The translations under genes and the position numbers were made by a program. From Magallana gigas (lineage: Eukaryota), in assembly GCF_963853765.1 (NCBI RefSeq), contig NC_088858.1:47244001-47308000 (forward strand): a stretch of DNA of 64,000 nucleotides. The letters run 5' to 3'. Shown in pieces: positions 1 to 64,000 of the stretch (position 1 is the stretch's first letter; each line of letters starts with the position of its first letter). Below the pieces are notes generated by a model. That model did no database searches, was not told where the DNA came from, and was given only the letters and a program-made list of their open reading frames with translations.

Positions 1-350
1 AATTGGTCTATTAGGTCAATAGTTAATTAATTTTCTAATGCATTCTCCTTGAACTAATTTACATATATGTTGAGTCACAATAAATGCCTTTTAAGTGGTA
101 TATCACATTTTTGTTGTCGGGTTTAAGAACTTCCTTATCGAATGCACTAAAAATAAAAAAATATTTTTAACGAAAAATGTAAACTATGATTTAATGCCTT
201 GTCTTGAAACATCTTTTTAAAAAAAACATTTTATCCTGAAAGGACTAAATACTTTTTTTTTTAAATTAGTGTGTCTTTTCTTTCTTTCACAAAAGCCAGA
301 TATATCTAGAAGGAGGAAACATGTTCATACATCGATAATTGTGATAAACT

Positions 351-2844
351 TTATTTTTCACAAATATATCGAAAAGGAGTCGAACAAGGGATGTCTACAA
401 ATTCATAGTTTTTGTTAGGATCTAGCCCTAAACATAGTTCAGGGTTTGTTTTGGTCCCATCTGGTTCTGATGCACCGAATGCAAAGTACGACAATCTTGA
501 ATTGAATCCCCTCCTTGCCCACCTCCAATCTCCACCTTTCAAATCCTGGTTAAAATCTCGGGCTCCAATGGCATAAAATAAGCCTTTAAAAAGAGTACCA
601 ATTTTATTAAACAAGATTAACTATATATTTTTTGTAAGTTAAATATCATATTAAAATTCGTTTGTAATAATAAGTTTGTTCATAAGTGTTATTATTTTAA
701 GTTAGGACGTTCACGAATTCAATGATTACATGAAATTTCACATTACCATTGTTCATTTCCTGAAGCTTGTAATGAACAAAAAGATATTCATCCAGAGTTT
801 CCAAATTTGCCAGGTATCCACCTATTTTAATACAGTCTACCTGTCAATATGGAAAAAAAAGCTTTTTTAAAATAGGGACATCGAGAATAAGCATAGACAT
901 TGAGAAAATATTTTCAAAATGATAGATGCAATGTTACTGAGACATTTAAACTATGTGTTTTTGGTATGAAATTACTTCAAAATAATTACCCTGGATATCT
1001 TGAAACCACTTTGTTTATTTACTTAGAGGGTGGGACCATATTTTAAAACTATTCTCCATACAAAATATAAACAATTTGCTCAAAACATTACACGGAAAAG
1101 TGATTTGAAAAAATATTCAAACAACATTCATTTTTAAAGACAATTACACCCTTTGAATTACTAATTAAATGTTTTTGAATTTTAAGAAAGTGCATTTGTT
1201 CAAGAAGATTGAAGTACTGATTTGATCCCGTTTTGCACAGATTTGAAAATCTGGTATAGAAAAAAGTATGCGAATCTGGCATTGGTCCCAGGTAAAATAA
1301 TTACTTAATTGCTATAATCTGTATCATACAGGATATGCATAGATTGTACATTGTATAGTTCGATATATTTTTAAAGCTACAAGAACACATATAGGGGAAA
1401 TCTAATGCTAATTCCATTTATGCTGTCTTCAGTTTTTCAGTGAATTAGTTAATATCATATGACACAATTTCGATGTTTTCGAATCCACCGACATTTGCTT
1501 GTACCTTGCTACTATTGTAAACCTATTAACCAATGGTTCTTAGAGTCCACAAAAAATATAAGGGAATTCTACTAATCCATAATAATTTAGAAAAACGAGA
1601 TTGGTATTAATATTAAAAGTACGACACATACATGCAGCCTACTAATTCTTTTCTTTCTATTTTTTATTTGGTTTTATATGGTATTTTCATTTAGAACGTT
1701 ACTTTCTTCTCAACTATTTATTTTACGTATGACGAACTTTGAAGACAAAACCATGGTGAAATAAATTCATTTTAAAGGGGTTTCTTCTTGGATATGTGTC
1801 ATTTTCTATGAGTATTTTTTCGTGAAGAATAAAGAATGAGCTAAATGATAATAATGCCATTATAATGTGTCTCTCTTATTTATTAAAACATATGATAAAA
1901 TAAAAAAGTAGATTAATTAATAGATCATGCTAGATATTGAATAACCAATGAAGTATCGCTTTCCCGTAATATTTCCTTTAAATGTTGTTTAGATCGTATA
2001 AATTGTGAGACTTAGTAGAAAAGAGTCTAGTCCAGAAATATATTTCCTAGTAAATAGTTTGAGTGGCTCCTTTTATTTCCTTATCATTGAAACAAAGGTT
2101 ATGGGGTTTTTTGGAAAATAATACATCGTTCTATATATGCAAACAATGTTATATAATAGCCCACTGATGAGGATTCATGATGTTGCAATAATTTTAACCC
2201 ACTTTTGTATAAATATTTCTACAAAATATTTTAGAACATTGATTAACCAGGCTCCACCATCACCTTTCCTCGCCTTAAGCTGGGGTGTTACATTAAATTT
2301 GTTTATGTTATTTGTTATTTGCGGCCAAGACGGGTGCATTTGTTTTTCGTTTTATGTTTTTGTTTTTTGTAATGTTATGTACATGTAAGTATTACAAAAG
2401 GAAATGAACAAATGTCATTTATGACTATGAAAGGCGAAAAATAAAAAAAAAATCCCATGTATACATCATCAAAGGCGTCAGCACAGACTAGAAAAACACT
2501 TGACTACACTGTGATGTCTTTGGCAATATATTATGAAATTCGCAAACCCCTAGAAATAAACGTATGAACGGTTATGGTTTGAGGCTTCGGATTATAGAAC
2601 TCCGAACTTTGTGGCAAACATTGACCCCTTTGATTCAAACCAGTTCATATAGCAAATGACTTATGACTTACTGAAATAGCAGACCATATCACAAACACAG
2701 TCAAAAATATACGTGCAAACTTACATATGCTTTATTCCAGGATGCTTTCTCTGAACTGAAGTAGTAGCATTTTGAGTCAATAGAAACAAAAGGAGGCGTA
2801 CATTTACTTCCTGTTGCAAAAAATAGAATCAAATACTTTCAAGT

Positions 2845-2924
<80 letters not shown>

Positions 2925-3728
2925 TAGCGAAAGCGCTATAGATAAAAGTTGTTTGAGCATTGCACTTATTCTTTATGTTTATTCATCCCCGATACCAAGA
3001 AAAAGGATTTATTTAAGAAATAAACAACGTTATTTAGTGAACATGGCGTTATGAATAGCAATTGCTCTGCTGGCATATTCCATGATGCGCGCTAGCTTTA
3101 ACGACACATACATGTTACATACTTTATGTATTGATGTAAAAGCTAAATGTCAAGGTCTAGGCTAATACAGGGTATTTGCGAGTGGTAAAATGCAAATATA
3201 AGTAATAAACAACGATTATTTAGTGAACACCAGAAGCGCCGATATTTCATCAAATGAATAAATATTAAATGATAACAAAATCAAAGACGATGAAACAGTC
3301 TATATCAAACTATTTAACGAAGGTTTTAGTGACTTTATAAAATGTTTTTCTTTTTCCCTTCGTTCAATTGCATTGTCAGTATAAAGTTTATAAAACGGAA
3401 AAACTGAAAATTGTCCTTGGCCACAAATATCAAGATATATATATATATACATTTATATATATACAAGATATATATATACATTTTTTACTTCCTTTAAGAA
3501 AAACAAGTTTACATACTTAAAACTCTCAATAACGTTTTCCATTTTGGAGAACACAATTAACTTTAATCATAAATAAGCATTCCCTTCATGTGTACTTATA
3601 TTGCACGACATTTCATTTTTAAATGAGAATGAACAAATAATGATAAAAATATTACCTTGACCATCTGTACCAGAAACAAACTGTAACAGAAACAGTAAGA
3701 GTGGCAAAGTAATGCAGCTAGTAATCAT
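351..3728 (-). CDS. Secreted single-CRD C-type lectin (perlucin-like), 161 aa; exons complement(3656-3728, 2725-2810, 747-840, 351-583)
   Basis: Four GT-AG exons join in frame: signal peptide MITSCITLPLLLFLLQFVSG; SKCTPPFVSIDSKCYYFSSEKASWNKAY; VDCIKIGGYLANLETLDEY; YAIGARD..GDWRW..EPD..ELCLGL..FVDIPC..RYICEK*. The CTLD cysteines and the WIGL-like motif (AIGA) are in place. Confidence 0.92.
2845..2924. repeat. (GATA)20 microsatellite in lectin intron 1
   Basis: Perfect tetranucleotide run, about 30 bp from the exon 2 acceptor. Confidence 0.97.
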
Positions 3729-4685
3729 TTTCCTCTTTGTTAAAAAGTGCCGTATTTCTGAACAGATCACAAATTCAACACTATGCTCACAAATGCATGA
3801 CTGCTTGTTTGTGATTTATCAAATCTTGAATCTATAAATTAACCAAATAAATCTCATTTGCATTTGTCACAAACACTTGCAGTATGATACGCAACAGTGG
3901 TTGTGGCTTCATTTCGTTAATTAATTCATTTATATTAATATAGTGCGGTGCTCTAAACCTGTAAGTATGTAGGAGTAAGGCGTATGACATCAGCCACAAA
4001 TTAACATTATGTAAATTTCCATGGAGTTTTTAAAACGGTGTACCTACTCTCTAGGATGAAGCTACCATAAAACTTGTCAAACCGACAAATACCTTCATGA
4101 TAATTTTATTTAAATGGTAATAATCAACAAAACAAGGCTAGTGTGTACCATCAATTACAAACCCCTGTAAGTTTTGTCTTCCTCCTTTGTTGACATTTTG
4201 TTCTCGATCTGTGGATGCTCCTTCCCCTTTTCAAAGCAATATTCATGACTTAAGACAGCTAGAGCAGAACATGTTGATGTGACGACAACACTTTTCAAAT
4301 TTACTTTATTTTTTTCATCAGATTCATCAGCAATGGAGCTAAGCATCTTCAAGCCTATTGTATTTCTCATGCGTTTTCTTTAACAAGCATCGTTTAATAG
4401 GAATAAATAAACAAATCTGTTCTCTGGTCAAAGCATTTTTTTTCAGCAACTTACAACGCGTTCCCATGGGTAATGTTGTTTTTATTCTTTAGCCACCATG
4501 TAGAAAGGATATTCTACGCTATAAACTTCTTTTTTGATTCGGAATTGGATTTTATGTTCGTTTATGCAACATCTCTAAAAGAACTGTGTAAAACTAATAT
4601 ATACCGATCACATGAACATCAGAGTAACATCTTCTGCAAAGTCAGATACTAGTAGATATAAATATAAGTAGTTCGAATCAGTGCT

Positions 4686-4689
<4 letters not shown>

Positions 4690-4746
<57 letters not shown>
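4690..4746. repeat. (TA)n microsatellite
   Basis: Perfect dinucleotide run between the lectin and gene A. Confidence 0.97.
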
Positions 4747-4749
<3 letters not shown>

Positions 4750-6169
4750 CTAAACTACATACACATTGTAATTTCACTTACCACTTTCAGATTGTATTTT
4801 TCCTTTAACGAGTTGTATCCCTTTGTTTGATAAAATGAATCTTTTCACCTGTTGTTGTCCTTACTTTATTTATTCCTATTTAATTGTGACAATCTCCTTA
4901 ATCTTCAGTGTAATCTTCATATATAATTACGCTTCGACAATCACATTTTTGATGACTTCTCGTTTAGTGATTTTCATGCTGCATGTTGCAATTGTATGAG
5001 GGTTTTATACATATGTAACAATATTTATGATTAAGCATGTTCTAGTTCCGATATAAACTTTCCAGCAGCAAATATATGTAAATAATCTTAGCTAACAGTG
5101 GTGTGTCATCAGATGAGACATATTTAAATAAGTAATGTAATCCACCAAACTCAATAGGGTAGTTACTGGATACATTTTTAAAATAAAATGTTTTGTGCAG
5201 CTTTTCATTCCAGAACTGGGTACGGTGTCTTATTCATGGACTAGCTTAGGATATGATGATGAACCCTTCAACTTTTTCCAATTACAATTACATCGATGGC
5301 TCTGTGTGTGATTGTTTGATAAAACGAACGGACCTTCTCATATTTGAGAAACATTAAAAACGTTTTACTCTCTCTCTCTCTACAACTTCTTATGAAATGA
5401 TTTACTAAGATAACTCAGCATTTTTTAAAATAAACAAATACATACATTTAAAGTAATGATCAGCAATTACAAAGAAAACATTAATGCGTGCTGTTCGCTT
5501 AAAATATATTTTAAAACGTTAAAATAATTTTTTTTACATTTAAATTAAGTGTTATCACATATCTGTACTTGTATTTGAATTTACTCATACATACTTTTAA
5601 ATCATTTCTTTTATTTGCTTTTGTCTCCTTCAAGCACACTCTCAAAACAATACATTTGTATTTTGGCAATACTGTTATTGCAGTTTACTGATATATGATA
5701 ACCATGCCTATTGACTTTTTATATTTCTGCAAGACAATTTGACAGCACTTTAGTCACATAAGTATAAATTAAACAGACAAGACAAATTCTAGTAAAGAGC
5801 TTTAAAAAAAACACACACCCGCATTTAATGATGTTAATGTCAATGTTCTGTATTCGCTGTCTAGCCCATGTGTTCTGGATCTGAAATTGTCATAAAATTT
5901 GGTTTCTTCATGCAATGGTTTCATTATTCAACAATGCATTACTAATAGTATATGCCCTAGTTTAGATGGGGGAATATAAAAGTGGAAAGAAAATTGAACA
6001 TTTAAACTTTACATTTAAGAAATTTATACTGGTATTCTAACATACCTAAAAGGATATGTGACTGTAAAGGATGTTGAATCAAATCAATCGGTCTCTGTGA
6101 ATTAATTAGATATCGTTTTCTGTTTGGTGCTTGCACTTTATGAACGAAATAAAAATTCATAGTTGAACA

Positions 6170-6945
6170 AATTTGACAGACACACCTGAGTGAGTAAATA
6201 GACTTTTAAAGATGAAAATGCACTGTACTTTTACCGTGATTTCCCTTGAAATGAAAAAAAATATATGAAGAAAATCAATACACGTCAGATGGAACTAGGA
6301 TCGATATAGTTCGTAACTATTTTGTTCACGGTTTGATGAGTAAAACACACTAAAGAGAAACCCGTGTGGTGATGATTCCGAATTGACGTAAAGCTAAGTT
6401 TTCGTTGTTCAGTCTTTGATTAACTAACTGTCGAAAGATCAAGTTTAAACCCGAGAAAATTAAGTGATTTATAATGCTTTACTATCATTGAAATGTGTGG
6501 GTGGCAGAACCAGGTATCTCCATAAACTGAAGAGCGACACATGGAAGTGAATCCAAAGCATGCACTCGACGATGTGTAAACATTCAGGTACGTACAATGT
6601 TTTCTCACGATGCTTTATCCAAGTGTAGTTGATGATATCGTCCCCTCTAAACTAGAGTTTCAAATATTGATTTGAAATAACGAGTACATGATGAATAAAT
6701 GAATTTTTATCTGTTGTTGATTACATACCCCTGGTATCTCATTTTATTCAATCGGTCAAGACTTTACAGAATCAGACAGTTCAATTTAATGCTGGCCATG
6801 AAGACTGATATCAGTGTGAAGAGATCGACGTAAATGGGGAGGGGGGTGTGATACCAAGAAGAAACTACAGGTAAAGGTAAATTTTTATTGCATGCCACGA
6901 TGGAAAATTTAAATGCCTAAGGTAATTATGTGAAATATCTTGGCA
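6170..6945 (+). promoter_or_regulatory. Upstream and 5'UTR region of gene A, conserved with 23040-23780 upstream of gene B; non-coding exon donor at 6870
   Basis: Collinear similarity between the two copies; conserved CTACAG|GTAA donor (6870 and 23728); short uORF with GCCATG context in both. Confidence 0.6.
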
Positions 6946-7009
6946 AATGTTTTATTTTTTAACTCTAAACTTTATTCCAAATCATTATAATCTTTGCAGT
7001 TGGATTGCC

Positions 7010-10000
7010 ATGGAAACTCTAATTTTGAATTGCGACCTCTTTAATGTAAACGATGAAACAACTAATGAATTTCGGAGAGAAAGGACAAGATACAAAGAAC
7101 AGTTATCTTCCCTGGATTATGTTGGGATTCTGAGCATCGTCAAGGCATTTCAGAACAAAGTATGTGTCAGGGGATTCCCCGGAGCTCGATCTCCTGGTTC
7201 TGAATATGCTGACTTAATACTGACTACTATCCTACAGACAATAAGGTATTGAGTCTCATTGTAGTTTCATTTTTACCATATCTTACATACATCTACATGC
7301 CGTTCTTGTTTCAACTGTGTTGAAATTAAACATGCTTAACGTTACATTTAATCTGTTGCAGATGGAAAGTTGATGAAAATATTTTTCCATCCAACAAGGT
7401 AGAAGAGAGACTGTTGGATTTATATGTAGAGTTGTTAAAATCAGGACCAGGTAGTGGCCATTGTGAGTTACTCCCACTCATTACGAAACATGTTGAGTTC
7501 CAGGTAAATCTTTAGTTTACCGAAGACAGTAATTGTAAGATACAAAGAATAAATAGGTGGAATTTGTTTAATTAATTTTTATCTCATCAGAACAAATACT
7601 CGAAATATTACTTACTTATACACAGTGTATCACTCTAATGTCATTCAATTTATAATCTATGTTTTTGATATTTTCATGGACTTTCATATTTTTATTGATC
7701 GTTGACAGGATTTGTATGGAGACAGTTTACAGAACGTGATTGGTGGATTTAAAGCAATCTCCTATGTAGAAGGGGGGAATGATTCTATATACATTGACAC
7801 GGTTAAAAGGGTGTATCCGGATCAACTCTCTACCTTGGTTATCAGGTACTTTAACAATCTTTTGATATGTCCAATTTATTAATTTCAATAATTTCTTAAC
7901 GAGGTTACACCTGGTACGCTGATGACCCTTTAGGGAGCCATCAATTTAACGTATAACACAATACAGAAATCCATTTAAAATTTAGGAAAATGGTAAGTAT
8001 TTTCCTTTATTTAAGATTAACAGTTTATAAACACCATCATTTAAAAACAATTAAAACTCATTATTTCGTTAACGTGGTTTAACGTGCTACGCTCATGACC
8101 TTTTTAAAGAGCACCCAATTTAAAAAATCCTATCGATTTCATTAAAATTCGTGAAAATATAATATAAGTCTATTCAATGAATAAATAATCAATAGGATGG
8201 AGAACATTAAGTCCACAAAATACGTTGCAAAATGGATAAACCATCCTAACCTTATGTTTTATTTGATATGTTCATATTCAAAATAAGTAGAACTTTTAAT
8301 TGACATTTTTTAATCTAAAAGATAGAAATAGTAAGTTAGAAACACATTTCTAGTCGATTTCCACCAACCTTTATGATTTATCGCATTTGTGGCACTAATC
8401 GTGGACCAATCTCGTTTCTCTTAATTTTAAAATGTCTTCAGCAATAGGCTATCAGAATAGACAATTTCTACAATGAGGTAAATGCTCCTAGACAGGTAGC
8501 TTCCTTATAGTAATCAGGTACAGTATCCACTTGTCAGTTTGTAGTATCCAAGTAAGTAATATACGTTTAAATATGCTATCACTGTCAAAAAAAATGTATC
8601 CATATTACGTAGTTGTTGCTTCCATAGTGGACTGGTATAGTGCCACTGTCTGCAAAGTGAACCCAAATCATATAGCTGCTACTGTCATCAGACACAGTTT
8701 TGAAAAAAGAATATAAGCTAACTGGGATTGCTTAGCAAGAAACATCGATGGCATTAATAAGTACTCTGTCTCACTCGAAACAGATTGGTTAGCCACCATA
8801 TTTATGCTATGTTACAAAGTCTCTAACTTCCAATTTTAGCAGATTTAACTTTCCGCATTTACAAAGTACGTACATTAGCAAATTATAAATAAAATCACAA
8901 AAAACGAAAACCATTGTACTAAAAGTCGTGCATAAACTTAAAAAATATTGTAAAATGAATAGAACATTGTATTATATACTGCATAATAATTGTGACTAAA
9001 CAATGATGTTATAGGAGTGATAAGGAGGATAGATTGAGGTCACCTGAGGTTCATTGTGCCTTAATGGACCTGTTCGTGTTTTACCTGGTCCAGTTACCTC
9101 ATGTGCCGGATACTTTACAGACAGTCTTGATCAGGGCCCAAGACAAAATTTACCAGGCTTATCATATGCAGCCATTCTTTGTGAGTTCTCGCGCGATACA
9201 CCTCCAAATGTTAATTGTTTAATCGTGATGAGAGGTACATTCGATATCATAAATAATTATTGCAAAACAATCAATTTATTATTTAGTATCTTTGTTAGCA
9301 TGGTTTAATTCTGTATAGAAGAGCATTATACCTACGATTTCTTCCTTGTCTCCTAAGAATTTACTCAACTAAATATTCCTACTAAAGATCATTCATCTTC
9401 ACATTCACACGTTTAATGAAGTAATTAGCTGTATGGGTTGATTTAAAATGACTGTACCCATCCATGGAATTCAAACATTCGATATTTTATAATCTTGATA
9501 TTTTTTTATTATCATCTTTTGACCAGGGAATACAAGATGCTGGATTCTATCGCTCGCAGCTTTTACGAGTTGTTGATTTTATCAAGGATCCCAAATTCCC
9601 TCAAAATAGACAAATTTGTGAGACCACATATCGAAAGCTTCCAAATATTCTGCAAATAAAGTATGAACATATGTATACTTTTCTCAGTTTAGTAGTCAAC
9701 AAAGATTTCAAACAGTAATTTATATACAGAGATTGCAGCATTTCGTTTTTCAACGTTCCACGTTTTATTTGGCTGTAGGGATGGAAAGATGATTGCTGAA
9801 GTCTATGCAGATATTTGCCAGCTTCTGAAGGAGATAAGTTTGAAGCGTCTGACAGGAGAGAATACAGATCTACTGAAGAAACTCGACTGTTTTTATAAGG
9901 AAATCCCAATAGAGTGTTTTAAGGTTTGATGAGATAAGTGTACATTAGCTTGTTGATATGCTAGAGTTGAATGATTATAATTATTTTTTAATACATTAAA

Positions 10001-13000
10001 CAATTGTAATGTTTGTGACGTCACAATTTGATGCATTTATGATTTTATCAATCAATAATCTAATTCTGGTTGTAACGCACTTTCTGATTGGCTAAAAAAT
10101 TATTTTATATCGTATAAAGAATGTTGCCTACGTCATAGTAAGACTAACGTCAAAAACGTATCAATAAGCCTGACGTTACGTTTGAATTTTGTACAATTTT
10201 ACATCATTTTAAAGGTCAAATGACAGTTTTTCTCTACAATGAAGAGTAAAAAAATTAAATTATAAGCAATAAATTCAATATTTACTAGTTTTATACGATA
10301 TAAAATGGTTTGCGGTTTATAAAGCGTAAATTGCCCCAAACCATTTTATATCGTATAAAACAAATAAATATTGAATTCATTCCTTAAAACAATAATTTTA
10401 ACAGAATCCTCATATTTTTGAAACGTGGGCTGCTACATCTCAAGAGATACTGGAGAAATCTCCACATGAAAAGATAACAGGGAACGAGCTGGCATATACC
10501 ACCGATAGATTCACCGATAATCTAAAACCAAAGTAAGATAACAGATAACACATACAATACACAAAGAACTTTCGTATATACATTATAATTATTTGATGTA
10601 ATTTTTTGCAATGCTCTACAAATTAACTTATGTAGGTTTGGAAAATTGACACAAGGTTGTCTGGAAGTTATGTGATATTAATAGCAATAAGAATAGACCT
10701 CATTTCTTTTAGTGCCAATTTAGGAAAGATTTGGCTGTCCGTCATCGGAGGATTTTGTGGTTGGGTTCATGAAAAACTCATGAGAGCTGCAGAAAGAACT
10801 CTTAGCACAAATCAGTGGAAAAGTTGCTGGAAATGGAAAGTAAAGGGAATTGACAACCTTAAAGGGACTTAGACATGATTTGAGCCCAACGTTTTCAGTT
10901 TTGTTTTGTTTTTTGTTATGTCTAAAATGGTCAATATCGATGGTTATTTTAAAGATTTGTGAAAATTTGAATTCAAATTTCGAGTTGCAAGCGAGTTACA
11001 GAGGTAAGAATTCTTTGTTATGTAAACAAAGCTCGAGTCTTGTTATGTTTTACGTATGTGTTGTATTGGTTTTAGTTTTTTTGTTGCTGATTACATTATT
11101 TATGATCACATAAAATTAGTGTATCTTCTTTGTACAAGTTATTTTGTCAAAGAAAAAGTAATTTCTTTTCTTTTGATTATTTGTAAACAATAATAAGACG
11201 AGCTTTGTTTACAAAACAAAAGCCTTTTACCTCTTTATCTCGCTTGTAACTTGAATTTTAACATTCAAATATTAGTAAATCTTTCAAAATACACAACTAA
11301 ACCATTTTATACATATAAATAAGACATAAAATTTTCATTTCAAAGGGTTCCCCAACCTTGCAAATGAATTCAAAACTATTAAATCTGAATTCTAAAATGC
11401 TCAATTCAGTTTGAACGTTTTAAAAAAAAATAAATTGAACTTAGCAAATTCGTTTCTACAGCAATGATTATTCTATGTTAAAAGTAAGAAAATAAAAATC
11501 AGTTTTAAATATTTTTCCTTCATTTCAACGTATGGTACACAAATTTTTAATCAAATTTTAACTTTATTTTTAGGAAAATATCTCTATAGCAAAAGCAATG
11601 ATTAAAGCCCTTACGAATGCAGATTATTCCTCTGTTGAAAATGCAGAAGATTACTCCTCCAATGCGGAGTCGTTCCTGGAAAAACTCTTGGATCAGTTAA
11701 TGTAATGGCGTGTTGTCTCTTAAAGGGGCATAGTCACGATTTTTGTCAAAATTATTTTTCCGATTTTACAATGCTTCAGTAAGGCATTTTTAATAGGCAA
11801 CAAATATTTGAGATTAATTCGTTGAGTTATAAGCGAGTTACAGAGCTTACAATTTGCAATGTAAACAAAGCTTTTGTTTACATTTGAAATGTTAAAGTTA
11901 AATTGTTATTTTTTTACCCAAATTGAATGCGTTAAACGTTAGGAACTCTTTATTTATGCTTAAAATGAATAAGAACAGAGACAAATCAGGCCGAAAAAGA
12001 TTTTTTCTGGTATATTGGACTGATGTAAACAAAAACAGGGTACGAGCCTTGTTTACATGACGAAAAATTACGAGCCCTTTTTCTCGCCGATAACTCTCCT
12101 ACTGACTCTCAAATTTCATTTTATCATTAGATATGCATTCCTAAAACATTGCAAATATCAGTCACAGAAAAATAGTATTTGAACAAAATCGTGACCATGC
12201 CCCTTTAATTCTAATATGATTTTTCTAAGTGAACTATCTAGCTGGGTTTACAATATCAACGTATTATTATGACAGTTGTTTTTATCATTTGCAAGGGAAG
12301 GGGTGGATTTGGGTTAAAAACGGAAGATAAATTTTTCAGACTTGTGAAAGTGTTCAAGGATGTCGAGGTAGAAGTAGCAGAGCTAGCCATGGTTACCATG
12401 GAAGCATTTGGAAAGGGGGTAGCCGTGGATAGACTATGCAGAACAGCTAGTGAAAAGATGTCATTAATGGTATGTTTTAGATATAATGATGCATAAAACA
12501 AGCACACTTCAAGCGGTGGTGGGTATACTTTAGATTTTTTATATTACGCGATTACTAAATTCCGCATATCAACGGTTTTGCATCAAATTGCAAGAATATA
12601 AAATCGCGAACGCCTGATTTTAATCATAATTCCAAAAGTGTACATTTGTCCGAAAAATAGAAGCGAACTTTTAACATCCGTGAGATGTGCTTTTCGCGAT
12701 TTTACGCGGATATGAATTCCTCGCATTTAATTAGGAATTTACGGTACGTCAAATGAACTGGACAATTGATAACGACGTGTTAAACATATACTCTACTATC
12801 TCTTTGGTAAACCAAAAATTACAAGAATTAAAAGAAAAGTGTACATTATAATCATACACATATCTTTATGTGTATGTTATTTACATTATATAAATAGTGC
12901 CCGTTTTGGAGGATTACAGTTAAAATTGACACCATAGTCAATCGACGCGAAGCGGAAGTTGACAATGGTTTTTTCGATGGGTGTCAATTTCAAATGTTTT

Positions 13001-16000
13001 TATTATTTATTTCTTTAGGGATGACGTTAATTCTACGGCGAACTGTACGGACATATTTTACACGCATGAAACAATTCGTTGTGTTACCTGTTGCCATGTC
13101 TGTTGCTAACGTTTAGGGAAATAGAACCGATTATAAACTGCGTTTAAACTAATCAAATTTAAGTATTTAACGTAAAAAAAATTAATTATGCTAATTGACG
13201 ACCAATATGCATGCAGGTATTATTTCTGATGTTTGGGGTAAGGTATTTGTGATCTGTAATGAATTGTTTTGTTTGATCAGAAACATTTGAATAAGTTAAA
13301 TACCAATCGTTTCCTTTATTGTTTGGAACAACTTTAACTTGTAAGACAAAACGTTCAGTAAAAACAATATAAAACAAGTGATTTCTAATTGTATTAAGTT
13401 ACACCATTGGAGTGTAATTAGATAGTTCAATAAAACAATCGAAATAGCAACTGGGACCATCGTAGGGACATAAGGTTTCAAAAGAGAAAATAAAGTTTTA
13501 TTTTTGATTATGGACAATTATGCACAATAACCATTTCAGAATAGCAAGCACCTGATAAAGGGTTACCTAGAAAGGTTTCTGTGTCTCCTGAAGAATGAAG
13601 ACTTTGATTGGGATGGTGGTTGGATAACAACAGCAGGGGTCGATTTCTGCAATAATCTCATCAAGTCATCCGGGTAAATGTTTCAATGATTTATTGAAAC
13701 ACAAATAATATATCCTATTCATTGCGTTTACGTAATTCGCACTTGAAAGAAAATAATCTCTGTTAATAAGCTACAATGGATGTTTGATCTTACAATCACT
13801 TAAAGAATTTTTTGCCGTTGTTAAAATATACAAATTAGAATATTTGTTAACTGAAAATGAAAGCAGTATTAAAAATCTTAAAAGTTGGAAAATTAATACT
13901 AACCTTTATTTCAGTGGTGATGAGGTGCGTGACTTGGAAATGGACGAGGCGTTCATACAGGTGTTCCTGTTCTGTCTGTCTGAGGACAGAGAATACATCA
14001 GTCTTCAAAGACAGCATCCAAACATATTTGGATTGGTAGCAGTGGCTGGACTTCCACAATACACCAATCTGGTGAGGAGAAACACTTACTATCATTAAAT
14101 TTTAATTTTAACATCCTAACTGCCCTCTTTAATAGGACTTTCCACATATCATGTAGACTCTTAATACAAAAAGTACATTTAGTAACCACCTTAAAACAAT
14201 GTACAATTAATTATTAAAGTGCCGAATCACTGGCTGTGACTCTTTCTTTAAAAAGTGTCATTTGCTAAGGATTCTGTGAATAAGCTGTATTAAATGCATA
14301 GGGAACGCACGTGCATATTTTTCTAGATCTTATTACGTTATGAGGCATAATAACTAATATTGGCTTCAGAACCACTTGTTAATCAAAAAAGGACCGTAAC
14401 CTCATCAAAGTTCAAATAAGGAAATTTTGGAAAATAGTTTTTTTTTCTAATATTATCTATAACTTATTTGGCATATACATATTGTATATAAAAATCATCA
14501 CTTAATAAGATAGATATTTATGTTCTTATATGAAGAACAAGCAGATTGTGTGGAATCATAGAACCAATTATAATATCAAATACCCTTTCCCGGGTCGATA
14601 AAACTTCTTATCTAATTTCAATTTTTAAAAATGAAATTCAATCAAGGGGATTCAATCAAAGAGTGCACTCACTTCTCTTGCCTTAAACAAATGTCTTTTT
14701 CTTAATTTACAGCACACCGGGAAGACAACTATAGGACGGCTGAAGCCTTTGTTTCCCCACATCCAGCGTTTGATGGATGATGACGACGAAATGATAAAGA
14801 CAGTTATGAGAACAGTTACAAGGATCCTTGGGGAAGAGGTGACCCAGATAATGGACACTCAAGGCATGGAAAATCTCATTAGTCTGTATATCAAAGAGAG
14901 GGACCTTGCCACACTTGGTAAGTGACATTGGTCTCAAAAACAGCGAATACCTGTTTTAATTTGGTATTTAAAATAAGCCGGATCATCAATTAGGCTGGTC
15001 CTTCGTGCTTGACCTACATTAATGGCATTAGTATTTCACACCTACTTAAAGAATAAGGAATCAATTTTTGAATTATGAGATGATCAAATACGGTTTGGGT
15101 GATAAAATCCTATAAAACCCTACTTTTGATCACCCCAATCGCATATGATCATCTCATTATATTCATTCAAAGAATGATTCCTTATTATTCATATTTATAT
15201 AATTTTCAGCTACTGTTCATTTAAACATTAACTCATTGACTATTTACGGTATTTTCATTTTGTAAAATAATGCAAACCTCGTCTTGTACCCCACCCGCTT
15301 CATTGATGGATTGCATTCTACTATATGTCAAAAAATTGATTTGTTGAGTTGTAGAGTACGACAAAATAAAACACTTAAAAAATGTAAAATATTTTGTGAC
15401 AACAGCCAGTATAAAAAATTTTGTCGTCCAATCACACTGGATAATCATAAAGGACAGTGATATTGATATAAAGGAGAAAGATCTTACTTAATCTTGGGAG
15501 ATCCTATGATATGTGCTTGTGATACCATATTGTTTACGACGAGTGTAACGATGCCAGATTTGATAAGAAAAACAATTAACCGGAGACCAAAACTGAGCGT
15601 GTTCTAAAGGACGTTGTTAGGAACATATTAACATACATTTAATTTGTTTCATTTGATGAGCTATTTTTACATGTCTAAGTTACTGTAATCAATGACATGT
15701 GCTCAATTTAAAAGAATATTCATCAATTAAGATGGATATTTTTTCTCTTCTTTTTCGCAAGTATGGTCTATAATGACTTAAATAGTCATCTTTGTTAGAC
15801 ATGATAATGTTTATTATTCTAAATTATTTGAAATTTAATAACCCTTTTGTTTATTTTTAATGAATTCAATTAATCCATATTACACCTGTATCGATAAAAG
15901 TTTTGAACAAAGTTATGTCATTAAGTTTGTTTCAGCATCTTTTAGAAAAGAAATTCCATTAGTTGAAAAAAAAATGAATTTAAAGGGATTTGGACACGAT

Positions 16001-19000
16001 TTGACTTTAAATTTTCAAATTTTATTTTCCCATTTTTAATGTTTATACTGATAAATATAGAAGTTTACAATGCTATGTCAAAATTTGAAAGTCAAATATC
16101 AAGTTATAAGCAAGATACAGAGTTCATAATTCTTTGTTTTGTAAAAAAAGCTCGAAAATGTCAATTTTTACAAATGTATTGTATTGGTGTAAGTTTCAAT
16201 CAAATGTATCTTTCTTTTGTTGAAAATAGTATTTATAAAGATATTGAAATAGTTTTAATTGTTTTTTGCATGTCATTTTGTCTACGAAATGGTAATTCTC
16301 TACATTACATTTTTGTAAACAACTATAAGACTCGAGCTTTGTTTACATAACAACCAATTCTTACCTCTGTATCTCGCTTGTAACTTACCTTTAACATTCA
16401 ATATTTTGGTCAATCATTTAAAATGCAGCAGTTAACCATTTTATACATAAAAAATAAAAATAAAATTTTTGATCTCAAATCGTGTCCAAGTCCCTTTAAA
16501 AATGAATCATGGGGGTCAAATTCTCTGATTGTTCTCATGGACGAAGACAATAATCTGAGCAAAATCGGAGTTTTATTGGGACCCTTAGTTAATTCCCTAA
16601 CCTCTGTTCACACTAGACGTTCCTTGTATTCTGTTTTAGATGCTATATCTTCTGCGTACGAGTGTCACTCTGAGGCACTAGCTTCCCATTTTCTGCCTTT
16701 GCTTAAAGCTAGTACACAGAAAACTCAAACCAATGAAATAGTGATGCAGACAATGTTCCTGAAGAAAGTTGCTGAAAAACAACCAGAGGTATGCTGGTCA
16801 TTTAGATATTATGTATCATAACTTTAGAAATTTATTTTATCGGTTTATAGTAAAAATGAGGGATTCAAAGCTTGAAGATTAAAGATTAAAGAAATGGTAA
16901 ATGAATGGTTTTTTCATCGTTATAAAAAATATTAGTACAGGCAATGCTATAAAAATATTTGTGTCTTAAAATTATTCAATTTGTAGTTATTTACAAAAGA
17001 AGCTCTTGAGCTCATTTTCAAACATCACTTCATGGAAAAAAATGCCAACCCTCAAGTCCTTATGGTACTGGATGTTGTATCCAAATCACACGCTGAAAAC
17101 CTGGAACCTTTTGTCGAGAGTCATCTGATGAAGACTGATTTGATGATGGAACTTATGGCTCATTATCAGTTCAACATTTTAATCCGGATAGCAGAAAAAT
17201 GCAATGTATATCTACAGTATAATTGTTGCATATCTAGATTTATCTAGAATAAGAAATGAGTTTTGTTTTATCATTTTTAAAATTTAAAAATAAGGTTATA
17301 GAAATATCTTTCAACCATTGAACTTTTACTGCGAGAGGAAATAAAATTGTTTATTCATTTTGATTGTAGGATAAGCAAAGCTTAGTATATTCCTATTTGA
17401 TGAAACGTCTACATGAATCAAATATTGAGCAAGTTCTAATTGCAAGTATACAAGGATTGCGGGAAATGCATTCAGTCTTTGGAACAGATATATTTACTCA
17501 AAAAGATAAGATGTATATAGAGAAGATCAAGGAGAAAGGGGCTTCTAAAACTGTAACTGACCTGGTGGAAAATCTATTGAATGAGCTGGAGGGTAGGAGG
17601 TGTGTGCCTTTGTTTCTGTGTCTGAAATATGAAAGGAACTTAGATTTGTACCTACGCAGGCTTCCAAATGAATTGTATTTTTAAGTTTTTATCATAGGTT
17701 TTAAGATCATAGTTCCTATATTCTAATACAATTAAATTGGTATTGTCGTTACCGACATGAACACATTCAAGATCAAGTTTTCACAATTCTAATTTTTTTT
17801 ATCAGTAGGCCAATGTTTTAAAAAATCTTTTTGATCTTAGCATAGCAAAAGTATCTAAAGACGTTGAAGAGCACTCTGGACAAATTGAAAAGCTAGAGAT
17901 TGGAGTAGCGGGGACAAAGGTGGTGCTTAAAAAGGTCCATAGAGATGTCAAAGAACAGGGGAAGGAGATTGAGGGAGTTAAACAGGGACTTGGAGAAGTC
18001 AACACACGAGTGGACGAGGTGGAGATGGATGTAGCAGATACCAAGGAAAGGGTGGAGGAAGTGGATAAAAAGGTAGGAGATACAGTACAATTATACATTG
18101 TTCTTAAATACTTAATTCACATTTGAGTCATTATATCAAATCGTATCCTTTGAGTAGATCTATAATCACTGTGTACCTGTAAAAAAGTAAATCATTTGTG
18201 TTTCATTTTATACTAAAAAATTGTTATTCAGATTAATCTTATATCATCTCACTTGTATTACAGACAATGAGTAATGCTCCAATTTGGTCTCGTGATGTCA
18301 CGAAACTACTGAACCCAGAATCTGAACATGATTGGCGGCTTTTGGCCAGTCGCCTTGGTTACAGTCCTGATGACATCAGAGGGTGGGCTACCCAATCAGA
18401 TCCCTGCATGGCTCTCTTGAGTGAATGGTATGCAACGCACAGAACGTTTGAGGCATCAAGAGGAGTGTTGACAATTTTGCAGGAAATGAATAGATTGGAT
18501 GCTGCCATTATTGTTGAGAATGCAATGAAAGCTGCGGGTGAATAAAGTCTTTATAATACAATGCAAATCATTGCGATTTTTAAAATTAAGAATTGCTTCA
18601 TGTATCCCCTAATTCAAATCAAAATAGTATGGTGGCATATTTTTGATCGTGCTATTTTTGTGTCAAATATGTCAATTTGCAAGATAAATATGTTGACATG
18701 CAAAATAGTTAAGTCAACATGCTAATCAATTAAGAATTATTTTAAAAAATCTTCAAAAATCTCAAATATCCTGACATGGTACATACTACAAGCAAGATGC
18801 TACTAATTTATTTAAACCTGCAAATATTTTATGTTCTCATGTGAAATCAATATGTTGGCAAGCCAGTTATTTATGTCACATTCAACTTAGTTATGTTGAC
18901 ATGTTACTTATTTATGTCAATATGCAACTTATGTTGGCATGCATCTTATTTATGTTGACATGCAACATAAATATGTTGACATAAAACTTATTTGTGTCAA

Positions 19001-21171
19001 CATACGACTTAATTATGTTTAAATACAAGTTTTGTGTTGCATGTCAGCATTAATAAGAAGCACTTCAACATTCTTTTCTTTTTGCCTGCCAACATAATTA
19101 AATTGCATGTCGAAATAGTGGCATCAAGCATGTTGTAAGTTACATGTAGACAACGTTGAATTTTTATTTTTAAGATTTAAAACAATGTTGATCTTATTTT
19201 TAATATCTTTCATGTGAACATATTTATGTTGCATGTTAAAATAACTATCTAGCATGTCAACAGATTATCTTGCATGTCGACATTTATTTGCACGAAGGAA
19301 GAAGAAATATGCGACCACAAATTAATACATAGATTTTTTGATTTTTTATGATATGCATGTTTTTGTGCAGAGGGGGTTGTGACTGATGATCCAGTGGATT
19401 ACCCAGAACCCCCTGAAATTTTTTTAGTTATCAGTGGGGTCACCAGAACGAGGTCAAGCTGATCTGTCGTCACCTGGAGATGGCGGGGTATAAATGCTGG
19501 ATGGACATCGGTCAAATGGGGGGCGGGGATAAGTTATTTGAGAAGATTGATTCAGGGATAAGGGCAGCTAAAATAGTGATATCATGTGTCACAGAAAAAT
19601 ATGCTAAATCGCCCAACTGTAACAGAGAGGTAAGAGTTTGTGAGGAAATATTTATTTGTCGTAAATAAGATTGTTTATACCAGAGAAAAGACTAATGCTT
19701 AAAATTGATTTGTATTAACAATGTTTACAGTAATGAACTTGGCAAAAAATTACGATTCTCTTTTTTTTTTCTCAGAAAATTTGAAATTAAAATGTAGATC
19801 ATGTAAAATAATGTCATAAATGATATAAAAATATAAAATGATATAAAAATAATATTTAAGGTTATTCCAGGTCAATTTGTCTGTAAACCTTGGTAAGCCA
19901 ATGATTCCTTTGTTGATGGAAAAGATGGCTTGGCCTCCTGCAGGTTCCATGGGGCCAATTTTCAGCGAATACCTGTTTATTCGTTTCTTTCAACGACCAG
20001 GAGAGGAAACCAATGACGACCGAATCTGGCCAGCTGCCAAGTTCACTGAACTGTTAATGCAAATGAATTGTCTGAAAATCATGCCAGATGAAGAGAATAT
20101 TGCAACAAGTAACAAAGCCTTATTTTCTAAGAAAACACAATGTTTGAAAATATATTTGTATTTTATAGTGAAATTAAATCCTTTTCAATTGTCAATATGT
20201 TAATTTGGTTTTGAGCAGACACCATGGTTTACTTTATTTTCATGAACAGTGTATAAGAATTGGTGGATGCCTGTTGTTGAAGAGATCGTCATTCCAAAAA
20301 GAAATGAGAAAAAGGGAGAGAACAAAGCAGCTTCATCTGGCCAGGAAAACGTAAATGTAGATTTGACCTTTTTCACACAATCCAGCAAATTTACATCTAT
20401 TGCTATATTATAAGAAAAGTATCATCTTTTTGATTGCCCGAAAGATTTCATTTTCTGATGACAGTTCATTACGTTGTTTTTCAGAGAGAGTCACAGGTTG
20501 TTTCCCCTGACGTGTTTATATCATACCAGTGGGGGAAGCAAAAGGAAATCATTGCCTTGTTCCAAAGACTGACCAGTCTGGGCTTCACTTGTTGGTTGGA
20601 CATACGTCAGATGGGAGGAGGAGACTCTCTGTATGACAAGATTGACCGAGGGGTCAGAGGTTGCAAGGTCATGCTGTCGTCAGTGACAACCAAGTATGCT
20701 CTGTCTGCCAACTGTAGGAGAGAGGTCAGCCTGGCTGATGCTTTAAAGAAACCCATCATCCCTTTGTTAATGGAGAAAATAGACTGGCCCCCAACTGGAC
20801 CAATGAGCATGGTTCTTACGCAGTTACTTTACGTTAATTTTTCAAAGGACGAATCTATTCAGTTATCCTGGGAAGGAAAGTATTTTGATGAACTATTGTC
20901 GAAAATTAAGCAACACGTTCCAACTGCTAAAATTGAAGAAATCCAAACAAATAGTAGCAAACAAGAAAAGAACACAAAGGACGAAAAGTCTGTAACAAAC
21001 GGAAATGATCAAAAGCAGAGAAAACAGGAAACTGAAAAGCCCAGTTATCCAGAGCAGGAGCAACCTCGAGTGAATGAGAGCTCCACCAAAAATTCAGCAA
21101 ATACTGTACATAATGAAGACCAACAAAGTCAAGTTGACAAAAAGAAGTCGTCAACTTGTTCAATTTTATAA
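7010..21171 (+). CDS. Gene A: helical (ARM/HEAT-like) N-terminus + coiled coil + Death + TIR_2 + TIR_2 + CaaX, about 1450 aa; 1-nt frameshift in exon 19 as assembled
   Basis: Exons 7010-7245, 7362-7503, 7709-7845, 9015-9180, 9527-9660, 9779-9923, 10405-10532, 10713-10839, 11574-11701, 12340-12469, 13540-13673, 13915-14071, 14713-14917, 16640-16788 (possibly longer originally), 16987-17205, 17370-17599, 17841-18072, 18264-18537 (Death, DWRLLASRLGY), 19371-19629, 19871-20108 (TIR1), 20250-20350, 20485-21171 (TIR2, FISYQWG..WLDIRQMGGGD..SANCRREV; ends CSIL*). All are GT-AG and phase-compatible, except that exon 19 is 259 nt against 260 nt in copy B. Confidence 0.88.
10050..10390. mobile_element. 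Non-autonomous repeat insertion in gene A intron 6 (family uncertain)
   Basis: Absent from the homologous intron of gene B; internal direct and inverted copies of ATCGTATAAA. Confidence 0.5.
10863..11340 (+). mobile_element. Truncated TTAA-site MITE (Kolobok-like)
   Basis: Starts TTAA|AGGGACTTAGACATGATTTGAG, similar to the elements at 11724 and 15985; right TIR not found; absent in gene B. Confidence 0.7.
11724..12204. mobile_element. Complete 481-bp MITE with TTAA TSD (Kolobok-like)
   Basis: TIRs AGGGGCATAGTCACGATTTT / AAAATCGTGACCATGCCCCT; TTAA at 11720-11723 and 12205-12208; gene B intron 9 lacks it. RR...YY termini with a TTAA TSD fit Kolobok rather than piggyBac. Confidence 0.88.
12526..12746. 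mobile_element. Short MITE with TACT(G/T)T...AC(A/G)GTA termini
   Basis: Termini resemble those of the 60610-60831 element; CGCG-rich interior; absent in gene B. Confidence 0.55.
15052..15186. repeat. Imperfect fold-back mini-element
   Basis: Arms AATAAGGAATCA..TGAGATGATCA..GGGTGAT and ATCACCCC..TGATCATCTCA..TGATTCCTTATT. Confidence 0.7.
15985..16495. mobile_element. Complete 511-bp MITE with TTAA TSD (Kolobok-like), apparently inside the ancestral exon 14 of gene A
   Basis: TIRs AGGGATTTGGACACGATTTGA / TCAAATCGTGTCCAAGTCCCT; TTAA at 15981-15984 and 16496-16499. Confidence 0.9.
18628..19320. mobile_element. TATGGTGGCATA-terminal element with internal TATGTTGACATGCAA subrepeats
   Basis: Left terminus TATGGTGGCATA; degenerate right terminus; only the 3' end survives in gene B (about 38470-38545); same termini as 32007-32304. 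Confidence 0.7.
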
Positions 21172-21575
21172 TGCTTTAATATTTAATAAGAAATAATAAC
21201 TCAAACAGGATAACAAATTATATTCAAATATTTTTTTACCATATATCGCTAATTTAAAATCATGCAAATAGGGTAAGGGCCATGTTATGGCTGAACTTAG
21301 TGAGTGTTGCATGTTATGTTGAATCTAGACAAGGGACACATTAGAAATGTTTAAAATACAAAATGTTTTCTTGTATTTGAATTACCACATGTGATAAAAA
21401 TTATTTCAACCGTTACTTTGTTATCTTGAAAATAGTGCGAGCTTTATATGTAAAGAATTCTAAAGATTATCTGAAATTTACCAAAAATTGGCACTAAAAA
21501 TAATTGCCCCAATGATAAATGAAAAGATAGAAATTATATTTATAAAATAGTAAAGTAATTTTGTCTAAAGTATCA

Positions 21576-22060
21576 AATTGGTCTAGTAGTCAACAGTTAA
21601 TTTTTTTCTTTCATGCATACTCTTTAAATTGATTTACATTAATTTTAGTAAAACAAAATGCCTATTAAGTGGTATATCACATTTGTGGTGTCAGATAAAA
21701 GAAGTTCCTTCTCAAATGCACTAAAATCAAATCAGTTTAACGAGAAACGTAAACTATCATTTGTATGCCTTGTTTTGAAACATTTTAAGAAGCGTTCTAT
21801 TGTAAAAAGACAATCTACTTATTAACAAGCAATGTATACTTTAATTATTATGTTTTGTCTTAAACATTTTTAAAAAACATTCATCGTGGCTTTTTCCAAA
21901 AAAATTATCATATCTTTATTTCACAAAAGCTAGAAATATCTAGAAGGAGAAACACATGTTCATACATCGATTATTTGGATAAACTTTTTTCACAAATATA
22001 TCGAAAAGCAGTGGAACAATGAATGTCTACAAATCCATAGTGTTTATTAGGATCTAGCCC
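21576..22060 (-). pseudogene. Remnant of a second lectin copy (last about 30 codons plus 3' flank), homologous to 1-430
   Basis: Reverse strand reads GLDPNKHYGFVDIHCSTAFRYICEK; the stop codon is lost and similarity ends abruptly at about 22060; the flank aligns with window positions 1-350. Confidence 0.85.
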
Positions 22061-23931
22061 TCATGCTGTTTAAACGGAACCTGTTGAAATGTACGACATT
22101 CAAACACTTTTCATCTTCATTTTATTCTTTTTTTTCATCAGGCTCATAAGTATTTATTTTAGCAGTCTAGCTCAGCAAGTGTGCGACTATTTTTTGATCT
22201 GTGATGTATATTTTATTTTTCATGCCTTTTGTTTAACAACCCCATTCCCCTTTGAAACAAATCTTCCTTTAATCATAACAATTTTTTTTATCAATTCCCA
22301 ACGCCCTACAATGAGCCGTGTAGTTTTCATTATATCAATGGAGAATATATGTTCATTAATTCAACATTTTACAAAGAACTGAATAAATTCAAAAATATAC
22401 GGGTCGTATGAAAATAAGAGCAATGCCTTGCGTAAAGTCAGGCGCAAGAAGTTCGATGCAATGTTTTTGGGGGGTTTTTTACATCAAATTTAATATACTT
22501 TCTTATTGACATACGAGTTGCTTTTATTATTTTTAGGAAAAGGACTAGAAGGATTCCGAGGCATGCATCGGATTTTAAGGAATTTTAAATCCATGTATAT
22601 ATTTCCATACATAAGAATGAAAATAAACTATGAACTATCACAAGTTTAAAACTCATAGTTAATGCATTACATTTGCATCTAAAAAGTGATACATGTATGA
22701 TATTGAAAAACATTGTTTTTGCCTGGTGTGTTAAATGATGTAAATATGAATATTTCTAAAAATATTGAATGCAATACTACATACTCATTGTCTATGCTTT
22801 ACAAAATAAATCATCTTTTCATTCGTTGTTATCTTTTTACTTATTTTTTCTGTGACATACAGGAAAATTGGAATCTTTCAGGTTTACATTTTAGCAATAC
22901 CATTTGGTATTTTATTACACTTAAAAAGTATGGGCAGGATCTTGCATTTAATCATTTAATCTCTGTGAAGTATATAAATATCGTTTTCCTTTTAGTTCTT
23001 GCACTTTAAGAACAAAATGTAAATTCATAGCTGAACAATTTTGACCTACACACCTGAATGATTAGATAGACTTTTAAAGATGAAAATAAATTGCAGATAC
23101 CAAATAGTGCAGTTTCACGTTGTTTTCCCCTGCAATGAAAAAAAAGTATATGGAGAAAATCAATACACGTCTGATAGAACTGGGATCACATCCTGAAAAC
23201 AAAATGAAGAATTCTGATCGATAAAGTTGGTAACTATTTTGTTCACGGTTGGATGAGTAAAACGTACTAAAGGGACACCCATGTGCTGGTGGTTTTGAAT
23301 AGATGTAAGTGTAAGTTATCGTTGTTTAGTCTTTAATTTACCAGCTGTTGAATGGTCAAGTTTAAACCCGAGAAATATAAGTGGTTTATAAGACTTCAAG
23401 ACTTATGTGTGGGTGTCAGAACCTGGTATCTCCATAAACGGAAAGTGACACATGGAAATGGATCCGAAGCATTAGATGATGTGTAAACAATAAGGTACGT
23501 ACAATGTTCTCTCACAATTATTTAAGTGTATTGATGATAATATCCCCTCTAAACTAGAGTTTAAAGCATTGATTTGAAACAACGAGTACATAATGAATAA
23601 ATAAATTCTTTTCTGTTGTTGATTGCTTCTAATAAAGACTTAAAGAATCAGACATTTCCATGTTCTGCTGGCCATGAAGACTGGTATCAGTGTTAAGGGA
23701 GGGTGTAATACCAAGTAGAAGCTACAGGTAATTTGTTATTGCATGTCACGATGGATATTTAAATGTCTTGGGTAATTATGTAGAAAATGTTAAATGTTTT
23801 ATTGAATATATGAAAATTTTATGAGTTTATTTTATTATGTTTTTTGAAATTTTTTGATGTAAGAGGGACCTTTCTCAAGTTATGTGTAAAATTGAGGAAA
23901 TTTTATTTCAAATTATTACAGTTGAATTGTA

Positions 23932-26900
23932 ATGGAGTCTCTAATTTCGAATTGTGACTTCTCCAATGTAAACGATTTTACAACTAATGAGTTTCGGAGA
24001 GAAAAGACAAGATACAAGGAACAGTTATCTTCCCTTGATTATGTTGGGATTCTAAACATCGTTAAGGCATTTCGGAACAAAGTATGTGTTCGTGGATTTC
24101 CCGGAGTTCGATCTCCTGGTTCTGGATATGCTGACCTAATACTGACTACTATCCTACAGACAATAAGGTATTGAGTCTCATTATAGTTTCATTTTTATCA
24201 TATCTTACATACATTTATAGATTAATTTGTCGCGACGGCTGGTTTGAAATTAACAAGGGCAATGTTATACTTCATCCATTGCAGATGGAAAGTTGAAGAA
24301 AACATTTTTTCATCCAAGGAGGTAGAAAACAGACTGTTGGATTTATATGTACAGGTGTTAAAATCAGGACCAGGTAGTGGCCATTGTGAGTTACTCCAAC
24401 TCATTACAAATCATCTAGAGATTCAGGTATATCTTTCTACAGTTTACTGGAAACAGTGATAATCAAACGTTAATAATAATTAATATTTACCTTCTGTTTA
24501 CTCTATTTGAACATATCGGAACTCCTTTCATCATGATTAAACAACAAATTTTCTGTAAGATTTTATAATCCTTAAGATACACGTAACAATGTTGAGTATA
24601 GTCCAAAAAAATCAGCTGCAGGTATCTTATATTTGAACCACGGGAACATGTACATTCGAAAAGAAATTGAAACAATTCACAGTGGCACAAAGTTAATTTA
24701 ATTATGAATCTCAACTTGACAAATACTGTCAGTATTATTTACTTTTAAACAGTGTTCCTCATTTTTATCAATCTTATATAATCCTTGTTTTTCATTTTTT
24801 TTTTCTTGATGTTCATGTCTTCTTTAATTCTGCTATCATTATTAGGATTTATATGGAGAAAGATTACAAAATATGATTGGTGGATTCAAGGCAATCTCCT
24901 ATGTAGAGGAGGGAAATGATTCTATATACATTGACACAGTCAACAGGGTGTATCCGGATCAACTCTCTACCTTGGTTATCAGGTACTACCGGTATTACAA
25001 TCATTTGATAAGTCCAATTTATTAGTAATTTCTTAACGAGGTTACACCTGGTACGCTGATGAACCTTTAGGGAGCCATCAATTTAACGTATTACACAATA
25101 CAGAAATCCATTTAAAATTCAGGAAAATGGTAAGTATATTCCTTGATTTAAGATTAACTGTTTATAAAACATTACGGTCATTTTTTTATGGACAGTGAAA
25201 TTTTTCTCAAAAATACTATAAAGGAGTTATGACAAAACGTCACTATTAATCAATAAAATATGTTGCAAGCAAGCAAAAACTACCATGGCCTGATGTCTTT
25301 ACGAGAAATTCATATTCAAAATAAGCAGGGTTTTGAATTGGCATTTTTTGATAGAAATAGAAAGTTTGAAATACATTTTTCTTAGTTTACATCTACTTTT
25401 ATGATTTTATCGCATTTGTGACACCAATCGTGGAACAGTGTCATATCACTCTAAGTTTAGAATCATCGGCAAGCATCAATATATTATCAGAATGGACAAT
25501 TTTCCCAAATGTCTCAATATCAGCAAAAAATTAGCTACGATAGTAATGGGTACAGTATCCACTTTTTAGCAGTACCGAAGAAAGTTATCAAAAAAATACG
25601 TTTAGGTACTAGTATGCTATCACAATAAATGTACCCAGATCATCAAGTCCTTGCTTCCTTGCTGTCCTGGCACAGTTCCACTTTTTGCAACAGTTATTTA
25701 AAAAGAGACGTTATGATGTGATTGCATAGCAAGAAACATACTGGTTAGCCATAACATTATGTTATATAAGTCTCAGACTTGCAGATTTGAGCCTCTGCAT
25801 TTACAAAGTACATGAACAAATTATAAACAGATTCAAAGATACACAAACCGTTGCATAAAAACTATAAAAAGTTACGTATAAAAATTTTAAAATGTTTTAT
25901 ATATTAGCATTTGTAAAATGGAAAAAAAAACCATTGTATTATTTACTGCATTATAATTCTATTTGAACTATGATTTGAGGAGTCATAAACAGGATAGATT
26001 GAGGTCACCCGAAGTTCATCACGCCTTAATGGACCTGTTCGTGTTTTACCTGGTCCAGTTACCTCATGTGCCTGATACTCTACGGACAGTCTTGATCAGG
26101 GCTCAACACAACATTTGCAAGGCTTATCATATGGAGCCATTCTGTGTGAGTTCTCATGTGATACAATTCCAAATGTTAAACCATTGTTTTTACTTTTTTA
26201 ATCGGAATAAGAGAAAAACTATGGTAGGAACATTTTGTATTTCAATAAAATAAATCACTTATTAAAAAACAATAAATTCATTATTAAACGTGTTTGTTAA
26301 CATAGTTTAATTTTGTGTTATTGAAAATAGAAAAGGGTTATATTTATCAGCTACTGAAGATTCAACTAAACAATCCTCATATAATTAATTGATCTTCACA
26401 TTAGTTTAGAAATTGAATAAAGTAATTAGCTGTATGGGTCTTATTTAAATTTGTTACACTTACAAGCATTACTTAAATTGAAATTTTTGTGATTTTATAA
26501 ATTATTTATTGTCTCATATTTTTGCTCCTATGTAGTAGTTGGTATAAAATATAATGGTTATCGTGAATTATTTACATTAAATTTTGAAAAGGGTCATGTT
26601 TGCTTTTAGGGAATACAAGATATTGATTTCTATCGCTCGCAGCTTTTACGAGTTGTTGATTTCATCAAGGATTCCAATTTCCCTCAAAATAGACAAATTT
26701 GTGAGACCACGTATCAAAGGCTTCCAAATGTTCTGCAAATAAAGTATGAAAATTTGTATACTTATCTCAGTTTGTACAGGCACGTAGCATCGGGGGGGGG
26801 GGGGGGGGGGGGGGGTTAGGGGGGCCTGCCCCCCCCCCCCCCCCACTTTTTCTCGCAACAATTAATTTTTTTAAATTGACATATAAAAAATTAAATTATC

Positions 26901-29900
26901 ATGGAGTTGCCCCCCCCCCCCCCCCCCCCCGATAAGGATTTTGAAGATTTTATGAAAGTCTTATTTACCCTTTTTTTTTTAAATTTTTTTTTTTTTTTTT
27001 TTTGGCTTGTCAAGTTTTTTGGATGAGTCTGGCCCCCCCCCCCACTTTCAAAAACGATGCTAGGTGCCTGTTGTATACGATGAATGTTTTACAACAAGCA
27101 TTGTAAAGATAGAGTTTGCAGCATTTCACAGTAGCAGTATTTTGTTTTTCAACTTACCACATTTAATTGTTTTGCAGGGATGGGAAGATGATTGCTGAAG
27201 TCTACGCAGATATTTGTCAGCTTCTGAAGGAGATAAGTTTGAAGCGTCTGACAGGAGAGGATACAGATTTACTGAAGAAACTCGATTGTTTCTACAAGGG
27301 GATCCCAGAAGAGTGTTTTAAGGTTGGAAGAAATAAAGTATTTAGTAGTCAATTAATATCCAAAATTTGAGCCATCAATTATCAATACTTAAGAGCATTT
27401 GTAATGATTGTAACGTCACAAATCGCTGTATTTTTTAAATCAAACAATAATCTTTTTCTATATCTATGTAAAATAAATGTCTAAAATTCATATTTGATAT
27501 CATAATATGACGATAAAAATGGAAATTAAGAAGCGACAACCCCTGTTCTTTCAAATAGAATCCACATATGTTTGAGAAATGGGCTGTGACAGCTCAAGAG
27601 ATACTGGAGAAATCTCCATGTGAAAAGATAATAGGGAACGAGCTGGCATATACCACCGACAGATTTGCCGATATTCTAAAACCAAAGTAAGAATGGATTC
27701 TACATACACATACAAAGTAGTAACGCTTATACATTAACAGATTTTTGTTGAAGGTTCTAGCTATGCTTGTAAAAGTTGAAACAAGGTTGTCTGAAATGTA
27801 TGTGAAGTTATCATCAAGAATATATTAATTTTTTTCAGTGCAAATTTGGGAAAGATTTGGCTGTCTGTCATCGTTGGATTTTGTGGATGGGTTCATGAAA
27901 AACTAATGAGAGCCGGAGAAAGAACTCTAAGCACGAATCAGTGGAAAAGTTACTGGAAATGGAAAGTAAATGGCCCTGACAATTTTTAAAACCAAATTAA
28001 ATTATTTTTATATGAAATACTTAATAAATGAAACTTTATTTTTCGATACTTACATATGATTATGATGAGTACGTAAAATCCTTTTAGCTCAGAAAAATCG
28101 TATCTCCGATAATGGTTATTGTATTACATGTAAAAAAAAAAAAGAAGTATTTCCTATATTTCTGAATATTGTGCAAATATTTTGAATTTTTGAAATTTAC
28201 TTTCAGGAAAACATATCTAAAGCAAAGGCAATGATTATAGCCCTTACGAATGCGGATTATTCCTCTGTTGAAAATGCTGCAGAGTACTCTTCCAGTGCCG
28301 AGTCATTCCTGAAGAAACTCGTAGATCAGTTAATGTAGGAATCTATGGTCTTCTGATTCTGTCCAAAATAAATTGTATAAACTACATGTCGCGCTAATTT
28401 ACGATAACAATTTATTATTTGGATATTTGTTTATATTATTTGCATGGGAAAATTTGAAAACGGGAGATTTATTTCTCAGACTTGTGAAAGTGTTTAAGAA
28501 TGTCGAGGTGGAAGTAGCAGAGCTAGCCATGGTTACCATGGAAGCATTTGGAAAGGGGATAGCCGTGGATAGACTATGCAGAACAGCTAGCGTAAAGATG
28601 TCATTAACGGTATGTTTCAAATATTGAAAATGTAAAACCTGCACACGTGGTTGTGTGTATCCTTTTATGAAATGTATGCTGCAGCATTTGTTTGGTGAAC
28701 TAATATTTACAAGACATTAAAAAACAAGTACTATATAATCATACTTATATCTACATATACACATATTGAGTTTGCTAAAAACATTGCTGTATGCAGTGAT
28801 TATTTCTTATTTTTTGTGATTTGTGTATGATATTTTGTTTGATTTGAAACGTTGGAATTAATTAGATTCTTATCCTTTCCTTTTTAGTTTGACATATATA
28901 TACTTTTTATGACAAATCGTTCAGTAGAAATCATTTTAGAAATATTTCTAATCTTATTTTGATTGTAATTGAATTTTTGGTTTGTGGGTGGTGAGAAAAT
29001 AAGGCTTAATAGTATTTTGGGGGGTTTGTAATGATAAATATTTAGCGTTATTATCTATTTCAAATGAAAACTAACAGGAAACCAGCCTATTATTCATCTA
29101 TGTTGGGGGATTCCTTTACATTATGATGTCATATCATAAAGTTATATTTCTCAAGGTGAAAGTTTCTTTTAGTAGATGCACAGATATAATAGAAAAATTA
29201 AACTAAACTAGAATTAATAACCTAGAATAACTTTGTTTTGAAATTACTGATGACTGTAGTCAGTTGAAACAAATCTATCAACAATTCACTCTAAGATTTC
29301 ATTGTTTATATCTGACTTGATAGCCTATCTGAGTCCGAATGCTGCTGCCTGTTCATTAATGACTAATATTACTCAGGTGAGCATTATGGCCAATGGGTTT
29401 CTTGTTATATTTGATAGTGGGCAATTATGCACAATATCTATTTCAGAATAACAAGCACCTGATAAAGGGTTACCTAGAGAGGTTTCTGTGTCTCCTGAAG
29501 AATGAAGAGTTTGATTGGGATGGTGGTTGGATAACAAAAGCAGGGGTCGATTTCTTCAATAATCTCATCAAGTCATCCGCGTAAATGTTTAAATGATTTA
29601 CTGAAACACTGTTCATATATAGTACCCCTTTCTTGCGTTTGAAAATGCACTTTAAGGAAAAAATGTGTAAATATGCATTTTTTTCTTTCCGTCAAGTATT
29701 TTGACTTTCACATTTTCTACAAATTAGAATTTTTAATAACTGAAAATGAAAACAGTATTAAAAATCTTAAAAGTTTGAAAATTGATACTAAGCTTTATTT
29801 CAGTGGTGATGAGGTGCGTGACTTGGAAATGGACGAGGCGTTCATACAGGTATTCCTGTTCTGTCTGTCTGAGGACAGAGAATACATCAGTCTTCAGAGA

Positions 29901-32822
29901 CAGCATCTAAATGTCTTTGGATTGTTAGCAGTGGCTGGACTTCCACAATACACCACTCTGGTGAGGAAGAATACCGAATGATATTAAATGTTGATATCCC
30001 GATTGTTATTTAAATGTGCAGTCCACAAATCAAGTGGACTCTTAATACACTATTTCAATATTCATTTACAATGTAGTATTCTTTGTACATGTACCATGTA
30101 CAAAGAATAACTAAATTATAGGATCGCTGCTCGTAAGTTTTTTCTTTAAATAATTTTAATTAGTCAAATCTGAGTAAACAAGCTCCGGTAATTCCCGATG
30201 GAACGGGATATTTATTTTTCTACATATATTAGAAAAAATAAAGCATTGGCAAAGAAAAAAACCAAAATGACATTAGTCATTTCAAAATATTAGACATCAT
30301 TCTAAATAATTATGAAGTTTTAAAGCTGTTTAATAAGTTTCTCTGCGACTTTCATATTTTCTCCTGAATCATTGCTTTATTTGAAAGAACCAGACTCTTA
30401 CCAAAGTTTTAATATTTAGAAATTTAGAATTAGAATTTAGTTTTTGAAAATTTTACAAAGAATCTTTTTAACTTCAATGCCAAAATTGGTGGATCAATTT
30501 CGCCAAACTTTGACCTACGAGTATCAGGAAGGGGTTCCAAAGTGCGGTTCAAGGTCATCGTTAGATAAGAAAAAATAATTATGTTTTCAACTGAAGAACA
30601 TGGAGATTTTTAAACTGTGTGGAATCATAGAACCAATTAAATCATCAAATACCTTTCCATTCCAGGTTAATAACATTTCTCATCTTAAAAATTAAAAACA
30701 GCAAATTGAATTTTAATGAAATGTACTGCACTCACCCTAATTGCCTAATACAAATGCATATTTTTAACACACAGCACACTGGGACGACAACAGTTGGACG
30801 GCTGAAGCCCCTGTTTCCTCACATCCAGCGGCTGATGGATGATGACGACGATACGATAAAGACAGTTATGAGGACAATTACTAGGGTCCTAGGGAGAGAA
30901 GAGACCCAGTTAATGGACACCCAGGGCATGGAGAACCTCATTAGTCTGTATATCAGGGAGAGGGATCTTGCCATACTTGGTGAGTGACATTGGTGTCTAA
31001 AATAGGAAATATCTGTTTTATTACGGGCCGCCGGAAGGCGGTCCGTTATTTGATACACATTTAAATATTGTTACTGCGTTTCTGCGGGATAGTTCATTTT
31101 TAGTAGAATTAATACTATGCTTTTTTTATGAATTAAAAGTAAATTTGTATGTAGAAATATGTTTTATGCCTTTTAGAAAATATCACATATTTTTTGTCTT
31201 ACTCGTAAATGAAAAGTAGGTCATACTTAGTAGATTGTCGTATTTGGCGCGTTTTTATCGAGACTATAATCTATTCGGAAAATTTCGGAGTTCTTCATTC
31301 TTTTCAAAACGGTATGCGGGACATACTAAAGACCTGAAATACTAAAGACCTGAATGTCATTAAATTTTATATAAATGATATATTTTAATTTCTATGTGTC
31401 GTGTCAAATAAAATGACTTTTGTATTTATTATATTTCCATGTAGAATGTGGTAGAAAATATCATGAAATGACATCATATTAATTATTTACGCAAGAATAA
31501 GACAGAAATGAAAATTTGAATTGACTGGAAAATTTGAACTAATCCATTTTTATTTTATTATGAGATCCCTTGAAATCATATATTAAGCTAATGCATTAAG
31601 TTTTCATTCAATACAATGCAACAACAAAAAACCCAAAATGGTTTGAAATACATAATCTCCAAGAGAAATTTTAAATGATGAGTTGAACTTTGTATTAGAG
31701 TAATGTACAAATCATTGTGTTCTCCACTACTTCATACTATGGCAATGATCATACAATTTCCGTTAGAAATGCTTACAGTAACGAAATCGATTCTTTGTGA
31801 TGATAGTAAAATGTTAAACTTCAAAACAAGTTGCTGAAAGTATATTAAAATTTACCATAAAAATTAGTACAACCAATTCTTATTTTCCTCTATGTGGTGT
31901 GTTTTTCTGTAAACAACCAATGATTCATACAACAATTATATATTTTGCGGCCCATTTGACGCTTGCGTCAATATGATTTCTTGTTTAGTATTTAATATGA
32001 GTCTAATATGGTGGCATAGATCGGCCATCACTTGTCAGATAATTATGTCGACTTGTCAGATGATTATGTAAACTTGTCAGATATTTATTTCGACTTATAT
32101 GATATAATGATGACAAGTAAATGGCAGTTAGTGGCACTAACACTCTTTGACAGCAAAATATTGAGTTCCTAGTCACTATGGTTATTTTCTGACAAGTCAA
32201 CATAAAGATCTGACAAGTTGACACAAATATCTGACAAGTCGACATTATCATATGAGAAGTTAACATAATTATCTGACAAGTGGTGGCAGATCTATGCCAC
32301 CATAGTCTGAATATCAAAGAGACTAATCCTTCTTGCTTAACTTGGTAAGTTACATTGGCATGCCTTTCAAGGTGATGACATTTGTTTTGTAACATCAGCC
32401 AGAATAGCAAAAATTCTGATCCCACCATAATGGATTATCATAAACGACAGTGGTCTTTGAGAAATTCGAAGAAAGATTGTGTGATACATGTTGCTTTTGA
32501 TGAGTTAGTCCAATCAGAGAGACCTTGTCATAACTACAAAGTGGCATAGTGTGCTCTTAGAAGGTAAAGTCAGGAACATAATATAGAAATATAGCGTTAT
32601 TTTGTTTTATTTGAAAAGTGCCATTGAAATGTCTAATTAAGCTGCGTCAGTCAATGGCATGTTGCTTAAAATATCAAGAATATCCATAAATTTCTCAGAA
32701 GAATTCTTATTTTAGTAAGAATAAGTAGGAATTCCCATGTCATATAAAGCCTTCTTCGTTGGACATGTACATGTTTATAATCCTAAATTACTTAGTATCT
32801 ATGAAATCTAAAATACCGTTTG

Positions 32823-32861
<39 letters not shown>

Positions 32862-33052
32862 ATTCTGATCACATTTTGTCCGTCTGTCTGTCCGTCTGTC
32901 CGTTTGTAAACTTTTCACATTTTGAACTTCTTCTCTAAAACCACTTAATAAACTTCAACCAAATTTGGCTCAAAGCATTCTTATGGAAAGATGAATATAA
33001 ATTGCAGAAATGAAAGAAAAATTTTCATTGAAAGCGGGGAAAACCTCAAAAC

Positions 33053-33098
<46 letters not shown>

Positions 33099-34091
33099 GC
33101 ATTTTAAAAAAATCTTCTTTTCAAGACCTACTGAGGCAAATTCAACGTAATTTAGCAGGAATAATCCTTATGGGAAGGAAAATATAAATTGCAAAAATTA
33201 TGGGCTAATTCTGTTTCAAATCTGAGTTATAACGAAAATAATAAGAAAGAAAAGGGGGGGGGGGTATACCTATACTTCCAAAAAAAAATCTTACCTACAA
33301 AGACTTTTTTCCCCCAAATCATGAAATTCCTAATCCAGGGGGGGGGGGGGGGGGCTACTATGCCTATGACTCCAACTTCTCAATCTTTAAAGGTAAATTT
33401 AGGAACAATTATCTTTGCTGCGAGAAAAAGTGGGGGGGCTGATTGGTATGTCCCTAATGGTTAAGTCTAACTTTGCAAAAAAAGTGGGGGGGGGGGGGGC
33501 TAAGCCCCCCTAGCCCCCCGGTTCCGACGCCTATAGGGTCGATCTGACAATGATGAATTTGTTTGTTGTGCAACAGTTCGTGTACGAAGGGAATCTTTGA
33601 AACATGCAAAATACATTGGTGCCGATTTTTGTTAAGTAAATTGAGGCCAAATATTTCAATGCATTGACAGTTTTCACATATGACGGTGGTGTTAGCTTGT
33701 TGTGATTTTCGTTTCGTTGTTTTCATTTATGCTTTGCGTTAACCTGGGAACTGTCGCTTGTATTTCCTGATTGTTACGTATCAAATCAAACAGAGACTTC
33801 GGTAAATCAAACAGTTTACTATTTATCTGCGCAAATTAAGCAACATCTGATGTATTAAGAAAGAACTAAAATGCAATTCATTCAGGCTATCGCTAATTCG
33901 GTATCATCTTTTGCGTAATGGTAGAATAATGCAATATGTTTTGTTGAGATGCTCGGCATTTTCTCGAGTTTATTCAGTTTAAATAGAGTTTAATATCGCT
34001 GACGGAAATATGTAGGTACATGTATATTATTACTTATTAGGTTAGTTACTGACTCACTACGGAAATATATTGGGTTGATCAAGCCGAGCCG

Positions 34092-34124
<33 letters not shown>

Positions 34125-37100
34125 AGTGAGTCAGTAACTAACCTAATAAGTGTTTTGTTTTGCCCGAGGACTATCAAGCGACATATTTATTCACAAATAG
34201 CGATGATCTACGCAAAACCATGTACAAGATGCTTAACATTTCGTCCAATTTAAGTTAAAAACCCATACACACTCTTCAAAATTTTCAATCTCACCTTTCA
34301 AATACTCTTTAAAAATCTTTGCTTCGCCCATGTTTACTTACAATGTTTTGTTGCTTTCAATTTTGAATGTATTTTCCCTTTTTCTGCAGAGATCTGAGCA
34401 AATTTTGACGCTGCCATTTTTTCTGCTCCAGACAAAACAATGTGACGTCAATATTCTAAGGGCAACTACTCTAATTTTAAAGAATTTCAAAGGGCAACTA
34501 CTCCAAATACTTTAAGAACTTACGGCATGCTGTTTATGTATTAAATATACTATGAAATGTCGAAATGAGTAAGCGAAGCGTCGGCCAATGACGGCCATAT
34601 TGCCTAATATTGATATATGAGGCAATCACTTGCTATGTTTAAACCAATGAAAGTGTGACATTTCAGTCCTAGGGAAAACAAACATGTATATGATTCGTTT
34701 TGAAAAATAAATTGTGTTCTTTATTTGTTATAGTGCATGTTTCTTGTGTTTAATTGTTTAGAATTTCTATCTACTTACCATATTTGAGTGTTAAGCTTCG
34801 AATTATAAGCAAGATACAGAGGTTTGCTCATACACAGATCTGAGGCCATTCATTTTTTTCCATTTTAAATGCCGAATAGGAAATACCAAGTTAAAAATCT
34901 TAAGCTGAATGTAATAAACTCATGTGAACAAAATATGACTCAAAACTAGCAAAATTTTTAGCTCATCTTGCTTATAATTCTACGATTGACGCTGAAATTT
35001 TGGTTGATCATTAGAAATTCTATATGAATTAGAGTATGTTAAATACTTGTACAAAAAAAAATTAAAGAATGATATGCTGTATATAACTACTCTCTGGGGC
35101 CCCCTCTTTATACAATGAATAATATAAAATGTGAGTAAATAAAAACGACATCGTTAAAACAGTTTCCATAGTTCTGACACATTTCTGTTGCGGGGATAAA
35201 AGAATTATCGCTATTCCTAAGAAAATCTTACAGCGGAAAATTATCCTGGTTTGTAGCTATTTGTTATTTTTGAATAAAAATGAAAATAATAGGTGGGCCA
35301 TAGTAAATTAGAGTGATGCGTCTGTCAATATGGTAACATTGATTTTTATAGCTCTTTAACATGTCACGTGACAATTTTTCATTCCAGTGTATTCATCAAT
35401 CAAGTGTGAGTAAAGTTATAAAAGTTACGAGTTTACGCGAGGTAAACAACAGTCATTTAATTATAATGGAGAAGACAAATTAAATTGTTGAATATTTTTG
35501 ATTTGAGAAATTGAGCGCATTGAGGTGCAATTTTCTTCTTCACATATATACATGTAGGATTTTTTTGATAAAATACAATAACTATTGTATTTTAAAAAAA
35601 AAAATACAATAACTAGTAAGTAGTTCAGGAAGAAAATGTACCTATATGCTGTCATATATTTTGATCGCTTTATGAAGTGGGGGAGGGGGGCAGAACGAAA
35701 ATACAGGGAATTAGAAGTTATATAACAGTGTACCCCTACCAAATATTTACGTCTATATCTTGCGTAGGATTTTCTTATTCTGTGTAAAAACAGTATTTCA
35801 TGAAGGTACAATGTCGAAGATTACGTGTATGCAAAAATAAGTGTAAAATTCGAATACTTTACAATATTTATTTTTTTGTTATTCTACCGAGGGCCATCTG
35901 GCACAATATTTTTGAACGCCCATTGTTGCTCAGGTGAGCGATGTGGCCCCATGGGCCTCTTGTTTCCAGTTATTCTAGCTGATTTTTTATTAAAGGTTTT
36001 AAAATAAGGTTGGAATTTATAAAAATAGCGCTAGAACCTGACATCGAAATTATTTCAATTAGTTCGTGTCACTTACATCTAAAATGCAAAACGATGACAT
36101 GAATTGGTATCATATTTGATGCATGGTAGTAGAAATCTCTGATTGTTCTCATGGACTGAGACCCTAATCCGAGTCTTCTGTTTTAGATGCCATATCTTCT
36201 GGATACGAGGGTCACTCTGAAACACTAGCTTCCCAGTTCCTTCCTTTGATCAAAGCATGTACACAGAAAACTCAAACCAATGAGATAGAGATGCAGACAA
36301 TGTTCCTGAAAAAAGTCGCAGAAAAACAGCCAGAGGTAAGATGGTTATTCAATGTTAAGTTTCATAACGTATGAACTTTATTAAAGTTAAGAAATTATCT
36401 TATAGGTTTATTAGGAATATAAAATAGTGAAAGATACAAAGATGTCTGATTGAACTAATAGTGATCAGATTCATTCTCAGATTAAGTAAAAAGACTAAAG
36501 AAATATTTACTGAATGGATTTGTCATCGATGAAAAAATTATTGATACCATTAAAAGCAGCTCTATTTCATTGTGACTGATCAATTTTGAAACACCAAATT
36601 ATTCCATTCATAGATATTTACAAAAGAACCTCTTGATCTTATTTTCAAACATCACTTCATGGAAAAAAATGCCAACCCTCAAGTCCTTATGGTACTGGAT
36701 GTTGTATCCAAATCACATGCAGAAAACCTGGAACCTTATGTCGAGAGTCATCTGATGAAGACTGATTTAATGATGGAACTTATGGCTCATTATCAGTTCA
36801 ACATTTTAATCCGGATAGCAGCCAAATGCAATGTATGTCTACAGTATAATCTCGAGAATAATGATTTGGTTTTGTTTTATTATTTTAACAATTAAAAATG
36901 AGGTTATATAGATATCATTTAAGCATTGAGTGTTTACTGTGTGAGGAAATGAAATCGTTTATTCACTTTGATTGTAGAATAAGCAAAGCCTTGTATATTC
37001 CTATTTGATGAAACGCCTAAAGGAATCTAATATTGAGCAAGTTCAAAGTGCATGTATACAAGGATTGCGGGAAATGCATTCAGTCTTTGGAAAATATATA

Positions 37101-40100
37101 TTTTCTGAAAAAGATAAGATGTATATAGAGAAGATCAAGGAGAAAGGGGCTTCTAAAACTGTAACTGACCTGGTGGAAAATCTATTGAATGAGCTGGAGG
37201 GTAGGAGGTGTGTGCTTTGTTTTACTGTCTGAAAATGAAAGACACTTGAATTGGTGCCTAAACAGGCTTCCAAATGAGTTTTATCATAAAAGGTTTTAAG
37301 GTCATCATTTCTATATTCTAATACAATTAAATTGGTATTGTCGTTACCAACATGAACACATTCTGAGATCAAATTTTTTACAAATCTTAATTTTTTTTAT
37401 CAGTGTGTCAATATCATAAAAAATCTTTTTGATTTTAGCATAGCAAAAGTATCTAAAGACGTTGAAGAGCACTCTGGACAAATTGAAAAGCTAGAGATTG
37501 GAGTAGCAGGGACAAAGGTGGTGCTTAAAAAAGTCCATCAAGATGTCAAAGAACAGAGAAAGGAGCTTGAGGGAGTTAAACAGGGACTGGGAGAAGTCAA
37601 CACACGAGTGGACAAGGTAGAGGTGGATGTGGCGGATACCAAAGAAAGGGTGGAAGAAGTAGATAAAAAGGTAGTAGAATTTATTCATTCTCTCATTTAT
37701 TAATAAATGTACATCATACAGAAACAGTGCACAAACTTAATTGTCAGAACTATTTTCGTCCCATGTGAATGAGAAATATAATCATACATGTATATCATTC
37801 ATACTGATATGTAATAAAAACAATACTTCTGTTTTAATATGCATATGTTGGGCCTTTGCCAATTATTGTAATTGTGTTTGTGCCAATAAAATATTTGTAT
37901 TTCTATTCATTGTTCGTATGTTTGCTTAATTCACATTAAAGTCATAAAATCAAATTGTTTCCTTTGAATAAATCTATTATCACTGTTTTCTAGTAGAAAA
38001 AGTAAACCATTTTGTATTTCATTTTATGATAGAACTGAGTCCTTCATCAACTTTTATCCACTTTAATCTGATTTGTTCTCACTTGTGTTATAGACAATGA
38101 GTAATGCTCCAACTTGGTCTCGTGATGTCACAAAACTACTGAACCCAGATTCTGAACATGACTGGCGGCTTTTGGCTAGTCGCCTTGGTTACAGTCCTGA
38201 TGACATCAGAGGGTGGGCTACCCAATCAGATCCCTGCATGGCTCTTCTGAGTGAATGGTACGCAACGCACAAAACGTTCGAGGCATCAAGAGGAGTGTTG
38301 ACAATTTTGCAGGAAATGAATCGATTGGATGCTGCCATTATTGTTGAGAATGCAATGAAAGCTGCAGGTGAATAAAACTTCTATCATAAATAATTGCTTC
38401 ATGTACCTCCTAATATAAATAAAATTAGTGTAGTGTGGTAACATATTTTGCCCCAATCAAGCATTTAAACACATTTATCTTGCATGTCGACATATTCGAC
38501 AGTAAAATAAGTTGCATGAAGGAAGACAAAGTATGCCACCATAAATTAATTTATAGATTTTTTATCATTTTTAATATACTTGTTTCTGTGCAGAGGTGGT
38601 TGTGACTGATGAACCTGTTGACTACCCAGAACCCCCTGAAATCTTCCTTAGTTACCAGTGGAGTCACCAGAACGAGGTCAAGCTGATCTGTCGTCACCTT
38701 GAAATGGCAGGGTATAAATGCTGGATGGACATTGGTCAAATGGGTGGTGGGGATAAGTTATTTGAGAAGATTGACTCAGGGATAAGGGCAGCTAAAATTG
38801 TGATATCATGTGTCACAGGAAAATATGCTAAATCGCCCAACTGTAACAGAGAGGTAAAAGTTTATGAGGAAATATTTATTTGTCGTAAATAAGATTGTTC
38901 ATTCCAGAAAAAAAAACTAATGCTTAAAATCAATTTGTGTTAGAAGTGTTTACAGTAATAAACTGCAAAAAATTGTGATACTCTTTTTTCTTTCTTAAAA
39001 AAATTAAACATAAAATGTAGATCATGTAAAATAATGTCATATTGATTAAAAAATATTTAAGGTTATTCCAGGTCAATTTGTCTGTAAACCTTGGTAAGCC
39101 AATGATTCCTTTGTTGATGGAAAAGATGGCTTGGCCTCCTGCAGGTTCCATGGGGCCGATTTTCAGCGAGTACCTGTTTATTCGTTTCTTTCAACGACCA
39201 GGAGAGGAAACCAATGACGACCGAATCTGGTCAGCTGCTAAGTTTACTGAACTTCTCATGCAACTTAACTACTTAAAAGTTATGCCAGATGAAGGAAATA
39301 TTTCAGAAAGTAAGCAAGTTTCATTGTTCAGAAGCAATCGTGAGTATCGAACACTTTAATGATAAACTAAACATTATTTAAAAGAGTCACAGTGGACCTA
39401 AAAATATGTCTTTATTTTGTTTTGAAAATAAATAAATGTTTGATGTTAAGTATACCTGGCTGCTTTTTACTGGTGTATTACAGTGTATAAGAACTGGTGG
39501 GTTCCTGTTGTTGAAGAGATCGTCATTCCAAAAAGAAATGAGAAAAGGGGAGAAAATAAAGCATTTTCGTCTGATCAACATCAGGTATAGTTCCAAGTTA
39601 TTCTTTCTATCATTTTTTTTTTTATTTTTAACGTATGGAGATTCAAAATGGAAAATGTTTACATCATTTCTCCATTCTGAAGTACTAGGGACACCTCGCA
39701 TAATTTTTGGGAGTTGATTTTAATCAACTCGCCTATGCAGTTACTCTGGCAAACCGAAAGTGAAACAGTGTTTGGGCCTAATCACAAATCATCACCGCTG
39801 ACAAGACTCAGTTCTTGAAAATAATAGAAAAATTCGATGTAATGTAAGCTGAAGCATTGTTTTTCAAGAAAACGTATCTATAAACACTTTGAAAATACTC
39901 AGATTTTATATAATACGAACAATTTAGATATTTTTGTAGTCTCATGTAATCCTACGCCAGAGTTTTATATAGTCTCGTTCAACCAAACGCTCGGCTGTCT
40001 CCGTAAATCTCCGACAAGCAGAGAGGATCTCATGCTTTTCGGAGATTAACGGAGACAGCCTTACGTCTGGTTGAACGAGACAAGAGTTCGATATCAATAG

Positions 40101-41853
40101 TGCTTGGATCCATACAATTTTTAGAATTGTTTCAATTACTAATACATAGTTTGAAATCTCGAAATTCTTGATTGAAAAGTCTAAAAATTCATATTATAAA
40201 AAAGTGCACAATTCAAATACAGACTAAAAACTAATTGCCACGCAAAATAAGTCGATTTTAAAATAAATGATAATCGATAAAATCAACTCCCGTCAGTACT
40301 TCAGTACTTTGATTAGCATTATCATCCGAATGTTGTTTGCAATGCAAAATCCCCTCAAACTTTCTATTTTTGGTTGTGTAATGAAACCTGAAGCGGTAGA
40401 GGGGGTGTTTCAGAACAGATAATCTGGACTTTTTCCTTCTAGTGAATGAGCTAGTGTAATTAGGGCTCAAAAGTAATTATGATTATCGAAATATTACATA
40501 AAAACTTGTGAAAGAGTATTCAAGAGTAGAGTATTCAAGTAATTATGGTTTATCAAGTTGGCTCAGGACAGATGTCTTTTAAACGCTCCTGTTGAAAATA
40601 TAAACTGCATTTATATTTCTCTGGATTTTTTCCTGCGATTATTAAGCATCTCTGCTTTAAAAATAATCGGTAAATATTTTGTTTTTCAGACAGAGTCACA
40701 GGTTGTTTCCCCAGATGTGTTTATATCCTACCAGTGGGGCAAACAAAAGGAAATTATTGCCTTGTTCCAGAGACTGACCAGTTTAGGCTTCACCTGTTGG
40801 TTGGACATACGTCAGATGGGGGGAGGGGACTCTTTGTATGACAAAATTGACCGAGGGGTCAGAGGTTGCAAGGTCATGCTGTCGTCAGTGACCACCAAGT
40901 ATGCTCTATCTGCCAACTGTAGGAGAGAGGTCAGCCTGGCTGATGCTTTAAAGAAACCCATCATCCCTATGTTGATGGAGAAAATAGACTGGCCCCCAAC
41001 TGGACCAATGAGCATGGTTCTTACGCAGTTACTTTACGTTAATTTTTCAAATGACGAATCTGTCCAGTTATCATGGGATGGGAAGTATTTTGATGAACTG
41101 TTGTCCAAAATTAGACAACAAATTCCAACAGATGAAAGTAATGATTATGTAAATGTGGAATCAGAGAGTGGTGTGCAGTCACTGAAGAACTCAAAATATG
41201 AAAAGTCTGTATCAAATGGGAATAATCAAAGGCATATAAAACAGGAAATAGAAAAGCCCAGAGATCCAATACAGCCCAGAGATCCAAAACAAGAAACTGA
41301 AAAGCTCAGAGATCCAATACAAGAAACTGAAAAGCCCAGAAATCCAATACAAGAAACTGAAAAGCCCAGAGATCCGATACAGGAAACTGAAAAGCCCAGA
41401 GATCCAATACAAGAAACTGAAGAGCCCAGAAATCCAATACAGAAAACTGAAAAGCCCAGAGATCCAGTAAAGGAAACTGAAAAGTCCAGAAATCCAATAC
41501 AGGAAACTGAAAAGCCCAGAGATCCAATACAGGAAACTGAAAAGCCCAGAGATCCAATACAAGAAACTGAAAAGCCCAGAAATCCAATACAGGAAACTGA
41601 AAAGCCCAGAGATCCAGTAATGGAAACTGAAAAGTCCAGAAATCCAATACAGGAAACTGAAAAGCCCAGAGATCCAATACAGGAAACTGAAAAGCCCAGA
41701 GATCCAATACAGGAAACTGAAAAGTCCAGAAATCCAATAAAGAAGCAGCCCTCAGTTACAGTGGGTTCCACTGAACGGCTGACTAATCCATTACAGAATA
41801 CAGCTAAACCACGCCCAACAGACACGAAGTCGTCAACTTGTTCTATATTATGA
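23932..41853 (+). CDS. Gene B: paralog of gene A, helical N-terminus + coiled coil + Death + TIR_2 + TIR_2 + repeat tail + CaaX, about 1610 aa
   Basis: Exons 23932-24167, 24285-24426, 24846-24982, 25980-26145, 26610-26743, 27178-27322, 27559-27686, 27839-27965, 28207-28334, 28480-28609, 29447-29580, 29804-29960, 30775-30979, 36187-36335, 36614-36832, 36978-37207, 37439-37670, 38094-38367, 38594-38853, 39072-39309, 39484-39584, 40690-41853. Lengths match copy A exon for exon except exons 19 and 22; I found no stops in this path. Confidence 0.88.
26777..27070. mobile_element. G/C-run MITE with 16-bp TIRs
   Basis: CAGGCACGTAGCATCG ... CGATGCTAGGTGCCTG (1 mismatch); long G and C homopolymers inside; absent from the gene A intron. 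Confidence 0.8.
31019..31985 (+). mobile_element. HINE/Helentron-like non-autonomous element
   Basis: 5' TTATTACGGGCCGC, 3' inverted GCGGCCC followed by the hairpin TTGACGC-tt-GCGTCAA and a CTTGTTT end; similarity to the gene A intron stops at 31019. Confidence 0.65.
32007..32304. mobile_element. MITE with about 45-bp TIRs and CTTGTCAGAT subrepeats
   Basis: TATGGTGGCATAGATC.GCCA.CACTTGTCAGATAATTATGT at both ends in inverted orientation. Confidence 0.85.
32824..35965 (+). mobile_element. HINE/Helentron-like (pearl/CvA-type) element carrying nested insertions
   Basis: 5' TTTTTAGCTCACCTGAGC..GCTCAAGTGAGC then a GTCCGTCT microsatellite; 3' inverted GCTCAGGTGAGC (35928-35939), GGCCC-CAT-GGGCC hairpin and CTTGTTT end. 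Confidence 0.8.
34032..34151. repeat. Perfect 51-bp inverted repeat with an 18-nt spacer
   Basis: Arms 34032-34082 and 34101-34151 are exact reverse complements. Confidence 0.92.
39970..40083. mobile_element. Fold-back mini-MITE (TAGTCTCGTTCAACCA... termini)
   Basis: Imperfect arms of about 45 bp; lies in a gene B-specific expansion of intron 21. Confidence 0.75.
41242..41740 (+). repeat. Coding minisatellite, 30-nt unit x16 (QETEKPRDPI), in the last exon of gene B
   Basis: Visible tandem units CAGGAAACTGAAAAGCCCAGAGATCCAATA; frame open through to CSIL*. Confidence 0.96.
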
Positions 41854-43010
41854 CGTATTCTCGAATTTATGGAAACGTTCATTTACAAAGCTTATCTCTT
41901 TTAACATTATGTTACATATCGTGATTTCTCTAATTTCTACATGTAAAATTGAAGTTAATATTTATTGTAAGAAAATCAAATATTTTTAATACTTATCGCT
42001 TTATATTCAGTAGTCAACGGTTATAGTAAACATATCTGTAGAAAAATGGTAGATTCCTGAAATATCATAAAATATAAATCTAAGACTTGCTGTGAATACA
42101 TGCCGCAATATTTTAGTCATTATTTAAAATTGTCTATCTTATAAGTCAGTTTACACTGGGAGTAATGAGTCTGCCCTGCTGTCAATGAATAATCTATTCA
42201 TTTATTGAATATAAAGTTTGATTTATTAAATATTTATTAAATTAATCAAAATCACCGATTTTTCCTGTTTTAAGGTTTAAAAATCGGTTTTCTACTCATG
42301 TTGACTGTGTCCACTATCCACTCGCACAAACTAACTTTAATAGCCTTTTGGTTGAAAATACCAAGCGTCTTTGTTCCAGAGAACTAACGTCCCTTATTGC
42401 TCTCACAGTTTTTGGGGGGTTTTTTTAATTGTTTGTTTGGGTTTTTTGCATTCGTATATAGGATCAATTTATGCTCTATGTAAACAAAAAGATCATTTCC
42501 CTCTAGAAACAGTCTAGCAACTATAAAAGTGATGGTCATACGCCTATATTTATACATGTACATTATACTTTAAATTCACCTGTCGATGTTACGTGTTAGG
42601 TTGATATTTTTAACAAGCATTATTACATGTACTTTCTTGGCTGGTAAATAAATAATTGAAATGTTATACTTTGTAACGCAGTAAAAATCAGCATTGAAAA
42701 TTTTCGCACATGGGTAATTTTGTTGTACAGGAAACATGCGCTTTCATACAGCCATTCATAATTATTGCGTGTATAGCTTTTCCCGATACAAACATGAAAA
42801 TAATGTTTAACCAATGTTCAACTAATAAGAACGCTGTAGTAATGAAGGAGTACAATCCCTCTACAGTCTCCTTTATCAGCCGACCTCAATATATATAATC
42901 CTAAGAAGTTTTATTTGTCAGCGTTCTTGTATCCAACAAAATATTTTCAAAATAAAAATACCGGTCGACTTTCATTATTTTTAATTCTATGATTAAAATT
43001 TGATTTTATT

Positions 43011-43512
43011 TCATTTCCTAAAGATGACAGGAGCCTTTTTGTTGTTTCGATTTTTCTCACATATGAACTGCGCTGTTGAAGAGCAGGGGTATGCTGTAAA
43101 GGCATATTCGATTTCAGGAGACAGATATAAGCAATATTTAGTCTTTGTTATGATGAATCTATATGGTTCACGTGAACCAAACATATCGTTGGTTAATGTT
43201 GAGTGGTAGCCTTTTCTGACCCACATCCAATCTCCACTTGTTAAATTACCAAAATGTTGTGCCCCAACGGTTTACATGGAACCTTAAATAGAGATTGCAA
43301 TGATATTTATCTATTTACTTCAGACAGTTATAAAATGAATAATATCTATCATTTATTTTTTATGATTAAAACTAATATTAATCAATTTTAAGGTAAGTCT
43401 AGATGTCCAAATTTTTACCACTGTTTATTCCGGCGAGTTTACGACGAATGAGAAGGTATTCATCTAAATTTTCCAAATTTGCTAAATATCTGCCTTTATG
43501 CATACACTTCAC
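43011..43512 (-). pseudogene. Third, diverged C-type lectin copy: exons 3 (43419-43512) and 4 (43011-43282) with a premature stop
   Basis: Exon 3 is 94 nt as in copy 1 (VKCMHKGRYLANLENLDEY); exon 4 reads GSM*TVGA..GDWMWV..EPY..YC..YPC..QFICEK with TAA at 43272-43274; exons 1-2 not found upstream. Confidence 0.85.
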
Positions 43513-43825
43513 CTGTCAAAATATCAAAGTACTAAGGTGTGACTTTCCAAATTTGAAAATTTTACTTTTAAAATTAAACGCGTACGTACTCTACTAAAAA
43601 TGCATTCGATTTATCGATTTATCACACATCGATGTCCCAAGAACAGAGAAACTCTCTCTCTCTCTCCCTCTCTCTCTCTCTTTCTCTCTCTCTTGTGAAT
43701 TCAAAACATACGAAATTTACACTGTCACAATGAACGCGACATCTTTTTCAAAATAAAACCGGACCTGTTCCCCATGAAAACTTTTCAGTGAGAACCAGTT
43801 TACAACCTCATAATAAAGTTACGAC

Positions 43826-44815
43826 TATGGGGCGCCGTTTTAATATTTTTGAGGTATTTTCTGATATCAGAAAATGATTTTTTGATATCAAGATTTCTAA
43901 TTTCTGATATCAGAAAATGATTTAATTTTTGATATCAAGAATTCGGATTCTTGATATCAGAAAATACGATCCATTTTTTTTATATCAAAAAATCGATTTT
44001 GTGATATCAAAATATCATTTTCTGATATCAGAAATTCGATTTTTGATATCAGAAAATGATTTTTTGATATCAGAAATTCAAACTGATTTTTTGATATCAA
44101 GAATTATATTTTCTGATATCAGAAATTCAAATAAAATGGCGAATTAATTTCACGTATTTAATGAATACTCCCTTGACCCAAAATTAAATTGCTGAACTAA
44201 CTGTACACCAGTATAATTCCTTTATATTATGCGACACCATCATGTTTTAAGGAATTCCATTCAATATTCACAGCGAATCGCAAAGAAAGCAGTACTAATC
44301 ATTGTATATGTGTACACCCTTGCCAAAATGAAATCGGGTTTAGAATTAGGCATACATTATTATTCTTAACATACATCTACAGGTTTGAAAAACAATTTCT
44401 TACAAATTACAAAAGTTGCATCACAGGGAGCATTAGTTAAGTTGATAGTAATTTTATGTAGGTCTTATTTTCTGATATCAAAAAATCGATTTTCTGATAT
44501 CAGAAAATACAAATGATTTTTTGATATGAAAAAATGATTTTTCTGATATCAAGAATTCGATTTTTTGATATCAAAAAATGATTTTCTGATATCAAGAATT
44601 CAAAAAATAAAATCAACTTTAATTCTTGATACCAAAAAAACATTTTTGTGATATCAGAAATTCATCATTTTTTGATATCAAGAATTCGAATTTGTGATAT
44701 CAAAAAATGATTTTCTGATATCACAAAATAGATTTTTTGATATCAATAATTATTTTATGATATCAATAATTCGAATTATTGATATCAGATATTTATTTTT
44801 TTGATATCAGAAAAC
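43826..44815. repeat. Two blocks of GATATC-centred palindromic minisatellite (43857-44140 and 44468-44815)
   Basis: Repeated TTTCTGATATCAGAAA and TTTTTGATATCAAGAA units; the first block is preceded by TATGGGGCGCCGTTTT. Confidence 0.9.
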
Positions 44816-46199
44816 CTTTGTGTGCGGCGACCCAACATATTGGGTATGGAATAGCCGACGTTACCGTGCGGCAACCCAACATGTTGGGTTTGAGAAAGAA
44901 ATCAGCACTTGGTTACTTTAGCCTAAAATAAAATTAAAACGGTCGAGTGTTTTTCTTGTGAATCAATAAATTTAAAGACAATAAATGATTTCTGTTTTAA
45001 AAATGAAAAATATAAACCTATTTTTAAAAGAATATAGCTTAAAAGACGAATTTAAATTCGTCATCTAATTTTGGAAATAGGGAAATTCCGCGCCATTACT
45101 AATCTCTAAAACAATCGGTCAATCTAAAACTCTAACAAAGAAAACAAAATCAATAACATATATAGTCAAGAAAAAAACTATAATTTTGATAAAAAAGTAA
45201 AAGATTACTTAAGTTAATGTATAAAAAAGAAAGAAGAAGAGGAAATTTTGAGACTTTCTTAACATTGACCTTAACCTTGCGTATTTCTTCCGGTTAAAAC
45301 GAAAGTTGCAGGTTGTTTTTGTTCATTCGTGACATTTTCGCTAAAAAATGATTACACCAATGTGATTAATTGTTTTTCGGACTGTGTGTACAATTGATTG
45401 TTTCATCCTTGCTGTAAGTACGACATATGCCTTCATGATAATTATATAAACACGTTCGAAAACGCGCGAGATATCTCCAAACAGAAAACGCGAGTTATTT
45501 ACATGTTATCAGTGTTTTAAAATAAAAGTTTAACCACAATTCTTTCATCTTTTGTCCTTATTATTTATAATCTTTAAAGTGAAAAGTTATTATTCATGAA
45601 ACTATTATTTAAACCTAGTATGAACACAGCAAAAATCATAGAAAATGTAGCTATAATGAATGTTGCTATGCATACGTCAAAAGTATGTCAATGTTTTTCC
45701 TTTTCATTATATATTTCATTGAAAACCAACATTTTTCAAAGAATCATTAAAAAGTAACCCCTTGACCGATTTTGAAAAGACCTGGATTGATAAATTCAGA
45801 ATTTCTATAGCTTTTTTGCATCATATTTAAATATTTTTTCCAATCTTTTGTTTCAGAGATTTGGAGTTACATGTAAAAATCCAAAGGCTTGCATATTACA
45901 AAAGATATATAGTAGAGTTTTAAAAAAATATCTTTGTGTTGTGTTTGAAATATCAAATTTTACAAATGAGTCATCAAAAAAATATTTCAATGAATGTCAA
46001 AATTTGCGAATTCAATCTACTTTAATCAATATAAATTTCTTCAAAATCTGTCAAAAAATAACAACAGAAAACTTTTTTCAAATAAGTCTTGTTTTCAATG
46101 AAATATATAGGGAAAAAATAAAAAAATTGACGTACTTTTGATTCGCAAGTGTACATGTAAATACTTATCTTCTGAGTGTACTGAGCAGAAGATAATTTA

Positions 46200-46810
46200 A
46201 TGGCAACAGCAAGGAGCATCGATTTTGAAGCATTTTTGAATGCAGAGTTTGCAGCAGAGAACAGTGATTTTGAATTTGACGATTTTGATTTGTGAGTAGA
46301 TCGACCTACCGAAAACTTAGAAAATTTTATAGATTCAGACAACTGGGTGGCAGGAGACAGGGAGCCCCCATCCCTTGACTGCAAAAACTCCTGGCTTAAT
46401 ACAAGCAATTAACAACAAAGGTTCACCTCAAGAATATTTAAATCATTTTTCAATGACATTGTTTTTGAATTTCTTGCACAACAGACAAATCTGTATGCAC
46501 AGCAATTCTTGAGCTCTGCTCAATTGACAATGTTCATGTAGTAGGTTTCACAAACGGTATGAAACAAATTCCTCAGATATGAAGTAATTCATATCACTTC
46601 TCATGCTGGTGGAACTTCTGCATCAAGTACTGGAAAACAGACTAACTGACTGCAACACCCTTTTTTCCAAGTGTCATGCCAAGGGACAGGTGTTTGTCTT
46701 TGATGACTGTTTTTTCATCTCAATGACAACTCCAATTATGTGCCACATGGGGAAGATGGCTATGATTCTCTCTCTAAACTGGGTCCATTGTACCACAAGA
46801 TTTTGGAGGG
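46200..46810 (+). pseudogene. piggyBac transposase N-terminal remnant (stops and frameshifts)
   Basis: Fragments SPQEY..FNDIVFEFLAQQTNLYAQQ, FISLLML, TPFFPSVMPRDR, FHLNDNS..GYDSLSKLGPL match conserved piggyBac transposase motifs. Confidence 0.85.
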
Positions 46811-48260
46811 GTAAAGAAAATGTAATGCATGTAAAAAGTCTGATGATATAGAACTTTGTTTATTATGATACCTACCTGAAATGGAATTGGGGGGTTTTTA
46901 GAATCACCTTGTTTGTCTGTATATTTGTGAGCTAGAGGACGTGATTTGTGCAGACCACTTCAATATTCTGTCCCAGATTTCTACTACCACTATCTTTTGC
47001 TTAATATTTACGGTAGATAATCAAACACTTATATGTTTGTGCCCTTCTGGTAGATAGAGATGGATACAATATGTAAGATTTACCCATTATAAATCCTTGT
47101 AAGAAACATCAAATGTTGTGGAGCACATACATGTAGCTAAGTGGTCAAAAGTATTACCGGTATATCAGTAACCGAATGGTCACTAGTTCAAAACCCTTTG
47201 GTCAAACTTGACCTGAGGATGCATCATGTCCCTAATCCGAGTTTTTGATCAAGTCATGGTCACATCACAATCAAAATTCAATTTTACAGAGTGTGTTAGT
47301 CCGTTTCTTAAAGATATATCCTTTAAAATGGTCATAGTAAAAGAATTTGTTTACTGAAATAAATACTGATTCTGTGAATATATTTCTGCTAACTTGATTC
47401 TTTCAAGGTTTGACATTGCATGTGTATCAGCCCCATCAAAATTTATGCATAGATAAAGCCATGGTCCCTTGGAGAGGAAATCTACATTTCCAAGTGTACA
47501 GTCCAGATAATTAAGCCAGACAAGTATGGGCCTAAAGCTTACAAACTTTGTGATGCAGAAAATAAGTATTGTTTGAAAATGAAGTTGCACACAGGGAAAT
47601 CTTCAGACCCCCCCCCCCCCCCCCCCCCCCCCCGTGACAAAGGTGAAACTTGCGACTTGGTAATGTCACTTTTATGAAACCACTATGCTTTTGGACACAT
47701 TCTATACTTTGACAATTACATGTATTATTCAAGTCCACAACTATTCATGGATCTATGGTGTCTCGTAATGGGTGCTACTAGCTGGCACAGTCGGTTCTTA
47801 TTGACGTGGGATACCCTAAGAGGTTTCCAAACTATTTTCAGAGTCATTGCAGCATTCTACTTTCCTATTTTGCATTTGCTATAAACATTTTTTTTGTGCT
47901 CTGTTGATCTGAAATGTTTTCAACATAAACCAAACTTTACCAAAAATATAGTTTATTGAAAAGCAATTTTAAAATGCATGAATTGTAATCACTTTCCAAC
48001 CATGCATGTGGAAAGTAAAATGTATTTATTAGGACTCTTGAATTGATCTTTGCTTGCAGTGAAAACTTTAAAATGGTGGAAAAAAGTATTTTTTCCCATT
48101 TTGACCCTCATTATTTTAAATACTTATGTCCTTTACAAGGAAAATTGTGAAGAAATCATAGGCTTTTTCAAAGAAAACTGATCCATAAGCTCCTGAGCAA
48201 CTCTGGTGGTAACATTTAATGTGTGGTACAAAAACAGGAATGAGCATAAAATCTATGGTT

Positions 48261-48327
48261 GGACAAGGAATCGAACCTGGGACCCCTGCAACTCTAGTCT
48301 GGAGCCTACTATTGAGCTATCCAGGCC
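48261..48327 (-). mobile_element. tRNA-derived SINE-like head
   Basis: Reverse strand GGCCTGGATAGCTCAATAG...GGTCCCAGGTTCGATTCCTTGTCC has A-box and B-box-like motifs but not a clean cloverleaf. Confidence 0.6.
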
Positions 48328-48589
48328 AATATCCACTGTCATATCATAAAGCCCCAACTACTACATTCCTCTCTCCTTAAATAGTCTTTGACCCCGAAGA
48401 CGCAACACAAGTTCACCTTGTCAAGACTTATATTGCCTGAACAAGGAAGGTCACGACATCATCTGTAGTAGGAAAGGAGGAATAAGCATATAAATACAAT
48501 TAAGGTAACTCCATACTCGTAAAATTCTCTGATGAAAGTTGAAAAACCGAACTGATTTCAACTTAACAGACTTAAATTTCATCAATTGT

Positions 48590-48790
48590 TAGAAAAAAAT
48601 ATTTTGTATATGCTGCAAAGCATGCAGATGAGTGGAAGGAAGAAAAAGGCCAGGAAGGCAGACTTTATATGAATGTAGCCAATGCAATGTGGCATTGTGC
48701 ATAGAGCCATGTTTTGCGATATACCACACCAAGCAAGACTATGTTCTAGCTTTTAAGAGGTTATTAGGCCAGCCCACTGAGAGGTGAACT
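48590..48790 (+). pseudogene. piggyBac transposase C-terminal cysteine-rich domain remnant
   Basis: One frame reads RQTLYECSQCNVALCIEPCFAIYHTKQDY. Confidence 0.85.
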
Positions 48791-49296
48791 CACTTCACTA
48801 TATATTTAACTGTCCACATTTTATCGGAATTTATAATTTATTGACATTAATTGACATTTGATATTCATTGATTTAACGCATGCATTATAATGAATTTTTT
48901 GAATTGATTTCTGATAATTTTGCCAGCAATTCTTTTTATTTTCTTGATTTAATTTCTCAAAAGTACTTGTATTAATTTTTTTTCATTTTATTTTGGGAAG
49001 TTTGATGTAATCCCCATATTAAAACATTGAATATCAAAAAAATCTTCATTATACTTAATTTATGTTGCCATGGTTACCGAAAAATGGGCATAAATGTAAA
49101 AATCCATCTTCATTAATTTGTGTCAGAGAGAGCTGATATTAAACAATATCTGTGACAAATTTCAACAGCGTAAGCTAACAATTACTAAAATTACTTAATG
49201 TTAAATACGATATGCTACTAAATTTGCTGATGTTCTTAAACAACTCAGTACTGGGACATAAGTTGCCGTAAAACAAGTCAGCACACAAAGGGTTAA

Positions 49297-49940
49297 AATG
49301 ACGCCTCATATACGACTGCATATAAAGAAGTTACCACTCCATATAATGAAATGATCACATCATGTAAAGAATTGACCACATCAAATAATGACTCAACAAC
49401 GGTATATAATAAAATTGTCACATCATATAAAGGATTTACAATTGCATGTAAAGCTTTCACCACAATACATAAAGGTTTTACCCGTGACCATACAAATGTA
49501 CATAATGATTTTAACACACCATAACATGATGTTAGTACCGCATATAATGAACTTATCACCTAATGTCAAGAAGTTGCACTGCATAAAAGGATTTTGCAAC
49601 TGCACATGAAGAGTGTACCACATAACGTAACCATTGAACAAAAGTTCATTATGAGTTTAGCTCTGTATGAAATGAGTTTATCATATCATATAAAGATTTA
49701 TTCATAGCATATAATGAATAAACCACTGCACATAATGATCTTACGACATAACGTAATGATGTTACCACTTCATATAAAGATTTTATCCCTGGGTATAATG
49801 GAGAAATTACAGTATATAATTATGTTAGCACTGCATATAATGATGTTACAAATGCATATAATGTTATTACTATTGCATATAAAAGATATACCAATTCATA
49901 TAATATGAAATTGACCTTAAGGCAGCTATGGCGTTCCATA
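49297..49940. repeat. Degenerate 21-bp period tandem repeat
   Basis: CATATAA-type cores recur every 21 nt or so, giving heptad-like spurious ORFs on both strands. Confidence 0.75.
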
Positions 49941-50039
49941 TCATACAATATCTTTTATAAAATGTATTATAAAAATCATGTTATATCATTTAAAAACAAA
50001 CACATCTATCAAGCAAGTTTGAGTAAGGTAGGAGATTTT

Positions 50040-50760
50040 TTTAGCATCCTTGTTAATGGATCTAGATCAGGTATCTGATCTGTATCTGAAACCTCCTCTG
50101 CGATTCATTTATAATATAGTTAAATCAACTCTGCAAGTTTGAAAAAGTACTATTATCTATTAATCATGCGACATGTTCTAAAATACTAAACCTCCTCCAG
50201 CATCTGAAACTTATAGCTCTGATTCAGAATCCTTGCCTGCATGTGGAGTGCATCAGAATCCCACTATGCATCATCTATTTAACTTTGATAAAGACTGAAC
50301 CAAAATAACTAAGATTTGTCTATCAAAGTACACATGCTCTTAAAACTTTGACAAGCTCAAAAAACAATAACCTATCCAGCTTCCGAGATCTATGGCTCAG
50401 ATTAAGCCTCTCAAGTGCATCAGTATCATAAGATGCACATCCATGCAAGTTTGGTGATGTTAGGACAAGTAATAACCATGCATGATATAATCATCAAAGG
50501 GCACCTGCTCAAAAAACCGTAACCTCATACATCATTCGAAACCTATGACTCAAATTCAGCATTCAAGCCTGTCAAGTGCCTCAGTATCATGAGACGCATC
50601 ATTCATGCAAGTTTGGTGAAGTTAGGACCAGTAGTAACTTAGAAATGCTTTCAAAGGGCACCTGCACCAAAAACTTTAACCTGCTCTAAAAACCTTAATC
50701 TCCTCCAGCATCTGAAATTCATGATCTAGATTCAGCATTCAAGCCTGTCAAGTCCATAAG
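50040..50760. repeat. Satellite-like repeats of about 160-200 bp (Helitron/HINE-associated type)
   Basis: Recurrent GCAAGTTTGGTGA (about 50445 and 50608), CAAAGGGCACCTGC, CCTCCAGCATCTGAAA and ATTCAGCATTCAAGCCTGTCAAG. Confidence 0.7.
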
Positions 50761-50767
50761 TAGGTCC

Positions 50768-51220
50768 AGGCTCCGATTTCACAAAAAAACTTAAGTTTTT
50801 ACCTAAGTTTAATCTCAAATCCTGAGAATTTACTCAGCTGAGATTTTTCTCAAATTGCGTTTCACAAAACAAACTTAGTCAATTCTCAGCTGAGTTGAAT
50901 TTTTTACTTACTCGGGCAAGTTTTCTAGTGTATTTTGTCTGTCAACAAGACGATAATGGCAAATTCGTTGCCAATGTCTACGATGGCGACACTGCTGTCT
51001 GTTGTTAATTGCCATATTTGAGAATTTATTTTGACTTAAGTCTGCTATGAAGGTAACTTAAGTTTTTTCTCAAATTGAGTAAAAAAAAACGACTAAGATT
51101 TTTTTGTGAAACGCAGATATTTGAGTTTTCTCAAATTTGAGAAAAAACTCAAATATTGGAGAAAAAACTCAGACTTTAAGTCTGAGATTTGACTTAAGTT
51201 TTATTGTGAAATCGGAGCCT
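50768..51220. mobile_element. 453-bp MITE with 17-bp TIRs
   Basis: AGGCTCCGATTTCACAA ... TTGTGAAATCGGAGCCT; internal inverted CTTAAGTTTTT and CTCAAATT subrepeats; no clear TSD. Confidence 0.85.
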
Positions 51221-52125
51221 CTTTTTCTTAATCTGGGTGGATAATGCTACCTAAGGTCTAGTGCTCAAACCTCTTAGCCATTCTAATCACAACAAAATAC
51301 TTTATATTTAAATGCTTTATGTTATTTTGGCCTAAAATTTATAGACTTGAATTATTTTCCTAGAATGTTCACTTGTTGGGATACAAAATGATACATGTAT
51401 TCCTAATGTATTCACAATATTTTTACATTATTTTGTTCATGTTGCATATTTTTAATCCTAATTTAATCAATTTTCTGATTATGAATACAGAAAGATACAG
51501 ATGTGATTTTTAGTAACAGATCTAGATTTAAGACTATCAATAATGTTCTTAATACATTATGTACATATATAACCGCATGGCTATTTTTAAAAGCCAGTGG
51601 GTGTTGCACAGTTCTTTCCAAACTTTCTGCTTCATAATTGCTTAATATGCAGCTTTTCATCTTTAGATTTTGTTAAATTACAAATTCAACAACCTTAAAA
51701 CATTAACAATATATAAGTTCTTTTTATTTTATAAACATACATTAAATGCTACTGTAATAACATTTACTTACTAGGAAGATAAGACAATGAAGTATAAATC
51801 ATCTTTTGATGAGTTATTCTGAGAGTGACAGAAAATAAAAAATTATCACAAAAATAAACCATTTTACATGAATTGTTTGTATGTTTGAAAGGATTTTTTA
51901 TCAGAACAACATTAAAAATATGTCTTCCGACTCTTTACTTTCAAATGTATAGGCAACATCATAAGTGACAAGGACTTTGACACCAATATACATTAACTAT
52001 AGTTCTGTATCTGTTTTTGAGTGAGGAATGAGGGTAAGTCCCTCACATGCAAATTAAAGATAATAAATACTAGAACATGTAATGTGCACATAGCACATGA
52101 CAATATTAATTTTAGAGTTACTTTA

Positions 52126-53076
52126 TCATCTAGGAGGAACAACTCTGGGTTTACACATATCCACTTTGGTGGTCTGGATGTGAAAGGCAGGCGCCACCCA
52201 GGAACCACACGGACACCTTTCCCCATACCACAGGAAGGAGCCAATCTTACAATTACATTTGGGACATGACAGCTTTCCTTCAAGATCCTGAATGGATCCT
52301 GCCATCCATCTGACCGGCTCGATGAAGTATGATAAATCACAGACCGCAGGGTCATTAGGTTTTTCGGTCTTCTCAGTGGACACTTTCCCCCTCCAGCTGA
52401 ATGCAACCTCTCCCTCTCCGACACAGTGCTTCATGATCCCTGACTGCTTGAACAGGGCCTGTCGACATTTACGACATTTAAACACTACATCCTCTTTTTT
52501 GAGTTCCTCAGCAGTATCAAAGTAATCGGCCTGCAGCTTAAGTCTCTCTTCAGAAGTGGAGCCCTGTAAGTTGTCGGCCAGCTTCTTGAGTCTATACTGC
52601 CTGTATTTCTCATGTGTCCTGTCCATGGCACAACCCATTTCCTCAAATAAAAGTAGCTGAGAAACGAACCCTTCATTGGGACACACCATTGGTCTTTTAT
52701 TTTTCACAATTTCCAAGGCCTCTTCATAAGTTATTTTGTTTTTATACATAAGATAAGCAATCGCAATGGTTGCACTTCTGGAACACCCCATAAGGCAATG
52801 CACAAGAACACTGCCTCCACTCTCAGTGGCATCTTCTATGAAATGGAAACATTCTTCAAAATGGCTGAGAAGGTCAGTGAATTCAAGGTCAAGTCCATAA
52901 ATAAACTTGTACTTGTACTTTTCTGTGATGCTCCGATGTAGGGAAACATTGTTGATGGTCAAGATGTGAGTGACATTATTTTGTTTCAGCTGGTCTGTTC
53001 TGTGTACTGCCCTTTCTGCCCCTATATAGATGTTGTCCACTATGTGGCTAAAGTCTGACTCCTTAGAACCTTCCAT
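52126..53076 (-). CDS. DUSP12: Dual specificity protein phosphatase 12 (YVH1 ortholog), 316 aa, single coding exon
   Basis: Active site VLVHCLMGCSRSAT; C-terminal zinc-binding domain FKCRKCR..H..C..FIEPVRWM..GKLSCPKCNCKIGSFLWYGERCPCGSWVAPAFHI. The first ATG is at 53076 (the ORF track start at 53106 is GTG); acceptor at 53117. Confidence 0.96.
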   Translation of the reverse strand: MEGSKESDFSHIVDNIYIGAERAVHRTDQLKQNNVTHILTINNVSLHRSITEKYKYKFIYGLDLEFTDLLSHFEECFHFIEDATESGGSVLVHCLMGCSRSATIAIAYLMYKNKITYEEALEIVKNKRPMVCPNEGFVSQLLLFEEMGCAMDRTHEKYRQYRLKKLADNLQGSTSEERLKLQADYFDTAEELKKEDVVFKCRKCRQALFKQSGIMKHCVGEGEVAFSWRGKVSTEKTEKPNDPAVCDLSYFIEPVRWMAGSIQDLEGKLSCPKCNCKIGSFLWYGERCPCGSWVAPAFHIQTTKVDMCKPRVVPPR

Positions 53077-54295
53077 CTTTATTTGTGTCAAATTGTCTTT
53101 ATCCACTTATTCTATAACTGAACAAAAAAATAACATGTCAAATAAATATTGGTAGTACCTTTTTAAAACATTCTTGCATACCCGGTACTGTAACAAGTTT
53201 TAAAATGTAAGCACATTGGCAAGCATTAATCTACAATTGTCACATATATGGTTGCCAGAGTATTAAGAGCATAAAGATATATATACATGTATAATGAACC
53301 CTTCATATAATAATAAAATTAACAATATATAAAGCTGTATATAATAATAAACCCAATTAGTTTCATTATTATTTATCAAACATTGAAACTCCTGATGACT
53401 GATAATGACACTAGTTGAGTTTATTTCTATGTTGTTATTTTTTCCATATATTACTACTTTTTTGGAGAATATATTACAATACCATGGTAAAAGAGAGGAA
53501 AATTGAAAATCTTTACATTGCCAACTGAAGGTTGCATATAATTCCAAAGCCACACCAGAAGTTTTTCGTTAAATAAAACTCTTAGATAAATACATGTTTT
53601 ATATAACTTGTTGACTAGTCAACTCAGCACCTAAGTTGTTAATTTTGGAAAGTAAAGTTGACTTGAAACCTGGCAAACTAAGCTTCTGGTTATAACTGGA
53701 TTTATCATAATTTTATCATCAAATTTTAAATTTTTACTTATCATACATAATTCAATTTCCTATTGGTAACTCAGTCTGATTTCATCAGCTAAGAGAATTA
53801 CTGTAACTGTTACATTAGTATAGTAGTAAAATAGTAACGTTTAACTGTGTTAAAAGAAAACAACATCACCAAACTGAGCTATAACTTGACACATATTAAA
53901 ATTTCTCGTGTAAAAACAGCTTTATTTACCAGCATAATAATTCAAATAAGAAAATTCGATATACTTTTTCAAATACATGTATTTCAATATGATTATGAAA
54001 TGTCACACCAGCTTCATCATCATGTATAACAATTTACACTCTTATTTAAGTTTAAGGTAAACAGTGTGTTTCAAAATTATATAATGACTTTATTTCGAGA
54101 TTCGGATACTTTGAATAAAATCGGAAATCTACAATGGCATAAAAAAAAATTTAACACCTGAGGAAATTCGGATATTTTCACGTGGTCCAAAGATTGCAAA
54201 AGTTTCAATGTGATAATAAAAATCCCATGACATCTACCCCTTTATATGCTCTTATTCAAATTACATGTAATCCAAAAATAAAAGCCTTTTCTCAC

Positions 54296-54545
54296 CTTGA
54301 AACCTATGAAATAAGCTAAGTTCTGAAAATGGGGAAATGTGTTTGTTGTGGAACTCTTTTGCCTCTTAAACTTTCGTAACCCTTTTGACTTTTGATGCTA
54401 CGCGATGAAGAAACCCGAAAAGCTACGAAATCAAAGTAAAAGTTGGACATTCGGCAAACCTCGGACGATTCCCTAACCTACATAGATGAGATACGAATCG
54501 GCCGAGGTGCTGAGTGAAAGTTGGAGGAACCACTTCTAATGACAG
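54296..54545. promoter_or_regulatory. Candidate compact bidirectional promoter with divergent first exons (DUSP12 and the TTL-domain gene)
   Basis: Minus-strand donor AAG|GTGAG at 54296 and plus-strand donor CAG|GTAAG at 54545 are 250 bp apart; locally CpG-enriched. Confidence 0.6.
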
Positions 54546-56822
54546 GTAAGACTGTACATGTAAGTCGACAAAAACATGGAGACGCTATTTAACACAAGTC
54601 GATTACAGGTAGATCTAACTTCGTAGCATGCATTTTATTAACTGTTTGTTTAACAGAAGAAAAAAACCCGAAACATGAAGGCCTACTGTTTCTGTACACA
54701 GCGCCGCGCTGTAGGCATCTTACTGAACAAGGAAATTAATGCCATATGAATTGTGTATACAACTATAAACTTGTCATAGGTGTAGGTAGCGTTGGTTTGA
54801 CGTGTAGGAAATTTAATAAAATCAGACGCGAAGCACCCAAGGAAGTGTGCAGCCAGGAAGATTAACCCTCCTGTTTTGAAGGGGTGGGGGTGGGGGGGTA
54901 AAGAACTGACTTGCGCAATCTGATGCATATAGGCTGTCTTCATCTTTCATAGAAACTTGAACCTATACATCTTACATCTGAGCGATTTTATATGGTTGAC
55001 TTAGGTTTACAAATTGATGTCTTTGTCATAAAATGCATTGCTGCATGATGCCCGAGTTCTTTGCCCTAGGTCTGTTTGCTCTAATTATCGTTCGCCCCAA
55101 TAATCATTCGCCCTAAACTTAATTCGTCGCGCCTTGTTTTTAAATCAACCACAGCATAAGTTATTTATTTAATTTTAACTTAAAACATGTTAACTTTTAA
55201 TAATTATATGTATATTCTAGCGTTTTGTTTTAAATTCTTTCAACAAAAAAGACGTAATTGGGATAATTGTAAAATTTTATTTCGGTAAATTTTTGATAAC
55301 CGTCTTGTTGTTTTTATAATGATTCAGATCAGTTCTTTATTAACTTTAAGCTATACAGCTTATCAGTACAATAAATATAAACATTCACTTGATGTTTTTT
55401 TTAACAATTAAAGAAATTGCTTTAATTGGCTCATTCAGAAGCTAGTAAGCAGATGATTATCACCTATTCTATATTTTAAAAATTTACATAACACAATCCG
55501 AGATAAATATATCGAGATTTCAATATGGTTTTATTATTAGGTGAAATTTAAAATTCATGTAATTACAAAATAGTAACAGAAGAATATAAAATGTTGTAAC
55601 ATTAAAAAAAAATTTAGATAAATCAATCCAGAAGTCTCCGTATCTATATCATGTCACCGTCAGTCGATTGGTGATTATTATGTAAAAGAGAAAAGTGTGG
55701 TATTGTTTTCATTAATTAATCTCTTCATAATGTTTAAATTGATCAGAATACAAAAATACATAGATACATTAATCCTTTATAAAAATAAGGCAAACGTAAA
55801 CAAGGGCGAATGGCGTCAAGGGCAAATGCGTTTTAAGGTGAACGAACAGCCAATCTAGTCCCCCCCCCCTACCAAAGTATAGACCCAAGGTTTTAATTCA
55901 TGTTTTTATAAAGCATACTTTTATACTGATATATAAACAAAAATAGTTTATACATTATAGCCACCATCTTCAATATAGCCAAGTGTTTTCAGTCCACTCT
56001 GCTTACCATATTAATTATAGGGATAGGAGTGGACTGCAAACCCTTGGTTTGAAGATGTATTGCCACTTGTATATATATTATATATGAATAGATGATTAAT
56101 TTTTATTTAATGATAGAAAATGTATCATAGCAAAATACTGTTAATCTGTATAAATAATCCAATGTTCATGGAAAGTATATTGTAAAATGTATATATTTTA
56201 AAATTCGCTTAGTATGCTTATTAATAACACTACTGCAGTAAAAATTGGCAAAATAAAAACACACCTCACAGAGTCTATAACTGCTACAATGTCCTATTAT
56301 ATTGTGACCTGACAAAACTAGTGTATGTATATGTGTAAGTTAATGAAACCCTCACAGCATGTGTGAGAATAAACCTGTCAGTTGTATATATCCATAATAA
56401 GCATGATGTCCTTGATGTGGTTAGGCTATATATCATCAATTGTCTAGTAGGTGAATGAAAATTATAAGATTATGTTTCAAGGATATACTATTACGAGGTA
56501 TATGTGTTGATTGTGTTTAAGAATTCATAAAATTTATACATATAGCTTATTCAATACATATTGTGTGAACTTTATACTTTACATTTTCTGAGCTTGTGCA
56601 TCAACAGCTAGTATAATGCACCCCCTATTATCTGATTATATAAAGTACATTTTTCAACTTGAAGCCATTCAAGCATCAGTAAATCTTTGAAGTTGGATTA
56701 CTGTCATGAAATTTCAAGAGAAAAAAAAATGATCAGTACTGTTACAGTATATTAAATATATGAAATATATATACCTGATGCTAAAAGTTGATTGATGTTA
56801 AAACACTGAATAATTTCTCTAG

Positions 56823-57015
56823 GCAGGGATTATGCAGGCCACTTAAAAAGCTGCAGGGTCGACTTTCATCTGAACAGGATTTGGAACAGTTGATGGGGAA
56901 ATGTTAACACACAGATTGATATATAAACATGTACCCCCAAGTTATTTGACAATGAGCGGACAACTTACAAAGACTAGCTCTTTCTGTATATCAGGCGGCC
57001 AGATCGTTATCACAG
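56823..57015 (+). other. Probable 5'UTR exon of the TTL-domain gene, with several upstream ATGs
   Basis: TTTCTCTAG| acceptor, CAG|GTAATA donor, higher GC than the flanks. Confidence 0.45.
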
Positions 57016-58268
57016 GTAATATCATGCAGATTTTGAAATTTAAATTCTTTCAAATTTGATAGTAATCAGACATCTATTTAATTAGTGTTTGATACTGTGA
57101 AATATAATCCTTTCAATGTATTGATGAGCCTGTTTGTTTGTAAAGAAACTCTGTAAGCATGTGGCTGATTTTTGACATGAGCTAAAAGATTGAAACAATT
57201 AAGCAGAGTCAATATGAACTACAATTGCTGAATTGATCTTTATGTTTTATTGTGTTCATGTTTATCAAAGGACTGTTAATTCATTGCATAAAATGATCAA
57301 TATTTATAAACATATGAAAACTTGTACACATTCTATTTTCAAATTAGTTACAGGGATAAAATTATAATTGCATTCGTGATGTAATTTTTATGCGTAAACA
57401 AGACTGGTGTATCCCTTGGCCTTAATTAATACATCATGGTCATTTATTATTTCTAGAGAAGTAATTTTGCCCATGGACCTGTATAACATTTCTATAGTAT
57501 ACAACATTGGTAGGATTTCCTTTTGTGCTCTGTACACTATATATATATCATTTTGTACTGCTGAAATTACACAAAGACAATGATTAATTTATTCTGATAG
57601 ATTGATAATATTAATATTCTTTTTCCATTCCACTGATGTTGAAATCTTTTGACTAATTTTTATGTGTGTAATAATTAAATAATATATATTAAATAAGATA
57701 TAACTTGTAATGAATGTATGACACATTAATTAATTTAATAACATTGCTATGATTCAACATAACATGGTAAATACCATTTTCCTAAAGATTTTTTCCAAAA
57801 CCCTATTTATCTTACCAGTACATTTTCCAGCTACTGATCTTATTATGTATAGTTTATTTAGTACATGTGGCATATTAACATAATCTAACTACACTTGTCA
57901 GAACATCCTGTTTGATTTATATCAATAACAAACAATGTGTTCTCAGGAAAACTGTCGAAAGTATCAGCTTTATGGTTATAATCAATTCTTGGTATGCTCT
58001 GTCTGTTGAATTATCAGCGATGGTGTAAAACCTCAAACTTTTTCTGATAAAAGACAAAGAATAACATGCAAAGAAGTATCTTAGTCACTGACTTAGATCT
58101 ATTCTCATTGTATGAATAGGTTGACATGAAGTGGACTGGATGAGTTGATATTTACCCTGAAACCTGTATACCGGTAGATCTCTTACAAACACACACACAC
58201 AAACTTGGCACAAAGTAGAGGTCCTATTCTGAACTGATGAGACAAAGTCTGTACAGATAGCAAACATC

Positions 58269-61200
58269 ATGAACAGCTTCAATTCACCTTACAACAAACT
58301 ACAGGTAAGTACCCTTCATTCCACAGACAGTGTAACATTGACCAACTACAGGTAAGTACTGTTCATTCCATGGACAGTGTACTGTTAACCAACAACAGGT
58401 AAGTACTGATCATTTGATGGTCATACTATTGTTAACCAACTACAGGTAAGTACCGTTCATTCCACTGATAGTGTAACATTAACCAACTACAGGTAAGTAA
58501 CATTCATTCCACAGTCAGTGTACTGTTGACCATTTTTATTGACGAAAAGTTTATTTCAAGTTTTATACCACTGATAGACTGGTTCTCTCGATTGACTTTT
58601 TTAAGACCATGCCTATTTTATTGATTTGAAAAAATTACCTTGTACACTTACAGTTGCAAGAGACATTAAGAAATTGGTTTACAGCGACAAATATTTCTGT
58701 CAACAGGTTCTAGTAGTGACATCGCATTCTCGAATGAGATTAAAAATGTTTTACGGTGAGTGACCACATTTAGGTGGTGAAAAATTTGAGATTGAAGCTG
58801 TGAATTTTTTCCAAAAATAATAAGTAGTTTGCAGTATACACCTTAATAAGTATTACTTAGGACGTTGATTTTACTGACTTTAAAAGCACTGTATTACATG
58901 TACTTATTTATCAAATATTCAAAGAAATTATTGCAACATGCAGTAGGAATCTATTTCCCTAACAAACAGTACATTAATTTTCACTTGATTTCTAGACTGA
59001 AATCATTTGAAATGTGATAATTTAAATCATGCAGATTAGATCAATTCTATGTGTATATGATGAAGCCTTGAATTTATTGATTAAAATGAAAATGTCGTAT
59101 GCTTTTGTCACAGATGAACAACCATAGTAGGATGACCCCATTTTAAAAGGAAAATTAATATGGTTGATTTATTTATATGTGGCAGTGCTGTAAAACTGAC
59201 AATCTTGGTCTCATAATTAATATGTAAGCCACAAATTAACTTTAATGGGGTGTGTACAAGGTTTTAGTGAATTTTGTATAAGTTAATTTGTAATGCTTGA
59301 TATGTACAGTTCTGAAGTGTCAAAAAGATAGAGTGATATGATAATTAAATCCAGGAAAGGTAAAAAAAATTGACACACACCTTTAAACAGAAATTGACAT
59401 TATCAAACAGGAGCGTTCTTTTTAGAAGTGTGAACCAAACTGAATGTTAACACAGATAACACATGCTTTGGACTATTCCTGGGAGTGAGGCCATTGTTTT
59501 TTCATCTTGTTTTTCTATTTCCTGTCAATTACAAATGTAAATTGTTGTAATTTGGATCCCTGAACATTCCATTATTTTGTGATGTGGCTTTATTTCTCCG
59601 TTTCATAAAAGAGACACTAGGGAGAAGGGGAATTGTAGATCTGTTCCGAGTAAAATTTGGTATGGTGACTGTCATAGAATCTTTACAATCTTTTTATCAT
59701 TTTCTTTATTCACAGAAAGTCATAAATATTTAAGATTAGCAATTCAGTCATTTTTATTTAAATTTCTGGATGATTAGGTGCATAGAGAATTCAGTAATGA
59801 TTTAATTACTTCTGCATGCCGTATTGAAGCATAATGTATTTTATTTTTGATTGTGATTTACTATAATAAGGCTGGTTACAACGTACTGATACCATATTGT
59901 ACCGATTCACACTTCTATCTTTAGTTAGAAGCTTGAATGCTGTATTCAAAAATTGTTAGTGTTGTGATAGACAACTCTTAAACATTGAGTACTAAGCTTG
60001 TTGTGATTTTTAGGATGCCCAGTTGCCCACTTTTGGAAAGCCAAAGCCCAAAATGAAGAAGCCCGGACGTCTGTTTTCGTTGGTGATTGTTGTGTTGGCA
60101 CTCGGGATTGTCCTCACTCTGTTGAACATCTACGAGCTTCATAAGATGAGGGAAACTGGGAACCTTCAGCAAGCTGTTCAGCCACAGGCAGAGGGAAAGC
60201 CAGGGAAATATGCTGTCCGGACCCCCATTGTGTGGGTGGAGGGAAAAAAGGTACAAGAGAACACTGTTGTTTTAATATGGGTAATGGATATGCCACCTGG
60301 ATCACCTTCCCGTTTGAATTGGTTGATATGATTGCATGATCAAATGATTCATTATTATTTTAAATGCAATGTCATCAAATTTTCTTTTGATTTTGAAGTT
60401 TTGTTGATATCTTTATATTTTCAAAAATTCTACAACTTATATAGAAACTTTTGAATTGGTGGGTATATTTCATGTCAAAGAGCATTAAAATTTGAAAATA
60501 AAAGATTATTTCAACTTCAAATAGAAGAAAATCTGGCTATCCTATGTGTTCACCATGTTGCTTATTACAATCAAAGTACACCTGAAGCATTAGTTGACTG
60601 AACAGTTAATACTGTAAGCGTATTATATTTGTCGTGTACGATATTTTGCGGAATATGATTTATCAGCAAATTAGAGTGAATTTGATTTAATTAGCGCATT
60701 TCTGAATGTACCTATTTATCTACTTACATGTATATATTTTACATTTGGTGATGTACTTGATTAAACGGATGCCGTTTTCCGCCAAAAAATGCTAAACAGA
60801 ATACACAGCCAAATGTAATACTTTAACAGTATAGTTTGGCTACCTGATGCATGTTAACTTTTTATCTATTTTTACAGTTAGAGTCCTGCCACCTGAAGTA
60901 TGTGTTAATTGTCTGACTATTATTACAGAAATAGCGTCTGGCTACCTGATGCATGTGTTAATGTCAGACTTTTGTTAGAGTGACTGGTTACCTTATGCAC
61001 AATTTAACTTTCTGGCTATTGTTACAGGTAGAATCTGGCTACATGAAGCATTTGTTGACTGTGTGTCCATTTTTACAGTTAGATTCTGGCTACCTGTATG
61101 GTGTTAATGTCAGACTTTTGTTACAGTTAGAGTCTGGCTACTTGAAGCATGTGTTAACCACCTGGCTATTGTTTCAGTTAGAGTCTGGTTACTTGAAGCA

Positions 61201-63888
61201 TTTAATTTGTTAACTTTCTATCTATTTTTACAGTTAGAGTCTGGCTACCTGAAGCATGTGTTTGCAGTATTTGACAGAATTGGATATGCACTTGGCAATG
61301 GCGAATCTGACTGGGATGTTCTCTGGTCTCATGAGTATCCATTTGAATCTCTGGCCAAGAAAATGTCAATTCTAAAACCTCACCAAAAGGTTAGTACTGT
61401 ACACCTCTGTGTATTAAAAAATGGTTATCTCATTTATCATATTTAATAAGGACTAGAAGGGTAAAATGTCTTGGTCTTGATTACAAGCACAAGGACATGC
61501 AATGTTTTAAAACCTTGTTGTAGCTAAAAGGTTTGTGGCTTGGTGACATTTGGATTCTGAATTTAGTTTATTTATAATTTTTAGTATGGCTTTTTTTTTA
61601 GTGAATGTAAATGCAACAACTGGTATATGTCTTTGATTGACAGAATATATCCCTGAAAAACTTTGTTAGATGTCATTTCTCTTCACAGGTGAACCATTTC
61701 CCGGGCTCTGGATACATCACCAACAAAGTCAGTCTAGCTGTGTCCACCAACCCTTTCATACCCCGGGCCTTCAAGATCCCCAAGGAGAAAAGACAATTCC
61801 TCCAATATGTAAGTCTGTGATAAATTTATTGCATATAATAGTATAGTAAAATGTACCGGTAAATGTTTTATTATCTTATACATGTGAAGTGTGTTTTGGT
61901 ATATCACTGATTTTTCTGCTAATAGAACCATTTTAACAAGACTTTGGACTTTCTGTTGGACTTAGCTACCTATTTCTTTCATCAAAACAAGTTAAAAATG
62001 ATGCGGTTTAAAGCGAAATATGCACCGATTGCATAGTCTTAGCTCAAAAGCCAGACAAATCTTGTTGATTTCAAAGATATATGGCTGAGTGGCCAGCAAT
62101 GAAATAGACAGGGCTACGTCACATTGCTGTTTGACACATCTAACCAAAGTCCAAGCTCTTGTTAAAATGGTTCGAAGATGAAGGACTGAGATACACAATA
62201 TGACACTCGTGCGTTAAATTGCAGGCAGAGGAACACCCACACACGCTGTGGGTCCAGAAGAGAAACAGCCATAGGGGCATCAAGATCAAACATGTGCAGG
62301 GTAGGTGTATACCTTTTCTATACTTCAAAGTTTTATATTCCTCATTTTTCCATTATATCAACTTGTTTATGAACATAAATTAATTGCTTCAATATTAAAA
62401 AGGAGACTTTGAAACTTGTCAAATTATACAATATTGTTTGTAGTTATGTACAACAATAATTTGATTGTTCTCGGATGTTAAGTGGTGTGAGAGTTATCTT
62501 CTCCTCTGATTTTGCTCTAGAATTGGACTTGTCAGATGACGGCTCTTTTGTTCAGATGTTTGTGGATAGACCGTTCCTTATTGATGGGAGGTGGGTAGCA
62601 AAGTTTCATCCCTGTATTCTGCACATTCATTAAACCTATTTTTAGATAGAATTTATGGAAAGTTAGAAATATAATAACAACTGTAACGATTGCTAAAATC
62701 TGAAATATATATGTACCAGGTACATGTTTTTAACATTCCATTATCAATATTCAGAAAATTTGACATTGGTGTGTACACGACCTTGACCTCCATTGACCCC
62801 CTTAGAGTGTACATTCTGGAGTCCGAGGCATTGTTCAGGTCAGTACTTTACCTTGGTTGTGTCACATAGTTTATTTATGTTAGCCGATTTACATAACAAC
62901 CAAGATGTAGAATAGATAACAATATGTTTAGTATGTCTCTTTGTCCTAAACTTTTTAAAATTATGAAATAGACCTAAATTTCTATACATGTACATGTAAA
63001 ACTTCAAGCTTTCTAAACTCAAGGCCAAACTTGAATGAATTGTAAAGTTGAAGGTCACTCCTCAAGTTTGAATTGATCACAATAATTGGTTAATGCATGG
63101 TCAGGACATAGTATTTTTGTGGTATCCATTGAGAGTTAACTTCAAATGAGACTGAATTCTTGTATTGAATATGATTGTTTTAGGTTCTGTTCCCATGACT
63201 ACTACCCATTTGACGCCCGAGACATCAAGAAGTATGTTGTAGGGGATGATTACACACCAGTGTGGGAGGTACTGTACAGAATAAGTGTGGTAATCAGTAG
63301 CATACATTCTATATTTGGCACAGTGCCGCACAGTTAATGTGCATCACAAACATCCCTTGTACAGTTCCAATCTTTTTTAAAGAATTTTATCTGTCTCTTT
63401 TCCTTCAACATTGGCACCAAATATGTTAGCCTTGGAAAAAATTTGTGTGCATGTTCTTTGTTCTTTATTATTTATTTGATTTTTGAATTACTTGTTGCGA
63501 ATCATTTGGTATTCAGGTGCTTTGATAATTTTAACCCTACATGAATATTCTCTTTCAGATTCCTTCACTTAAGAAGCTGTACAGAGAACTGAACTTTAAC
63601 TTTAAGGATGCTTTTAATGCCTATCTAGATATGAAAGGTAAGGACACATGTTTTACTAAATCACAATCCCTGATTAAAGTTTTGTTTTGTTTGAGCATTT
63701 TTTGGGACGATAAATTGTTTTTAGTATTATTTAATGTATGCATCTTAAGGGAGATAACTCATATTGTTGTATGTCACAGGCCACAACTCGCGGAAGCTTT
63801 GGGCAGATATAACCTCAGCCATCAAAACAGTGTACCTACAGAAAGAGGCTGCTCTCATTGGTGCCACCAATAAATACACATCGTCTAG
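58269..63888 (+). CDS. Type II membrane TTL-domain (ATP-grasp) protein, ttll-15-like; partial, continues beyond the window
   Basis: In-frame exons 58269-58304, 60014-60250 (basic stretch plus TM LFSLVIVVLALGIVLTLLNIY), 61234-61389, 61689-61808 (VNHFPGSGYITNK), 62225-62300 (WVQKRNSHRGI), 62521-62590 (FVQMFVDRPFLIDGR), 62755-62838 (KFDIGVY..DPLRVYI), 63184-63268 (RFC..KYVV..Y), 63559-63637, 63780-63888. Confidence 0.88.
58297..58531 (+). repeat. 47-bp tandem repeat x5, each unit containing CAG|GTAAGT
   Basis: Unit AACTACAGGTAAGTACCCTTCATTCCACAGACAGTGTAACATTGACC; the first unit supplies the predicted donor of coding exon 1. Confidence 0.92.
60530..61260 (+). repeat. About 50-bp tandem repeat of the 3' splice site plus the first codons of coding exon 3 (about 9-11 units)
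   Basis: Recurrent TTACAG|TTAGAGTCTGGCTACCTGAAGCATGTGTT; the last unit is the acceptor at 61233. Confidence 0.88.
60610..60831. mobile_element. MITE with TACTGT...ACAGTA termini inserted into the acceptor repeat array
   Basis: Inverted termini; degenerate array units are present on both sides. Confidence 0.65.
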
Positions 63889-63952
63889 GTCAGTACCAAT
63901 ACTGGTCAAAATTTTGTCTGTTGTTATGCATTGTACCTGTCTTTGCACAGTA

Positions 63953-64000
63953 TTTTTAGCTCACCTGAGCCAAAGGCTCAAGTGAGCTTTTCTGATCACA
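63953..64000 (+). mobile_element. 5' end of another HINE/pearl-type element
   Basis: TTTTTAGCTCACCTGAGC..GCTCAAGTGAGCTTTTCTGATCACA, nearly identical to 32824. Confidence 0.85.

What the first reader, a model, noticed from the sequence alone, without database searches (positions are those of the whole stretch)
7010..41853. Duplicated helical-repeat / coiled-coil / Death / tandem-TIR protein with NADase-type glutamates: candidate membrane-anchored enzymatic immune executor
Seen: both paralogs encode about 930 aa of helical sequence, a Val-rich heptad exon, a Death domain and two TIR_2 domains reading KSPNCNREV and LSANCRREV. Established: a Glu at this alpha-C position is the catalytic residue of NAD+-cleaving TIRs (SARM1, plant TNL TIRs, bacterial ThsB-type TIRs), whereas TLR and MyD88 TIRs act as scaffolds. 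Inference: the layout resembles SARM1 logic (helical autoinhibitory or sensor region, oligomerisation module, enzymatic TIR) but adds a Death domain and a covalent TIR pair. It could couple Death-domain signalosome assembly to NAD+ depletion or cyclic ADP-ribose-type messenger production. I do not recognise a characterised protein with this architecture.
Basis: partly seen in the sequence, partly recalled or inferred. Interest (0 to 1): 0.82.

Follow-up and report, generated by a model that had tools for sequence, protein, structure and literature searches.

The report
Oyster solenoid–Death–double-TIR gene cluster
Two neighbouring oyster genes (a third lies just upstream) encode a large, probably lipid-anchored immune-type protein with two TIR domains of the SARM1/bacterial enzyme class; the family is already catalogued in invertebrates but its function, including whether it cleaves NAD+, is untested.

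Summary
I built two 22-exon genes on the + strand: A at 7010-21171 and B at 23932-41853. Each encodes an 855-aa HEAT-like solenoid, a 78-aa Val-rich heptad coiled coil, a Death domain, two TIR_2 domains, a disordered tail and a C-terminal CSIL box. A third full copy lies just upstream of the window.

RNA contigs confirm seven splice junctions of gene A. Gene A has a 1-nt deletion in TIR1 in this assembly. Three other runs carry the missing T, so A is probably intact.

The architecture is not new. It is "ecTIR-DC family 6", also called "MyD88-like with Armadillo fold". It occurs from molluscs to amphioxus and I found no functional study.

For an enzyme role:
- Both TIRs match NAD+-cleaving TIRs (SARM1, Cat1, AbTir, SPARTA) far better than MyD88 or TLR TIRs.
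- Their Glu aligns with SARM1 E642 and is invariant in the core family.

Against it:
- The aromatic residue of the WxxxE motif is an invariant Asn.
- A Glu at this position is common in non-enzymatic TIRs.
- AlphaFold2 gives no fixed TIR pair.

New points here: a CaaL prenylation box in 123 of 135 relatives, a predicted parallel coiled-coil self-association, and a Death domain closest to p75NTR. NADase activity is plausible (about 0.4) but unproven. A cyclase product is unlikely.

The parts
7010..21171 (+). Gene A, 22 exons, 1452 aa if the deletion is read through with X. Exons: 7010-7245, 7362-7503, 7709-7845, 9015-9180, 9527-9660, 9779-9923, 10405-10532, 10713-10839, 11574-11701, 12340-12469, 13540-13673, 13915-14071, 14713-14917, 16640-16788, 16987-17205, 17370-17599, 17841-18072, 18264-18537, 19371-19629, 19871-20108, 20250-20350, 20485-21171
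   Evidence: Family-HMM hits are collinear. Splice-site search and assembly give all GT-AG introns. The protein aligns gaplessly at 97.7% with RefSeq protein P0182. RNA contigs confirm the junctions of exons 14-22 except 17/18, which is supported only by loose ends.
23932..41853 (+). Gene B, 22 exons, 1611 aa, intact. Exons: 23932-24167, 24285-24426, 24846-24982, 25980-26145, 26610-26743, 27178-27322, 27559-27686, 27839-27965, 28207-28334, 28480-28609, 29447-29580, 29804-29960, 30775-30979, 36187-36335, 36614-36832, 36978-37207, 37439-37670, 38094-38367, 38594-38853, 39072-39309, 39484-39584, 40690-41853
   Evidence: Exon lengths equal those of A for exons 1-21, apart from A's 1-nt deletion. 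All introns are GT-AG and the reading frame is open. The last exon's 31-mers are held at 0.51-0.53 by two runs on record as RNA.
7010..17599 (+). Gene A exons 1-16: N-terminal HEAT/ARM-like alpha-solenoid, aa 1-855. The gene B equivalent is 23932-37207.
   Evidence: AF2 model of P0182:1-855 has pLDDT 88, pTM 0.73 and 43 helices. Foldseek hits are SF3B1, CAND1, importins and PP2A-A, all at probability 1.0.
17841..18072 (+). Gene A exon 17: Val-rich heptad coiled coil, aa 856-933.
   Evidence: 11 heptads, 15 Val in 78 residues, period 3.5. Modelled as three copies it gives a parallel in-register coiled coil: ipSAE 0.83, best of 3 controls 0.01.
37439..37670 (+). Gene B exon 17: Val-rich heptad coiled coil.
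18264..18537 (+). Gene A exon 18: Death domain.
   Evidence: Pfam PF00531, E 4.2e-11.
38094..38367 (+). Gene B exon 18: Death domain.
   Evidence: The nearest solved sequence is the p75NTR death domain at E 1e-7. MyD88 scores only E 0.08.
19371..20108 (+). Gene A exons 19-20 (19371-19629 and 19871-20108): TIR1. The Glu codon is 19627-19629.
   Evidence: RNA contigs show junction 19629|19871.
19419..19425 (+). T7 run in gene A exon 19, one base short compared with gene B. This shifts the frame and gives a stop at aa 1054.
   Evidence: DNA alignment of A against B and translation. Contigs of X15 and X17 (RNA) and X1 carry an extra T after 19418 and T>C at 19423, which restores ..PEIFLSYQW...
38594..39309 (+). 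Gene B exons 19-20 (38594-38853 and 39072-39309): TIR1. The Glu codon is 38851-38853, the last codon of exon 19.
   Evidence: Pfam TIR_2, E 2.7e-18; gene model.
20485..21171 (+). Gene A exon 22: TIR2 (Glu codon 20722-20724), an 80-aa disordered tail, the CaaX box CSIL (21157-21168) and the stop codon.
   Evidence: Pfam TIR_2, E 1.2e-19; CaaX statistics.
40690..41853 (+). Gene B exon 22: TIR2 (Glu codon 40927-40929), a 239-aa tail, the CaaX box CSIL (41839-41850) and the stop codon.
   Evidence: Pfam TIR_2, E 1.1e-18. SARM1 is the best PDB sequence hit, with Glu aligned to E642.
41273..41739 (+). 30-bp x 15.6 tandem repeat inside gene B's last exon. It encodes ETEKPRDPIQ-type decapeptides that lengthen the tail between TIR2 and the CaaX box.
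   Evidence: Tandem Repeats Finder, 90% matches, score 766; translation.

Best explanation
Identity. These are two of three tandem paralogues of a conserved invertebrate gene family, ecTIR-DC family 6, also called ARM-Death-TIR-TIR or 'MyD88-like L'.

Anatomy. Each protein is cytosolic with no transmembrane helix. In order it has:
- an 855-aa HEAT-like solenoid;
- a parallel heptad coiled coil;
- a p75NTR-like Death domain;
- two SARM1/bacterial-class TIR domains joined by a disordered linker;
- a disordered tail that ends in a CaaL box.

Inferred mechanism.
1. The CaaL box is geranylgeranylated and tethers the C-terminal TIR pair to a membrane.
2. The coiled coil, possibly with the Death domain, holds several chains together.
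3. The solenoid is a regulatory or ligand- or partner-binding part, by analogy with the ARM domain of SARM1.
4. When released or clustered, the TIR domains associate between chains and hydrolyse NAD+ using the conserved Glu. TIR2 is the obligate catalytic unit.
5. Because the WxxxE aromatic is Asn, the expected products are nicotinamide and linear ADP-ribose, not a cyclic ADPR isomer.

Shown here: gene structure, expression of A, domain identities, conservation, TIR class and CaaX conservation. Inferred: lipidation, oligomeric state, autoinhibition and catalysis. The confidence of 0.4 is for the whole statement including catalysis; the identity and anatomy alone I hold at about 0.9.
For: - Gene models and expression.
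- Both copies are under purifying selection: dN/dS is 0.20 overall and 0.07-0.085 in Death, TIR1 and TIR2, with dS 0.26.
- TIR class: Pfam TIR_2 scores 67-71 bits against 18-20 bits for TIR. The family profile of TIR1 hits Cat1 at 6.6e-9 and SARM1 at 8e-9, but MyD88 only at 0.075. The TIR2 profile hits AbTir at 4e-7, Cat1 at 2e-6 and SARM1 at 7e-6, with no MyD88 hit at E<=1.
- Foldseek on the AF2 model puts SPARTA TIR-APAZ and SARM1 TIR first.
- The Glu aligns with SARM1 E642 and with the Cat1 catalytic Glu.
- The Glu is invariant in TIR2 in 45 of 45 relatives and in both TIRs across 41 core members from molluscs to amphioxus.
- The Gly-rich BB loop QMGGGD is invariant, and its last Gly aligns with SARM1 G601.
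- A CaaX box is present in 123 of 135 relatives, with X = L in 93. No hydrophobic 19-mer exceeds a Kyte-Doolittle mean of 1.45.
- Coiled-coil self-association is modelled at ipSAE 0.83, best of 3 controls 0.01, partner pLDDT at least 88, and runs agreeing in at least 89% of contacts. That mark was reached by 21 of 30 proteins solved as pairs of one chain and by 0 of 23 solved as single chains. The calibration used two copies, not three.
- The solenoid is confidently modelled.
Against: - No enzymatic or lipidation data exist for any family member in the papers I could search.
- The Glu is common in non-enzymatic TIRs (PMC7075850).
- The WxxxE aromatic is an invariant Asn. Mutating this residue lowers SARM1 and AbTir activity and abolishes L6 and ROQ1 activity (bioRxiv 10.1101/2022.05.07.491051).
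- AF2 shows no confident TIR1-TIR2 arrangement (pTM 0.52).
- Structural similarity to MyD88 and Hydra TRR-2 TIRs (TMt 0.73-0.83) is not much lower than to SARM1 (0.66-0.76).
- A Death domain is typical of adaptor signalling.
- Panpulmonate snail members lack the CaaX box.
Confidence: 0.4

Rival explanations
1. It is a non-enzymatic scaffold or adaptor. The two TIRs recruit TLR or other TIR proteins and the Death domain recruits DD kinases or adaptors. The protein would then be a large, membrane-tethered MyD88-like hub, and the conserved Glu and BB loop would serve TIR-TIR contacts.
For: - The Death plus TIR combination has led authors to list these proteins as MyD88-like (PMC9334734; UniRef name 'MyD88-like protein L1' for P0249).
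- Transduction of TLR signals was proposed for the lucinid clam homologue because it is co-expressed with TLRs in gills (PMC6836662).
- The Glu is frequent in the non-enzymatic TLR1/2/6/10 TIRs, and only SARM1 is a known metazoan NADase (PMC7075850).
- The WxxxE aromatic is missing.
Against: - Both TIRs are far closer to enzymatic TIRs than to MyD88 or TLR TIRs by profile search.
- The BB loop lacks the RDxxPG box-2 proline of MyD88 and TLRs and reads QMGGGD instead (PMC7075850).
- The Death domain is closest to p75NTR, with MyD88 only at E 0.08.
Confidence: 0.35
2. Only TIR2 is catalytic. TIR1 is a regulatory or pseudo-enzyme partner that completes or gates the TIR2 site.
For: The TIR2 Glu is invariant in 45 of 45 relatives. 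TIR1 has Gln, Leu or Thr in divergent members, including acorn worms (Glandiceps, Ptychodera), a bdelloid rotifer (Adineta) and unnamed metagenomic eukaryotes.
Against: In the core family, which includes these oyster genes, TIR1 keeps the Glu and every other motif. Its dN/dS (0.084) is as low as that of TIR2. AF2 shows no fixed TIR1-TIR2 contact.
Confidence: 0.15
3. Gene A is a pseudogene, truncated before TIR1 by the frameshift, and only gene B is functional.
For: The window has a 1-nt deletion in exon 19 that gives a stop at aa 1054.
Against: - Contigs of two RNA runs from different studies, and of one further run, carry the extra T at full depth.
- All 21 introns keep GT-AG and no other stop occurs.
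- dN/dS in TIR1 is 0.084.
- The RefSeq orthologue P0182 is intact and gapless against my model.
- The site is a T homopolymer, a typical place for an assembly error.
Confidence: 0.07

Closest known systems
ecTIR-DC family 6 (Gerdol et al. 2017, as cited in PMC6836662). Members include the Loripes orbiculatus gill unigene, Aplysia LOC101850562/LOC101855561 ('MyD88-like with Armadillo-type fold', PMC9334734) and S. purpuratus 'MyD88-like protein L1' (P0249).
   Same: [quoted passage not shown] Full-length homology is collinear. Identity is 50-72% across TIR1-linker-TIR2 with most of the 41 members aligned.
   Different: Nothing structural differs; these genes are members. Not noted in the papers I could read: the conserved CaaL box, the heptad coiled coil, the SARM1-class assignment of both TIRs, and the Asn at the WxxxE position. 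The original Gerdol paper is not in the library, so I could not check what it says.
SARM1 (ARM-SAM-SAM-TIR NAD+ hydrolase)
   Same: The logic is similar: a helical-repeat N-terminus, an oligomerisation module and a C-terminal TIR of the TIR_2 class. SARM1 is the best or near-best PDB hit for both TIRs. The Glu aligns with E642, a BB-loop Gly with G601, and the DVFISY motif is shared.
   Different: There are no SAM domains; a coiled coil and a Death domain take their place. There are two TIRs instead of one. The solenoid is 855 aa and its top 50 fold matches are generic HEAT proteins, not the SARM1 ARM domain. W638 is replaced by Asn. A CaaX tail is present. TIR identity to SARM1 is only about 18-22%.
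MyD88
   Same: It combines a Death domain with a TIR domain.
   Different: The TIR is of a different class (MyD88 E 0.075 for the TIR1 profile, no hit for TIR2). There is no RDxxPG box 2. The Death domain is closer to p75NTR. The protein has an extra solenoid, a coiled coil, a second TIR and a CaaX box.
Prokaryotic NADase TIRs (AbTir, PdTIR, Cat1, SPARTA TIR-APAZ)
   Same: These are the top sequence-profile and Foldseek neighbours, and the catalytic Glu aligns. NCBIfam gives weak hits to retron-TIR and Thoeris ThcB4.
   Different: They carry the WxxxE Trp, which is Asn here. The domain context is eukaryotic.

Membership tests
ecTIR-DC family 6 (ARM-like / Death / 2 x TIR) | Long N-terminal ARM/HEAT-like helical repeat region | tested here: met
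   The AF2 model is all-alpha with 43 helices and pLDDT 88. Foldseek hits are HEAT solenoids.
ecTIR-DC family 6 (ARM-like / Death / 2 x TIR) | Central Death domain followed by two TIR domains | tested here: met
   Pfam finds Death and two TIR_2 stretches in the window ORFs and in P0182.
ecTIR-DC family 6 (ARM-like / Death / 2 x TIR) | Full-length collinear homology to members in other invertebrates | tested here: met
   The family HMM covers positions 1 to beyond 1440 in both genes. 228 relatives score E<=1e-20, from molluscs, annelids, a nemertean, a flatworm, rotifers, hemichordates, echinoderms and amphioxus.
NAD+-cleaving TIR domains (SARM1, plant TNL, bacterial) | Catalytic Glu in the alpha-C region | tested here: met
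   The Glu aligns with SARM1 E642 and the Cat1 Glu. It is invariant across the family. The alignment is at sequence level only; no residue-level superposition was available.
NAD+-cleaving TIR domains (SARM1, plant TNL, bacterial) | Aromatic residue four positions before the Glu (WxxxE) | tested here: not met
   This position is an invariant Asn in both TIRs (S-x-N-C-x-R-E). It aligns with the Cat1 Trp. The role of the Trp is described in bioRxiv 10.1101/2022.05.07.491051.
NAD+-cleaving TIR domains (SARM1, plant TNL, bacterial) | Flexible Gly-containing BB loop needed for the active assembly | tested here: met
   QMGGGD is invariant, and its last Gly aligns with SARM1 G601. The loop has low pLDDT in the model.
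NAD+-cleaving TIR domains (SARM1, plant TNL, bacterial) | Measured Glu-dependent NAD+ cleavage | not testable with these tools
   A biochemical assay is required.
NAD+-cleaving TIR domains (SARM1, plant TNL, bacterial) | Self-association that builds the composite active site | tested here: inconclusive
   The coiled coil is predicted to self-associate. AF2 gives no confident TIR1-TIR2 packing (pTM 0.52). TIR-TIR oligomers were not modelled.
MyD88 | MyD88-type TIR with box 2 RDxxPG | tested here: not met
   The BB loop reads QMGGGD. MyD88 TIR scores E 0.075 against the TIR1 profile and gives no hit for TIR2.
MyD88 | MyD88-type Death domain at the N-terminus | tested here: not met
   The Death domain is central, at aa 934-1024. 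Its best solved relative is p75NTR at 1e-7, with MyD88 at 0.08.
SARM1 orthologues | ARM-SAM-SAM-TIR architecture | tested here: not met
   Pfam finds no SAM domain. A coiled coil and a Death domain are present instead, and there are two TIRs.
CaaX-prenylated proteins | C-terminal Cys-aliphatic-aliphatic-X, with X = Leu for GGTase-I | tested here: met
   Copy 0, A and B all end in CSIL. A Cys at position -4 is present in 123 of 135 relatives, and X = L in 93 of them. Actual lipidation cannot be tested here.

The most novel reading that the evidence does not exclude
This bilaterian-wide family, lost in vertebrates, would be a second animal lineage of NAD+-consuming TIR enzymes besides SARM1. It would be tethered to membranes by geranylgeranylation and switched on by clustering driven by the coiled coil and Death domain. 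TIR2 would be the obligate catalytic unit. The NxxxE variant of the active site would make linear ADPR, or an as yet unknown product.
Probability: 0.3. Interest if true: 0.8.

Novelty: new member of a known kind. Interest (0 to 1): 0.5.

Why it matters
Among animal TIR domains, only SARM1 was known to cleave NAD+ as of 2020 (PMC7075850). This family has two SARM1-class TIRs with an invariant Glu, conserved from molluscs to amphioxus and tandemly expanded in oysters. That makes it an obvious and cheap candidate for asking whether enzymatic TIR signalling is more widespread in animal immunity.

The conserved CaaL box, the predicted coiled-coil self-association and the Asn at the WxxxE position give concrete predictions that mutants can test. 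If the TIRs turn out to be inert, the family is still a conserved, lipid-anchored, MyD88-unlike adaptor that current oyster immune-gene catalogues lump with MyD88.

Tried and rejected
- tblastn of mollusc homologues found only the Death-TIR-TIR exons. The N-terminus needed a family HMM.
- Earlier scan notes near this place: none.
- ESM Atlas feature search of the N-terminus gave only weak HEAT-like leads (MMS19, SYO1; scores below 0.92) and the Atlas has no structure for it.
- Pfam on the N-terminus gave only sub-threshold Adaptin_N and INTS7_N hits in relatives.
- A packed, pre-formed TIR1-TIR2 pair is not supported: pTM is 0.52 and the linker is disordered.
- A transmembrane anchor is rejected: the highest Kyte-Doolittle 19-mer mean is 1.45.
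- The pseudogene reading of gene A is rejected as the main reading.
- Literature searches for NADase work on this family or on oyster TIRs found nothing specific.
- I could not obtain a residue-level structural superposition on SARM1, because the tools return no coordinates. The Glu equivalence therefore rests on HMMER alignments.
- I made no tree of these TIRs with SARM1, MyD88 and TLR TIRs, because no reference sequences were available by reference.
- Expression of gene B rests only on k-mer shares in RNA-labelled runs.

Full report
WHAT IS THERE

The window is AT-rich (GC about 0.32) and comes from an oyster chromosome. Runs that hold it are labelled as oyster metagenome or as one coded organism. 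The best protein matches are from Crassostrea angulata and Magallana gigas.

A self-comparison shows a tandem duplication on the + strand: about 6.1-21.2 kb against 23.0-41.9 kb, at 69-92% nucleotide identity in blocks. Pfam finds a Death domain and TIR_2 domains in the large ORFs of both copies.

GENE MODELS

A search with the TIR2 exon returned many proteins of 1350-1570 aa with two TIR matches. I built a family HMM from 19 of them. It hits stop-free segments of both copies collinearly, from HMM position 1 to beyond 1440.

I then chose splice sites that are shared by the two copies, consistent in phase and free of stops. The result is two 22-exon genes with GT-AG introns throughout and identical exon lengths for exons 1-21.
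- Gene B (23932-41853) encodes 1611 aa.
- Gene A (7010-21171) encodes 1452 aa if one frameshift is read through with X.

Three independent checks support the models:
- The gene A protein aligns gaplessly with RefSeq protein P0182 (C. angulata LOC128175814, 1452 aa) at 97.7% identity.
- RNA contigs from two studies show junctions 16788|16987, 17205|17370, 17599|17841, 18537|19371, 19629|19871, 20108|20250 and 20350|20485. Loose ends match the 18072|18264 junction.
- Stranded raw reads place the first mate on the - strand, as expected for a + strand RNA in most stranded libraries.

THE FRAMESHIFT IN GENE A

Compared with gene B, exon 19 of gene A lacks one base in a T-run (19419-19425). This would give a stop at aa 1054, before the core of TIR1.

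In contigs of two RNA runs and one further run, an extra T follows 19418 and 19423 is C, at full depth. That reads ..PEIFLSYQW.., as in gene B. Every other exon of gene A is open. Between A and B, dN/dS is 0.20 overall and 0.07-0.085 in Death, TIR1 and TIR2, with dS 0.26. Gene A is therefore most likely intact in the species. The deletion is either an assembly error in a homopolymer or a private allele.

A THIRD COPY

A six-frame search of the whole assembly with TIR2 finds a third TIR1/TIR2 pair just upstream of the window. The fetched 20 kb holds a complete collinear copy at G000:C6:47229506-47243518. It matches M. gigas K1Q047 (P0189), mostly at 90-100% per exon (72-89% in a few N-terminal exons), and ends in KKKSSTCSIL. 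This fits the published remark that oyster 'MyD88-like' genes lie in clusters of three or in pairs (PMC4346834), although I did not map their gene identifiers.

ANATOMY OF THE PROTEIN (gene B numbering)

- aa 1-855, alpha-solenoid. The AF2 model of the near-identical P0182:1-855, built with 27 homologues, has pLDDT 88, pTM 0.73 and 43 helices. Foldseek hits are SF3B1, CAND1, importins, the PP2A A subunit and TBCD, which are generic HEAT solenoids. SARM1 ARM is not among the top 50. The region is only 11-21% identical between phyla.
- aa 856-933, one exon. It holds 11 heptads with Val, Ile or Leu at the a and d positions, 15 Val in 78 residues, and a dominant 3.5-residue period. Modelled as three copies it forms a parallel, in-register coiled coil. 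The ipSAE is 0.83 and the best of 3 controls is 0.01. Partner pLDDT is at least 88 and the runs agree in at least 89% of contacts. That mark was reached by 21 of 30 proteins solved as pairs of one chain and by 0 of 23 solved as single chains. The calibration used two copies, so the counts hold only roughly, and the number of strands was imposed, not found.
- aa 934-1024, Death domain (Pfam E 4e-11). Its nearest solved relatives are the p75NTR death domain (1e-7), UNC5 and NRADD. MyD88 scores only 0.08.
- aa 1036-1185, TIR1, encoded by two exons. The Glu codon is the last codon of exon 19.
- aa 1186-1225, a linker that is disordered in AF2 (pLDDT 29-40).
- aa 1226-1370, TIR2, encoded by one exon.
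- A tail rich in Glu, Pro, Lys and Thr. Gene B's tail is lengthened by a 30-bp x 15.6 repeat.
- The C-terminus ..KSSTCSIL.

MEMBRANE ANCHORING

There is no hydrophobic segment; the highest 19-residue Kyte-Doolittle mean is 1.45. The C-terminal Cys-x-x-X box is present in 123 of 135 family proteins from many phyla, with X = Leu in 93 and a KS[KS][ST] prefix. Freshwater and land panpulmonate snail members lack the box.

WHAT KIND OF TIR

Pfam scores both TIRs as TIR_2, the model that also covers SARM1 and many bacterial TIRs (from my own knowledge of Pfam). TIR_2 scores 67-71 bits against 18-20 bits for the TLR/MyD88-type TIR model.

The window's TIR2 has SARM1 TIR as its best PDB sequence hit. 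HMMER places the Glu of ..RREV.. on E642 of ..HKEIV.., the last Gly of QMGGGD on G601, and DVFISY on DVFISY. E642 and G601 are my own residue numbering, counted on the SARM1 sequence shown in that alignment.

Family profiles sharpen this picture:
- TIR1 hits Cat1 at 6.6e-9, SARM1 at 8e-9 and PdTIR at 2e-7. MyD88 scores 0.075 and TLRs 0.05-0.2.
- TIR2 hits AbTir at 4e-7, Cat1 at 2e-6, SARM1 at 7e-6 and TIR-APAZ at 2e-5. There is no MyD88 hit at E<=1.
- In the Cat1 alignments the family's S-x-N-C-x-R-E lies on S-D-W-C-W-D-E.

Foldseek with the AF2 model of TIR1-linker-TIR2 ranks SPARTA TIR-APAZ, SARM1 and C. elegans TIR-1 first. MyD88 and Hydra TRR-2 are not far behind in TM-score.

The Glu is invariant in TIR2 in 45 of 45 relatives. 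In TIR1 it is Glu in 43; divergent members have Gln (5), Leu (1) or Thr (1). Those I could name are acorn worms and a bdelloid rotifer. In a 41-protein core set from molluscs, annelids, a nemertean, a flatworm, a rotifer, hemichordates, echinoderms and amphioxus, both Glu residues are invariant. So are the motifs SYQW, W-x-D, QMGGG, R and Y-x-x-S-x-N-C-x-x-E in both TIRs.

CAVEATS ON THE ENZYME READING

- A survey of TIR domains found this Glu in more than 70% of all TIRs and in more than 90% of TLR1/2/6/10. It states that the frequency of the Glu does not track reported activity, and that SARM1 is the only metazoan TIR with known NADase activity (PMC7075850).
- The aromatic residue of the WxxxE motif, four positions before the Glu, is an invariant Asn here. 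Every cyclase TIR examined by Manik et al. has an aromatic residue there. W-to-A lowers activity in AbTir and SARM1 and abolishes it in L6 and ROQ1. Conservation of the aromatic is weaker in TIRs that make linear ADPR or are inactive (bioRxiv 10.1101/2022.05.07.491051). If these TIRs are active, I therefore expect hydrolysis rather than cyclisation.
- AF2 folds each TIR well (pLDDT 83-93 outside the BB loops) but gives no confident mutual arrangement (pTM 0.52). A 'covalent pre-formed pair' is not supported.

COMPARISON WITH WHAT IS KNOWN

[quoted passage not shown] The authors speculate on TLR signal transduction (PMC6836662).
- ecTIR-DC proteins are described as widespread in invertebrates, apparently absent in vertebrates, and of hypothetical adaptor or regulator function (PMC6321704).
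- The Aplysia immunome paper lists LOC101850562 and LOC101855561 among MyD88-like proteins with an Armadillo-type fold (PMC9334734). These are P0005 and P0202 in my search.
- A sea-urchin member is named 'MyD88-like protein L1' in UniRef.
- I found no biochemical or cell-biological study of the family.

The genes are therefore new members of a catalogued but uncharacterised family. They are not MyD88 or SARM1 orthologues by the tests in the membership table.

VERDICT

My best reading, at about 0.4, is a geranylgeranyl-tethered, coiled-coil-oligomerised protein whose SARM1-class TIRs hydrolyse NAD+ when clustered. TIR2 would be the core catalytic unit and the solenoid a regulatory part. A non-enzymatic adaptor role is nearly as likely, at about 0.35.

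Interest is moderate. The family is known and the enzymology is untested. The predictions are sharp, and a positive result would add a second animal NADase TIR lineage.

Noticed in passing
G000:C6:47229506-47243518 (L001+L002), ending about 480 bp before window position 1: A third full-length tandem paralogue lies here. It matches M. gigas K1Q047 (P0189), mostly at 90-100% per exon, and also ends in KKKSSTCSIL. The locus is therefore a three-gene array.
   Followed up: yes
window 6133-6956 and 23001-23803: The upstream (promoter-side) flanks of genes A and B are also duplicated, at 73% identity over about 870 bp.
   Followed up: no
window 18650-19300 (gene A intron 18) and 32030-32281 (gene B intron 13): These hold 21/42-bp tandem units (TTATTTATGTCGACATGCAAC-like). 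In one run the summed contig depth here reaches 1261-3848, against about 20 elsewhere, so this is a high-copy dispersed repeat. Contigs show rearranged joints here.
   Followed up: partly
window 30980-36186: Intron 13 of gene B is 5.2 kb, against 1.7 kb in gene A (14918-16639). This is probably due to inserted repeats; I did not characterise them.
   Followed up: no
window 52126-53106 (-): An intronless 326-aa ORF carries a dual-specificity phosphatase catalytic domain (Pfam DSPc, E 6e-33) and a Cys-rich C-terminus. It looks like a DUSP12-type gene (the DUSP12 assignment is from memory).
   Followed up: partly
window 43856-44814: Arrays of 21-22/43-bp units are built around the palindrome TGATATCA.
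   Followed up: no
window 58293-58522 and 60826-61262: These hold 47-bp and 51/150-bp tandem arrays.
   Followed up: no
same chromosome, about 274-280 kb before the window (first-stage notes s1-375628 and s1-375682): Earlier unchecked notes describe a Roco GTPase with tandem TIRs and a CaaX tail, and an asymmetric TIR pair. If correct, the tandem-TIR-plus-CaaX cassette is reused in other architectures nearby.
   Followed up: no
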